50,055 bases of DNA from Verrucomicrobiota bacterium (GTDB lineage Bacteria > Verrucomicrobiota > Verrucomicrobiia > Limisphaerales > Palsa-1400), in the NCBI GenBank assembly GCA_049510745.1, contig JBEKYR010000041.1, positions 1 through 50,055 on the forward strand, written 5' to 3'. The position numbers and the translations under genes were made by a program. Below are positions 1-50,055 of the stretch, one piece after another. The notes below the pieces were generated by a model. The model was not told the origin of the DNA. It did not search any database and was given only the letters and a program-made list of their open reading frames with translations. Position 1 is the stretch's first letter; each line of letters starts with the position of its first letter.

Positions 1-175
1 ACAAGTTACAATTGTGTGACAATGGCGCGGCGTTTCTGTGTCAATCGAATTTCCTGGCGGCCCCGCGCCAACGGCGGCACGGAGCGGCTCAAAAGCATAC
101 CCCATGCCGAACACAGCTGATTTTCAATGGCCAATTTTCAATGGCCTCCCAAAGCGGTCCGATTATTACTGTCGG

Positions 176-1135
176 TCATTCGCGCGGCAGTGGCGGAAAG
201 GGCGGAAGGCCCGGCGGCATCGGGGGCATCGGCGGCAGTTTTTCCACCAACTCGCGCCACAATTGCCGTTCATGGGCGGTCATGGCCTCCCATCTCTGGG
301 CGTTCCTCAGAAATTGGTTTCGCTCCTCCGTCGTCAGGGCGGCGAACTTGCGAAACGAGGCGATGCACGCCTGCCGGTCAGCCGGCGGCAGCCGGTCAAA
401 CGCCCGCAACGCCTGCTCCATGTCGCGCCGTTCCGCCTCGGACATGGCATTGATCGTTTGCTGTTGCTCGCGTCCAGTCAAGGTGAAGAAATGCCGGAAC
501 TGCTCGCACAACCCGGCCCGCTGCTCCTCCGGCAGCGCCTGCCACCGTTCCCATTGCTCCGCCCATCGGGCGCGCCGCCCGGCCGGCAGTTTGTCGAGCA
601 TATCCTTCTGGCCGGCCGGCGAGCGGGCGGCCCATTCGAGATAGGTCCGGATAAAATCCTCCTTTTCCAGGAGCGCCTTGCGGGTCGCGGCGGGCAATTC
701 ATCCCATTGCGCCAGCGGCCCCAGGATCATCGGCTGGTCGAGGGGCGACACTTGCTTCAACTCCGCCGCGCGGGCCGCCTTGTCCAGCCGCATCAAATTG
801 AGCAGGCGCCAATGCAATTCGGTCTGGTGCAGGCGCGCTTCGCGGACGGCGCGGGGCAGGGCCTCGTATTCGCGCACTTTGTCCAGGACCGCCTTTGTTT
901 CCTCGGCGGATTTGCCGGCCAGAACCCGTTCCCGCTCCGCCGGTGTCATGCCCAATAGGCCGCGAAAGTATTCCACGGGCGAGAGATGATGCAGAGTCAC
1001 CCCGGCGCCGACGGTTTGATACCAGTGCGGTGGCGGCGGCGGGCCGGGAAGGTTGGTCGAGTCCGACTCGCCTTGCCCGAAGCAGGCCGCGCTGAGGAGA
1101 AGCGCCGCGGCAAATGGAAGGGCTGGCTGGCGCAT
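176..1135 (-). CDS. DUF3106-like secreted/periplasmic helical-repeat protein
   Basis: Signal peptide; repeated W/F helical units (WQALPEEQR, FDRLPPADR, WEAMTAHER); third gene of an ECF/anti-sigma operon. Confidence 0.7.
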   Translation of the reverse strand: MRQPALPFAAALLLSAACFGQGESDSTNLPGPPPPPHWYQTVGAGVTLHHLSPVEYFRGLLGMTPAERERVLAGKSAEETKAVLDKVREYEALPRAVREARLHQTELHWRLLNLMRLDKAARAAELKQVSPLDQPMILGPLAQWDELPAATRKALLEKEDFIRTYLEWAARSPAGQKDMLDKLPAGRRARWAEQWERWQALPEEQRAGLCEQFRHFFTLTGREQQQTINAMSEAERRDMEQALRAFDRLPPADRQACIASFRKFAALTTEERNQFLRNAQRWEAMTAHERQLWRELVEKLPPMPPMPPGLPPFPPLPRE

Positions 1136-1141
1136 GGTTCC

Positions 1142-1657
1142 TTATTGCAGGACGGCGAGCAAATCGTCGTCCGCCACTTTCACTTTGTTGAGGCGTTCAA
1201 TCGTGTCGAAGTCCTTTAACCATTCCATCCGCGGCAAGGCGGCCAGACGGCTGACGCTGGCCAGGTCGCGGGCCGCTTGCGCGCGTTGCGCCAGTTGATG
1301 ATACCCGCGGAAAGAAAGAAGGCCCACACACACCATGGCCGCCCCCAGCGCGCAACGCGGAAGCCACATGGCGGGGGCCGGGGGCCACGACGCCAGCCAT
1401 CGCCGCCAGCCGGACCGGGCGGGAGCGTGTTGCGCCGCTTGCATCACCCGGGCGGTGAAATTCGACGAAACCCGCGCGGCGGGAAGGCGGTGCAAGAGCC
1501 GGTCCAAGGCGGCTTCCTCTTCCCACCGGCCCTGGAGTTCGGGATGGGCGGCCAGGCATTGGCGCAGCCGGGCCAATTCCGGCGGGGTCAAGGGCCGGCG
1601 CCAACTGATTTCTTTGAGGTTCTGAAAATCCGTGTCCCGCATGTTCGCATTGATCAT
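1142..1657 (-). CDS. Putative membrane-anchored anti-sigma factor
   Basis: ATG at 1657 overlaps the sigma stop (ATGA); 'VSSNFTARVM' segment followed by one TM helix. Confidence 0.7.
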   Translation of the reverse strand: MINANMRDTDFQNLKEISWRRPLTPPELARLRQCLAAHPELQGRWEEEAALDRLLHRLPAARVSSNFTARVMQAAQHAPARSGWRRWLASWPPAPAMWLPRCALGAAMVCVGLLSFRGYHQLAQRAQAARDLASVSRLAALPRMEWLKDFDTIERLNKVKVADDDLLAVLQ

Positions 1658-2292
1658 AAACACCGTTTTCCTTCCAGAGTTTCGGGGGCCTCCTCCTGCC
1701 AGGCGCCGCTTTGCAGATAAGGTTTGAGCTTCTCTTTGAGGGTTTCGCGCCCGCGATGGATGAGGGACTTGGTGGCCGAGAGCGAGCACCCCAGCACACA
1801 GGCGATGTCCTCGTAGGAAAGTTCCTCCTCCCGGCAGAGGACAATCGCCAACCGCTGTTTATCAGGCAGTTGCGCCAGCGCCTCTTGAATCTTCGCCTCC
1901 AATTCCACCTGGAGAAACGCCTGCGGCGCCGCAATGTCCCTGGTATCCGGGAATTGCCGCGGCGCCTGCTCCTCGCTCTCGGCCTGGCTGGCCTCCAGCG
2001 ATTCCGCCCGATGCCGTCCGCGCCGCCGGATTTCGTTCAAGCACAAATGGCGGGCGATGGTGAAAATCCAGGTGGAGAATTTCGCCGAAGCCTTGTAGCG
2101 CGGGGCGGATTGGAAGACGCGGATGAAGACGTTTTGAGCCAGGTCCTCGGCTTCGTCCAAATCCCGGAGCATGCGGTACATCAAGTTGACGATGGGCTGC
2201 TTGTATTTGCCGACCAATTCCTCAAAAGCCCGCGCCTCTCCGCCTTTAACGCGAAGCATCAGTGCGGCATCGGGGTCCGTGGGCGCGGCCAT
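1654..2292 (-). CDS. ECF sigma-70 factor (RpoE-like)
   Basis: Region 2 'AEDLAQNVF...FSTWIFTIARH'; region 4 'LSYEDIACVLGCSLSATKSLIHRGR'. Confidence 0.93.
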   Translation of the reverse strand: MAAPTDPDAALMLRVKGGEARAFEELVGKYKQPIVNLMYRMLRDLDEAEDLAQNVFIRVFQSAPRYKASAKFSTWIFTIARHLCLNEIRRRGRHRAESLEASQAESEEQAPRQFPDTRDIAAPQAFLQVELEAKIQEALAQLPDKQRLAIVLCREEELSYEDIACVLGCSLSATKSLIHRGRETLKEKLKPYLQSGAWQEEAPETLEGKRCL

Positions 2293-2392
2293 TTGGTACT
2301 AATGTAACCAAACACCGCCCGCGGGACAAGGTTGCGCGGGCCGTTTAACTTTGAACCTTGAACTTGCCGGGGGCGGGTTTATTTTCGAGGGC

Positions 2393-3049
2393 ATGAGACG
2401 AGTCGCCGTTTTTCTGGGGGTCATGGTTTCACTTTTTGCGCGGGCCGCCAACGCCCAGGCGCCCGCCACCAACGACGGCGCCCCCGCCAGCCCCGCCGCG
2501 GCCATCGCCGCCAAGGAAGGGGCGCAGGAGCGCTATGAACGCATGGCGGCGGACATCCAGGCGCTGCAGGCCGCCAATGACGCCTTGCAGACCAAGATCA
2601 ACCTGATCGCCGCGGAGGTGCAGGATTTGCGCAACCAACAACTCCAGGCGGCCAGCAATTCGACCGTCCAGGAACAGTTGAAGGTCCTGGCGGACAAAAT
2701 CGCGGAAGTGGACAGGAAACGCGAGGAAGACAAGCAGGCCATTTCCGAAGAAATCCGCAAGTCGATGGCCGCGTTGGAGAAGGCGCTCGCCGCCAGCGCC
2801 GCCCCCAGCCGCCCGCCGTCCAAACCAACGCCCGAACCCGAAGCGCCTGCCGGGGACAAAGGATTCCTCTACACCATCCAGTCCGGCGACAACCTTTCCC
2901 TCATCGTCAAAACCTACAACGCGGATTTCAAGAGCAAGGGCCTCAAACCGATCACGCTCAAACAGGCCCAGGAGGCCAATCCCGACGTGGATTGGAACCG
3001 CCTGCGCGTCGGACAAAAGATCATCATCCCGCGCCCCGCCAGCGAGTAG
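2393..3049 (+). CDS. Secreted coiled-coil + LysM protein
   Basis: Signal peptide, coiled coil, C-terminal LysM 'YTIQSGDNLSLI...RLRVGQKIIIP'. Confidence 0.85.
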   Translation: MRRVAVFLGVMVSLFARAANAQAPATNDGAPASPAAAIAAKEGAQERYERMAADIQALQAANDALQTKINLIAAEVQDLRNQQLQAASNSTVQEQLKVLADKIAEVDRKREEDKQAISEEIRKSMAALEKALAASAAPSRPPSKPTPEPEAPAGDKGFLYTIQSGDNLSLIVKTYNADFKSKGLKPITLKQAQEANPDVDWNRLRVGQKIIIPRPASE

Positions 3050-3101
3050 GAAGGGGCATCTTAAGCTTGCCGCCGCGAGAAAAAAGCGGTTAGCTCCGCC
3101 C

Positions 3102-4211
3102 GTGGATTCCCGCGAAGCATTCATTGCGTTGAACATGATCGGCGGCATCGGCCCGGTGACCGTGCGCAAGTTGCTGGAGCATTTGGCCGACGCCCCCGCC
3201 ATCCTCCGCGCCAGCCCGGCCCAATTGCAGAAGGTGCCCGGCATCGGCCCGGAAACCGCCGCGGCCATCGCCGGCTGGGAGAAGAACATCGACCTGGCCG
3301 GCGAACTCAAGCGCATCGAACAATTCGGCTGTCAAATCGTCATTCAATCGGACGAAAACTACCCGGAATTGCTCAAGCAGATTTACGATCCGCCGCTGGC
3401 GCTCTACGTCAAGGGCGACCTTTGCGCCAAGGACAAGAACGCGGTCGCCATCGTCGGCTCGCGCATGACGACGCATTACGGGGTCGAGGCCGCGCGCAAG
3501 CTGGCCTATCAACTGGCCTACATCGGCGTGACCATTGTCAGCGGCGGCGCGCGCGGCATCGACACCGCGGCCCATCAAGGGGCGCTCCACGCCAAAGGCC
3601 GCACGCTGGCCATTTTGGGCACGGGCATCAACCTCATTTTCCCGTCCGAAAACGCCGAACTCTTCGAGAAGATCGCCGCAAACGGCGCGTTGCTGACCCA
3701 ATTCCCTTTCAACCGCAAGGCCGACAAGCAAAGCTTCCCCATCCGCAACCGATTGGTCGCGGGCATGACGCTGGGCACCGTGGTGGTCGAGGCCAACCTC
3801 ACCAGCGGCGCGCTGATCACCGCGCGGATGGCCAACGACTGCGGCCGCCAGGTTTTCGCCGTGCCCGGCCGCATCGATTCGCCGCGCAGCAAAGGCTGCC
3901 ACGACCTGATCAAAAACGGCGGCGCCAAACTCTGCGAAAGCGCCGAGGACATCCTCTGCGAATTCGAGTACCTTTTCCCCTCCAGCAAGCTCCCGTCGAT
4001 GCTGCACGACGCGCCGAATCTGCCGGCGTTCTCGCTCTCGGAAAACGAGGCGGCCGTCTATGATTTGATTGACAAGGACGGGACGCCCATCGACGACATC
4101 ATCCGGGGCGGCGGTTTGCCGGCGTCGGCGGTGGCGGTGGCGCTGCTGGGCCTGGAGATGAAGCGCCTGATCAAGCAATTGCCCGGCAAAGTCTTTGTGC
4201 GCAACGGCTGA
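3102..4211 (+). CDS. dprA: DNA-processing protein DprA
   Basis: 'VAIVGSR', 'IVSGGARGIDTAAH', 'FPIRNRLVAG', 'VVVEA...SGALITA'. Confidence 0.95.
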   Translation: MDSREAFIALNMIGGIGPVTVRKLLEHLADAPAILRASPAQLQKVPGIGPETAAAIAGWEKNIDLAGELKRIEQFGCQIVIQSDENYPELLKQIYDPPLALYVKGDLCAKDKNAVAIVGSRMTTHYGVEAARKLAYQLAYIGVTIVSGGARGIDTAAHQGALHAKGRTLAILGTGINLIFPSENAELFEKIAANGALLTQFPFNRKADKQSFPIRNRLVAGMTLGTVVVEANLTSGALITARMANDCGRQVFAVPGRIDSPRSKGCHDLIKNGGAKLCESAEDILCEFEYLFPSSKLPSMLHDAPNLPAFSLSENEAAVYDLIDKDGTPIDDIIRGGGLPASAVAVALLGLEMKRLIKQLPGKVFVRNG

Positions 4212-4311
4212 GGTGCCGGCTTCTTTAACCGGTTTTGCGGGCAAGGTTCCGCGGCTCCCTCCGACTTTGAGTTGAAATGCGCGGGCGCCTCCGCTACCAT
4301 TGCGCGCGAAT

Positions 4312-5094
4312 ATGAAACTGTCTCTTGCCGATGTCATTGGGCGCGTCCCGTATCGTGTGGCCCTGGCGGGCGGGTGGATCGATCAGCCGTTTGTCTCGCG
4401 CCGCAATGGCCGGCCGCCCGGTTCGATGGTGGTGGTGGGGCTGGAGCCGGCGTTTCGATTCATGGACCGCTCCGGCTTTGCCACCGGCACGCGGGCGGTG
4501 GCGATGAAATTGTGGCGCGGCCGGCTGCCGCACCGCGCCGCCAGCCAACTGGTCCGCGAGTTGTATGAGGCGGAGAACGAGCACAAGCGCCACCCCAGCG
4601 GTTCGCAGGACATGATCGGCCTGATCTATCCCGGCATTAACCGGCTGGATTACGATTTCGCCGCCAACGGGGGCGTGTTTCCGTCGCATATCGAGCCGCT
4701 GCGGAGCGCGGCGGCCGCGCGCTGGCTGGAATCGGTGCTGCACGTCTTGCCGGTCGAGCCGCGTCCGCCCGGCTACAGTCCTCTTATCAAGAAGAATCTC
4801 GACCCGGCCTGGATCGCGCGCCTCGGCCAGACGGGCAGGGATTGCTTCGACGCCATCCGCGCGCGGGACATTTGCGCCCTGGGCGCCTGCCTCAACGATT
4901 GCATGGTTTGCTGGGAAACCATTCTGCCCGGCACCATGCGGCACCCCGCCCTCAAGGCGGACCTGGCGGGAATGCTGCGCGCCTATCAGCGGGAATACTG
5001 CGGGGCGATGTATTCCGGCTGCGGCGGCGGCTATCTGTTGGTGGTGTCCAAAAAGCCGGTGCCCGGCGGCTTGCGCATCCGCATCCGGAGGTGA
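4312..5094 (+). CDS. GHMP-family kinase-like protein (sugar-phosphate kinase-like)
   Basis: 'PYRVALAGGWID', 'SGSQD', C-terminal 'SGCGGGY' GHMP-type motifs. Confidence 0.7.
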   Translation: MKLSLADVIGRVPYRVALAGGWIDQPFVSRRNGRPPGSMVVVGLEPAFRFMDRSGFATGTRAVAMKLWRGRLPHRAASQLVRELYEAENEHKRHPSGSQDMIGLIYPGINRLDYDFAANGGVFPSHIEPLRSAAAARWLESVLHVLPVEPRPPGYSPLIKKNLDPAWIARLGQTGRDCFDAIRARDICALGACLNDCMVCWETILPGTMRHPALKADLAGMLRAYQREYCGAMYSGCGGGYLLVVSKKPVPGGLRIRIRR

Positions 5095-5100
5095 CACTGG

Positions 5101-5922
5101 ATGGAGCCGAAGCACATTGCCGTCACCGGCGCGTTTGACGATCCGCGTTCGCGCGATCTGCGCTTTCTCGAAGAAGCCTCCAAACGCGGGCCGCTGACCG
5201 TCTTGCTCTGGTCCGATGAAGCGGTCGAGTCGGCGACGGGCCGGCGTCCGAAGTTTCCCCTGGCCGAGCGGCTCTATTTTCTGAACGCGGTGCGCTATGT
5301 CAGCCGCGTCCTGCCCGTCGCGGGGGCGGTCCGTCCGGACGCGCTGCCCGCCGCGGCCGGTTTTCGGGCGGACGTTTGGGCCGATGCACCGTCCGACGCC
5401 ACCGAAGCGCGGCGCGCTTTCTGTCAAGCACACGGATTGGAGCATTGGGTTTTGGCCCCGGAGCGGCTGCGGGGTTTTCCCGCGCCGGAGGTTCCCGCCG
5501 CGCCGTCCCATCGAAAAAAGGTCATCGTCACCGGCTGTTTTGACTGGCTGCATTCGGGGCACGTGCGGTTTTTTGAGGAAACCAGCGGTTACGGGGACCT
5601 GTATGTGATTGTCGGGCACGACGCGAATATCCGGCTGCTCAAGGGCGGCGGCCACCCGCTGTTGCCGCAGGAGGAACGGCGTTATCTGGTTGGCTCGATC
5701 CGATATGTCACCGGCGCGCTCGTTTCCAGCGGGGAAGGCTGGCTGGATGCCGCGCCGGAAATTCAACGGCTGCAACCGGACATTTACGCGACGAACGAGG
5801 ACGGCGACAAAGGAGGCAAGCGGGACTATTGCCGCGAGCATGGCATCGAGTATCTGGTGCTCAAACGCGCGCCCGCGCCCGGCCTGGCGCCACGCACCAG
5901 CACGGACCTGCGGGGCTTTTGA
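5101..5922 (+). CDS. Tandem-domain cytidylyl/adenylyltransferase-family protein
   Basis: Domain 1 degenerate 'TGAFDDPRSRD'; domain 2 intact 'TGCFDWLHSGH' (HxGH). Confidence 0.8.
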   Translation: MEPKHIAVTGAFDDPRSRDLRFLEEASKRGPLTVLLWSDEAVESATGRRPKFPLAERLYFLNAVRYVSRVLPVAGAVRPDALPAAAGFRADVWADAPSDATEARRAFCQAHGLEHWVLAPERLRGFPAPEVPAAPSHRKKVIVTGCFDWLHSGHVRFFEETSGYGDLYVIVGHDANIRLLKGGGHPLLPQEERRYLVGSIRYVTGALVSSGEGWLDAAPEIQRLQPDIYATNEDGDKGGKRDYCREHGIEYLVLKRAPAPGLAPRTSTDLRGF

Positions 5923-6348
5923 ACAGGCCGCGTCCTTCGCGGGTGAGATGAGAAGTGGCGCTTGGCCCCACCCCCCCTGCTTTAAGGAAAAGTTTTGAAG
6001 TTTGAATCAGTGAATGAGTGAGTGGGGCAATGGAGGCGGGGGATTGCTGCGAAGGAACGCAAGGAGCACAAAGAGAATGACTTACAAACGAACCAGGAAT
6101 GATGGAAAAAAATTCGAGCAAAAAGATTGCCCTTTTTAATCTTGCCGCCAGCCGCCCGTTTGTTTACCGCCGTGGCTCTGGCGAGGATTGAAAAAGCGAT
6201 TGTTTGAGCCGCCGCCGCGGTCGCTGAAATCAACGGGAGAAGTTAAGAAACGGGCGGTCCGATGGGTGGCCCCTGCGACAGTTTGGGGTTGGCGATAACG
6301 CCTTGCGTGCTCTTTGCCTGTGAGTCGAGTGCGATTTGGCCAATTCTT

Positions 6349-6363
6349 GTTTGACCCCTTTGA
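6349..6363. repeat. TGACCCC-type end motif GTTTGACCCCTTTGA
   Basis: 15-bp exact match to 27871-27885, with similarity extending upstream (gcca(a)ttct); about 30 bp from the stop of an accessory gene. Confidence 0.7.
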
Positions 6364-6394
6364 TTCGCCCAGGCCCGCAAACTTCGCTGGCTTT

Positions 6395-9300
6395 TCAGGG
6401 TTGAACTGCCCTGAAGAACTGCATTTGGTTCGTTGCGCCGTTGAGGTTGATGCTCTGGAACATGTCAGTCAAAGTCACGCTTCCCACCGTGCTCCAGGAG
6501 TTCCGGTCGGCCAGGTTCGTGGTGGCGACCAGATCATAGGTCACGCCGGGATTGCCGTAGAGCGTGAGTGCCCGGCTCGAATTGGTTCCCAGCGAGGCGT
6601 CCAACAGCGACTGGCGGTCGATCACCACCAGGCGTCCCATTTGGGCGAGGAGATTTGTTGCCGGAGAATTGTTTGAAGCCACTGCGCTGATGTTGGCAAC
6701 CGTCAGCGGGACAAACGCAGAGGCGCCAGGCAGTGTGTCCAGGCAAATCGAGCCGAGGACCGCAGTGCCTTGCAACGTCTGGCCACGCTGGATGCCAAAG
6801 GTGAATTGCGTGTGGGAAGGATCAAGCGCAATTGCTGCCGCGGAAGCAACCACGGAATTACTCGGCGTAATGTTCCAGTTTGTAAGAAATCCACTCGGAT
6901 AAGCCAGGGTAAAATTCAAGTTCGTCAGGCCGACCGTAGCCACCAGACTCACCGGTACACAAGTGTTCTGGCCCGCTTGCACCACGCTTGAGCCAATGCT
7001 TACCTCGACGCAGTCGCCCACGCTCACGCTGAAGGTCATCGAGTTGCTCAGCGGAGGGGTGCCGCTGTCCATGGCCCAGACGGTAATCAGGTTGGTGGTG
7101 CTGCCCTGTTCGCATGTGGGTATCCATGTGAAAACGCCGTCTGCTGTGATACTGGCTCCGGCGGGAGCGTCGGAAGCAAGCATGAATGAAATAGGTCCAT
7201 TGGCACTATACGCGTAGTTGGTAACGATAACCCCTTGATTGACGTTCACGAACTGGTTGGAAACGTTGACGGTTAGCGGCGGACTATTGGTCGGCAAAGC
7301 AACCACGCTCACGGCGTCCAGCGCGACGCTAGTGTCGTAGGCCGGAGTGGAAGTATCTGTAAAAACGAGAGTTGTGTTGGTGGTTCGCGCGGAAAATGTC
7401 ACCCGAACTGTGGACCACACCTCCTCATATGGAGGGATGTAAGCAGTCTCGTTGCTGGCCAAAAGTGAGCCATCGCTGGCCAACATCGTCAACGTAAGGC
7501 TTTTGAGATTACCGCCATTGTAAAAAATCGCGGGTGCCACCGAGTACGTCACTAGATAAGTCTCTCCGATTATCGTGCTAAACGTTTGATACACAGCTCC
7601 CTCTGGCGGCGCGTTCTGCGAATCAAAAACCACCCATTGTTGTCCGTCCGCCGGGTTCAACCCGGAAAAGGATCCCGTGAATAAAAAAACCTCGTTTACG
7701 GTCCCGCCGATGGTCCACCCCGTCAGCCATGTGTCGCCCGGGCCAGCGTATCTATCATTTCCGGAGGTAATCACCGGAACCTCGAAACCTCCATTTATGA
7801 GCAGGCCCACTTCCAGAACTGCCGCGAGGCTGGTGATGCTGCCATACGCATTGGTCACGATGACTGAATAATTGCCGGCATTGGCGAGTTGGGCGTTGGT
7901 CACGATGTAGCTGCTGTTCGTCGCCCCGGAAATACTCGCGTTGTTGAACAACCATTGATACGCCAATGGCGCCGCTCCATCCGCCACAACGCTGAAGGTT
8001 GCGGTTGCGCCCTGAGCCACCTGTTGGTTTTCCGGCTGGGTGACAATGAAGGCACTAGCAGACGTCAAACTGACAGACGCCATTTGCAGACCGGAAAGCA
8101 CGGAATACAAGCTGGCTCCAGTTTCCGCTGTAATGGTGATCGCCTGCCCGGCGGAAATGCTCACATTGGTGAACTCCACATACTGCACCCCTTCCTGCCA
8201 CACCGAAGAAAGCCAGCCGGGACCGTTGATCGTCGCCTCACTCCCATAACTCTGCGAGCCTACCGTGATCTGAAAAACGCTGTTTTGGTTGTCCTCATTC
8301 CCGTGTCCGTAGAGATAAAAGTCATACCCGCCCGCAGCTAGATTGGTGACCGTCACCGAGATGTCGGGATATTGGTCGCCAGTGTCGCTCACTAAATAAT
8401 TTCCGTACATGGGATCAGACGCCCCGTTTCCATTGTTTCCCTGGACATAGGCGACCATCACTCCTGCGCCTGACGTACTGCCATCCATAAACTTCATGTT
8501 GGGCAACGATCCGGACCCCGGGAAACCGTGACCGGTAATTGTCGTGCATGTATTCCAGAAATCGTTGGTGGTCACTCCAGTGGCGGCAAATCCCGTCTTG
8601 CCCGTGACCGAAGCGGTCGTGAAAGCCACATCAATAACCGTGGTAACCGGCGTAATGACGTTTAGTGCCGCCACGGCACTGGTAAGGCTGCCATATGAAT
8701 TGGTTATGATGACCGAATAATTGCCTACATCGGCGGGTTGGGCGTTGGTAACGATGTAGGTGCTGTTCGTCGCCGCAGAAATATTGGTGTTGTTAATCAG
8801 CCATTGATACGCCAATGGCGCCGCTCCTCCCGCCACAACGCTGAAGGTTGCGGTTGCGCCTTGAGCCACCGCTTGGTTCGTCGGTTGGCTGACAACGAAG
8901 GGTCCGGAAGATGACGGGCTGACGGGCGCCATTTGCAGACCGGAAAGCACGGCATAGCCACCGGCTCCCGGTTCCACCATAATGGTGATCGTCTGACCGG
9001 CGGAGACGCTCACATTGGTGAACTTCACATACTGCACCCCTTCCTGCCACACTGAAGAAAGCCAGCCGGGACCATTCGTCGTCGCCTCACTCCCATAGTT
9101 CTGCAAGCCAACCGTGATCTGAAAAACGCTGTTTTGGTTGTCCTCATTCCCGTGTCCGTAGAGATAAAAGTCATACGTACCCGCAACCAGTTCGGTTACG
9201 GTTACCGTCACTGTGATGTTCCCGCCTTGGGTGTACAGATAAGTTGCATACATGGGATCAGACGCCCCGTTTCCATACACTCCCCCGACATTGGCGACCG

Positions 9301-9562
9301 TCAATCCTGCGCCCGACGCCGTGTCATTTACGAGTTTTAAGCTCGGCGATGCTCCTGAACCCGGATTCAAACTATTAACGCCGCCGACAGTGCAGGTATT
9401 CCAGAAATCGTTGGTGGTCATTCCTGTGGCGGCAAAGCCCGTCTTGCTCGTAACTGATGCACTCGTGAAAGCCACATCAATGAGAGTGCCAGCGCTCGAC
9501 GTCATGGCAGCGGCCAGAAGGACCACCGCGAAAAGCAGGTTAATACACCTTAAATTGCGCAT
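6395..9562 (-). CDS. Large secreted Ig-domain protein with duplicated N-terminal module, DUF642-like and cohesin-like regions
   Basis: Signal peptide; Ig I-set motifs 'QPTNQAVAQGATATFSV...YQW...GNYSV'; 283-aa internal repeat; ends 'QFFRAVQP'; lower GC than neighbours. Confidence 0.85.
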   Translation of the reverse strand: MRNLRCINLLFAVVLLAAAMTSSAGTLIDVAFTSASVTSKTGFAATGMTTNDFWNTCTVGGVNSLNPGSGASPSLKLVNDTASGAGLTVANVGGVYGNGASDPMYATYLYTQGGNITVTVTVTELVAGTYDFYLYGHGNEDNQNSVFQITVGLQNYGSEATTNGPGWLSSVWQEGVQYVKFTNVSVSAGQTITIMVEPGAGGYAVLSGLQMAPVSPSSSGPFVVSQPTNQAVAQGATATFSVVAGGAAPLAYQWLINNTNISAATNSTYIVTNAQPADVGNYSVIITNSYGSLTSAVAALNVITPVTTVIDVAFTTASVTGKTGFAATGVTTNDFWNTCTTITGHGFPGSGSLPNMKFMDGSTSGAGVMVAYVQGNNGNGASDPMYGNYLVSDTGDQYPDISVTVTNLAAGGYDFYLYGHGNEDNQNSVFQITVGSQSYGSEATINGPGWLSSVWQEGVQYVEFTNVSISAGQAITITAETGASLYSVLSGLQMASVSLTSASAFIVTQPENQQVAQGATATFSVVADGAAPLAYQWLFNNASISGATNSSYIVTNAQLANAGNYSVIVTNAYGSITSLAAVLEVGLLINGGFEVPVITSGNDRYAGPGDTWLTGWTIGGTVNEVFLFTGSFSGLNPADGQQWVVFDSQNAPPEGAVYQTFSTIIGETYLVTYSVAPAIFYNGGNLKSLTLTMLASDGSLLASNETAYIPPYEEVWSTVRVTFSARTTNTTLVFTDTSTPAYDTSVALDAVSVVALPTNSPPLTVNVSNQFVNVNQGVIVTNYAYSANGPISFMLASDAPAGASITADGVFTWIPTCEQGSTTNLITVWAMDSGTPPLSNSMTFSVSVGDCVEVSIGSSVVQAGQNTCVPVSLVATVGLTNLNFTLAYPSGFLTNWNITPSNSVVASAAAIALDPSHTQFTFGIQRGQTLQGTAVLGSICLDTLPGASAFVPLTVANISAVASNNSPATNLLAQMGRLVVIDRQSLLDASLGTNSSRALTLYGNPGVTYDLVATTNLADRNSWSTVGSVTLTDMFQSINLNGATNQMQFFRAVQP
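7810..9484 (-). repeat. Intragenic tandem duplication (2 units, 849-bp offset)
   Basis: For example 8161-8246 nearly identical to 9010-9095; boundaries approximate. Confidence 0.85.
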
Positions 9563-9766
9563 AATCCGATCTTTTGGTTGAATGCTCGATTAACCAAGCA
9601 AACTCGGCTTGGCCACCCACCTTATGGAAAAGCCTCTTTAACGTTAAATGTTTAAACCTCCAACTTCAAGGCGATAATAAGCACCAGAATAACTTCGAAC
9701 GGAAAAGCACACACACTTCGCTTTCCCATTGCCCGACCGCCTGACCGCCGCTACGATTCGGCAAAC

Positions 9767-10555
9767 ATGACTGAACCCACAACTTTATTGTCGGCCAGAC
9801 CGGATGGACGGCGGCCGGATGAGCTTCGCCCGATTCGCTTCCAGAACGGCATCGCTCCCTACGCGGCCGGCTCGACCTTGATCGAGTGGGGCAATACGCG
9901 CGTGCTCTGCGGCGTGACTATCGAGGAGGGCGTCCCGCGCTGGATGAAGGAGCAGGGCGTCACCGGCGGCTGGATCACGGCGGAGTATTCCATGCTCCCG
10001 TATTCCACCCTGACGCGGAAGGCGCGCGATATTTCGAAGGGCAGAATCGACGGGCGCTCGCAGGAAATCCAGCGCCTGATCGGCCGCGCGATGCGGGCGG
10101 CGGTGGACCTGGAAAAGATCGGCCCGCGCACGATCTGGCTCGATTGCGATGTGTTGCAGGCCGACGGCGGCACGCGCACGGCGGCCATCACGGGAACGTT
10201 TGTCGCGCTGGCGCTGGCGGTCAACTCGCTGCGGGCCGCCGGCAAAGTGGCGGCGGAATTCGTCCTCAAACCGGTCGCGGCGGTCAGCGCGGGCATCGTG
10301 CGGTCGCAACCGTTGCTGGACCTGTCGTACGTCGAGGACGTGGCGGCGTCGGTGGATATGAATCTGGTGATGGACGCGGAGGGTCAGTTCATTGAGTTGC
10401 AGGGGACGGGGGAGGAGGCCGCTTTCAGCGAGCAGGAGTTGGCGGCCATGCTGGCGCTGGGCAAGGCGGGCATCGGGCAGTTGCTCGGGTTGCAGCAGGC
10501 GGCGATCAATTCCACGACAGATCGTCCGGCGAATCCGCCAGCAGGCGGCTCTTAA
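9767..10555 (+). CDS. rph: Ribonuclease PH
   Basis: 'GWITAEYSMLP', 'GRSQEIQRLIGR', 'DCDVLQADGGTRTAAITG'. Confidence 0.96.
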   Translation: MTEPTTLLSARPDGRRPDELRPIRFQNGIAPYAAGSTLIEWGNTRVLCGVTIEEGVPRWMKEQGVTGGWITAEYSMLPYSTLTRKARDISKGRIDGRSQEIQRLIGRAMRAAVDLEKIGPRTIWLDCDVLQADGGTRTAAITGTFVALALAVNSLRAAGKVAAEFVLKPVAAVSAGIVRSQPLLDLSYVEDVAASVDMNLVMDAEGQFIELQGTGEEAAFSEQELAAMLALGKAGIGQLLGLQQAAINSTTDRPANPPAGGS

Positions 10556-11066
10556 TCCCCTTTTGGCGCAGGATGCCGCGCCAGAGTTGGTCCGGTTGGG
10601 CGGAAAAAATCAAGTCCAGCGAAGCGGGGTGGATCAGCCAGTCTTTGCGGGCGATTTCGTTGTCCAATTGGCCGGCGGTCCAGCCGGCGTAACCGGCGAA
10701 TAATTTGAGTTTTTGGGTGGCGGAGAAGGATTCGCTCAAATCCATCAACACATCCAGCGAATGGCCGACGTTTAAATTGAGCATGACGTTGGCGTCGGCC
10801 AGGAACAGATCGCTGTGGAGAAAGCTCAAGGTCTGCGGCTGCACCGGGCCGCCGATAAACAACGGCTGTTCCTTGACCACGGCGGGCAAATTGGCCACCA
10901 GGGCCTGGCCGACCGTGCTGGAGGTGGCGCGGTTGAGGATCAGGCCGAAGGCGCCCTCGGTGTCATGGTGGCAGATCAAGACCACGGACCTGTGAAAAAA
11001 GGACCGGTGCAACTTGCCGCCGTCCAATAAAAGTTTTCCTTGCAACGATATATGCGTTTGCGACAT
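10506..11066 (-). CDS. YqgE/AlgH family protein
   Basis: 'FHRSVVLIC.H...GAFGLILNR', 'GGPV', 'GYAGW..GQLD.EI'. Confidence 0.92.
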   Translation of the reverse strand: MSQTHISLQGKLLLDGGKLHRSFFHRSVVLICHHDTEGAFGLILNRATSSTVGQALVANLPAVVKEQPLFIGGPVQPQTLSFLHSDLFLADANVMLNLNVGHSLDVLMDLSESFSATQKLKLFAGYAGWTAGQLDNEIARKDWLIHPASLDLIFSAQPDQLWRGILRQKGIKSRLLADSPDDLSWN

Positions 11067-11134
11067 AGCCGCCTCCAGCCTGCCCGGCCTGGTCTGGCAG
11101 TTTCCGCCTTGCCGGACTGCCGTTCGCAGTCCTG

Positions 11135-13216
11135 CTATTTTCTATCTTGCAGCAAACCCCGCGCCGCCTCGATAAGTTTCGCCGCCGTCAGGCCGTGTTT
11201 TTCGTAAAGCTGCTCGGCCACCCAGGCCGATTGCCCAAATTCTCCGCGAATCCCCAGGGAATGCATGCGATGGGGCACGCCCGCCTGCGCCAGGGCATGG
11301 GAAATCTGCGCGCCCATGCCGCAGGCGACCTGGTGGTCTTCGATGGTGACGATGCGTCCGGCGCTACGGCTGACGGCCGGGCCGAGGGTCTGGATGTCCA
11401 CCCGGTTGATGAAGGGATTGGCCAGCACGGTGGCGGCGATGTTTTGCTGGCGCAACTGGCGGCCCGCCTCGATGGCCCGCCCCACCAGCGGCCCGCAAGC
11501 GACGAGGACAACGTCGTTGCCCTCGGCCAAAAGCTGGGCCTTGCCCCATTCATATTTCGCATTTTCGACCCAGCGGACGGGGTAATTCTCGCGTCCAACA
11601 AAAAAGAGGACCGATTCGCCGTCGTGGCCGTGCTGGCGGGCGTGGGCCAGGCGTTTGATCGCCTCGTGCATCAGCGCGTCCGCCTCGTCCGCGCACGAGC
11701 AGGCGATGACGATGGTGTGCGGGATGGCCGAGGTGGCGGCGAAATAAGTCGTCGCCTGATGCGACGCGCCGTCGGCGGCGTCCTGGAAACCGACGTGGGA
11801 AAAGATGGCGATGACCGGCGCTTGGGAAAGGGCGGACATGGTCAGGGGCAGGTTCCCCTTGGTGACGCCGAACTGGCCAAAGGTATCGACAATGGGAATG
11901 AAGCCGGCTTTGGCGAAGCCCGCGCCGACGCTGATCATGTTCGCCTCCGCCACGCCGACTTCGACGAAGCGGTCCGGGAAACTTTTCTGGAAGAAACTCA
12001 TCCCCGTCGAGCCTTCGACATCGGCGGAAATGGAATAGACCGGCAGGCCGTCCTGGGCGGCGCGCACCGCGCCCTTGGCCAGGCCGCTTTGCACCTTGTC
12101 TTTCTTGACGGCTGGCGCGGCGGGGGCGGCCGCGGGCGCCGCCGCCTTTTTTGCCGCCTCCTTCTTTTCCCAATCGGCGCGCAAGGCCCGCGCCCAATCG
12201 GCCAGGAGGGCGGGGACCGGCCCGGCGCCCCAATAAATTTCGTTGACAAAGTCGATGATCTTTTCGCCGTTGCTCAGGGGAAACCCGTGGCCGCCCGAGG
12301 CGCTTTCCACGGTCGAGCGCACGCCGAAGCCCTTGACCGTCTTGACCCAGAGGCAGACCGGGACGCGCGGGTTGGCCCGGGCCTGGGCGATCCCGTCCTC
12401 GACCGCCAGATAAACGGCCTGGAGATCATTGCCCTTGGGCACCTCGATCACGTTCCAGCCCAGGGCGCTCATGGCGGAAAAGGTCGGCGCCATGCTGAAG
12501 GCGTCGATGGTGATGCGGCCGGAGAGCTTGGTGTCGTTGTCGGAGAGGACCATGACGAACGGGTTGAGCCGGTCCTTGGAAGCGAAGCCGGGAATGGCGG
12601 CGAAGGCTTCCTTGGCCTCGCCTTCCATCGAGGCGCCATCGGAAACGGTGCAGATGGTGACGCGGTCATTTTTGCGCAGCCGGTCGGCCATCGCCAGGCC
12701 CTGGGACTGGGGCAGGGCCGAGCCGAGCGGCCCGTTGCTCAAGAGCACGCCTTGCGGGTTGAGATGCGATTCGCCGTGCCCGGTCAGCTTGCTGCGAAGG
12801 CTCCGAAACCCCTTCAAATCCTCGAACGTCATCCCGTCGAAACCGTAATTGGAGCGCAACGCGTAAATGCCGTTCTCGGTGTGGCCGGCGTCGTTGACAA
12901 AATTGAACGCTTCATGCCAGGGGCGGCCCGGCGTGGCGAACATGAGGCCGTGAATGGCGGCCATGATTTCGGCGAAGGCGGACGGACCGCCCCAATGCGA
13001 GGCGGCGCCGCCGTTGACGGCTTCCAAATCCATCAAGGCCACCAGGGCGCGGGTCGCCCGCGGATCGCCCAAAACGACGGGCTGGCCGCGGGCGTTGTTG
13101 ACGGTGATGGAGAAGATGGGCGGCCCGGCGGGAGTCGGGGCCAGTTTGGATTTCAGAGGCAACGGCGCCAGCGGCGGGGCGGCGGCGGGTTTGACGGCGG
13201 ATTTATCCTCGGACAT
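11135..13216 (-). CDS. Transketolase-family TPP enzyme (single polypeptide)
   Basis: 'LTGHGE', 'GPLGSAL', TPP motif 'SDGASMEG...N', 'EVGVAEANM', 'DGASHQ', 'TIEDH'. Confidence 0.88.
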   Translation of the reverse strand: MSEDKSAVKPAAAPPLAPLPLKSKLAPTPAGPPIFSITVNNARGQPVVLGDPRATRALVALMDLEAVNGGAASHWGGPSAFAEIMAAIHGLMFATPGRPWHEAFNFVNDAGHTENGIYALRSNYGFDGMTFEDLKGFRSLRSKLTGHGESHLNPQGVLLSNGPLGSALPQSQGLAMADRLRKNDRVTICTVSDGASMEGEAKEAFAAIPGFASKDRLNPFVMVLSDNDTKLSGRITIDAFSMAPTFSAMSALGWNVIEVPKGNDLQAVYLAVEDGIAQARANPRVPVCLWVKTVKGFGVRSTVESASGGHGFPLSNGEKIIDFVNEIYWGAGPVPALLADWARALRADWEKKEAAKKAAAPAAAPAAPAVKKDKVQSGLAKGAVRAAQDGLPVYSISADVEGSTGMSFFQKSFPDRFVEVGVAEANMISVGAGFAKAGFIPIVDTFGQFGVTKGNLPLTMSALSQAPVIAIFSHVGFQDAADGASHQATTYFAATSAIPHTIVIACSCADEADALMHEAIKRLAHARQHGHDGESVLFFVGRENYPVRWVENAKYEWGKAQLLAEGNDVVLVACGPLVGRAIEAGRQLRQQNIAATVLANPFINRVDIQTLGPAVSRSAGRIVTIEDHQVACGMGAQISHALAQAGVPHRMHSLGIRGEFGQSAWVAEQLYEKHGLTAAKLIEAARGLLQDRK

Positions 13217-13251
13217 AGGAATGTATTCTGGCGTGCTGGTGAGAAGAAAAA

Positions 13252-13328
13252 TGGTGCGCGCGGCGGGAGTTGAACCCACAACCTTCGGCTCCGGAGGCCG
13301 TCACTCTATCCAGTTGAGCTACGCGCGC
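13252..13328 (-). tRNA. tRNA-Arg (anticodon CCG)
   Basis: GCGCGCGTAGCTCAACTGGATAGAG...CT-CCG-GA...GGTTCAACTCC...GCGCGCACCA; 77 nt, encoded CCA. Confidence 0.96.
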
Positions 13329-13440
13329 AAGTTTAGTGAACATATCGCGAATCACAAGCCGCTGCAAGGCAGGCGGCAGGGGGATTATGGCCTTTCCGCC
13401 CGTCTCCGCAAGAAAATCCAGCAAAAGCAAAGGCTGTTCC

Positions 13441-14136
13441 TCAGGCGCCGGGCGCTTTGAGGGCGATGAGGCGCACTTCGTAGGCGGGTCTGATGACATG
13501 CAAAAGCCGGCGCAGGCAACGGAAACCGCGTTCGCCGAGGCGAAGTTTCACCGCCCACACGGCCGCGAAACGCGAATAGCCAAATTCCCCCAGGCCGGCG
13601 TCGGTCGTTTTGAAGCCGCTTTCCTCGACGAGGTTGCCGAGGGTCTGGACGTTCCACGAGTAGAGATGGTGGTTCGGTTCGTCGCGGCGGAAATCTGCGC
13701 AGCCACGCCCGCGCTCAAAGGGAACGTAGAGCAATAGCCGGCCCTCCGGCTTGAGGAGCCGCCGCATTTCCTTGAGGGAGTCGGCTGGCTGCAGGAGGTG
13801 CTCGAGCGTGTGATGGCAGAGCATGACATCGGCCAGGGCGTCCGGGAGCGGATGGGTGTCGGCGACAAATTCGATGCCGAGCGCGCGCAGGGAGGGTTCG
13901 AGAAAATCCGCCACGTCAAAGCCGATCTTCCGCTGGCAGGCCAAGCCCGCCAGGTTCCAGCCGGCGCCGACGCCGTATTCGAGGACGACGTCGCCGGCGC
14001 GGACCAAGGGCGCGAACTTTCGCGACCGGAGCCGGGCGACCCACGGCAGCGCCTCTTGCGGGAGGCCGCGTTTGGCCAGGTGATAATGACGCCCGGCGTC
14101 GCCGCGATAATGGCGTTGGGCCTGGTCGGATGCCAT
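13441..14136 (-). CDS. Class I SAM-dependent methyltransferase
   Basis: 'VLEYGVGAG', 'HHTLEHL', 'RLLKPEGRLLL'. Confidence 0.88.
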   Translation of the reverse strand: MASDQAQRHYRGDAGRHYHLAKRGLPQEALPWVARLRSRKFAPLVRAGDVVLEYGVGAGWNLAGLACQRKIGFDVADFLEPSLRALGIEFVADTHPLPDALADVMLCHHTLEHLLQPADSLKEMRRLLKPEGRLLLYVPFERGRGCADFRRDEPNHHLYSWNVQTLGNLVEESGFKTTDAGLGEFGYSRFAAVWAVKLRLGERGFRCLRRLLHVIRPAYEVRLIALKAPGA

Positions 14137-14235
14137 GCCGCGCAGTGTAGGGCCGGGCGGCTTGCGACTCACGCAAAAAAACTCCAGCAAAAAAACCTCC
14201 CCTTTTTTCGGGAACCGCCGCCGAGGCGATTACCG

Positions 14236-14261
14236 AACTTTGTCCCACGTGGGACAAAGTT
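14236..14261. promoter_or_regulatory. 26-bp perfect palindrome (candidate operator)
   Basis: AACTTTGTCCCACGTGGGACAAAGTT, about 100 bp upstream of the methyltransferase start; function inferred. Confidence 0.45.
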
Positions 14262-14342
14262 TCGTAGGACTATTTATTTGACAATAAGGCTCCGCAACGC
14301 GGTGGTTGTTTTGGCGCGAGCCTCATTGCACAATGACTGTTC

Positions 14343-14945
14343 CTACATCCTGTCCTGGCCGGGGGTGCGGGCGGTGCTCTGGGCCGGCCGTTTGAATTCG
14401 GAGAAAATGAGCCGTGTCTGAAAAACGTCATCCTGCAAATCGGGCAGGACCGCCGAGGCCACCTGCCGCAGGTCCGGGTTTTTGCCGCCTTGCGAAGCGT
14501 CCTCCAGCAGGCGCACGGTGGCTTCCTGGTTCTTGATCATCTCGCCCAAAGCCGCCCGGTCGAACTCCGGGCCGGACAGGGCCGCGATTTTGTCGAGCGT
14601 GCGCGAAGCCTGGTCGCCAGACTTCGGCTCCAAGGTGACACCCAAAGATCGCGCCAGAGTGTCCAATTGCTGGACAGCCTGGGTGTAGTCCTGAACAATT
14701 TTTTGGCCCAACTGCTTGACTTCGTCGTTTTGGCTCTGTCGCTGGATCAACTGGCCGAAGTGCTGTTCGCGGAGGCTGTTCTCGGAAGCTTGCTGGATGA
14801 AATGCTGGTCGTGGGACGAGACCTTGGCCGCGCCCCCCGCGCAAACCAACCACGATGACAAGAGGAACCATGCCGCAGTGAGCGCGCAAACCCGAATCTT
14901 TTTCAACGTCTCCGCCGTCGAAAAACTTCTGGATATGATGTTCAT
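14343..14945 (-). CDS. DUF4142 family secreted protein
   Basis: 'DQHFIQQA', 'VKQLGQKIVQD', 'LSGPEFDRA', 'NPDLRQVA'. Confidence 0.85.
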   Translation of the reverse strand: MNIISRSFSTAETLKKIRVCALTAAWFLLSSWLVCAGGAAKVSSHDQHFIQQASENSLREQHFGQLIQRQSQNDEVKQLGQKIVQDYTQAVQQLDTLARSLGVTLEPKSGDQASRTLDKIAALSGPEFDRAALGEMIKNQEATVRLLEDASQGGKNPDLRQVASAVLPDLQDDVFQTRLIFSEFKRPAQSTARTPGQDRM

Positions 14946-15072
14946 ACCGCTCTCTCTTTCTTATTCACTCTGCTCTTACCGAGCCGATTCTCTCATTCAT
15001 CCTTTGTGTCGGATGGATCTAACCGGACTATTGCATAAAGCGTGCCGGTCCCCGACCATTAGCGACTTTTCC

Positions 15073-15298
15073 GGGAGCGCGGTCGTCGCGACCGCATCCG
15101 TCGGTGTCCCGCCGACGGAATCCTAAGCCGTATCCATGTAGTTGAAAAACGGTAGCGCGACCGTCTCGGTCGCTTCCAGTCGGCGTCCCGCCGACTGGCG
15201 GTGAGATAAAAAGACTCACTTTTCAGTGATTCATCGCAAAATGGTTAAATGCCTTCGGCGAGACGCCGAAGGCAGCGGACGAGGACGTCCGCGCTCCC
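15073..15298. repeat. Cluster of three REP-like double-hairpin repeats
   Basis: 15073-15121 and 15151-15198 in direct orientation, 15254-15298 inverted; GG(G/T)AGCGCG head plus CGGYGTCCCGCCG hairpin; adjacent to a Y1 transposase remnant. Confidence 0.8.
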
Positions 15299-15350
15299 AA
15301 TCCTTCTGCATGGCTACGGCTAAGGGATGGGTCGCGAAGGGGTCGGGGAA

Positions 15351-15644
15351 GGGGTTAGTTCCTGGCAATGCCACATTATTGGTTGACAGGGCAGGCGAGA
15401 CGGGCCATTCTGGCGGTATGGCGCGAACGCTTTGCCTGCAATATCCGGGCGCGCTTTATCATTTGATGAGCCGCGGCGACCGCCGGGAAGCGGTCTTTTC
15501 TGGCGTTGTGGCGGGAAACAACGATGCCGCGCAAATGGATCTGCGCCCCTCTCGAGATGGGATCCTGGAAATCCGTCAATCGCAGACCCTATGAACACAG
15601 ACCAATAAAATGTTGACACGCTAGGTGACCCCTGCTATGACCCC
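15351..15644 (+). mobile_element. Internally deleted HUH/Y1 (REP-associated type) transposase element
   Basis: N-terminus 'MARTLCLQYPGALYHLMSRGDRREAVF' (from 15418) joined out of frame to C-terminus 'LWRETTMPRKWICAPLEMGSWKSV'; bounded by GGGGTTAG (15351) and TGACCCC twice (15626, 15638). Confidence 0.8.
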
Positions 15645-15790
15645 TTTACGCACGCCCGCCGCCAGCCCGTGGCTGCCACCCAAGCCTAAGCATTAGCAAC
15701 CCAAAAAAGTGAATGCACCCCCCGCAACACGAAAGGCAATTGATCTGTTGTTGCGCATGACGGCGATGAGGTGTAAGATTTAAAACATCT

Positions 15791-16201
15791 ATGGACTGGC
15801 TACGAGACTTTGTTACTAAGAGAGACATTGAACAGCGTAATGCGGAAGAGAGAGGAAAGTTGTATGCCAAGCAACTTCATGACGAGTTGTCAAAGGTGAC
15901 TCCAATGGTCCACCGATTACTGTATGATTTGGGGAGAGCGTATTTCGGCACCGATTGGCTCAGCCCTTTACGTGAGAAGTTTCAGATAGTGAAGGATGAC
16001 TACTACCATACGTGGCGCCTCCAACGCCCATATCTGTCGGGGTATTTCGAAGTCTCCTTGAAAATGGAAATGGGCACACCACCTTGTTTCAAAGTCGTTT
16101 CAGGCGCGGGTGATATTTTCACTAAAGACACTTCGGAAGCTGAGTTGAAGCGGGTGCTTCACATTGCAGCAGAGCAAGGCACATACTCAGATCCAAGGTA
16201 A
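15791..16201 (+). CDS. Hypothetical protein (lower-GC cargo)
   Basis: 136-aa ORF with protein-like composition; no family recognised. Confidence 0.65.
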   Translation: MDWLRDFVTKRDIEQRNAEERGKLYAKQLHDELSKVTPMVHRLLYDLGRAYFGTDWLSPLREKFQIVKDDYYHTWRLQRPYLSGYFEVSLKMEMGTPPCFKVVSGAGDIFTKDTSEAELKRVLHIAAEQGTYSDPR

Positions 16202-16323
16202 TCCTGTGGTGTTGTATCCTAACCGCATGGAAATGTGTGTCGCCACATTCACGGGGGGATTGAAGTTGCCCGCTGCTCGTGAGAATGTGACTCACCCTTC
16301 TTCCAACGTCTGGCGGGTGAATC

Positions 16324-16342
16324 GGGGTTGCATCTAAACATT
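16324..16342 (+). repeat. End motif GGGGTTGCATCTAAACATT
   Basis: 17/19 identical to 29224-29242; related to 24352-24370 on the minus strand. Confidence 0.7.
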
Positions 16343-16611
16343 GAGGTTACCGGGTTGATTCGGACAGGGTAAAAACAAAACGGAGCCCAGATGGTGAGAC
16401 CATCCGGACTCCGCCCAAACCGCACCCGCGGTTTGGTGACTACTGCAATTACCTTTATAACTTCCGCGAGATCTGGCTGCCACTAGGGGGTTCCTTGCCG
16501 CCACTGGGAGAACCCTTGGTTTTTCGGGCCTCTGAAGTGGAGTTTGTGTGCATCTCACTAATTGGACGCTCGTCAACGCCGCGGGAGCGCCAGCCTCAAT
16601 CGACCGGGGAA

Positions 16612-16783
16612 AATGACGAATGACGAAATTCTAATGTCTAATGAATGCTCAAATGACTCAATGACTAATATGGACCAACGGCGTCGGTTTGGCTTCGTCA
16701 TTAGAAATTCGTCATTCTTTCGTCATCCCACGCGCCAGCGTCAGCCCAATAATTTGTTCACTTGTGCTTCGTCATTCGTCATT
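16612..16783. repeat. AATGACG heptamer hairpin element, copy 1
   Basis: Perfect 16-bp terminal inverted repeat, 16612-16627 / 16768-16783. Confidence 0.85.
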
Positions 16784-16915
16784 CTTTTGCGCCTGAGTGC
16801 GGCCAGCCATTATCCCTCATTAACCAGCGGGTTTCCAAAAACCGGGATGCGTCCGTGGAGTCTTGCGTCCTCGTCCGAGTTGCCAAAGGCAGGGGGTTTG
16901 GGGTTCAATTGGCGG

Positions 16916-17533
16916 GTGGATGTCAAAGTCAAAATTTGCGGCGTGACCAGCGCCGGGGACGCCGAGGCGGCGGTGCAGGCCGGCGCCGACGCGCTGGGGT
17001 TGATGTTTTACGCCGGCAGTCCGCGCCATCTTTCGCTGGAGGCGGCGCAACGCATCGCCGCGGGCCTGCCGCCGTTCATCATCCGGGTGGGGGTTTTCGT
17101 GGACCCGGATCCGTCCGAGGTTTTCGCCGCCATCCAGGCGTGCGGATTGAACGTGGCGCAATTTCACGGCGCGGAAACGCCGCAATTCTGCGCGCAGTTT
17201 GGCGTGATGACCCTCAAGGCGTTCCGCGTGGAAAACGCCGCTTCCCTGCGTCCGATGGCCGGGTTCCAGGCCGACGCTTTTCTGCTTGACAGTTACGTGC
17301 CGGAAAAGGCGGGCGGGACGGGCGAAACCTTCAATTGGGACCTCGCGGTGGAAGCCAAACGATTCGGCAAGCCGATTTTCCTCGCCGGCGGATTGACGGC
17401 GCAAAACGCCGCCGAGGCGGTGCGCAAGGTGCAGCCGTTCGCCGTCGATGTTTCCAGCGGCGTCGAGCACTCGCCCGGAAAGAAGGACGCCGCAAAAATG
17501 CGGGATTTTATCGCCGCCGTGCGCGGCGCCTGA
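16916..17533 (+). CDS. trpF: Phosphoribosylanthranilate isomerase
   Basis: 'KVKICGVT', 'QFHG.E', 'GGTGETFNW', 'LAGGL', 'VDVSSGVE'; GTG start inferred. Confidence 0.95.
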   Translation: MDVKVKICGVTSAGDAEAAVQAGADALGLMFYAGSPRHLSLEAAQRIAAGLPPFIIRVGVFVDPDPSEVFAAIQACGLNVAQFHGAETPQFCAQFGVMTLKAFRVENAASLRPMAGFQADAFLLDSYVPEKAGGTGETFNWDLAVEAKRFGKPIFLAGGLTAQNAAEAVRKVQPFAVDVSSGVEHSPGKKDAAKMRDFIAAVRGA

Positions 17534-17538
17534 CGGCC

Positions 17539-18108
17539 ATGAACGAATCCGCCTCCCGCTGCCCCTGGCCCGTGGACGACCTTTACCGGGCCTACCACGA
17601 CACCGAATGGGGCGTGCCGCTGCACGAGGACCGCAAGCTCTTTGAATTCCTGGTGCTGGAGGGGGCGCAGGCGGGACTGAGCTGGCACATTGTTTTGAAA
17701 AAGCGCGAGAATTACCGCGCCGCCTTCGACCAGTTCGATCCGCAAAAAGTGGCGCGCTACACGCCGGCGAAGATCAACAAATTGCTGGCCAATCCGGGCA
17801 TCATCCGCAACCGCCTGAAGGTGGCCGCCGCAGTCAGGAACGCGCGGGCGTTTCTGGCCGTCCAGGAGCAATTCGGCAGTTTCGACCGTTACATATGGCG
17901 GTTTGTCGAGGGGCGTCCGATCGTCAACGCCTATCGTTCAATGAGGGAAGTCCCCGCCCGGACGAAGGAATCCGACGCCCTGAGCAAGGACTTGAAAGAG
18001 CACGGCTTCACGTTCGTCGGTTCGACGATTTGTTACGCGCACATGCAGGCGACGGGGATGGTCAACGATCATTTGGTGAGTTGTTTCCGGCATGGGGAAC
18101 TGAAATAG
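17539..18108 (+). CDS. tag: DNA-3-methyladenine glycosylase I
   Basis: 'YHDTEWG', 'LEGAQAGLSW', 'GIIRNRLK', 'MQATGMVNDH'. Confidence 0.95.
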   Translation: MNESASRCPWPVDDLYRAYHDTEWGVPLHEDRKLFEFLVLEGAQAGLSWHIVLKKRENYRAAFDQFDPQKVARYTPAKINKLLANPGIIRNRLKVAAAVRNARAFLAVQEQFGSFDRYIWRFVEGRPIVNAYRSMREVPARTKESDALSKDLKEHGFTFVGSTICYAHMQATGMVNDHLVSCFRHGELK

Positions 18109-18174
18109 CGAATAAAAGAATCAGTGAGTGAGTGAATCAGTGAATGGGCGGATAACTGCACCGAGGCCCAGGAG

Positions 18175-18298
18175 AATGACGAATGACTAAGCTCGAATGA
18201 CTAAAGAATGACGAAGCCCGAATGACGAAGTTTCGCCATTGAGTCATTTGCCCCGAAAGCATGCGGGGTTAGACATTAGGGTTTCGTCATTCGTCATT
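18175..18298. repeat. AATGACG heptamer hairpin element, copy 2 (inverted relative to copy 1)
   Basis: 15/16-bp terminal inverted repeat; its reverse complement shares 'ctaatgtctaa' and 'caaatgactcaatg' with copy 1. Confidence 0.85.
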
Positions 18299-18422
18299 TT
18301 CGACGGTCGATTTGGGCTTAGTCTTCAGCGGCGCTAACGAGTGCCCAAAAAGATCCGCCTTGGTCGTGCCAGGCCGGCGCAACGGCCTTGCCAGTGGCCC
18401 GGCTTTGCGCGAGAATGGCTTT

Positions 18423-19625
18423 GTGAACGCAGTCATCGATGCCACTTTGCCGGATGCGCACGGACGCTTTGGGCCTTACGGCGGACGTTATGTGCCGGAA
18501 ACGCTCATGTACCCGCTCCAACAGTTGGAGGAGGAGTATTTCCGCGCGCAGCACGACCCGGAGTTTCAACGGGAATTGACTTATTACCTGCGGCAATTCT
18601 GCGGGCGGCCCACTCCGCTCTATCTGGCCGAACGGCTGACGCGCGCAGTGGGTGGGCCAAAAATTTACCTCAAACGCGAGGACCTTCTCCACACCGGCGC
18701 GCACAAGATCAACAACGCCATGGGCCAGATTCTTCTGGCGCGGCGCATGGGCAAAACGCGCGTCATCGCCGAAACCGGCGCCGGCCAGCACGGCGTCGCC
18801 ACCGCCACCGTCGCCGCCATGTTCGGCCTGCAATGCGTCGTTTACATGGGGGAAGTCGATTGCCGGCGGCAGGAACTCAATGTGTATCGGATGAAGATGC
18901 TGGGGGCGGAGGTCGTGTCCGTCACCGCCGGGCAGAAGACGCTCAAGGAAGCGGTCAACGAGGCGATGCGCGATTGGGTGAGCAACGTGCGGCACACCCA
19001 TTATATACTTGGCACCGCTTACGGCGCGCATCCCTACCCGGTGATGGTGCGCAATTTCCAGCGCATCATCGGCGATGAAGCGCGCCGGCAGATACTCGAA
19101 CAGGAGGAACGGCTGCCCGACCTTCTGATCGCCTGCGTCGGCGGCGGTTCCAACGCCATCGGGCTGTTTTATCCGTTCCTGGAGGACGCCGCGGTCCGGA
19201 TGCTGGGCATCGAGGCCGGCGGGGAGGGCATCACCGCGGGGAAACACGCCGCCCGCTTTCAAGGCGGTTCGCTGGGGGTGCTGCAAGGAACGCGGTCGTA
19301 TATTTTACAGGATGAACACGGCCAGATCCAGCTTACCCACAGCGTTTCCGCCGGGCTGGATTACGCCGCCGTCGGGCCGGAGCACGCCTGGTTGCGCGAC
19401 CAGAAGCGGGTCGAATACGGCTACGCCACCGACGAGCAGGCGCTGGCGGCGTTCAGCAAGCTGGCGCGGCTGGAGGGGATCATTCCCGCGCTGGAATCGG
19501 CCCACGCCGTGGCCGCCATCATCGAGCGCGGCCCAAAGATGTCGCGGGACCAAGTCGTCATCGTCAATTTATCCGGCCGCGGCGACAAGGATGTCGCGGA
19601 GGCGGCGGCGCGGATGAAGTTGTAG
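18423..19625 (+). CDS. trpB: Tryptophan synthase beta chain
   Basis: '[15 protein letters not shown]', 'AETGAGQHG', '[10 protein letters not shown]', 'NLSGRGDKD'. Confidence 0.97.
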
Positions 19626-19685
19626 GCTGGCGGCGAAAGAGTCGAACCAGCGTGACATTTTGCGGGGCTTGCTGTCTAATCGAAG

Positions 19686-20255
19686 GTGGAAACACTGATG
19701 AAAGCGCCCTGCGCAGGGACCGAATGCTTGGAGGCCGCGGAACCCCGGGTTTTATCGCCCGAATTCAGCGAGCTTTACGACCAGCACAGCCGCGCCATTT
19801 ATTACCTGGCCTTGCGCTACCTGGGCGACCCGCAAAAGGCGGAGGACGCCACCCACGATGTCTTCCTCAAGGCGCTGCGCAAGCTGGGCCAGTTCCGGGG
19901 CGAGGCTTCCGCGCGCACCTGGCTCTATCGCATCGCCATCAACCACTGCCACAATCTGCGCCAAACCTGGCATGACCGGCATATCATTCCCGACAGCGAC
20001 AGCGCCGTATGGGAAACGGCGTCCGCGGGCGAGTCGCCCCTGCGCATTCTCGAAACCAAGGAACTGGGAGATCGCATCCAAAGAACCCTCGACCGCTTGC
20101 CGGCGGAATACCGGCTTCTCCTCCTGCTGGTCAGCGACGAGAAATTGAGCTATGAGCAGGTCGGTGCCTTGACCGGGCAATCTGACGACGCCGTGCGCGG
20201 CAAGGTGCATCGCGCGCGCAAGGCTTTCGCCGCCCTTTTCGCCAAATCGGAGTGA
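19686..20255 (+). CDS. ECF sigma-70 factor
   Basis: 'AEDATHDVF', 'TWLYRIAIN', 'LSYEQVG...VRGKVHRAR'; start may instead be 19698. Confidence 0.9.
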   Translation: METLMKAPCAGTECLEAAEPRVLSPEFSELYDQHSRAIYYLALRYLGDPQKAEDATHDVFLKALRKLGQFRGEASARTWLYRIAINHCHNLRQTWHDRHIIPDSDSAVWETASAGESPLRILETKELGDRIQRTLDRLPAEYRLLLLLVSDEKLSYEQVGALTGQSDDAVRGKVHRARKAFAALFAKSE

Positions 20256-20262
20256 AATCAAG

Positions 20263-20484
20263 ATGAAACACGAGCACAAATTTTTGTCGAACCAGCAACA
20301 GGAGCAGGCGGCCGAGGCGCAGACGGCCAAAACAACGGCCAAGGAGTTTGCCAGCGTCGAGGAATTGCTGCGCCACGACGCCGCGCAAACGACCGTGCCG
20401 CCGGAAATCGCCCAGCGGCTGCGCCATTCGGCCCTGGAAATTGGCGCCCCAAAACGTCCGTGGTGGCGCAAACTGCTGGATTGA
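20263..20484 (+). CDS. Small protein (73 aa) with C-terminal amphipathic PWWRKLL
   Basis: Fills the gap between sigma and rhomboid genes with 7-bp and 5-bp spacers. Confidence 0.7.
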   Translation: MKHEHKFLSNQQQEQAAEAQTAKTTAKEFASVEELLRHDAAQTTVPPEIAQRLRHSALEIGAPKRPWWRKLLD

Positions 20485-20489
20485 TTCGT

Positions 20490-21146
20490 ATGCAAGGACT
20501 TTGGCAACGCTTCGTGCAATCGCTCACGCCGGGGGTGCGCTGGCTGCTGGGGACCTGGACGCTGCTCTACCTGCTGGCGGTTGTCCTGCGCTTTTTGCAC
20601 GTGGCCGACGTTTCCGGTTGGCTGATGTTGACCGGCTCGCAAGTGCTGCACGGCCAGGTGTGGCGCCTGGCCGGCTATGCGCTGCTGCCGGGCACTTTGT
20701 GGGAACTGGTGGTGTGCGGCATGCTGCTGGTCATGTTCGGCGGCGCCTTGGAACGGGTCTGGACGCGGCGCGATCTTTTGATTTACGGGCTGGTTTGCGC
20801 CGTCGGGGCCGGCCTGGTGAAAACCGCGCTGCAACCCGGGGCCTCCCTGCCGCTGGTGGGACCCGGCCCGATGGTCTTTGCCCTGATGGTGGCATGCGCG
20901 CGGCTGTTCCCGCATCAAACGATGATGCTGCCGCCGTCCATCGAGTTGACGATGCGCCAGTTGGTCCTGTTGCTGGCGGCGGTGACTTTTCTGGCCACGG
21001 CCTGGTTCTCCGGCTGGATCAGCGCGCTCATTACAGTGTCCGGCGGCGGTTGCGGGCTGGCGTATCTCTGGCTGCGCTCCAAGTCCGCGCAGCCGCGCGC
21101 CGCGCGGCCGGTCGTTTCCCGGCGCATCAACCGGCTGGAATTATGA
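20490..21146 (+). CDS. Rhomboid-fold membrane protein lacking catalytic Ser/His
   Basis: About 6 TM helices; 'GQVWRL' WR motif; 'FGGALERVW'; GxSG position reads 'VGPGP'. Confidence 0.75.
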   Translation: MQGLWQRFVQSLTPGVRWLLGTWTLLYLLAVVLRFLHVADVSGWLMLTGSQVLHGQVWRLAGYALLPGTLWELVVCGMLLVMFGGALERVWTRRDLLIYGLVCAVGAGLVKTALQPGASLPLVGPGPMVFALMVACARLFPHQTMMLPPSIELTMRQLVLLLAAVTFLATAWFSGWISALITVSGGGCGLAYLWLRSKSAQPRAARPVVSRRINRLEL

Positions 21147-22003
21147 TCGCGCCACCGCCTGCCGCCACACGCGCCGCCCGTCCGGCTCGGGCGCGGGACA
21201 ACGCCGTCCGGGCGCGCGAGCTGCTCTCCGCCTGCCGCTTCTGCGCGCACGAGTGCGGCGCCGACCGCCGGGGCGGCCCCGCCGGCTTGTGCCACGCCGG
21301 CGCCGAGGCCCGTTTTTTTGGCGCGCAAATCGAAGTGACCGACGAACTGGAATTGATCCCCACCTACGCCATCGCCTTGAGCGGCTGCGATTTGCGCTGC
21401 GCCTTCTGCATCACCGGCGCGGAAAGCTGGAACGCCGGCGCGGGCCAGGCCTTTGACGCCGCCGCCATCGCCCGGCGCGCCCGGGCCGCGTTGGACCGCG
21501 GCGCGCGCACCGTCATGGTGCTGGGCGGCGAACCGACGGTGCATTTGCCGGCGGCGCTCGAGTTGGTTTCGCTCCTGCCGGCGGAAGCCCGGCTGGTGTG
21601 GAAAACCAACGCGCACGGCGGCCCGGCGGCGCGCGAGTTGCTCGATGGGATATTTGACGTGTGGCTGGCGGACTTGAAATTCGGCAACGACGCCTGCGCG
21701 CGGTCCCTGGCGCGCATTTCAAATTACAGCGCCATCGCGCGCGGGAACCTGCTCTGGGCCGCCGGGCGCGGCGAGCTGATCGTGCGCCATCTCCTCATGC
21801 CCGGCCATCTGGAATGCTGCTGGAAACCGGCGGCGCAATGGCTGGCGGCGGCCCTGCCCGGAGTCAAGACGAATCTTCGCGGCGCCTTCTGGCCGGCCTG
21901 GCAATCGCGCCGCCACCCGGAGTTGCGCCGCGCCGTTTCGCCCGCCGAGAGCGAGGCCGCCTGGGCCTGGGCGCGGGACCTGGGCCTGAACCTGATCCCA
22001 TGA
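21143..22003 (+). CDS. Radical SAM protein, PflX-like
   Basis: N-terminal 'CRFCAHEC...LC'; CxxxCxxC 'CDLRCAFC'; 'GGEPT'; 'DLKFGND', 'IVRHLLMPGH'. Confidence 0.88.
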   Translation: MIAPPPAATRAARPARARDNAVRARELLSACRFCAHECGADRRGGPAGLCHAGAEARFFGAQIEVTDELELIPTYAIALSGCDLRCAFCITGAESWNAGAGQAFDAAAIARRARAALDRGARTVMVLGGEPTVHLPAALELVSLLPAEARLVWKTNAHGGPAARELLDGIFDVWLADLKFGNDACARSLARISNYSAIARGNLLWAAGRGELIVRHLLMPGHLECCWKPAAQWLAAALPGVKTNLRGAFWPAWQSRRHPELRRAVSPAESEAAWAWARDLGLNLIP

Positions 22004-22182
22004 GCGCCGACGCCCCCAATCCGAACGCCGCCGAGCCGTTGACGACGGAGTTTCTCCTCTTGCCCGACGGCACGGTCCTGGTGCAGAATCTGACTCCAGC
22101 CATGGCCGCGATCCTGCTCGAACTCAACCCTGACGAAGAGGCCATCCGCCGCCGCGTCACCGCCGGCCAGGCGATGGATTGA
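22000..22182 (+). CDS. Small hypothetical protein (60 aa)
   Basis: ATGA overlap with the radical SAM gene; 4-bp gap to the AAA gene; 'EFLLLPDGTVLVQNLTP'. Confidence 0.7.
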   Translation: MSADAPNPNAAEPLTTEFLLLPDGTVLVQNLTPAMAAILLELNPDEEAIRRRVTAGQAMD

Positions 22183-22186
22183 TCCC

Positions 22187-23740
22187 ATGGACTTTCAAAC
22201 CGAACTGGAACTGCTCATCCGCGCTCGTTACCCGATTCTTTACATCATTTCGAGCGAGGAGGCGCGCGCGCAGAATGCCATCCTCGAAGTGGCCGCCCGC
22301 CGCAAGAAAAAGGTCTTTGAATGGAGCTACAGCACCGGCATCGTGCCGGCCGGCACTTCCATCCAGTCGCAGAAGCATCGCAACGCCGCGACCAAGGACC
22401 CGTTGACCGCCCTGGACCAGGTCATCGAGCAGGTCGAGCCGGCCATTTTCATTTTCAAGGATTTTCACCCGTTCCTGACGCGGAACAATTTCGCCATCGT
22501 GCGCAAGCTCAAGGAGATCGCCATCCACCTCAAGGAGAGCCTCAAAACCATCGTCCTGATCTCGCCCATGATGGAAATCCCGGCCGAGCTGGAGAAGGAG
22601 ATCACGGTGATCAATTATCCGCTGCCCTCGCGCGAGGACTTGAGCGCATTGCTGGACCGGATCATAAGCGATGTCAAAGAGTTCAAGCAGGTGCGCATCG
22701 AGCTGGACGACGCGGGGCGGCAGCGGCTGTTGCAGGCGGCGCTGGGCCTGACGCTGGGCGAGGCGGAGAATGTTTTCGCCAAGATCATCGTCAAGGACGA
22801 GCGGCTGAGCGGCGACGATGTCAACGAAGTTTTTGCCGAGAAACAGCAAATCATCCGCAAGAGCGGCCTGCTGGAGTATTACGCCACGACGGAAAGTTTT
22901 TCCAACGTGGGCGGGCTGTCGCTGCTCAAGGACTGGCTCAACAAGCGCGCCGCCGCCTTCACCGACGAGGCCCGCGCCTTCGGCCTGCCCGCGCCCAAGG
23001 GCATCCTCATGCTGGGCGTGCAGGGCTGCGGCAAGAGCCTCTGCGCCAAGGCCGTCTCGACCCAGTGGCAACTGCCCCTGCTGCGCTTCGACATGGGCCG
23101 CATGTTCGGCAGCCTGGTCGGCTCCTCCGAGGAGAACGTCCGCCGCGCCATCGCCGTCGCCGAATCGATCGCGCCCGCCATTTTGTGGGTGGACGAAATC
23201 GACAAGGCCTTCGCCGGCTCGCAAGGATCGGGCGCGACGGACGGGGGGACGACGGCGCGGGTGTTTGGGACGTTCCTGACCTGGCTTTCGGAGAAGGCCG
23301 CGCCGGTGTTCGTCGTCGCCACGGCCAACGACATTTCGCAATTGCCCCCGGAGTTGCTCCGCAAGGGAAGGCTGGACGAAATCTTTTTTGTTGACTTGCC
23401 GAGCAAGGAGGAGCGCGAGGAAATCTTCCGCATCCACCTGGCCAAGCGGAAACGCGACCCGGCCCAGTTCGGCACCGCCGCCTGCGCCGCCGCCAGCCAG
23501 GACTTCAGCGGGGCGGAGATCGAGGAGGCGATCAACAGCGCGCTCTACGACGCCTTTTACGGACGCCAGGAAGTGACGACCGAACACATCCTGCGCGCCC
23601 TTGGTGAAACCGTCCCGCTGGCCAAAACGATGGACGAACACATCAACCGCCTGCGCACCTGGGCGGAAGGCCGGGCGCGCAACGCCAGCGTCCCGCGCGA
23701 CGGCCAGAAAGGCGGCGCCGGACGGCGGATGGAACTGTAA
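22187..23740 (+). CDS. Ycf46-like AAA+ ATPase
   Basis: 'ELELLIRARYPILYI', 'FIFKDFH', Walker A GVQGCGKS, Walker B WVDEIDK, SRH 'LPPELLRKGRLDE'. Confidence 0.92.
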   Translation: MDFQTELELLIRARYPILYIISSEEARAQNAILEVAARRKKKVFEWSYSTGIVPAGTSIQSQKHRNAATKDPLTALDQVIEQVEPAIFIFKDFHPFLTRNNFAIVRKLKEIAIHLKESLKTIVLISPMMEIPAELEKEITVINYPLPSREDLSALLDRIISDVKEFKQVRIELDDAGRQRLLQAALGLTLGEAENVFAKIIVKDERLSGDDVNEVFAEKQQIIRKSGLLEYYATTESFSNVGGLSLLKDWLNKRAAAFTDEARAFGLPAPKGILMLGVQGCGKSLCAKAVSTQWQLPLLRFDMGRMFGSLVGSSEENVRRAIAVAESIAPAILWVDEIDKAFAGSQGSGATDGGTTARVFGTFLTWLSEKAAPVFVVATANDISQLPPELLRKGRLDEIFFVDLPSKEEREEIFRIHLAKRKRDPAQFGTAACAAASQDFSGAEIEEAINSALYDAFYGRQEVTTEHILRALGETVPLAKTMDEHINRLRTWAEGRARNASVPRDGQKGGAGRRMEL

Positions 23741-23755
23741 CCCGCGCAAAACGGC

Positions 23756-24067
23756 ATGGGACCATTTTGGCGCAACTGTTTTGAAGACATCGGCCAGACC
23801 GGCCGGTATAGCGGGGCGTTATTTCTCTACGCTTTGGCCGGGGTTTTCGCGTTTCTGATCGCGGTTGCCCTGCTCGTAGAGATTCCGCTCGCTTATTCTC
23901 CCGTTCCGATAGGCGCGTTTTTGATAATCGCCGCGTTCTGCCTCTGGCGGGCCGTCCGGCGGGCGCGCCGGCAACGGGAGGGCTACTCCAGCCAGCCATT
24001 GTCGCGCGAGGAATGGCGCAAGGCGCGTTCAAAGCTGTTGGGAAATCAAAACATGAGGAAGCCCTGA
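23756..24067 (+). CDS. Small 2-TM membrane protein
   Basis: Two hydrophobic stretches and a basic tail; 15 bp after the AAA stop. Confidence 0.6.
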   Translation: MGPFWRNCFEDIGQTGRYSGALFLYALAGVFAFLIAVALLVEIPLAYSPVPIGAFLIIAAFCLWRAVRRARRQREGYSSQPLSREEWRKARSKLLGNQNMRKP

Positions 24068-24163
24068 GGGGCTTGGTTGCGGTATATTTCCCGGCGATGG
24101 CCTATGCAAAACTTCGTGCTCTTTGCGCCCTTCGTCGTGAAAATTGGGTTGCGACTGCCGCGC

Positions 24164-24266
24164 TGCGCCTTATGCCCTGGCGTTTCGTCTGATCCGCTCC
24201 GGTGCCGGGGAATCGGGGGATGTTAAGGAAAGAGGGACAAACCGGCGCAACGGGACGGCGACGGCA
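24164..24266 (+). repeat. ~103-bp direct repeat, copy A
   Basis: About 90% identical to 27510-27613. Confidence 0.9.
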
Positions 24267-24351
24267 GCCCACCCAAAGAGACCGCTTTCCTTGGTCTGAC
24301 CTTTTTGGTGACCCGGCGCTCAATCGCTGTCGAAAAGAGCTTAAAATGTAG

Positions 24352-24370
24352 AATGTTTAGGTTTGGCCCC
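24352..24370 (-). repeat. End motif GGGGCCAAACCTAAACATT (minus strand)
   Basis: 16/19 match to 29224-29242. Confidence 0.65.
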
Positions 24371-24446
24371 CAGGCTTCGACTTCATGCCAGATTAGCCAA
24401 ATATTGTTTGCAGGCCGACAAAATATGTGCAATACTATCGGTGCCT

Positions 24447-24578
24447 ATGCAACTGAAGGTGTTCATGGCGCCTGTGGAAAATGTGGCCGCCGCGGAGGCG
24501 GAGGTGAACGCGTTTCTGCGCGGACACCGGGTACTGGCGGTGAAGAAGGAATTTGTGGCCGATGGTGAAAATTGTTCT
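24447..24578 (+). pseudogene. N-terminal fragment of an HRDC-domain accessory protein
   Basis: 'MQLKVFMAPV...EAEVNAFLRGHRVLAVKKEFVADGEN' resembles N-termini of DGR-associated HRDC proteins; the HRDC domain itself is absent. Confidence 0.6.
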
Positions 24579-24694
24579 CAACCGCGCGGCGTCAAGAACA
24601 TGACGGGACGCAAAAAGCGAATGCGTATCAATTGGCCGAGACCGGCCGAAGACAGGCATGAATTACCTATCAGTTTAAACCAAAGTTCCCTGCT

Positions 24695-26836
24695 ATGAAA
24701 ACGAAGCGTTCCTTTGCTTTTCGCCAGTTCGCCCGGATGCGGCGCACCGTCCTTCGCACCCTGGCGTTTATCATTGTGGGTGCTCCTGTGCTGCTGCCGG
24801 CCCAATATTCGGAAATCAAAATGGGCGAATACCTTCACTATGCGGTGGTGGCCGGGAATGGCGGCGTCTATGCCGGATACGACGGGATCGGATTCGGTGG
24901 CAGCAGCTACGGCACCCCTTCGCTTTATAAGACCAACACCGGTTGGGTGGATCTTCCGTGCTCGATGGGGTTCAACACTTCGAGTCCCTACATCGGCCAG
25001 CCCAGAGGCATCAGCCGCGACGGCTCGGTTGTGGCCGGATACATGTCTGGCGTGGCGACCAACGGAGTTGGAACCCAATACGCGGTTTACTGGGTGAACG
25101 GCGTCGAGTCGCTGGTGCCAGCCCCGCCGGACGATCCGGCACCGACCCTCATGAGCGCCAGCGGCCTTTCCGGCGATGGAACGACGCTGATCGTGCAGGA
25201 CCAGAACGCCAACAAAACGGAAAGTTATGTTTACAAAATCGCCGGCGGGACGTTCACGTCCCTCGGTTTTTTTCCGGGAGGCACCAACCAACAAACGTAT
25301 GCGACCGCGATCAACAAGGATGGCAGCATCGTCGCCGGCTATTATAATCTGGATGACGGGACCAGCCATGGGTTCATGTGGCATGCCACCAATGGCTTGA
25401 AGGACATGGGCATCCCGGCCAGCCACCGCAATACCTATTACCTGGAACCCACATGCATCAGCGATGATGGTGCCACTGTGTTCGGCCGGCTCACCGAGCT
25501 TAACGGCTGGGTGGGCTTCCGCTACAACACCACGACCGGCTTTCAGGATACCGGGGGCGTTGTGCCCAGTGCCTGCACGGCGGATGGAACGGAAGCGGTC
25601 GGAATCGAAGATATGTATTTCCCGGCCATCTGGTCGGTTGGAAATGGCAGCGGTTATCTGGACCATCTTCTTACCGCCAACGGCACGCCGCAGGCGCTGG
25701 GGACCCTCTCGGCTCCGGTCACCATGTCACCCGATGGCTCAGCCGTTACGGCCATCGGCCCGGATGCCTATCCGGTTGACCAGGTCTGGGGCGGCACTTG
25801 GCAGATTTCCCTGCCGGTTCCCCTGAAAACGGCGGCGTTTCCGCCGGCCAAGCTGACCTTCTCAACGCCTTTCCAGGAGACGCTCAGCGAGGCGGCTGGA
25901 ACGCTAATTCAATCTGCCGATTTCAACAGCGGCGTGTCTGCTGTTCTCGTCACGAAACCGCACTACGCATCCTCGTTTGTTCTGAACGCGAACGGATCAT
26001 TCAGCTATACACCCAAACCGGGATATATCAGCAATGGCAGCGATCCCGAAGTTGGCACCCCCAATGACCGCTTCACTTACCAATTGACAGGTCCGAACGG
26101 AACCAGCAGCAACGCCGTAGTGGAGATTGTCGTGGCGGCACCCACGATCCCGACGGTCGATACGCCCGCGTCCGCAAATGTCACCGCCACGACGGCCACG
26201 CTCGGTGGCGTTGTGGAGAGCGATGGGGGAGCAACCCTCATCGGCATTGGCGTGGTCTATGCGCCCACGGCCGTTGACAGCAACCCGCAGCTCGGCGACA
26301 CGATGGCGAGCAACGCCGCCGGCATCGCCACGACGGGCGCCTTCACGGTCACTGTCAGCGGCCTCACGCCGGATACCGTTTACTCCTATGCAGCCTATGC
26401 CACCAACAGCCTGGGTGTCAGCTACAGCGTGACCGGCATTTTCATCACGCTGGTGAACCCCTTAAGCTGGCAGCAGATGTGGTTTGGTGACCCGACCAGC
26501 AGCAGTGCCGCCTTGAATGCGGATCCTTACCAAACCGGTGTCCGGAATATTCAGGTCTTTGCCTATCTCGGGCCGTATCAGGATCCCAGCACGGCCAGCG
26601 CTGCCCTGCTCCCGCAGGTGCAGATGGGCGGCGGCAATCTTTTCTACAGCTTCACCGAACCCGCCGGGGTGAGCGGAATCACCTATGGCGCGCAGTGGAG
26701 CGCGACCATGCAACCCAACGACTGGCACGCCGTCCCCGACACCGGCGACCCCACCGCCGCGCCGCCCAGCCACCTTTTCAGCATACCCATGACCAGCCCC
26801 CAACTCTACATGGGGCTGACGTTGACCGTTCATTAG
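24695..26836 (+). CDS. Secreted protein with HAF-like repeats, cadherin-like (Big_9) and FN3-like domains
   Basis: 'GISRDGSVVAG', 'ATAINKDGSIVAG...HGFMW', 'LNANGSFSYTP', 'GLTPDTVYSYAAYATN'. Confidence 0.85.
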   Translation: MKTKRSFAFRQFARMRRTVLRTLAFIIVGAPVLLPAQYSEIKMGEYLHYAVVAGNGGVYAGYDGIGFGGSSYGTPSLYKTNTGWVDLPCSMGFNTSSPYIGQPRGISRDGSVVAGYMSGVATNGVGTQYAVYWVNGVESLVPAPPDDPAPTLMSASGLSGDGTTLIVQDQNANKTESYVYKIAGGTFTSLGFFPGGTNQQTYATAINKDGSIVAGYYNLDDGTSHGFMWHATNGLKDMGIPASHRNTYYLEPTCISDDGATVFGRLTELNGWVGFRYNTTTGFQDTGGVVPSACTADGTEAVGIEDMYFPAIWSVGNGSGYLDHLLTANGTPQALGTLSAPVTMSPDGSAVTAIGPDAYPVDQVWGGTWQISLPVPLKTAAFPPAKLTFSTPFQETLSEAAGTLIQSADFNSGVSAVLVTKPHYASSFVLNANGSFSYTPKPGYISNGSDPEVGTPNDRFTYQLTGPNGTSSNAVVEIVVAAPTIPTVDTPASANVTATTATLGGVVESDGGATLIGIGVVYAPTAVDSNPQLGDTMASNAAGIATTGAFTVTVSGLTPDTVYSYAAYATNSLGVSYSVTGIFITLVNPLSWQQMWFGDPTSSSAALNADPYQTGVRNIQVFAYLGPYQDPSTASAALLPQVQMGGGNLFYSFTEPAGVSGITYGAQWSATMQPNDWHAVPDTGDPTAAPPSHLFSIPMTSPQLYMGLTLTVH

Positions 26837-26910
26837 CGCGCGTTATTGCATCAAGAATCCTCACGCCCCACCGGTTGGCAGTGAAATTTCGCGCGCGCAG
26901 CGCTCAGCAG

Positions 26911-27162
26911 GCGCGGGCGCGGGACTTGAACGTGCGGGCCAGGCCGCCGGAACCGATTCTGATGGGGCGTCATTTGATCGAGGCCGGCTTGCGGCCTGGG
27001 AAGGACTTTGCCGGCATCCTGGGCCGGGCTTACGAAGCCCAGTTGGAAGGGGCGTTTGGCGACCTGCCCGGGGCGTTTGCCTGGCTGGTCGGCAGCGCGG
27101 CCTTCGCGTTTTCGGAGGAGGCCAAGACTAAATTACGGGCGCGCGCGGAGGGTGCGGCCTGA
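26911..27162 (+). pseudogene. 3' fragment of a CCA-adding enzyme/poly(A) polymerase family gene
   Basis: 'PEPILMGRHLIEAGLRPGKDFAGILGRAYEAQLEG' matches the family C-terminus; no start codon or catalytic domain. Confidence 0.7.
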
Positions 27163-27177
27163 AATTTTTCTTTTTCT

Positions 27178-27247
27178 GGCACGATTAGGCACGATTTAGC
27201 ACGATTTGGCACGATTTGGCACGATTCACCGCGATTTAGCACGATTG
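27178..27247. repeat. 10-bp tandem repeat, 7 units (consensus RGCACGATTT)
   Basis: ggcacgatta ggcacgattt agcacgattt ggcacgattt ggcacgattc accgcgattt agcacgattg. Confidence 0.9.
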
Positions 27248-27509
27248 GCCATGCGGCGGCCGCGAATGACGCCATTGCTGGCGGCCTGGGTCCGTCCTGC
27301 GGCGAGTGAACAGGACCGCTCCCCGGCGGCTGCGCTTTATGTCAAAGAGCAAGCTCTCGCACGGTGGAAATATGACACAGTTCTGTGTCTCGGCAAGTCT
27401 TTTTGTTACTTTTTGAGGTTTTCCCGGCCTTTTTTTCGCGGAGTGCAGAACAACGCAAAGGGCAAAAGACGCGAAGGCGCCAAGGAAAGTTCAGAACTCT
27501 TTGCGTCTT

Positions 27510-27613
27510 TGCGCCCTATGCCCTTGGCGTTTCGTCCGATCCGGTCCGGTGCTGGGGAAGCGGGGGATGTTAAGGAAACAGGGACAAACCGGCGCAACGG
27601 GCCGACGCCGGCA
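27510..27613 (+). repeat. ~104-bp direct repeat, copy B
   Basis: About 90% identical to 24164-24266. Confidence 0.9.
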
Positions 27614-27870
27614 ACTCAGCCGGAAATACCAACTTCCGAGGACCGACCTTTGACTTTGACTTTAAGCTGTTTCAACCCGTTGCACACCATCGCTTGCCAC
27701 ACGCGCAAACCATTGATAATGAATCTGTTGTATCGGTTCATGCCGGTTTTCCCCCTGTCGCAAAGGGCCGAGGTTCCGACCCCAAAAGTAGCACAAAAAG
27801 TAGCACAGACCAAAAACAGACCCAAAAACAACCCTAGAAACAACAAAAAGCTTATCTAAGCGCCATTCTG

Positions 27871-27885
27871 GTTTGACCCCTTTGA
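27871..27885. repeat. TGACCCC-type end motif GTTTGACCCCTTTGA
   Basis: Exact match to 6349-6363. Confidence 0.7.
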
Positions 27886-27954
27886 CCGCAATTTTCCTAC
27901 ACGTTCCGCCCGCGCCAACGGCCCAAGCGGCAGCGCGTCAAACGCGGGCCGCGA

Positions 27955-28791
27955 TTACTGGCTCAACCGGTAAAACGTCTGGGTAAGCGAGATCGCATTA
28001 GTCACCGTGTTCTGCCCGTTGATGACGACCGGTCCTGGAGAAACCGTACTCCAGGCCGCCACGGAAACTAGGTTCGTGGTGGATTGCAAAGTGAACCCGG
28101 CGACATTGGTCGGCCACGTCAAAATTACATCCGCGCCGGAACGTATTATCGCCAACTGAGACGAAATATTCGAAGCAGTGACCGAGAAATTACTAAACGC
28201 AACCTCAACTCCTGGAGTAATACCGGCCGGCCAGATGGAAAGCTCAATGCTGACAGCCGATGAGATGCCAGAATCAGTAGAGCCAATTTGTGTCCAGGAA
28301 CCGCTGTTCAAATAATAGCCAGTGGTCACAGTGCCGATTCTTTCAATTTTCAACGTGCCGTTCACATCACTGGTTGGAGCGGAGATATTGATCACGTGAT
28401 TTACATCGGTCGTATACGTCTCACCGCCAAAGCCATTGTCGCTAATTCGCTCCACTGCACCAACGGAAGTGCGAATCCCAAGCCGTTCCCCATTATTGTA
28501 GGGCCAATAAAGCAGTGCATAGTCTACAGCGGCAGAAAAGTCGCCCTGAGACATAAAACTCAAGACAAGATTGGCATCGCCAGAGGTCCCCTGCGTCATT
28601 ACAACGCTTCCATTGGTGAGAGCCACGGTGCAATTACCACTACTGGTGTCAACCGTCCACCACAGCGGGTTAAGGGTTTCTTCGCTCAAGCTATCAGAAA
28701 AAGTGTTTGCCATTGTGGTTGAACCTGGGCACAGAAAAACCAACATTGTTATTAGTAGGCTGCTCGCTTTCAATATGCTTGCTGTTTTCAT
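27955..28791 (-). CDS. Secreted beta-rich protein with C-terminal FYR domain (lower-GC cargo)
   Basis: Signal peptide; 'VILTWPTNVAGFTLQSTTNL...TFYRLSQ'. Confidence 0.8.
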   Translation of the reverse strand: MKTASILKASSLLITMLVFLCPGSTTMANTFSDSLSEETLNPLWWTVDTSSGNCTVALTNGSVVMTQGTSGDANLVLSFMSQGDFSAAVDYALLYWPYNNGERLGIRTSVGAVERISDNGFGGETYTTDVNHVINISAPTSDVNGTLKIERIGTVTTGYYLNSGSWTQIGSTDSGISSAVSIELSIWPAGITPGVEVAFSNFSVTASNISSQLAIIRSGADVILTWPTNVAGFTLQSTTNLVSVAAWSTVSPGPVVINGQNTVTNAISLTQTFYRLSQ

Positions 28792-29223
28792 GGTCGATGA
28801 GTTAGGTTATGATATAATTGAGACTTTCTTATGAATGGGTCAGTTCTTGGTTTTGGTAACTCTCGCAACATTCTGCTTTCGATTTGTAGGCAAGGGTAAA
28901 AAATTGGCGGCAGCCCTTCGTAAAACGCCCCAGCCGTCCCGAAAATGTTGGCGGTGACGGAAGTTGGTCCGATTGGGATCCAAAAATGGCGGGCGAGTTG
29001 ACGCCATCAGTGAGACTTCGGATTGTTGTGGCCCGGTTCTTCATGCGTTGCTTTTTACATTATTTACATTATCAAGAGTCGCATCCGCGCGTCAATTTTT
29101 ATTTTCGTGATTTAACCACGGAGGGTGCAGGACAAACTGGTTTGAGATTTGAAGGGTTCATTAGGCAGCGAAGGCCAGGCTGGGGGTCGCGTTGCTTTGG
29201 TGCTTCCAAATGTTGCGGCCTGT

Positions 29224-29514
29224 GGGGTCACATCTAAACATTCGATTCTGCTGAAAAAACCCCCTGTTTTGAAAATTCACCAAATCCAGGAAATAGAGTC
29301 AAGTAGAGGAATTGCCAGGATCGATTGTGGGCGGCTTTTTCTGAGTGATGGGAGTGTTTTGGTGGTGTTTTCAAGTGTTTCTTTTTGACCATGGAAGGTT
29401 TTTCAGCAGAATCAACATTCAACAATTCGGCTGCCGATTAGAAGAATTGGGATCATGCCATTATCCTGTTTCTCCCGTCAAAGTCAGATGTCGAATGTTT
29501 TAGGCTTGACTTCC
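29224..29514. mobile_element. Putative non-autonomous (MITE-like) element with GGGGTCA-type inverted ends
   Basis: GGGGTCACATCTAAACATTCGA ... TCGAATGTTTTAGGCTTGACTTCC; internal 15-bp inverted repeat 29244-29258 / 29399-29413. Confidence 0.5.
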
Positions 29515-29581
29515 AGGCTTCCCTTTAAGGCGGCGTTACCGCCGAGCGATGACCTATACAATTGGGTAGGAGAGCGAAGAA

Positions 29582-29630
29582 GCGGTCGGCGAGGGCGCCG
29601 ACCGCTGCACGCGAGGGCGCGTGCGCTCCC
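29582..29630. repeat. REP-like double hairpin (same family as 15073-15298)
   Basis: GCGGTCGGCGAGGGCGCCGACCGC-TGCACGCGAGGGCGCGTGCGCTCCC. Confidence 0.8.
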
Positions 29631-29726
29631 CGGGATGTACTGCAACGGTTCTTGGGTCAAGCCGCTCACGCAATTGCGGCCGGCGCCAAGTCTTGCGGGT
29701 CCTACATGACGCAGCGACAATGACGC

Positions 29727-31130
29727 TCATTTGCCCGGTTCCACGATGCTGCGCACTTCGCCGGCTTTGAGTTTGGTCCGCAATTTCTGGCCGGGGCGCG
29801 TGGAGCGGGCCGAGCGGATAACCTCGCCACTGGCGGCGTCCAGGGTGATCGAGTAGCCGCGCGCCAGGACTTGATCGGGGGCGAGCAGGCGCAGGCGCGC
29901 CGCCAGCGCGTCGCAATGCTGGCGCCGGGATTGCAGTTGCCGTCCGGCTTGCTCGCATAAGCGGCGCCGCGTCTGGCGCAACAATTCGCCCCGCCGCGCC
30001 AGGGCCTGGCTCGGTCGCACCCGGCCCAGGCGCAGCCCCAGGTTGCGCGCGGCCAGTTGCAGCTTTTGCAGGCCGCTTCGGACGCGGCGCGAGAGGGTGG
30101 TCTGCAAATCGTCCAGCCGTTGCAGGCGCTGGTTTAATTGCCGGCGCGGGTGAGCCGCCAGGAGGCGCTGGCCCAGTTGATGGCAATGCCGTTGTTCGGC
30201 GGCCAGCCGGCGGCGCAGGCCCTCGCGCATTTGGCCGCGCGCCTGCGCGATCCATTTGCCGCTCGCAAACACCGCTTCCGTCAGGATTTCCGCCGCCGCG
30301 CTCGGCGTGGCCGCGCGCAGGTCAGCCACAAAATCGCTGATTGTAAAGTCGATTTCGTGTCCGACGGCGGAAACGACCGGGACGGCCGAATGAAAAATGG
30401 CGCGCGCCACGATTTCCTCGTTGAAGGCCCACAAGTCTTCGAGGCTGCCGCCGCCGCGCGTGATTAAAATGACATCCAGTTTGCGGCCCGGAAGGAGCGA
30501 CCATTGGTTGAGCAGGGCGATGCTGGCGGCGATTTCCGCCGCGGCGCCCGCGCCTTGGACGGCGCATGGGGCCAGAATGATTTGCAGGGCCGGGTTGCGG
30601 CGTTGCACGACGTGCAGCACGTCGCGAATAGCCGCGCCGGACGGGGAAGTCGCCAGGCCGATGCGTTGCGGAAATGGCGGCAGCGGCCTTTTTCGTCCGG
30701 GGGCGAAGAGGCCCTCGGCGGCGAGCTTGAGCTTGAGTTTTTCAAACGCGGCCTGGAGCGCGCCCACGCCCTGCAATTCCACCGCCAGCACGCGCAATTG
30801 GTATTGGCCGCGCGGCTCATAGACCGTCAGTTCGCCTTTGACAATCACCTGCCGTCCGTCCTGCAAGGCGGCGCGGTCCGCGACGGGATCGCCGCGGAAG
30901 ACGACGCAATTGATTTGAGCGGCGGCGTCTTTGAGGGTGAAATAAACGTGGCCGGAGGACTGGGCGCGGCAATTGGTGATTTCGCCGGCGACCCAGACCT
31001 GGCCGAGATGTTTTTCCAGGAGGCGGCGGATGTCGGCGGTCAACTGGCTGACGGAGAAAACGCGGCGGGTGGCGGGCTGGGGAAAGAGTTCGCCGCCAAA
31101 ATCCCATTGAGATGACATTGGCTTCGGCAT
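29727..31130 (-). CDS. xseA: Exodeoxyribonuclease VII large subunit
   Basis: 'SGHVYFTLKD', 'RGGGSLEDLWAFNEE', 'SAVGHEIDFTISDFVADLRAATPSAAAE', 'LARGYS'; start approximate. Confidence 0.95.
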   Translation of the reverse strand: MPKPMSSQWDFGGELFPQPATRRVFSVSQLTADIRRLLEKHLGQVWVAGEITNCRAQSSGHVYFTLKDAAAQINCVVFRGDPVADRAALQDGRQVIVKGELTVYEPRGQYQLRVLAVELQGVGALQAAFEKLKLKLAAEGLFAPGRKRPLPPFPQRIGLATSPSGAAIRDVLHVVQRRNPALQIILAPCAVQGAGAAAEIAASIALLNQWSLLPGRKLDVILITRGGGSLEDLWAFNEEIVARAIFHSAVPVVSAVGHEIDFTISDFVADLRAATPSAAAEILTEAVFASGKWIAQARGQMREGLRRRLAAEQRHCHQLGQRLLAAHPRRQLNQRLQRLDDLQTTLSRRVRSGLQKLQLAARNLGLRLGRVRPSQALARRGELLRQTRRRLCEQAGRQLQSRRQHCDALAARLRLLAPDQVLARGYSITLDAASGEVIRSARSTRPGQKLRTKLKAGEVRSIVEPGK

Positions 31131-31140
31131 GGGGTCGCGC

Positions 31141-31923
31141 TCAGGGCAGCGGCTCGGAAATGCGTTCAATGGACTGGGCGCGGCCGGACTCGGGGTCGAT
31201 GCGCACGAGGGCCCCTTGCAAGAGGACGCGCCCGCTGGCGACGCCGAATTTTTGCGGGGTGTTGGTGCAGAAGCGCTGGATAACCGGCTCGATTTCCCGT
31301 CCCAGCACGCTTTCGTGGGGGCCGGTGAAGCCGGCGTCTGTCAAGTAGGCGGTGCCGCCGGGGAAAATCTGTTCGTCGGCCGTTTGCACGTGGGTATGGG
31401 TGCCGATGACGGCGCTGACCTGGCCGTCGAGCATGCGGGCCAGGGCGATTTTTTCCGAGGTGGCTTCGGCGTGCATGTCCACGAAGATGATTTTGGCCAA
31501 CTGGCGCAGGCGGGCCACTTCGGACCGGGCGCAGAGGAAGGGATTCTCCAACGGCGGCAGGAAGGTGCGGCCCTGGAGATTGAGCACGGCCACCGGCGGC
31601 AGCCCTTCCGACCACCAGACGGTGCTCCCCTGGCCAAGGGTGCCGGCGGGATAATTGAAGGGACGCAGAAAGCGGGCCTCGGTTTGCAGGAGCAGATTGA
31701 CTTCCTTCTGGTCCCAAAGATGGTCCCCGGTGGTGATGATGTTGACGCCGGCGTCCAGGATTTCGGAGGCGGTATTGACCGTGATTCCCGCGCCGCCGGC
31801 GGCGTTTTCCCCGTTGGCGACCACGATGTCGATCTGATGCCTCTGGCGCAACGCCGGCAGAAGCATGCGCAGCGCGTGCCGCCCCGGCTCACCGACAATG
31901 TCGCCGACAAAAAGAAGATTCAC
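31141..31923 (-). CDS. YmdB-like (TIGR00282) metallophosphoesterase
   Basis: 'GDIVG', 'NGENAAGG', 'DMHAEATSEK', 'GTHTHVQTAD'. Confidence 0.93.
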   Translation of the reverse strand: MNLLFVGDIVGEPGRHALRMLLPALRQRHQIDIVVANGENAAGGAGITVNTASEILDAGVNIITTGDHLWDQKEVNLLLQTEARFLRPFNYPAGTLGQGSTVWWSEGLPPVAVLNLQGRTFLPPLENPFLCARSEVARLRQLAKIIFVDMHAEATSEKIALARMLDGQVSAVIGTHTHVQTADEQIFPGGTAYLTDAGFTGPHESVLGREIEPVIQRFCTNTPQKFGVASGRVLLQGALVRIDPESGRAQSIERISEPLP

Positions 31924-31961
31924 GGAACAAAGCTTAACCCGCGCCGAAGGGCTGGCAAGCC

Positions 31962-32759
31962 TTAGCCCTGCGGTGTTTTCCGGCTGCGCGGACGGCGGCA
32001 GGCGAAGACCAGGGCCGATAGCCCGGCCAGAATCATCACATCCGGCTCGGGCGAGGCGATCTGCGGGATCGGCGTCGGCGGACGCAAGCTCTCTTCGGAC
32101 ATGACATCCTGCGGACCCACGGGTTCGGCGCCCGGAGCCGCGTCGATGCCACCCGAAGCATCGGAAAACTCGACTTTCGCAGGGCCTCGGGAAGAAACCG
32201 GCACAACGGACTGCGGTGGAGTTTCATACACCTGGATCGGCTCCGTCGCAGGCGCCAGGTCGGGACGGGGCGACCAAGTTGCGACATCATCGCTCATGTC
32301 CAAGGGCTGGCCCTGCCGCGGCCAGGTCGTTCCGCTCTGCGGCGGCGTCCAGGTTTCCTCCGCGTCAGCAACCGGCGTCAAGCGGAGTTTAAATGTTTCA
32401 GAAACAGTGGAAACCGGCACGGGATAGTCGGCGGGATCAAATTTGCCATCCACTTCTCGAGTATGAAAGAGCTGTTTCCGTTGCCTGGCCCAACGATCCG
32501 ATCCTTCAGAGAGCCAAAGACTCAGGTGCAGGATCGAACTGGCGGTCGCGTGCGGGGCATTGTCCTTTTCCTGGCTGGTGGCTTGGAGCGCAGGCTGGCC
32601 GCCGGAATCGGCTCCTTCCGGGTGCAGGGCCGATTGGGCGCGCGCGGTTGGGCCGCCCAGGAGCAATGCCATGAGGAGCGTACCCGATAGGGGAATCCTC
32701 CAGCCCCCTGACTTGCCGGGCGGGAAGGCGGATTTAAATTTCCTGGTTTTTATGTTCAC
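31962..32759 (-). CDS. PEP-CTERM-like sorted protein
   Basis: Signal peptide; C-terminal 'SPEP' + TM helix + RRPRSRK. Confidence 0.7.
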   Translation of the reverse strand: MNIKTRKFKSAFPPGKSGGWRIPLSGTLLMALLLGGPTARAQSALHPEGADSGGQPALQATSQEKDNAPHATASSILHLSLWLSEGSDRWARQRKQLFHTREVDGKFDPADYPVPVSTVSETFKLRLTPVADAEETWTPPQSGTTWPRQGQPLDMSDDVATWSPRPDLAPATEPIQVYETPPQSVVPVSSRGPAKVEFSDASGGIDAAPGAEPVGPQDVMSEESLRPPTPIPQIASPEPDVMILAGLSALVFACRRPRSRKTPQG

Positions 32760-32929
32760 CTAACCACCAAGAATATCAGCCATGCGCGCCTGAACGCAAG
32801 TGATTCCCGCAAGAATTTCGTGTTGCCCGGGCTGACCGGAGGCGCCCGCCGGGGCGCCCGGGGCGCCGAGCGCATCGTTCACGCCCACTTTCCCTCGACA
32901 AGGCGGCGCCCATTGGGTAAACAGGGCGC

Positions 32930-33745
32930 GTGGAACAGGGTTCCCCAAGTCTATTATTGTTGATTCCGGCTTACAATGAGGAGCGCCGGATTGGCCCCGT
33001 CCTGCGCCAGTACGCGGAGTTTTTCCGCAAGAACTATGACGGGAAGTTTCAACTGGTGGTGGTCCTCAACGGCTGCCGCGACCATACCCTGGCCCTGGTG
33101 CAACAGGTGGCGGCGGAGTTCCCCGAAGTCAGCGCGGTCGAATTCCCGGCCCCCATCGGCAAGGGCGGCGCGCTCATCGAGGGTCTCAAGCTGGCCCCGC
33201 GCGCCGATTTAGTCGGCTACGTGGATGCCGATGGGGCGACGGAACCGCCCGCGTTTCTGGAGTTGGTGCGGCACGCGGGGGAAGCCGATTGCGTCATCGG
33301 CTCGCGCTGGATTCCGGGCGCGGTGCTCCACCAGATGCAATCGGGCCGGCGCCGTTTTGCCAGCCGGATTTTTCATGCGGTGGTGCAGGTTCTTTTCCGC
33401 ATGAACATCACCGACACCCAATGCGGGGCCAAAGTCATGCGGCGGGCCGCCGTCGAGAAGGTGCATGCCTCGCTCTGCATCGCCGACATGGCCTTCGACA
33501 TCAATCTGCTCTATTTGCTCAAGCGCAACGGCTGCGTCATCCTGGAAGTGCCGACGGAATGGACCGACAAGGAAGGATCGAAAGTGGCGTTGGGGCGGAC
33601 CTCGACGACCATGCTCTTGTCGGTCATCCGCCTGCGTTGGATTTATTCGCCGTTCAAGGGCCTGCGCGGCCTCTTTACTCCTTTGGAGAATTGGCTCTAT
33701 CAAAAATTGCGCGCGCCGCCGCCGAATCCCGATCCGAAACCCTAG
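32930..33745 (+). CDS. Glycosyltransferase family 2 (dolichol-P sugar synthase-like)
   Basis: 'IPAYNEE', 'GKGGA', 'DADG', 'DTQCGAK'. Confidence 0.92.
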   Translation: MEQGSPSLLLLIPAYNEERRIGPVLRQYAEFFRKNYDGKFQLVVVLNGCRDHTLALVQQVAAEFPEVSAVEFPAPIGKGGALIEGLKLAPRADLVGYVDADGATEPPAFLELVRHAGEADCVIGSRWIPGAVLHQMQSGRRRFASRIFHAVVQVLFRMNITDTQCGAKVMRRAAVEKVHASLCIADMAFDINLLYLLKRNGCVILEVPTEWTDKEGSKVALGRTSTTMLLSVIRLRWIYSPFKGLRGLFTPLENWLYQKLRAPPPNPDPKP

Positions 33746-35012
33746 CCGCCGCCTTGGGCCGCGAGAACCAGACCGCCAACCCGCACAGCAGCAAGCCAGC
33801 CAGTCCGAGCGTTTGGATGACCCGGATGAAGGCGTCGAACGGCGGCATCCGCACCAGGGCCGGCGCCTGAAAACAAAGCGCCGCCCCGTACAGCCCCGGC
33901 ACCAGCACCAGCCAGGGCACGGCTCCAAAGCGGGCCCGGGCCAGGATGTTTTGCACCAGCACATTGGCCACCGTCAGCGGGAGCAAAGCCCAGGCGAACC
34001 ACGGCACCAGCGGGGCGGCATTCCACATTTCCCGGTTGCTTAGGTACATCAGGCGCAGGGGCAATTTCGGAAAAACCGTGCAGCCCACCGCCGCCACGCA
34101 ACCGAAGGTCACTGTGGCCGCCAAAGTCATTTTCAGGCTGTCGCTCCGTTCCGAGCGCGCCACGCTTTGGGCCACGCGGGCGAACATCACCATCGCCACC
34201 GGCGCGATGAATTGGAGGATGGCGTAGCCCGTGAGCATCGCTCCGCCATAAAGGGCCGTTTGCCGCGTGTCGGCGAAGAGGCCCTGCACAAAGACCATGT
34301 CCATGCTGGACATCAGCAGCACCGTGCCCAGGCCGAGGGTCAGCGGAATGGCTTCGCTGAGCCATCCCCGGGCGTCAAAGGAAACCGCCGGCCGCGCCCG
34401 CCAGATCGAAGCGGTCAGAACCAATCCGATGACCACCGTGATCAACTGGCCGGCCAGGGCCGCGAACATCGCCCCCGCCGCTTTGCCGCCGAGCACGAAG
34501 ATGACCAGCAACATCACAAAAAATCGGCCCACCCCGTCGGTGATCTGCAGCCAGCCCAATCCGCCAAAGCGATGCTGGCCCTGCAACAGCCCTTTCACAA
34601 TCGGTATCCACAGGCTGGTCAGGCAGAGCAACACCGTGAAATAAAGCGCGGCCGGATGGCTGACCTTGAGCAGATGCGACAAGGGCCGCGCCGCCGCCAG
34701 CACCGCCAGGGCGGAAGCCAGCCAGATGAGGAACGTCCCCGCCAGAATCGCCCGCGTGGTGGCGATCAACTGCTGCTCCTGGCGCTCGCCGGTCACGGAC
34801 GCCGTCTGCCCGGCGAAGACCGTCTGCAAGGCGGCCGACGGAATGCCCATGATGATGAGCAGGCGCAGGAGCGTGACAAAGGTGGAATACTCCTCCGGCC
34901 CCATTCTGCGCGCGACGGTGTGGACCAGCGTCATGAAAAAGCCGCCCGCGAACGTGGCCGTCACCATCCAACTGCTTTGCCGGAAAAAGGCGGATTTGCG
35001 GTTCACACTCAT
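33675..35012 (-). CDS. Oligosaccharide flippase (Wzx/MOP-like)
   Basis: About 12 TM helices; 'RRMGPEEY', 'GLLQGQHRF'; 3' end overlaps the convergent GT2 gene. Confidence 0.8.
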   Translation of the reverse strand: MSVNRKSAFFRQSSWMVTATFAGGFFMTLVHTVARRMGPEEYSTFVTLLRLLIIMGIPSAALQTVFAGQTASVTGERQEQQLIATTRAILAGTFLIWLASALAVLAAARPLSHLLKVSHPAALYFTVLLCLTSLWIPIVKGLLQGQHRFGGLGWLQITDGVGRFFVMLLVIFVLGGKAAGAMFAALAGQLITVVIGLVLTASIWRARPAVSFDARGWLSEAIPLTLGLGTVLLMSSMDMVFVQGLFADTRQTALYGGAMLTGYAILQFIAPVAMVMFARVAQSVARSERSDSLKMTLAATVTFGCVAAVGCTVFPKLPLRLMYLSNREMWNAAPLVPWFAWALLPLTVANVLVQNILARARFGAVPWLVLVPGLYGAALCFQAPALVRMPPFDAFIRVIQTLGLAGLLLCGLAVWFSRPKAAARVSDRDSAAARAIFDRANSPKE

Positions 35013-35018
35013 CGTTGA

Positions 35019-36149
35019 TTACGGCAGCGAGAGGAAAAACTTGAGGAGAAGTTGCGCGGCCCTTTCCAGGGATTCTTGCGCAATCCATTCGTCGGCCGTG
35101 TGCGCCTGGGCGATGTCGCCGGGGCCGAAGACAACGCTGGCCAGGCCGGCCCGGGCCAGGACGGCGGCATCGCAAAAATAGTTGACTCCGCCGGGTTCCT
35201 TTTGCCCGAGAGTGTGGAGGAACTTTTGCACCAGCGGCAGGCGCGGGTCCGTTTGCAGCGGCGGACAGGCGGAGGATTTTTCGCTCTGGAGAGACGCCCG
35301 CAAGCCGTGGCGGCGGAGCAGTGCTCTCAGCTCGCGGAGCACCGACCGGTCGGTTTCTCCCGGCAGCGTGCGGCGGTCGGCGCAAGCCACGCACAAGGCG
35401 GGGACGATGTTGGGCTGGGCGCCGCCGTGAATGGAACCGACGCTCACGGTGGCCGGCCCCAGCAGCGGATGACGGCGCCGCCGCAATTGCCGGGCGTACT
35501 CGGTCTCCAGGAGATCGACAATGCGGGACATTTCATGGACGGCGTTTTTGCCCAGATTTGGGCAGGACCCGTGCGCGGCCTTGCCCCGGGTGGACAGGCG
35601 CAGCCACAGGCTGCCTTTGTGCGCGGTCACCAATCGCAGCCGGGTCGGTTCACCGACGATGGCCAGATCGGCCCGCAACGCGCTCCGGCCCAGGGCGCGC
35701 GAACCGGCCTGCGCGTTTTCCTCGTCCACCAGACCGGCGAAGACCAGTTCGGTGGCCGCCGGCCGCCGTCCGTGGCGCGCCAGGCGGCTCAACGCCGCCA
35801 GCATCGCGGCGACCGACCCTTTGGTGTCGCAAGCGCCGCGCCCGTAAATCCGCCCGTGCCGCGTTTGCGGAATAAACTGGCCGTCGGAAAAGGCGGCGAC
35901 GGTGTCCAGATGCGGCGCCAGGAGAAGGCGCTGTTTGATTTTGCCCGCCGGCGTCAGGCGCGCGATCAGATTGGGCCGGCCGGGCGCCGCCTCCTGCCAG
36001 CCGACGTCCAATCCGGCGCGCGCCGCAGTCGCGGCCAGAAACTGCGCCACCCGCCCTTCGCCGGCGTGCGGATGGCCCGGCGGGAGGAAAGCGGGGTTGA
36101 CGCTGGGCAGCGCCACCAGTTCGCGCAGCAGTTGTTCGGTCTTGGTCAC
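35019..36149 (-). CDS. M20 family metallopeptidase (ArgE/DapE-like)
   Basis: 'HLDTV', 'YGRGACDTKG', 'VDEE', 'VGEPT', 'AHTADEW'. Confidence 0.9.
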   Translation of the reverse strand: MTKTEQLLRELVALPSVNPAFLPPGHPHAGEGRVAQFLAATAARAGLDVGWQEAAPGRPNLIARLTPAGKIKQRLLLAPHLDTVAAFSDGQFIPQTRHGRIYGRGACDTKGSVAAMLAALSRLARHGRRPAATELVFAGLVDEENAQAGSRALGRSALRADLAIVGEPTRLRLVTAHKGSLWLRLSTRGKAAHGSCPNLGKNAVHEMSRIVDLLETEYARQLRRRRHPLLGPATVSVGSIHGGAQPNIVPALCVACADRRTLPGETDRSVLRELRALLRRHGLRASLQSEKSSACPPLQTDPRLPLVQKFLHTLGQKEPGGVNYFCDAAVLARAGLASVVFGPGDIAQAHTADEWIAQESLERAAQLLLKFFLSLP

Positions 36150-36153
36150 AGAG

Positions 36154-37122
36154 TCAAGCGCATACTCCGGAGGGCCGCGCTTGTCGAAACCACTCCACAA
36201 AAAGCGCCATCCCCTCCTCGATCCCGATTTTCGGACGGTAGCCCAGCCGCCGCCGGGCCTTGTCAATGTCCGCATACGTCACGGGCACGTCGCCCGTTTG
36301 CGGCGGCAGGCGCTGGAGGAGGGCCTTCCGGCCGAGCGCCTTTTCCAGCAGCGCGATCAACTCATTTAACTTGACTGTGCGGGCCTCGCCCAGGTTGAAA
36401 ATCTCGAAGCCGAATTCCTGCCGCGTGCAGGCCAGGATCCCTTCCAGCGTGTCGGTGATGTAGGTGTAGTCGCGCGCGGTGGTGCCGTCGCCGAAGACGG
36501 GGATGGGCTGGCCGGCGTCGATCAATTGCGCGAACTTGTGGATGGCCAGGTCGGGCCGCTGGCGCGGGCCGTACACGGTGAAAAAACGAAGCATCGCCAC
36601 GTCCATCCCGTAAGCATGATGGTACACGTGGCCCAGCGCCTCGCAGGCCAGCTTGCTCGCCGCGTAGGGGGAGATCGGCGCGAAGACCGGGTCGCTCTCG
36701 CTGAAAGGGACCTTGGCGTTGACGCCATAAACGGAGGAGGAAGATGCGACGATGAGCTTGTTGACACGGTGGCGCCGGGCCGACTCCAGCAGATTCACCG
36801 TCCCCTCGACATTGACGCGATGGTAAAGGGCCGGGTCGCTGAAACTGGGCCGCACTCCGGCCCGCGCGGCCAGATGGATCACCTGGTCGAACTGGACGCT
36901 CTCAAAAAGCTGCTCGACACAAACGGGGTTCGTGAGGTCGCCCCGCACAAACTGGAACCGCCCACCCAGTTTCTCCAGAGCGGCGAGGTTCTGCTGCTTG
37001 AGGGCGACGGCGTAAAAGGGGTTCAGGTCGTCCAGCGTCCAGACGGCGTGGCCCAGACCCAGGAGCCGCTCGCAGACGTGCGAGCCGATAAACCCCGCGC
37101 CGCCGGTGACCAGAAAGTTCAT
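36154..37122 (-). CDS. NAD-dependent epimerase (UDP-glucuronate 4-epimerase-like)
   Basis: '[10 protein letters not shown]', 'HLAARAGVR', 'YAASK', 'RFFTVYGPRQRPDLA'. Confidence 0.93.
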   Translation of the reverse strand: MNFLVTGGAGFIGSHVCERLLGLGHAVWTLDDLNPFYAVALKQQNLAALEKLGGRFQFVRGDLTNPVCVEQLFESVQFDQVIHLAARAGVRPSFSDPALYHRVNVEGTVNLLESARRHRVNKLIVASSSSVYGVNAKVPFSESDPVFAPISPYAASKLACEALGHVYHHAYGMDVAMLRFFTVYGPRQRPDLAIHKFAQLIDAGQPIPVFGDGTTARDYTYITDTLEGILACTRQEFGFEIFNLGEARTVKLNELIALLEKALGRKALLQRLPPQTGDVPVTYADIDKARRRLGYRPKIGIEEGMALFVEWFRQARPSGVCA

Positions 37123-37169
37123 GGCCGCACGTTAAACCGCAAACTTTGAACTTTAAACTTTAAACTTTG
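36972..37169. repeat. 198-bp direct repeat, copy 1 (epimerase 5' end plus upstream)
   Basis: 8 mismatches versus 39473-39670 (offset 2501 bp). Confidence 0.95.
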
Positions 37170-37211
37170 CTCGAAAACTCCAGCTTCCCATCGCTTCTCA
37201 CCTATGGTAAC

Positions 37212-37541
37212 GTGAAACGCGTGAAGACCATTCCACCAGGAATGTTGGACAAGGCCGTGGAACGGCTGAAAGCCGAGTTTCAGCCGGAGGAAATCTATTT
37301 GTTCGGTTCTCACGCCTGGGGCACTCCGACCGACGACAGCGACGTGGATTTGATGGTCATTGTCCGCGAGAGCAGTGAGAAAGCCATCCGGCGGATGCAG
37401 CGCGCGCATCGCTGCCTGACCGGGATGGGTTTTTCCAAAGACGTGCTCGTTCCGACACGCGCCCAAGTTGACCGCTACAAGCACCTGCGCGCTTCGCTGT
37501 TTCACCAAGTTCTGGCCAAAGGCCGCAAGCTCTATGGATGA
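37212..37541 (+). CDS. Minimal nucleotidyltransferase (MNT) antitoxin-like protein
   Basis: 'IYLFGSHAWG...DSDVDLMVI'. Confidence 0.9.
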   Translation: MKRVKTIPPGMLDKAVERLKAEFQPEEIYLFGSHAWGTPTDDSDVDLMVIVRESSEKAIRRMQRAHRCLTGMGFSKDVLVPTRAQVDRYKHLRASLFHQVLAKGRKLYG

Positions 37542-37947
37542 GTCCACCAGGGAACTGGTTCGCGACTGGCTGACACGCGCGAGCCACGACTTGCGTTCTT
37601 CACGCGCATTGGCATCGCTGGACGACCCGTTGCTCGACACGGCCATTTACCACTGCCAGCAAGCCGCGGAAAAATCGGTCAAAGCGTGGCTGCAGTCCAA
37701 CGATGATCCGTTTCCCAAAACGCACGACCTCGAGGACTTGGTGGAACGGGCTTCGGGCGTCAATCCCGATTTCAGGCAATTTGCGAAGGCCGCGTCCGTC
37801 CTGACACCTTATGTTTCATCGTTTCGGTATCCAGGCGGTTTTGACGAGCCCATGCCCACGCGCGAGGAATTTGATGAGGCTCTGCAATACGCGCAGGCCA
37901 TTTACGATTTCGTGCTGAACCAACTCCCGGCAGACGCGCGACCATGA
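37534..37947 (+). CDS. HEPN domain protein
   Basis: 'YHCQQAAEKSVKA', 'KTHDL', 'RYPG'; overlaps the MNT stop. Confidence 0.92.
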   Translation: MDESTRELVRDWLTRASHDLRSSRALASLDDPLLDTAIYHCQQAAEKSVKAWLQSNDDPFPKTHDLEDLVERASGVNPDFRQFAKAASVLTPYVSSFRYPGGFDEPMPTREEFDEALQYAQAIYDFVLNQLPADARP

Positions 37948-37966
37948 TTCAAATGCCGTGGCTTTT

Positions 37967-38182
37967 TCAGCGCGAGCAGCGCGCTAGTTTTAATCCGCGC
38001 TTGAAGGCTTGATTGGCTGAAATCTCCTCACCAATAATCGCGGCATCCACGACAGCGTCAACGATGCACATTACTTTGGTAATCTGTTTGTCCGCCCCTC
38101 GAAGGTCCAGCTTGCCGATGGCGCAGTTCAAAGTGGATTGAAGAGAGCGGAGCTTTCGGGCTGGTCGTTTTTCTGTTTTCAT
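37967..38182 (-). CDS. Small hypothetical protein
   Basis: 71-aa ORF 9 bp downstream of the DUF3883 gene, same strand. Confidence 0.4.
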   Translation of the reverse strand: MKTEKRPARKLRSLQSTLNCAIGKLDLRGADKQITKVMCIVDAVVDAAIIGEEISANQAFKRGLKLARCSR

Positions 38183-38191
38183 AAAAATCTT

Positions 38192-38956
38192 TCACACACT
38201 TGCCATCCAAGAGACTTGAACCAGAACCCGCTCCTTTCTGGCGAAGCGCAGGTTCCCAGACAGCGGGTTGTTGTAGATTTCGTGAAATGGCGTTTCCTGA
38301 AAATTCTTCACCACAAAAAGAAAAAATCGGTTTGAAAACGTTGTCGCTGCGTCGTGTTCCTTCGGCGTCAGCGAAACGTTGCCGGTTTGCTCTCTGAGGC
38401 CTTTCACCTCGACAGCTAAAAAGTCCTTTGCTGTTTTTCTGCGCAATCGAAAATCATATCCGCAGCCAAGCCTCGTCGTGTTTTCCAATTCATATCCGCC
38501 GAATTCAGTCAGCTTCGGGTGGATGGATTCGAAGTATTGCTCCGCCGCAAGGCCCGTGATCAACCGCTTGGCAAAAAGCGATTCGCCGTCAGCCTCCTCG
38601 TCCTTCGCCTCGATCTGACTCACAGTGTTTTCATCAAAACCAACCAACGATTTCACCAAGCCAGTGAATGTTTCGATGTCCAAATCTTTGTATTCCTCGA
38701 AAACATTTCGGCAATACTGACGAAATAGCCGCTTGTGCCAGCCCTTTCGGCGGTTTGGAAAATAAGGGTCGAATTCGTCTCGATAATTCTTGATTGATGC
38801 CGGTTTCGAACCCAGCGCGTAGCCGATGACGTTGAACGCTTCGGTAAAACTTTCAAAGCCGAGTTTCTTCAGGGCCGCACTATCGTATTTGGAGAGAAAC
38901 AGGCCCGCGAGAATGATCTTCTCTCGCGTCGCAATTCGTTGCGGGTTCAAAAGCAT
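38192..38956 (-). CDS. DUF3883 (NO VEIN C-terminal) PD-(D/E)XK nuclease-like protein
   Basis: 'TGLAAEQYF', 'GCGYDF', 'VEVKG', 'LTPKEH'. Confidence 0.8.
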   Translation of the reverse strand: MLLNPQRIATREKIILAGLFLSKYDSAALKKLGFESFTEAFNVIGYALGSKPASIKNYRDEFDPYFPNRRKGWHKRLFRQYCRNVFEEYKDLDIETFTGLVKSLVGFDENTVSQIEAKDEEADGESLFAKRLITGLAAEQYFESIHPKLTEFGGYELENTTRLGCGYDFRLRRKTAKDFLAVEVKGLREQTGNVSLTPKEHDAATTFSNRFFLFVVKNFQETPFHEIYNNPLSGNLRFARKERVLVQVSWMASV

Positions 38957-38998
38957 ACCTGAATCACTTGTTCATCGTGCAGTTCGCATGATACCGAA

Positions 38999-39409
38999 TC
39001 ACGCCGGGAGCGCAATTTCCAAAAACGGCGCAACGAGGCGCGATTCATTTTTTAACTCGTGCTCCCAAACTCTCAAAACACGCCAGCCTGTGCGCCGCAA
39101 ACTTTGCGCCACAAACAAGTCTCTCTTCCGGTTGCGCTCGATTTTATGCCGCCAGTAGCCGCGATTCGCTCTTGGATGACGCAGGTGCTTCGGGCAGCCG
39201 TGCCAGAAACATCCATCCACAAAAATTGCGAGTCGTTCTTTGCGGAATACAAAATCCGGGCATCCAAGCAATGGAAGATGTCGTCGCCAGCCTTTGACTC
39301 CATGCCTTCGGAGAATCTTAACGAGGATCATTTCGGTGGCCTTGTTTCCTTTCGACCGAACCGCAGCCATGATTTCCGACCGTCTTTCCTTGCTGACTGA
39401 ATCTGACAT
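38999..39409 (-). CDS. vsr: Very short patch repair endonuclease
   Basis: '[11 protein letters not shown]', 'PDFVF', '[11 protein letters not shown]', '[11 protein letters not shown]'. Confidence 0.93.
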
Positions 39410-39472
39410 CCCGAACGATGTAACAAGGCATTCCCACCAAAACGAGCAGGAAATAAGAGCGTCCGAGCCCTC

Positions 39473-39670
39473 TCTCCAGGGCCGCCAGGTTCTGCTGCTT
39501 GAGGGCGACGGCGTAAAAGGGGTTCAGGTCGTCCAGCGTCCAGACGGCGTGGCCCAGGCCCAGGAGCCGCTCGCAGACGTGCGAGCCGATAAACCCCGCG
39601 CCGCCGGTGACCAGAAAGTTCATAACCGCACGTTAAACCGCAAATTTTAAACTTTAAACTTTAAACTTTG
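39473..39670 (-). pseudogene. 198-bp direct repeat, copy 2: truncated 5' copy (about 50 codons) of the epimerase
   Basis: Identical peptide MNFLVTGG...NLAALE, then unrelated sequence. Confidence 0.92.
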
Positions 39671-39689
39671 TCGCTACGTTCTTCCCGCC

Positions 39690-40580
39690 ATGTCAAACGA
39701 GCCGTTGCTGAAGCTGGACTTGCCCGGATTCAAAAAACTCAAATCCGGCAAGGTCCGCGAAGTCTTCGATCTGGGCGAACATCTCCTGTTCGTCGCCACC
39801 GACCGCATTTCCGCCTTTGATTGCGTCATGCCCAACGGCATCCCGCGCAAGGGCGAGGTGCTGACGCAAATTTCTTATTTCTGGTTCGACCGCACCGCGG
39901 CCACCGTTCCCAACCACCTGGTGTCCCGGCCGGACGACCCCCTGCCCGCCGGCCTGGAGAAGTTCTCCCCGCAGTTGGCCCGCCGCTGCATGGTGGTGAA
40001 AAAGACCCGGCCGCTGGCCATTGAATGCGTCGTGCGCGGCTATCTCTCCGGCTCCGGCTGGAAGGATTACCAGAAGACCGGCGCCGTTTGCGGCCTCAAA
40101 CTCCCGCCCGGTTTGCGCGATTCCTCCCGCCTGCCCGAACCGCTCTTCACCCCCGCGACCAAGGCCGAAACCGGCCACGACGAAAACATCTCCTTCGAGC
40201 AGGCCTGCCGGATCACCGGGCGCGAGAGCGCGGAGAAGGCGCGCGAGTTGAGTTTGAAAATTTATTCCGCCGCCGCCGACTACGCCCTGCAACGCGGCAT
40301 CATCATCGCCGACACCAAGTTTGAATTCGGACTGGCCGGCGGGAATTTAATTTTGATTGACGAAGTCCTCACCCCGGATTCCTCCCGCTTCTGGCCGGCG
40401 GACCAATACGAACCGGGCCGCGGCCAGCCCAGTTTCGACAAGCAATTTGTCCGCGATTACCTGGAAACACTCTCCTGGAACAAGCAGCCGCCCGCCCCGG
40501 CCCTGCCGCCGGCCGTCATCGCCCAGACCACCGGCAAGTATCTGGAGGCCTACCAGCGCCTGACCGGACGGCCCCTCTGA
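39690..40580 (+). CDS. purC: SAICAR synthase
   Basis: 'GKVREVF', 'TDRISAFD', 'ECVVRGY', 'ADTKFEFG', 'DEVLTPDSSRFW'. Confidence 0.97.
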   Translation: MSNEPLLKLDLPGFKKLKSGKVREVFDLGEHLLFVATDRISAFDCVMPNGIPRKGEVLTQISYFWFDRTAATVPNHLVSRPDDPLPAGLEKFSPQLARRCMVVKKTRPLAIECVVRGYLSGSGWKDYQKTGAVCGLKLPPGLRDSSRLPEPLFTPATKAETGHDENISFEQACRITGRESAEKARELSLKIYSAAADYALQRGIIIADTKFEFGLAGGNLILIDEVLTPDSSRFWPADQYEPGRGQPSFDKQFVRDYLETLSWNKQPPAPALPPAVIAQTTGKYLEAYQRLTGRPL

Positions 40581-40584
40581 GGCC

Positions 40585-41517
40585 ATGCGCAACCTGGTCG
40601 ATGATTTTCTGGTCTATTTGCGCCATGAACGCGGCCAGTCCGCGCAGACCCAGAAAACCTACGCCGCCCTGCTCCTGAATTTTGTCGCCTGGGCCGAGTC
40701 CCAGGGACTGACCGACTGGCGGGAGGTCAAACTCTCCCACCTCATGGCCTTCGTCGAGGCCGAACGGACGCGCGCCTTGAAAACCGAACCCGGGGATTCC
40801 GCCCGCAAGCTCAGTTCCGAAAGCCTTTATCTGCAAATCGCCGCCTTGCGCGCTTTTTACAATTTCGCCGAGGCGGAAAAGTTCCTTCCGCGCAACACGG
40901 CCGAAAACCTTTCCATGCCGCGCCGTTGGAAACGCCTGCCGAAATCCCTTTCCCACGCGGAAATCGAGAGCCTGCTCCAGCAGCAAAAGCCCGCCACGCC
41001 CTCGAACCTGTGCGACCAGGCCGTGCTCGAACTGGCCTACGCCTCCGGCCTGCGCCTGGCGGAATTGCGCGGGCTTCGCCTCGAACACCTGCATCTGGAC
41101 GCCGGTTTTATCACCGTGATCGGCAAGGGCAACAAGGAGCGGGTCGTCCCGTTGGGTCGCAAGGCCATCGCCGCCGTCCGGCACTATGCGGAGGCGGGCC
41201 GTCCGAAATTGGTCACGCCCAAATCCACCGCCCATCTGTTTCTGACCGGCCGGGGCGGTCCGTTTGCGGCGACCACGCTGTGGCTGCGCATCAAGCGCCG
41301 CGCCCGCCGGGCCGGCCTGAGCCGCAACCTCACGCCGCACATGTTGCGCCACAGCTTCGCCACCCATCTGTTGGAAAACGGCGCCGACTTGCGCGTCATC
41401 CAGGAACTGCTGGGCCACTCCAGCATCAGCACGACCGAAGTTTATACCCACGTCACTGTGCCGCGCCTGCGGGAAATCCACCGCGCCTTCCACCCCCGCC
41501 ACAAAAGGGCCGGCTGA
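40585..41517 (+). CDS. xerD: Site-specific tyrosine recombinase (XerD-like)
   Basis: 'YASGLR', 'GKGNKER', 'PHMLRHSFATHLL', 'LLGH...TTEVYTHV'; XerC versus XerD not certain. Confidence 0.8.
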   Translation: MRNLVDDFLVYLRHERGQSAQTQKTYAALLLNFVAWAESQGLTDWREVKLSHLMAFVEAERTRALKTEPGDSARKLSSESLYLQIAALRAFYNFAEAEKFLPRNTAENLSMPRRWKRLPKSLSHAEIESLLQQQKPATPSNLCDQAVLELAYASGLRLAELRGLRLEHLHLDAGFITVIGKGNKERVVPLGRKAIAAVRHYAEAGRPKLVTPKSTAHLFLTGRGGPFAATTLWLRIKRRARRAGLSRNLTPHMLRHSFATHLLENGADLRVIQELLGHSSISTTEVYTHVTVPRLREIHRAFHPRHKRAG

Positions 41518-41596
41518 CGGCGGCTCTGCTGTTCAATTGCTGATTTTCAATGTCGTTTCAGACCCGCATCAAGACGCCCGGATTTTCATCGATAAA

Positions 41597-41691
41597 CATT
41601 GAAAATCGAAAATCGAAAATTTAAAATTTGTTATTGAAGACACGAAGTCCGCAATGACCAATTTTCAATTTTCAATTGCCAATTTTCAATG
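41597..41691. repeat. AT-rich heptamer (GAAAATY/ATTTTCA) hairpin element
   Basis: cattgaaaatcgaaaatcgaaaat ... aattttcaattttcaattgccaattttcaatg; half copies near 117-144 and 41532-41552. Confidence 0.75.
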
Positions 41692-41776
41692 GTCTTTCAG
41701 AGCGGTGCGATGAAAATAGGCAGGGCCGCAACTCCGCCCACCCGAAGAATTGACCCACAGTTCCAATCGCACCCGG

Positions 41777-42265
41777 CTAACGCATGGTCGGCACCGGCAG
41801 CGTATCGCCGGTGTTGGTGGAGACCTGGTAATAATCCTCGCCCAGGCTGGCGGTGGGGTCCTGGTTGCGAAAGTGCCGGACCAGAAAATAGGTGGAGAGC
41901 ACGATCACCAGCGTGACAATCACTCCCATCGCGGGCAGGAGGATGCGGCGGCTGAATTTGGCCAGTTGGAACATGGCCGCGTCCACGACGCTTCTTTCCG
42001 GCGGAGCCAGGGTCGGATCGATCTGGCCGGCATCGGCCAGTTCGCGGCCCAGTTGTTCGAGGATTTGCGCCGCATCCAGGTGCAACAGGTTGGCGTAGGT
42101 TCGGACAAAGCCGCGGATATAAACCGGGGCGGAGAAAACGCTGTAGTTGCCCGCTTCGAGGGCGCGAATGTGGTCGCCGCGGATTTTCGTCAAATCCACG
42201 ACCTCATGGATGCCCAGTTTTTGGGCCTCGCGCGCCTGCTTCAATTGTTCACCCACAGTCGGCAC
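41777..42265 (-). CDS. RodZ-like HTH membrane protein (short form)
   Basis: 'VGEQLKQARE...TKIR...ALEAG...YIRGFVRTYA..L.LD' plus one TM helix. Confidence 0.85.
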   Translation of the reverse strand: MPTVGEQLKQAREAQKLGIHEVVDLTKIRGDHIRALEAGNYSVFSAPVYIRGFVRTYANLLHLDAAQILEQLGRELADAGQIDPTLAPPERSVVDAAMFQLAKFSRRILLPAMGVIVTLVIVLSTYFLVRHFRNQDPTASLGEDYYQVSTNTGDTLPVPTMR

Positions 42266-42483
42266 GGAGGGATTGATAGCGGTTTTTGCGGCGCCTGGCA
42301 ACCACCCAACGCACTTTTTTTTGAACGGCCGGGCCGCAACCGCCTCCCTGAAAATAGTCCAGCCATTCATGGCTGGGCTATTTTAAAAGCAAGGGCTTCT
42401 GCGCCGGTTTTGCACTCCGCATTTTGCCCTTTGCACTTTCCCCACCGCGCCTTAATTTGTCTTTCATGTTATGTTTTCGGGTG

Positions 42484-43191
42484 ATGGCCAAGTGGGCTTT
42501 TGCGCTGTGCCTGGCGTTGTGCTGGGGCGGTTGCATCCCGGCTGACACTCGTGTCGATGAGGAGAAAGACCCCCACTTCCAGCGCGGGCGCAATCTGGTC
42601 AACAGCCAGGATTTCAAGGGAGCGGTCGAGGAATTTGAAAAGGCGCTGGAAACCAATCCCCGCTCGGCTGCGGCCCATTTTGAACTGGGCTGGCTTTACG
42701 AGGACAAGGTCAACGATTACGCCGCCGCCATTTATCATTATCAACGCTTTTTGCAGTGGCGGCCCGATTCGGACCGCTCCAAAGCCATCGCCCAAGCCAT
42801 CGACGTCAAGGAGCGCATCCGGGGTTGCAAGCAGCAACTGGCCAATTCCGAGTTTCCGCTGCCCAACAGCCAGAATCTCCAGCGCGAGGTGGACCGGTTG
42901 ACGGCGGAAAACCTCCTGCTCCGGCAGCAGTTGGACGCCGCGCGCAGCCAGGCGGCGGCCCGTGCGAATCCCGCTCCGCCGCGCGTCGAACCGGTGGCTG
43001 CGCCGGCCCCGCTCGCGGTGGCCGCGCCTGGGCCTGCGGCGGCGCATCCCAAGGTCCATATCGTCAAGGAGCGGGAGACGATCAGTTCGATTGCGGCGCA
43101 GTACGGCGTCAAAACCAGCGCCATCCTGGCGGCCAACCCCCAGGTGGACCCGCGCCGCTTGCGCATCGGCCAGAGCTTGAATCTGCCCTGA
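42484..43191 (+). CDS. TPR + coiled-coil + LysM protein (possible lipoprotein)
   Basis: 'AVEEFEKALETNPRSAAAHFELG'; LysM 'HIVKERETISSIA...LRIGQSLNLP'. Confidence 0.88.
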   Translation: MAKWAFALCLALCWGGCIPADTRVDEEKDPHFQRGRNLVNSQDFKGAVEEFEKALETNPRSAAAHFELGWLYEDKVNDYAAAIYHYQRFLQWRPDSDRSKAIAQAIDVKERIRGCKQQLANSEFPLPNSQNLQREVDRLTAENLLLRQQLDAARSQAAARANPAPPRVEPVAAPAPLAVAAPGPAAAHPKVHIVKERETISSIAAQYGVKTSAILAANPQVDPRRLRIGQSLNLP

Positions 43192-43196
43192 CGGAA

Positions 43197-43310
43197 ATGC
43201 GCTCAAAAATTTGCTTTTTGGCGATCGTTTCCTTTTGGCTGGTGATGAATTATCTGCCGGACGTCTTCCCGGCCCTGACCGAAGGGCTGCGGGAAAACGC
43301 CGTCCCTTGA
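43197..43310 (+). other. 37-aa ORF, possibly a truncated membrane-protein gene
   Basis: Fills the gap between the LysM and dus genes; single hydrophobic N-terminal helix. Confidence 0.35.
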
Positions 43311-43311
43311 C

Positions 43312-44346
43312 ATGACGCCAGCCCAGACATTCGCCGCCCTGCTGGGCGGAGCGGAACCGCTGCTGGCCCTGGCCCCGATGCAAGACGTGACGGACCTGGC
43401 GTTTTGGCGGGTGCTGGCCCGCTACGGCGGCGCCGATGTTTATTGGACCGAATACTTCCGCGTCCATGCCGGCTCGCGCCCCGAGAAATGGGTTCTTGAC
43501 TCGATCCTCCAGAATCCCACCGGCCGGCCCGTCGTCGCGCAGATGATCGGCAACGACACTGCCTCCCTCGTGCGCACGGCCCGGGAATTGCAGCGCCTGC
43601 CCGTCGCCGCCATCGACCTCAATCTGGGCTGTCCCGCGCCGGTGGTGTACCGAAAATGCGCCGGCGGGGGTCTGTTGCGCGAACCGGGCAGGATCGACGC
43701 GATTCTGGGCGCGCTACGCGACGCGGTGACAATTCCCTTGACGGTCAAGACCCGGATCGGCTTCGACTCCGCCGCGATTTTCGAGGAGTTGCTGGCGCTT
43801 TTTTCCAGGCACGCCATTGATCTGCTGACGGTGCATGGCCGGACGGTGGCGCAGATGTATCGTCCCGGAGTGCGTTACGATTTGATCGCGCAAGCGGCGC
43901 GGCAACTGCGCTGCCCCGTTTTGGCCAACGGCAATGTCCATTCGCCCGGCCACGCGCTGGCCGTGCTGGCAGAAACCGGCGCCGCCGGGCTGATGATTGG
44001 CCGCGGCGCGATCCGCAATCCCTGGCTGTTCCAGCAAATCCGCCAGCTTCGGCGCGGAGAGGCAGTCCGCCTGCCCGCCGGCCGCGACGTTCTGGCCTAT
44101 ATCCACGAACTGTGGGAAGCGCAAGCGACCCCCGACGCCCGCGAGCCGGCCCAAGTCCAGCGGCTGAAAAAATTCATGAACTTCATCGGCGAAGGCGTCA
44201 TTCCGGCGGAACCGTTTCTCCATGAAATCCGGCGGGTGACAACCCGGCATGATTTTTTCCGCGCCTGCGAAAACTACCTGGGCCACGACCGTCTTATGAC
44301 CCTGGAACCGGAGGAAACCAAGCCGGCCGAAGCGGTCCATTTCTAA
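43312..44346 (+). CDS. tRNA-dihydrouridine synthase family protein
   Basis: 'LAPMQDVTD', 'IDLNLGCP', 'TVKTRIG', 'VHGRT', 'ANGNV', 'MIGRGA..NPW'. Confidence 0.93.
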   Translation: MTPAQTFAALLGGAEPLLALAPMQDVTDLAFWRVLARYGGADVYWTEYFRVHAGSRPEKWVLDSILQNPTGRPVVAQMIGNDTASLVRTARELQRLPVAAIDLNLGCPAPVVYRKCAGGGLLREPGRIDAILGALRDAVTIPLTVKTRIGFDSAAIFEELLALFSRHAIDLLTVHGRTVAQMYRPGVRYDLIAQAARQLRCPVLANGNVHSPGHALAVLAETGAAGLMIGRGAIRNPWLFQQIRQLRRGEAVRLPAGRDVLAYIHELWEAQATPDAREPAQVQRLKKFMNFIGEGVIPAEPFLHEIRRVTTRHDFFRACENYLGHDRLMTLEPEETKPAEAVHF

Positions 44347-44382
44347 GACCGGTTCCCCAATGTTTTTCCCCGGTCCGCCCTC

Positions 44383-46617
44383 TCATTTTCCTTCCACCCG
44401 CAACGCCAGTTTCGCCCGGATGTCATCCGACGCCGCCCCCACCAAAATCTCATAATCCCCCGGCTCGACCACGTATTGCTTCCTGGTTGTGTCCCAATAC
44501 CGAAATTCCTTCACCGGCACCGCGATGTCCACATGCGCCCGCTGATTGACCGCCACCGGCACGCGCTGAAATCCGCACAGCGCCCGCAGCGGCTGCGGGA
44601 CGGCCGACTTGACGTGCCGGAAATAAACCTGCACCACTTCCTCTCCGTCCCGCGCCCCGGTGTTGGCCACGTCCAGCTTGACGTGGACCGTATCATTCGT
44701 ATTGACTTGAGCCTTGTCCAGTTGCGCCGCGTCGTACGTGAACCGCGTGTAGCTCAAGCCGTGCCCGAAGGCGAACAACGGCTTGCCCTTGAAATAGCGG
44801 TAAGTGCGGTTGGCCATGGAATAATCCAGGAACGACGGCAGGTCCGTCGTCGCGCGGTAAAAGGTGACCGGGAGCCTTCCCGCCGGGTTGACGTCGCCGA
44901 AGAGAATTTCCGCGACCGCCCTGCCCCCTTCCTGGCCCGGGTACCAGGCCTGCACAATGGCTGAAAGATGCTCCGCTTCCCACGGCATGGCCATCGAGCT
45001 GCCGCTGCAATTGACAAAGACCAGAGGCTTGCCCGTCGCCCGCAACGCTTGCAGGAGTTCCGTTTGCACCGGAGGCAATTCAATGCGCGTCCGGTCCCCG
45101 TGGTCGAAGCCCTCGAAGGGCACGTTCATGAACTCCCGTTCCAATTCCGCGCAAATGCCGCCGACGTAAATAATGGCGTCCACCGATTGCGCCACTTCCA
45201 CCGCCTTGCGCCGGGCCGCCTCGTAAGCCGGCAGGTTGTCGTCCTCCACCCGCAGCGCCAGCGGACAGGCGACCATGGAAACAAAATCCACGTTCGTTCC
45301 CAGGAGGGTGGCGAGGCCCGCCGCAAACGTCACCGGATGCGACGGCTCGCCTTCGTAACTGCCCGTCAGCACGTTGGTGTAAGTGGCGTTGAAACCCAGC
45401 ACCGCGATTCTCCGAATCTTGGCGCGGTCCAGCGGCAGCACGCCGTCGTTCTTCAACAGCACCACCGACTCGCGGGCCATCCGCAGCGCCAGCGCGTCGT
45501 TGGCCGGCGTGTCGTATTCGGTCGCCGCGATTTTCGCGTAAGGCACCAGGGCCGGCGGATCAAACATCCCCAGCCGGAAGCGCGCTTCCAGCAAGCGCCC
45601 CAGCGCCGTGTCCAGCTCGCTTTCCTTGAGCAGATTGTCCGCAACCGCGTCCACCAGTTGCCGGTACTCCATGCCGCAACAAAGATCGCATCCGGTCCTG
45701 ACCGCCGTGGCCGCGCCGGCCTCGATCGTGGGCGAAAACCCGTGGCCATAGAAGAAATCAGAGATCGCCCCGCAATCCGACACCACCTGGCCCTTGAAGC
45801 CCCACTGCTGGCGCAGCAACGAGATCAGGAGCAGCGGGCTGGCGCAGCAAGGCGTGCCATAAAGCCGGTTGTAAGCGCCCATCACCGCGCCCACGCGCCC
45901 TTCCTTGACCGCCGCCTCGAATTGCGGCAGATACACCTCGTAAAAATCCCGCTCCGGCGGCTCGGAGTCGAAACTGTGCCGCTCAATTTCCGGCCCGCTA
46001 TGCACCGCAAAATGTTTGGCGCAGGCCATCGCCTTGACGTACTTCGGATCCTCTCCCTGCAATCCCCGGATGAAGGCCACCGCCATTTTCCCCGTCAGAA
46101 AAGGGTCTTCCCCGTAAGTCTCCTGTCCCCGGCCCCAGCGGGGGTCGCGAAAGATGTTGATGTTCGGGGACCAGAAGGACAGGCCCGTGTAATTGACACT
46201 GTCGCCATTGTGGGTCTCCGTATATTCGCGGTTCTTCGCCCGCGCCTCCGTCGCAATGGCATCGGCCACCGTGTGCAACAAAACCGGGTCAAAACTGGCC
46301 GCCATGCCGATGGCTTGGGGAAAAACCGTGGCGGTGCCGTTGCGCCCGACCCCGTGCAGGCATTCATTCCAATAATCATAGGCCGGCAAGCCGAGGCGTG
46401 GAATCGCGGGCGCGATATTGCAGACCTGCCGCGCCTTTTCCGGCAGGGTCATCCGTCCCACCAGATCACGCACCCGCGCCTCCAGCGGCTGGGCCGGGTC
46501 CTTCCAGAGAGGCGGCTTTTCCGCGCCAGGTTCATCCGCCGTTGCCGGCGCGACACCAGCCAGGATGGCCAGGAGCGGGGCGAAAACAAAATGGCGCAGG
46601 ACGGAGGCCATCCTCAT
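44383..46617 (-). CDS. Glycoside hydrolase family 3 (beta-xylosidase/glucosidase)
   Basis: 'WNECLHGV', 'RDPRWGRGQETYGEDP', 'KHFAVH', 'VSDCGA', C-terminal Fn3-like domain. Confidence 0.95.
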   Translation of the reverse strand: MRMASVLRHFVFAPLLAILAGVAPATADEPGAEKPPLWKDPAQPLEARVRDLVGRMTLPEKARQVCNIAPAIPRLGLPAYDYWNECLHGVGRNGTATVFPQAIGMAASFDPVLLHTVADAIATEARAKNREYTETHNGDSVNYTGLSFWSPNINIFRDPRWGRGQETYGEDPFLTGKMAVAFIRGLQGEDPKYVKAMACAKHFAVHSGPEIERHSFDSEPPERDFYEVYLPQFEAAVKEGRVGAVMGAYNRLYGTPCCASPLLLISLLRQQWGFKGQVVSDCGAISDFFYGHGFSPTIEAGAATAVRTGCDLCCGMEYRQLVDAVADNLLKESELDTALGRLLEARFRLGMFDPPALVPYAKIAATEYDTPANDALALRMARESVVLLKNDGVLPLDRAKIRRIAVLGFNATYTNVLTGSYEGEPSHPVTFAAGLATLLGTNVDFVSMVACPLALRVEDDNLPAYEAARRKAVEVAQSVDAIIYVGGICAELEREFMNVPFEGFDHGDRTRIELPPVQTELLQALRATGKPLVFVNCSGSSMAMPWEAEHLSAIVQAWYPGQEGGRAVAEILFGDVNPAGRLPVTFYRATTDLPSFLDYSMANRTYRYFKGKPLFAFGHGLSYTRFTYDAAQLDKAQVNTNDTVHVKLDVANTGARDGEEVVQVYFRHVKSAVPQPLRALCGFQRVPVAVNQRAHVDIAVPVKEFRYWDTTRKQYVVEPGDYEILVGAASDDIRAKLALRVEGK

Positions 46618-46738
46618 CCGGGCGCGTCCGGTGTGTTCATTGGACAAATTCACTCCGCCCAAGCTAGTGACTTATCCGTCCCGCCGTCAATCCGGGAAGT
46701 GATTGGCGGAACACGAGGGTGTTGATGGCAACCCCCCT

Positions 46739-49729
46739 TTACGGGATATACACCGCCCGATAAAACTGCTGTGAATAGTCAGCCGCGTTGGTCAGTGTAA
46801 AGGTGAACGGCGCGAGGTTCGTTTGACACGGCAGCCAGTTGGCCAAATCGGCGGACGCCTCGATCACGTATTCATACCCGGCCACGCCCGTCACGTTGAA
46901 ACTGAATTGTCCGCCGCTGAGTGTCGCCGCGCTCAATGCCGGCGCGGGGAATGGATTCAACGCCGGCGCGAATTTCACGGCGCGAAACAACTCGTTGGGC
47001 GGGCACGACGCCAGCGTGAGGGCGGCGGATCCCGCTCCCGTATCCGTGATGGCGATGAGGCGATTGGCCGCCGTTTCCGCCGTGACCGCGTAAATGACGG
47101 GGTAGGCGCCGCTGAAATCCACGGTCAAACTGCGCGCCCCGATCCCGGCCGCGCCGCTGCCCAAAACATAGGCCTTCGTCCACGTCCCGCCGGAAAACTG
47201 CCAGCACTGAATGCCGCCGTTGCTGGAATCGTCGGCGACGTAGGCCAGATTGGTCGCGGCGTTGATGGCGAAATCCTCCGGGCTGGAGGAACTGCCGGTG
47301 GCGAAAAGCAAATTGGTGACAGCCGTGGTCGTGGGCAGGCCGCCCAGGGAATAAAGGCCGGCGGTCCCGCTTTGGGTGGAAAAAACCAGGCTGCCGTTCA
47401 CCACGTTGATGACACGGCAATTGGCCACCGAGTTTTGCACCGTCCCCGCCGCGGCGGCATTGCCGAAGTAATAAGTTCCGCCGGCGGAACCCGCGCCCCA
47501 AAAATTATCGCTGCCATCGGTCGCGCCGGCACGGAGGTTGGCGGCGCTGTATTGAACACTGGTCGAAGCCGCCAACGTATAATTGCCCGCGCCGTCAATC
47601 GTTCCGATCACCCTCGGCACAGCCGAGGAGGCGGACGAAGAAAGCGAACTGGTCAGGACCCCGCGATTGGTGCTGTATCCGGCGACGGCCAGCAAGCGGC
47701 CATCTCCCGAAAGCGTCATGTAGCCCTCGGAAGTCGCCACGCCGCTGATGAGCAAGGAGGACGCGCCGCTGTCGGGCAGGGCCATCGTGCTCACATAAGC
47801 GCCGTTGAAGGCGAACTGATCCAGGAACAGCGTGTTGCCCGAGTTGATCAGCGTTTGCGCACCGTCACCCACGCGCAAGACCACCAAGTTGGACGGGAAA
47901 AACGTGGTCTGGGCCGGGGCGACGATCACCATTGCCGTGGCGCTGGTCACCGCGCCGTAAGTGCCCGAAATCACCACCGCATAGCTGCCGGACTGCCCGG
48001 CCACCGCGTTGCTTGAAAGGAACAGACTGTTGCTGGCGCCGGAAATGTCCGCGCCGTTCAGAGTCCATTGGTAAGTCAGTTGTGTGCCGATGGCTCCGAC
48101 GGACAAGCTGATCGTGTCGCCAGCCAGATAAGTGCGGCCCGTGGGTTGGGCAGTGAGCCAGGGGTCCGCGACCGTGAGAATGGCCGGCGTGGAATTGGTC
48201 GCGCCGCCCGCGTTGGTGATCGTCACCGTGTAGCTCCCGGCGCTGTCGCCGAAAACATTCGACAGCGTCAATGTCGGCGTGGTCGAACCAATAATGAACG
48301 CGCTGTCCGTCAAATTGGTGTTGTTTAACTGCCATTGATAAGAAAGGGACATGCCCGTGGCGGCGACGGAAAAGACCGCCGTGTCGCCGGCGTTGACCGC
48401 GAGGCCGGCCGGTTCCGCCGTAATGACCGGCGCGGGTGGCGGCACGTTGGAGGAATTGATGGTCAGAGTGGCGCTGGACAGGGCCGTGCCCCACGCATTG
48501 CTGATCAACACTTCAACCGGAAAACTCTCCGGCGGTTCATTGGTCGTTGCCAGCGTGAAGCTGGCGTTGGTTTCCCAGTCGGTGAGGGGCGTCGAATTGG
48601 ATTCCCACAAATAATAGAGCGTCCCGGTGCCCGTGGCGGTGACGGCCAGCAAAGCATCCTGCCCCTGGTCCACCGTCTGAGACTGCAACGGGCCGGAAAT
48701 GGACGGCGGGCTGCCTTGGGGAGAAAACTGGACCCCGCGAAAAACCTCGTTGGCGGCTGCGGTGGCCAGCACCGTCACCACCGCGCTGGAATTGGTATCG
48801 GTAATGGCAATCAGGCGATTAGCCGAGGTTTCCGTAGTCGTGGCGTAGATGACCGGCGGCTGTCCGAAGGCGACCGCCAGGCCGCGCGCCCCATTCGTCG
48901 AACCGGCGGCGAGGGTGTAAGCCAAGCCCCAGGCCCCATTGTTGGTGTATTTCTGAATTCCCCCGCCCGAGGAAGGCGCCCTGTCATCGGCCACATAAGC
49001 GATCGTATTTTCCGGGCTGATGGCGAATCCGTAAATGCTGGAACCGGAGCCGGTGCCGAAAAGCAGCGCGGCGCTGCTATTGGTGGTCACGGGCAGGCCG
49101 GCAACGGAATAGACGCCGGGCGTTGACTTCTGTGAGGAAAAGCAAAGGTTGCCGTTGAAAATATTGACGACCTCGCTGTTGGCAAGCGTGCTCTGGACGG
49201 TGGCGGGCGGCGAGGCCAGGCCCATGTAAACGAGGCCGCTGACGGCTCCAACTGCCCAGAAATTATTCGATCCATCGGACACTCCGCTGCGAATGTTATT
49301 TTTGGTGAAGGCGTTCGTGGTGTTGGTGATGAAAGCATAATTCCCGTTGAAATCAATAGTGGCGATGCCTCGGGGCACGTTCGTCGAGGCGGAGCTGGGC
49401 AAGCCACTGCCATAGAGAAGGTTTGTGTTGTAACCGACCATGACGATGAAATTGCTGTTGGCCGAGCGGCTGATGGCCCCTTCCGAGCTGGCCGACCCGA
49501 TGATGAGCGAGGTGGCGCCGTTGGTGGGGATGGCGATGGAATTGGTCAGTATCCCGTTGGTGGTGTATTCATCCAGAAACACGGGATCGCCTGAAGTGGC
49601 CAGGCTTGCAGTCCCATTGCCGATGCGCAGCACGCTGAGATTGCCGGGTTCGAATCCGGGGGTGATTTGAGCATGGGCCAGGACACCAGAGAGGCACGAG
49701 GCCAAGACAATAAGTTTATTTATTTTCAC
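46739..49729 (-). CDS. Secreted protein with two propeller-like modules, Ig domains and an FYR C-terminal domain
   Basis: Repeats 'NLSVLRIGNG...FLDEY' / 'NLVVLRVGDG...FLDQF'; Ig 'YQW...GSY.V'; ends 'QQFYRAVYIP'. Confidence 0.85.
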   Translation of the reverse strand: MKINKLIVLASCLSGVLAHAQITPGFEPGNLSVLRIGNGTASLATSGDPVFLDEYTTNGILTNSIAIPTNGATSLIIGSASSEGAISRSANSNFIVMVGYNTNLLYGSGLPSSASTNVPRGIATIDFNGNYAFITNTTNAFTKNNIRSGVSDGSNNFWAVGAVSGLVYMGLASPPATVQSTLANSEVVNIFNGNLCFSSQKSTPGVYSVAGLPVTTNSSAALLFGTGSGSSIYGFAISPENTIAYVADDRAPSSGGGIQKYTNNGAWGLAYTLAAGSTNGARGLAVAFGQPPVIYATTTETSANRLIAITDTNSSAVVTVLATAAANEVFRGVQFSPQGSPPSISGPLQSQTVDQGQDALLAVTATGTGTLYYLWESNSTPLTDWETNASFTLATTNEPPESFPVEVLISNAWGTALSSATLTINSSNVPPPAPVITAEPAGLAVNAGDTAVFSVAATGMSLSYQWQLNNTNLTDSAFIIGSTTPTLTLSNVFGDSAGSYTVTITNAGGATNSTPAILTVADPWLTAQPTGRTYLAGDTISLSVGAIGTQLTYQWTLNGADISGASNSLFLSSNAVAGQSGSYAVVISGTYGAVTSATAMVIVAPAQTTFFPSNLVVLRVGDGAQTLINSGNTLFLDQFAFNGAYVSTMALPDSGASSLLISGVATSEGYMTLSGDGRLLAVAGYSTNRGVLTSSLSSSASSAVPRVIGTIDGAGNYTLAASTSVQYSAANLRAGATDGSDNFWGAGSAGGTYYFGNAAAAGTVQNSVANCRVINVVNGSLVFSTQSGTAGLYSLGGLPTTTAVTNLLFATGSSSSPEDFAINAATNLAYVADDSSNGGIQCWQFSGGTWTKAYVLGSGAAGIGARSLTVDFSGAYPVIYAVTAETAANRLIAITDTGAGSAALTLASCPPNELFRAVKFAPALNPFPAPALSAATLSGGQFSFNVTGVAGYEYVIEASADLANWLPCQTNLAPFTFTLTNAADYSQQFYRAVYIP

Positions 49730-49785
49730 AGGTTTATCTCCTTCAATGAATCTTATAGCACGCTAACAGGCATGGGAAGGAAAAT

Positions 49786-50055
49786 TCATTGCGCCATGAG
49801 GCGGAAGAATTGGGCGGTGGCGTTGGTGGGCGGAATGGTCAAGTAGAACGCTCCGTTGCTGCCGGCGGCCGGGTTGGTGACCAGGCTCCAGGCAACCGGC
49901 GGCGCCAGGTTGGTGGCGACGTATAATTGAAAACCCGGCGACGGCGACGGCCAGGAAAGGACCAGTTGATGGGCCGAGGAAACCTGGATGTTCATCACCG
50001 GCGTGTTGGTCGGCGTGCCCAGCGCGGTGGCGGCAAAGCTCAGGTTGTCAATCGC
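49786..50055 (-). CDS. C-terminal part of a secreted protein (runs off the window)
   Basis: Open frame to the window edge; 'LVLSWP...FQLYVATNL...W...AQFFRLMAQ'. Confidence 0.8.
   Translation of the reverse strand, partial: AIDNLSFAATALGTPTNTPVMNIQVSSAHQLVLSWPSPSPGFQLYVATNLAPPVAWSLVTNPAAGSNGAFYLTIPPTNATAQFFRLMAQ

Follow-up and report, generated by a model that had tools for sequence, protein, structure and literature searches.

Terminal inverted repeats of TIRYT transposases border lower-GC genes in a Verrucomicrobiota genome: candidate sites of one-ended gene capture

A deleted Y1 transposase and its neighbours

The window, the whole 50,055-nt stretch of contig JBEKYR010000041.1 that was analysed, holds a dead Y1 transposase gene of the TIRYT type at 15418..15613 (+), in which codons 1-28 are joined to a piece resembling residues 276-311. 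The first-pass annotation had called this gene deleted, and rightly: only the 28 N-terminal codons and a C-terminal scrap are left, and both the HUH motif and the conserved tyrosine are missing. Left and right terminal inverted repeats (TIRs) of subfamily D flank it. The left one, at 15339..15380 (+), contains GGGGTTAG at 15351, as found by motif search of the window, with a partial GGGGTC copy 12 nt upstream; the right one, at 15607..15644 (-), carries GGGGTCA doubled (TGACCCC at 15626 and 15638).

Every other motif site in the first-pass annotation was also located in the window, but what had been described as a single shared family falls into several TIR subfamilies, each belonging to its own TIRYT clade. 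The 19-mer matches at 29224 (no mismatches), 16324 (two) and 24352 (-, three), and for the degenerate copy near 29494, position 1 of the motif falls at 29512 (-). These are TIRs of subfamily B: a truncated 19-nt copy at 16324..16342 (+), whose inner side lacks a partner within 400 bp; a copy at 24343..24370 (-), with its outer edge toward a 713-aa surface-protein module; a copy at 29224..29428 (+), interrupted by a 170-bp MITE (29244-29413) that is accompanied by a 7-bp duplication; and a degenerate copy at 29485..29512 (-), which together with 29224 closes an inward-facing mini-element. The same MITE end sits at the same TIR position in loci of G015, G022 and G006.

The 15-mer is indeed present in exact copies at 6349 and 27871, and nowhere else across the 5.6 Mb (0.006 expected). 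The distance to the stop is about 30 bp for the gene at 6395-9562 (-) and about 70 bp for that at 27955-28791 (-). The first copy (6349..6363, -; first G 6358) is a TIR-like stub whose A-rich outer flank points toward the stop of a 1055-aa gene. The second is a 12-nt TIR stub plus outer flank (27869..27885, -; first G 27880), directly adjoined by the end of an unrelated insertion sequence inserted into the TIR (27851..27868, -). We take this insertion sequence to be IS4-like; genome-wide, 8 of its 9 ends adjoin TIR sequence, as judged by eye.

The lower-GC gene for a 1055-aa secreted Ig/DUF642 protein (6395..9562, -) lies on the outer side of the 6349 stub, and its homology to G022 stops at its stop codon. 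A 136-aa orphan ORF (15791..16201, +; GC 0.47) lies between outward-facing TIRs of subfamilies D and B; a search of 300 other genomes from the order gave no match to it, and viral contigs nothing that could be its source, but it has two homologues at 53-61% and Atlas matches of at most 0.90, none with a family. The gene for a 713-aa HAF-repeat/Ig surface protein (24695..26836, +) has different neighbours in G001 and G002, and homology of its module to G001 starts near 24381; an early idea, that a TIR marks the end of this gene in the window, was given up, a TIR-like remnant at this place being confined to G001. Finally, a 278-aa secreted orphan gene (27955..28791, -; GC 0.50) lies between outward-facing TIRs; in G001 the gap upstream of xseA is 278 bp and contains no TIR. 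The claim that two of these genes are each bracketed by TGACCCC and GGGGT holds for the outward-facing TIRs, but the 278-aa gene starts 433 bp from 29224 and not at a border. Capture of the two surface-protein genes at the motif was weakly borne out, homology to relatives ending at the stop codon or fading before the motif. An Rfam search over 5800-30000 returned only a tRNA (13255-13328), and promoter and terminator predictions for 15300-16450 were close to random expectation.

The TIRYT family and its repeats

To which enzymes do these repeats belong? The motifs are TIRs, and decayed copies of TIRs, of TIRYT/TIRtron elements, which the available text of PMC3733652 and PMC6006769 equates with TnpA-Y1 subclass 2.1, subgroup 2.1.2. 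The proposed link to a Y1 transposase is upheld, since this Y1 subclass has short TIRs and its intact genes carry TIR pairs of their own. Many remnants resembling the fragment in the window are scattered over the genome (G000), and three intact-looking TIRYT genes lie outside the window on C6, C8 and C10, with PF01797 above cut-off; the C8 gene (1022-3) goes with subfamily A and the C6 gene (131287-132333) with subfamily C. H60, H62 and Y119 are invariant in 15/15 TIRYT proteins. A profile of these 15 matched DnaA domain IV at the C-terminus (8btg, E 2.6e-5; 1j1v, E 3.3e-4); single-sequence Pfam searches gave weak matches to this domain in 3/9 proteins, none above cut-off and none in the genome's own, and a PDB profile search from 6 TIRYT sequences gave no match. 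A single-sequence AlphaFold model was set aside (pLDDT 40.5).

Intact TIRYT genes sit between two TIRs of their own, 24-28 bp long, one about 60-75 bp upstream and the other 7-50 bp downstream. Near-perfect pairs starting GGGG[AT][CG]A[CG] surround L094, L095, L103, L106, L112, L118, L123, L034 and L038, and many other TIRYT loci had no pair under this pattern. At least ten TIR subfamilies coexist and nest in the material analysed, and dispersed TIRs form monomers, dimers and clusters. The published family (PMC3733652, PMC6006769) shares the Y1/HUH gene framed at fixed distances by TIRs starting GGGGWSAS, the DnaA-like C-terminal helix-turn-helix and, in PMC3733652, the same dispersal. The available text of these papers has no mention of cargo, inner/outer polarity, edge duplications or Rhs arrays, all of which were seen here; the geometry of TIRs relative to cargo is new with respect to published TIRYT work. 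No biochemistry on any TIRYT was found in the literature searched, which comprised main texts outside subscription.

RAYT/TnpA-REP proteins belong to the same HUH superfamily and also disperse short repeats (PMC8266576; 10.1101/119735). Unlike RAYTs with their REP, BIME and REPIN repeats, the proteins here have 305-350 aa with an added helix-turn-helix, and their flanking repeats are TIRs, not palindromes tagged with GTAG. The RAYT model NF047646 scored 42-59 bits against a cut-off of 80 (4/4 proteins below). Many TIRs of G015 resemble solo REP-style units lying 3' of genes.

Orientation of the repeats relative to low-GC DNA

The heptamer GGGGTCA alone is not enriched (594 observed versus 635 expected by a Markov estimate) and was dropped as a signal because its count does not exceed expectation. 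Longer motifs behave otherwise: the genome-wide PWM scan proposed by the first-pass annotation gave 64-67 sites versus 0-1 in the reversed genome, and a TIR pattern scan gave 105 matches versus 3. After removal of a few in-gene or IS-only rows from these 105 and addition of PWM matches and 15 hand-checked ends, the curated set comprised 117 sites in 79 blocks.

Enrichment at low-GC borders, as predicted, was found, and it has a direction. Lower-GC DNA lies on the outer (GGGG) side in 48/58 polar blocks, the sign tests omitting blocks near contig ends or with both flanks alike. Polarity persisted after dropping inner windows with TIRYT remnants (35/42), with one unit per cluster (36/42) and minus the 15 hand-added sites (40/47). 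Outer flanks fell below 55% GC in 71% of the 58 polar blocks and inner flanks in 14%, versus 18% per flank in 436 intergenic gaps. GC3 was below 0.65 in 33/64 outer-only neighbours, 6/54 inner-only neighbours and 15% of 259 sampled genes, counting each ORF once; GC and GC3 are proxies for foreign origin, and the gene caller is crude. Replication in 20 other genomes, at loci partly hand-chosen by the analyst, was weaker (74/113; G008 6/12, G011 0/4). One of seven control repeat families was also polar (20/27), and two lay beside low-GC DNA as often as TIRs.

Adjacent blocks around non-TIRYT DNA in this genome form 16 outward, 2 inward and 4 direct pairs, so that the layout TGACCCC-cargo-GGGGTC, first described from the window, is seen 16 times; outward pairs are often of mixed subfamily. 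No inverted partner lies within 400 bp on the inner side of 36/38 selected TIR ends. Exact tandem duplications cross the outer edge of 37/257 TIRs versus 4 and 8 in two controls, starting at -4 to -14 in all but two and ending variably inside the TIR. Across 19 comparisons no flanking target duplication came up, with two exceptional loci, one showing host-gene repeats and the other a shared repeat.

Could these repeats simply be ordinary mobile-element debris? TIRtrons, mini-elements and solo TIRs would insert in AT-rich variable spots that also collect foreign genes and other repeats, edge deletions would trim an island to one gene, and the enzyme would move only its own ends. The A/T-rich outer flanks fit this explanation, as do the solo-like units of G015, the insertion sequences that target TIRs themselves, the many unrelated repeats in the same gaps, some equally near low-GC DNA, and the prior description of TIR dimers and clusters (PMC3733652). 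Random decay, however, predicts that host-side and cargo-side ends survive equally, and it is the cargo-side ends that are kept; nor does debris predict TIR-headed Rhs modules with differing subfamilies and fusion points in several genomes. We regard this explanation as rather unlikely.

Relatives, Rhs arrays and proposed one-ended capture

At matched loci of relatives, TIRs were found in 0/38 cases and, in a second count, in 0/11. Around 14190-16873, a methyltransferase gene and trpF lie near each other in 12/13 relatives' loci, with other inserts or none; G016 was the one genome in which a subfamily TIR was recognised there, in direct-repeat copies on either side of a probable toxin-antitoxin pair. 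In G008, a prepilin-like homologue of cargo (L246) has no adjoining TIR. The prediction that breakpoints coincide with the motif was borne out at one end of one locus. L207 has the layout R-cargo-L-TIRYT-R-cargo-L, and a cargo gene of this locus matches, at about 90% identity, a gene that follows an Rhs C-terminus in G006. The shared sequence begins 9 nt outside the TIR and excludes the Rhs gene, and this is the only clean TIR-edge breakpoint; at the far end similarity is lost 5 nt past the stop codon, which leaves about 45 nt before the TIR stack. Single population contigs span cargo and TIR, and among the best-supported joints of these assembled contigs none is a TIR-bounded skip or excision. 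A 15173-16727 skip, which joins two unrelated repeat families, and skips at C2 were not counted as excision because of their 20-33-nt and 30-nt sides, the latter typical of repeats.

In the relative G017, direct-repeat arrays of truncated Rhs modules are interspersed with TIRs. Truncated Rhs ORFs had a TIR or TIRYT remnant within 1.5 kb at 11/20 loci versus 0/10 for full-length ones, and Rhs-linked TIRs are of different subfamilies, with different fusion points, in different genomes. The G017 arrays, co-oriented but scattered, close with a terminal TIR, and in 7/9 spacers that follow an Rhs gene the next ORF has its stop 2-83 bp ahead of the TIR. The genes behind Rhs C-termini are, from their position, probable immunity genes; of five G017 candidates scanned, four had no Pfam family and one was a TPR protein. 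The literature searched, outside subscription papers, contained no link between orphan Rhs immunity and REP-associated tyrosine transposases.

Do these arrays reflect a true cassette system, in which a TIR and its cargo would be excised as a single-stranded circle between direct TIRs and re-inserted at any resident TIR, an integron-like cycle run by an HUH enzyme? The direct-repeat TIR-cargo-TIR arrays of G017, G015, G016 and G022, the terminal TIR and the close spacing of stops would all suit it. We nevertheless find it improbable: direct pairs are a minority in the window's own genome (4/22), outward pairs often mix subfamilies, no co-orientation, conserved platform, empty allele or excision was seen, and no identical cassette was found at two loci.

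Integrons consist of IntI, attI and attC and hold low-GC single-ORF units between repeats, with toxin-antitoxin, restriction and orphan genes as cargo. The cargo here is similar, but the system differs: TIGR02249 gave 9 matches with none above cut-off (genome 94% complete), a simple core-pair scan, which uses no covariance model, found attC-like pairs in 0/17 cargo segments versus 5/300 random windows, outer genes meet the TIR by stop (36) versus start (30) without co-orientation, and there is no fixed site. On these grounds an integron/attC system was rejected, and the integron-like exchange points first proposed are not supported. The role of attC is also covered in PMC8266576. The rAID-1 arrays of Bacteroidales (10.1101/471110) and orphan Rhs/poly-immunity arrays (10.64898/2026.07.13.738213) are, in the available text, likewise low-GC probable immunity genes between repeats, suggestive of active acquisition. 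In rAID-1 an XerD-like recombinase lies 5' of the genes, which are co-directional and confined to one locus (10.1101/471110). The candidate enzyme here is instead an HUH nuclease acting in trans at many loci, with mixed cargo, and no XerD-like recombinase was called beside arrays in the ORF maps of annotated loci.

A further alternative dispenses with the enzyme: a TIR fused to an Rhs core or a TIRYT tail would be a passenger while homologous recombination of longer repeats built the arrays. Direct repeats often extend past the TIR into the interior by 130-250 bp or more, and recombination of orphan Rhs effectors has been reported, citing Salmonella work (10.64898/2026.07.13.738213, available text). 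Such recombination would leave unmade the outer-edge junction behind each different downstream gene, the outward pairs and the edge duplications, and we judge it slightly less probable still than cassette excision.

What mechanism could place a TIR edge against unrelated genes? The reading that we prefer, and on which our confidence is evenly balanced, is that intact TIRYTs encoded elsewhere in the genome nick the DNA a few bases beyond GGGG and attach foreign DNA at that point, a single end per event. It draws on the observed family membership, outer polarity, outward pairs, edge duplications, Rhs arrays in relatives and one breakpoint, which together suggest that new genes, probable Rhs toxin-immunity modules among them, are likely added to the chromosome by this enzyme. 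In vitro, the related TnpA-REP cleaves near its repeat and transfers a free 3'-OH onto the cleaved strand (PMC8266576). By this one-ended route, the DnaA-like helix-turn-helix would bind the TIR, a nick would be made 5' of GGGG, at about 8-14 nt in subfamilies A, B and H and at 4-6 nt in D, F and I, and the enzyme would stay linked to the TIR strand, after which any available 3' end could be attached. To anchor the incoming DNA at its far side, either a second TIR would serve, which yields outward pairs, or homologous recombination, for instance in the Rhs core, which yields direct-repeat arrays; a short 3' extension before resealing would give the edge duplications. The outcome would be scattered, lineage-specific gene acquisition without an ordered integron platform.

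More tentatively, it is possible that TIRYTs (subclass 2.1 Y1) are a host-kept gene-acquisition system that joins DNA at chromosomal TIRs and so assembles arrays of orphan Rhs toxin-immunity modules and of genes for toxin-antitoxin, restriction and surface-protein functions. Such a system would be an HUH-run counterpart of integrons and rAID and a candidate answer to the host role of RAYT-type enzymes. The capture reading makes a specific prediction, a nick 4-14 nt outside GGGG followed by joining of unrelated 3' ends. If it is false, the set of TIR subfamilies, the way they nest and the targeting of TIRs by other insertion sequences would still be a modest addition. Bertels et al. argue that RAYT-type enzymes likely perform an unrecognised host function (10.1101/119735), and the available text of that paper and of PMC8266576 declares this function unknown. 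If the capture reading is true, TIRYTs would provide a gene-capture route that needs neither integrase nor attC, and a mechanism spreading orphan immunity genes in soil and peat bacteria.

A known element family with several TIR subfamilies

The element family itself is already known: Di Nocera et al. named as "TIRtrons" the Y1 genes framed by terminal inverted repeats (TIRs) with the motif GGGGWSAS, and described TIR monomers, dimers and clusters (PMC3733652). Quentin et al. treat TIRtrons as equivalent to subclass 2.1, with a subgroup 2.1.2 that has a DnaA-like C-terminus (PMC6006769). The first-pass annotation had tied the end-motifs of the window to a Y1 transposase, and we found this to be correct, the elements being members of the TIRtron family. 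In the TIRtron transposases (TIRYT), all 15 proteins compared keep the HUH histidines and one tyrosine unchanged, their profile matches DnaA domain IV, and each gene has its own 24–28-bp TIR wherever a pair was detected. The window's genome (G000; 5.6 Mb, completeness 94%), of which the window forms contig C41, carries 31 TIRYT pieces in total and three open TIRYT genes (contigs C6, C8 and C10); a related protein is present in 26 of the 31 family genomes, and metagenomes from peat and wetland contain the window's DNA. The window's own copy (15418–15613) is a deletion that leaves 28 codons and a C-terminal scrap. Separately, the alanyl-tRNA synthetase reading frame contains, at C16:71105-71395, an in-frame Y1 transposase domain.

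Every motif site reported earlier was found again in the window. A PWM scan found the long motifs in excess, with 64–67 sites in G000 versus 0–1 in the reversed genome; the heptamer GGGGTCA was not enriched in G000 (594 seen, 635 expected). The proposed motif family is real but comprises several TIR subfamilies rather than one. The 19-mer (29224) is subfamily B, which frames a TIRYT gene in the relative G008, and the 15-mer at 27871 is the stub of a TIR, with one end of a different insertion sequence after it. At C6:131170-132999, C8:1088-2584 and C76:113-605, nested TIRs of different subfamilies surround one TIRYT gene; between these TIRs lie C-terminal scraps left by older TIRYT genes, and the left ends are arrayed in tandem (period 39–112 bp).

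TIRs also host other elements. A MITE (29244–29413) with ends GATTCTGCTGAAAA splits the TIR at 29224; TIRs of four genomes have it inserted at an identical position (also L077:3471, L079:4909, L234:6813 and L235:2319). One insertion sequence, which we take to be IS4-like, has GAATGGC(A/G)CTTAG at its ends and adjoins TIR sequence in 8/9 copies (window 27851–27880; C3:115, C8:274103, C23:70210, C55:115, C59:18787, C65:18507, C54:9984) with an apparent 11-bp duplication of the TIR start, so that its targets appear to be TIRs of several subfamilies. Unrelated dispersed repeat families (5–49 blocks each in G000) share TIR-bearing intergenic gaps, in the window at 15050–15325, 16365–16730, 27165–27655 and 29575–29635.

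Polarity of the DNA beside TIRs

We merged the 117 TIR sites of G000 into 79 blocks. Of these, 58 have a single inner flank and a single outer one; the outer (GGGG) flank was lower in GC at 48 of the 58, at 35/42 when blocks with TIRYT remnants in the inner window were left out, at 36/42 with one unit per cluster and at 40/47 without hand-added sites. Enrichment at GC-shift borders, as previously proposed, is supported for outer flanks, but other repeats behave partly alike: one of seven control families was also polar (20/27) and two of seven adjoin low-GC DNA as often as TIRs. In 20 other genomes, at partly author-chosen loci, the outer flank was the lower one in 74/113 cases (G017, 29/39; G008, 6/12; G011, 0/4). 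With each ORF entered once, third codon positions were atypical in 33/64 outer-only ORFs versus 6/54 inner-only ORFs and 15% of sampled genes.

Block pairs within 3.5 kb around non-TIRYT DNA were outward in 16 cases, inward in 2 and direct in 4, and outward pairs enclose mostly single ORFs at GC 0.46–0.56. One outward pair with its cargo breaks up an operon (C59:18150-22700), bordered by 72–88-bp imperfect copies of neighbouring host gene starts. Inward TIRs of different subfamilies surround non-transposase genes at L076:5028-7636 (G015) and C11:131576-132794, one of which keeps a 47-codon TIRYT start. At 36/38 selected ends, the inner 400 bp contain no inverted partner, and thus the ends retained are those on the cargo side. 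TIRs could also be debris, combined with deletion begun at the element end, a reading we think rather unlikely; recombination by itself is very unlikely as the overall explanation.

In the window, the genes for 136 aa (15791–16201) and 278 aa (27955–28791), noted earlier as lying between motif ends, match the outward pattern, and relatives lack them at the corresponding position. As cargo, the large surface genes (6395–9562, 1055 aa; 24695–26836, 713 aa) make weaker cases. Directly behind the 713-aa module lies a 3' gene fragment (26866–27162), 62% identical to aa 278–372 of a G001 protein, with an intact gene copy on C38. A low-GC gene pair with NOV_C and Vsr domains (38192–39409) has no recognised TIR adjoining.

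An integron-like capture platform, as once suggested, is not supported for these sites. No integron integrase scored over the cut-off in G000, no attC-like core pair occurred in 17 cargo segments and no orientation rule emerged among outer genes. TIRs were absent from matched loci of relatives (0/38; 0/11 in a second comparison), so that TIR sites are lineage-specific. Excision of cassettes as circles is improbable; contigs of five runs, which cannot reveal rare events, contained no believable TIR-bounded excision.

Rhs modules and other cargo in relatives

At six loci of G017, truncated Rhs genes are headed by subfamily-H direct repeats, with one more TIR often closing the array. The spacers behind these genes have a GC of 0.44–0.49, and in 7/9 the ORF stop lies 2–83 bp before the next TIR; by position, genes downstream of Rhs are putative immunity genes. 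Eleven C-termini were parsed from 18 modules and only one pair was alike. Rhs-associated TIRs belong to subfamily B in G022 and G002 and mainly to H in G006. Across 30 loci, a TIR or TIRYT remnant lay within 1.5 kb of 11/20 truncated versus 0/10 full-length Rhs genes (Fisher p 0.004, the genomes not being independent). The genes flanking a 7.9-kb array are ~0.9 kb apart in two relatives, where no TIR is present. At L184:3613, L185:4193 and L187:5572, the truncated Rhs genes may take their start codon from the subfamily-H TIR, which contains an in-frame ATG.

In G015, direct repeats of solo subfamily-A TIRs enclose HTH/peptidase and other genes; restriction and PIN genes there have single TIRs as neighbours. 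At the G016 counterpart of the window's methyltransferase-trpF locus (L025:1500-2140), direct TIR repeats surround a putative toxin-antitoxin pair, presumably ParE-type; the gene severed at the first TIR is presumably PIN. A TIR-flanked Rhs-like fragment occurs in two alternative arrangements (L204, L205, L210 and L214 versus C81/C36 of G000) on near-identical metagenome contigs, as two copies or a polymorphism.

Proposed joining of foreign DNA at the outer edge

Exact tandem duplications cross the outer edge in 37/257 TIR copies (inner edge, 4; distant control, 8), a count that the G run may raise. All but two start 4–14 nt outside the first G, over a range typical of the subfamily, and they finish at variable points within the TIR. 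We infer that they are traces of nicking, short extension and resealing. Metagenome contig L207 links two G000 contigs in the order R|cargo|L-TIRYT-R|cargo|L. In G006, which belongs to another genus, a protein 87% identical to that of the 100-aa cargo gene is encoded immediately behind an Rhs C-terminus. DNA homology (~90%) begins 9 nt outside the TIR, indicating that the Rhs gene was severed there, and halts 5 nt past the stop codon, before the next TIR stack. In the literature searched, we found no earlier description of the polarity, the edge duplications or the TIR-bounded Rhs modules.

Cleavage by HUH enzymes yields a 5'-phosphotyrosine, to which a 3'-OH can be joined, and with TnpA-REP an added oligonucleotide becomes joined to the cut strand (PMC8266576). 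If TIRYT nicks outside GGGG, foreign DNA would end up on the outer side, in agreement with the observed polarity, and the second end of the incoming DNA would be settled at another TIR or through homology. With moderate confidence, we propose that TIRs of this family may acquire foreign DNA in this way.
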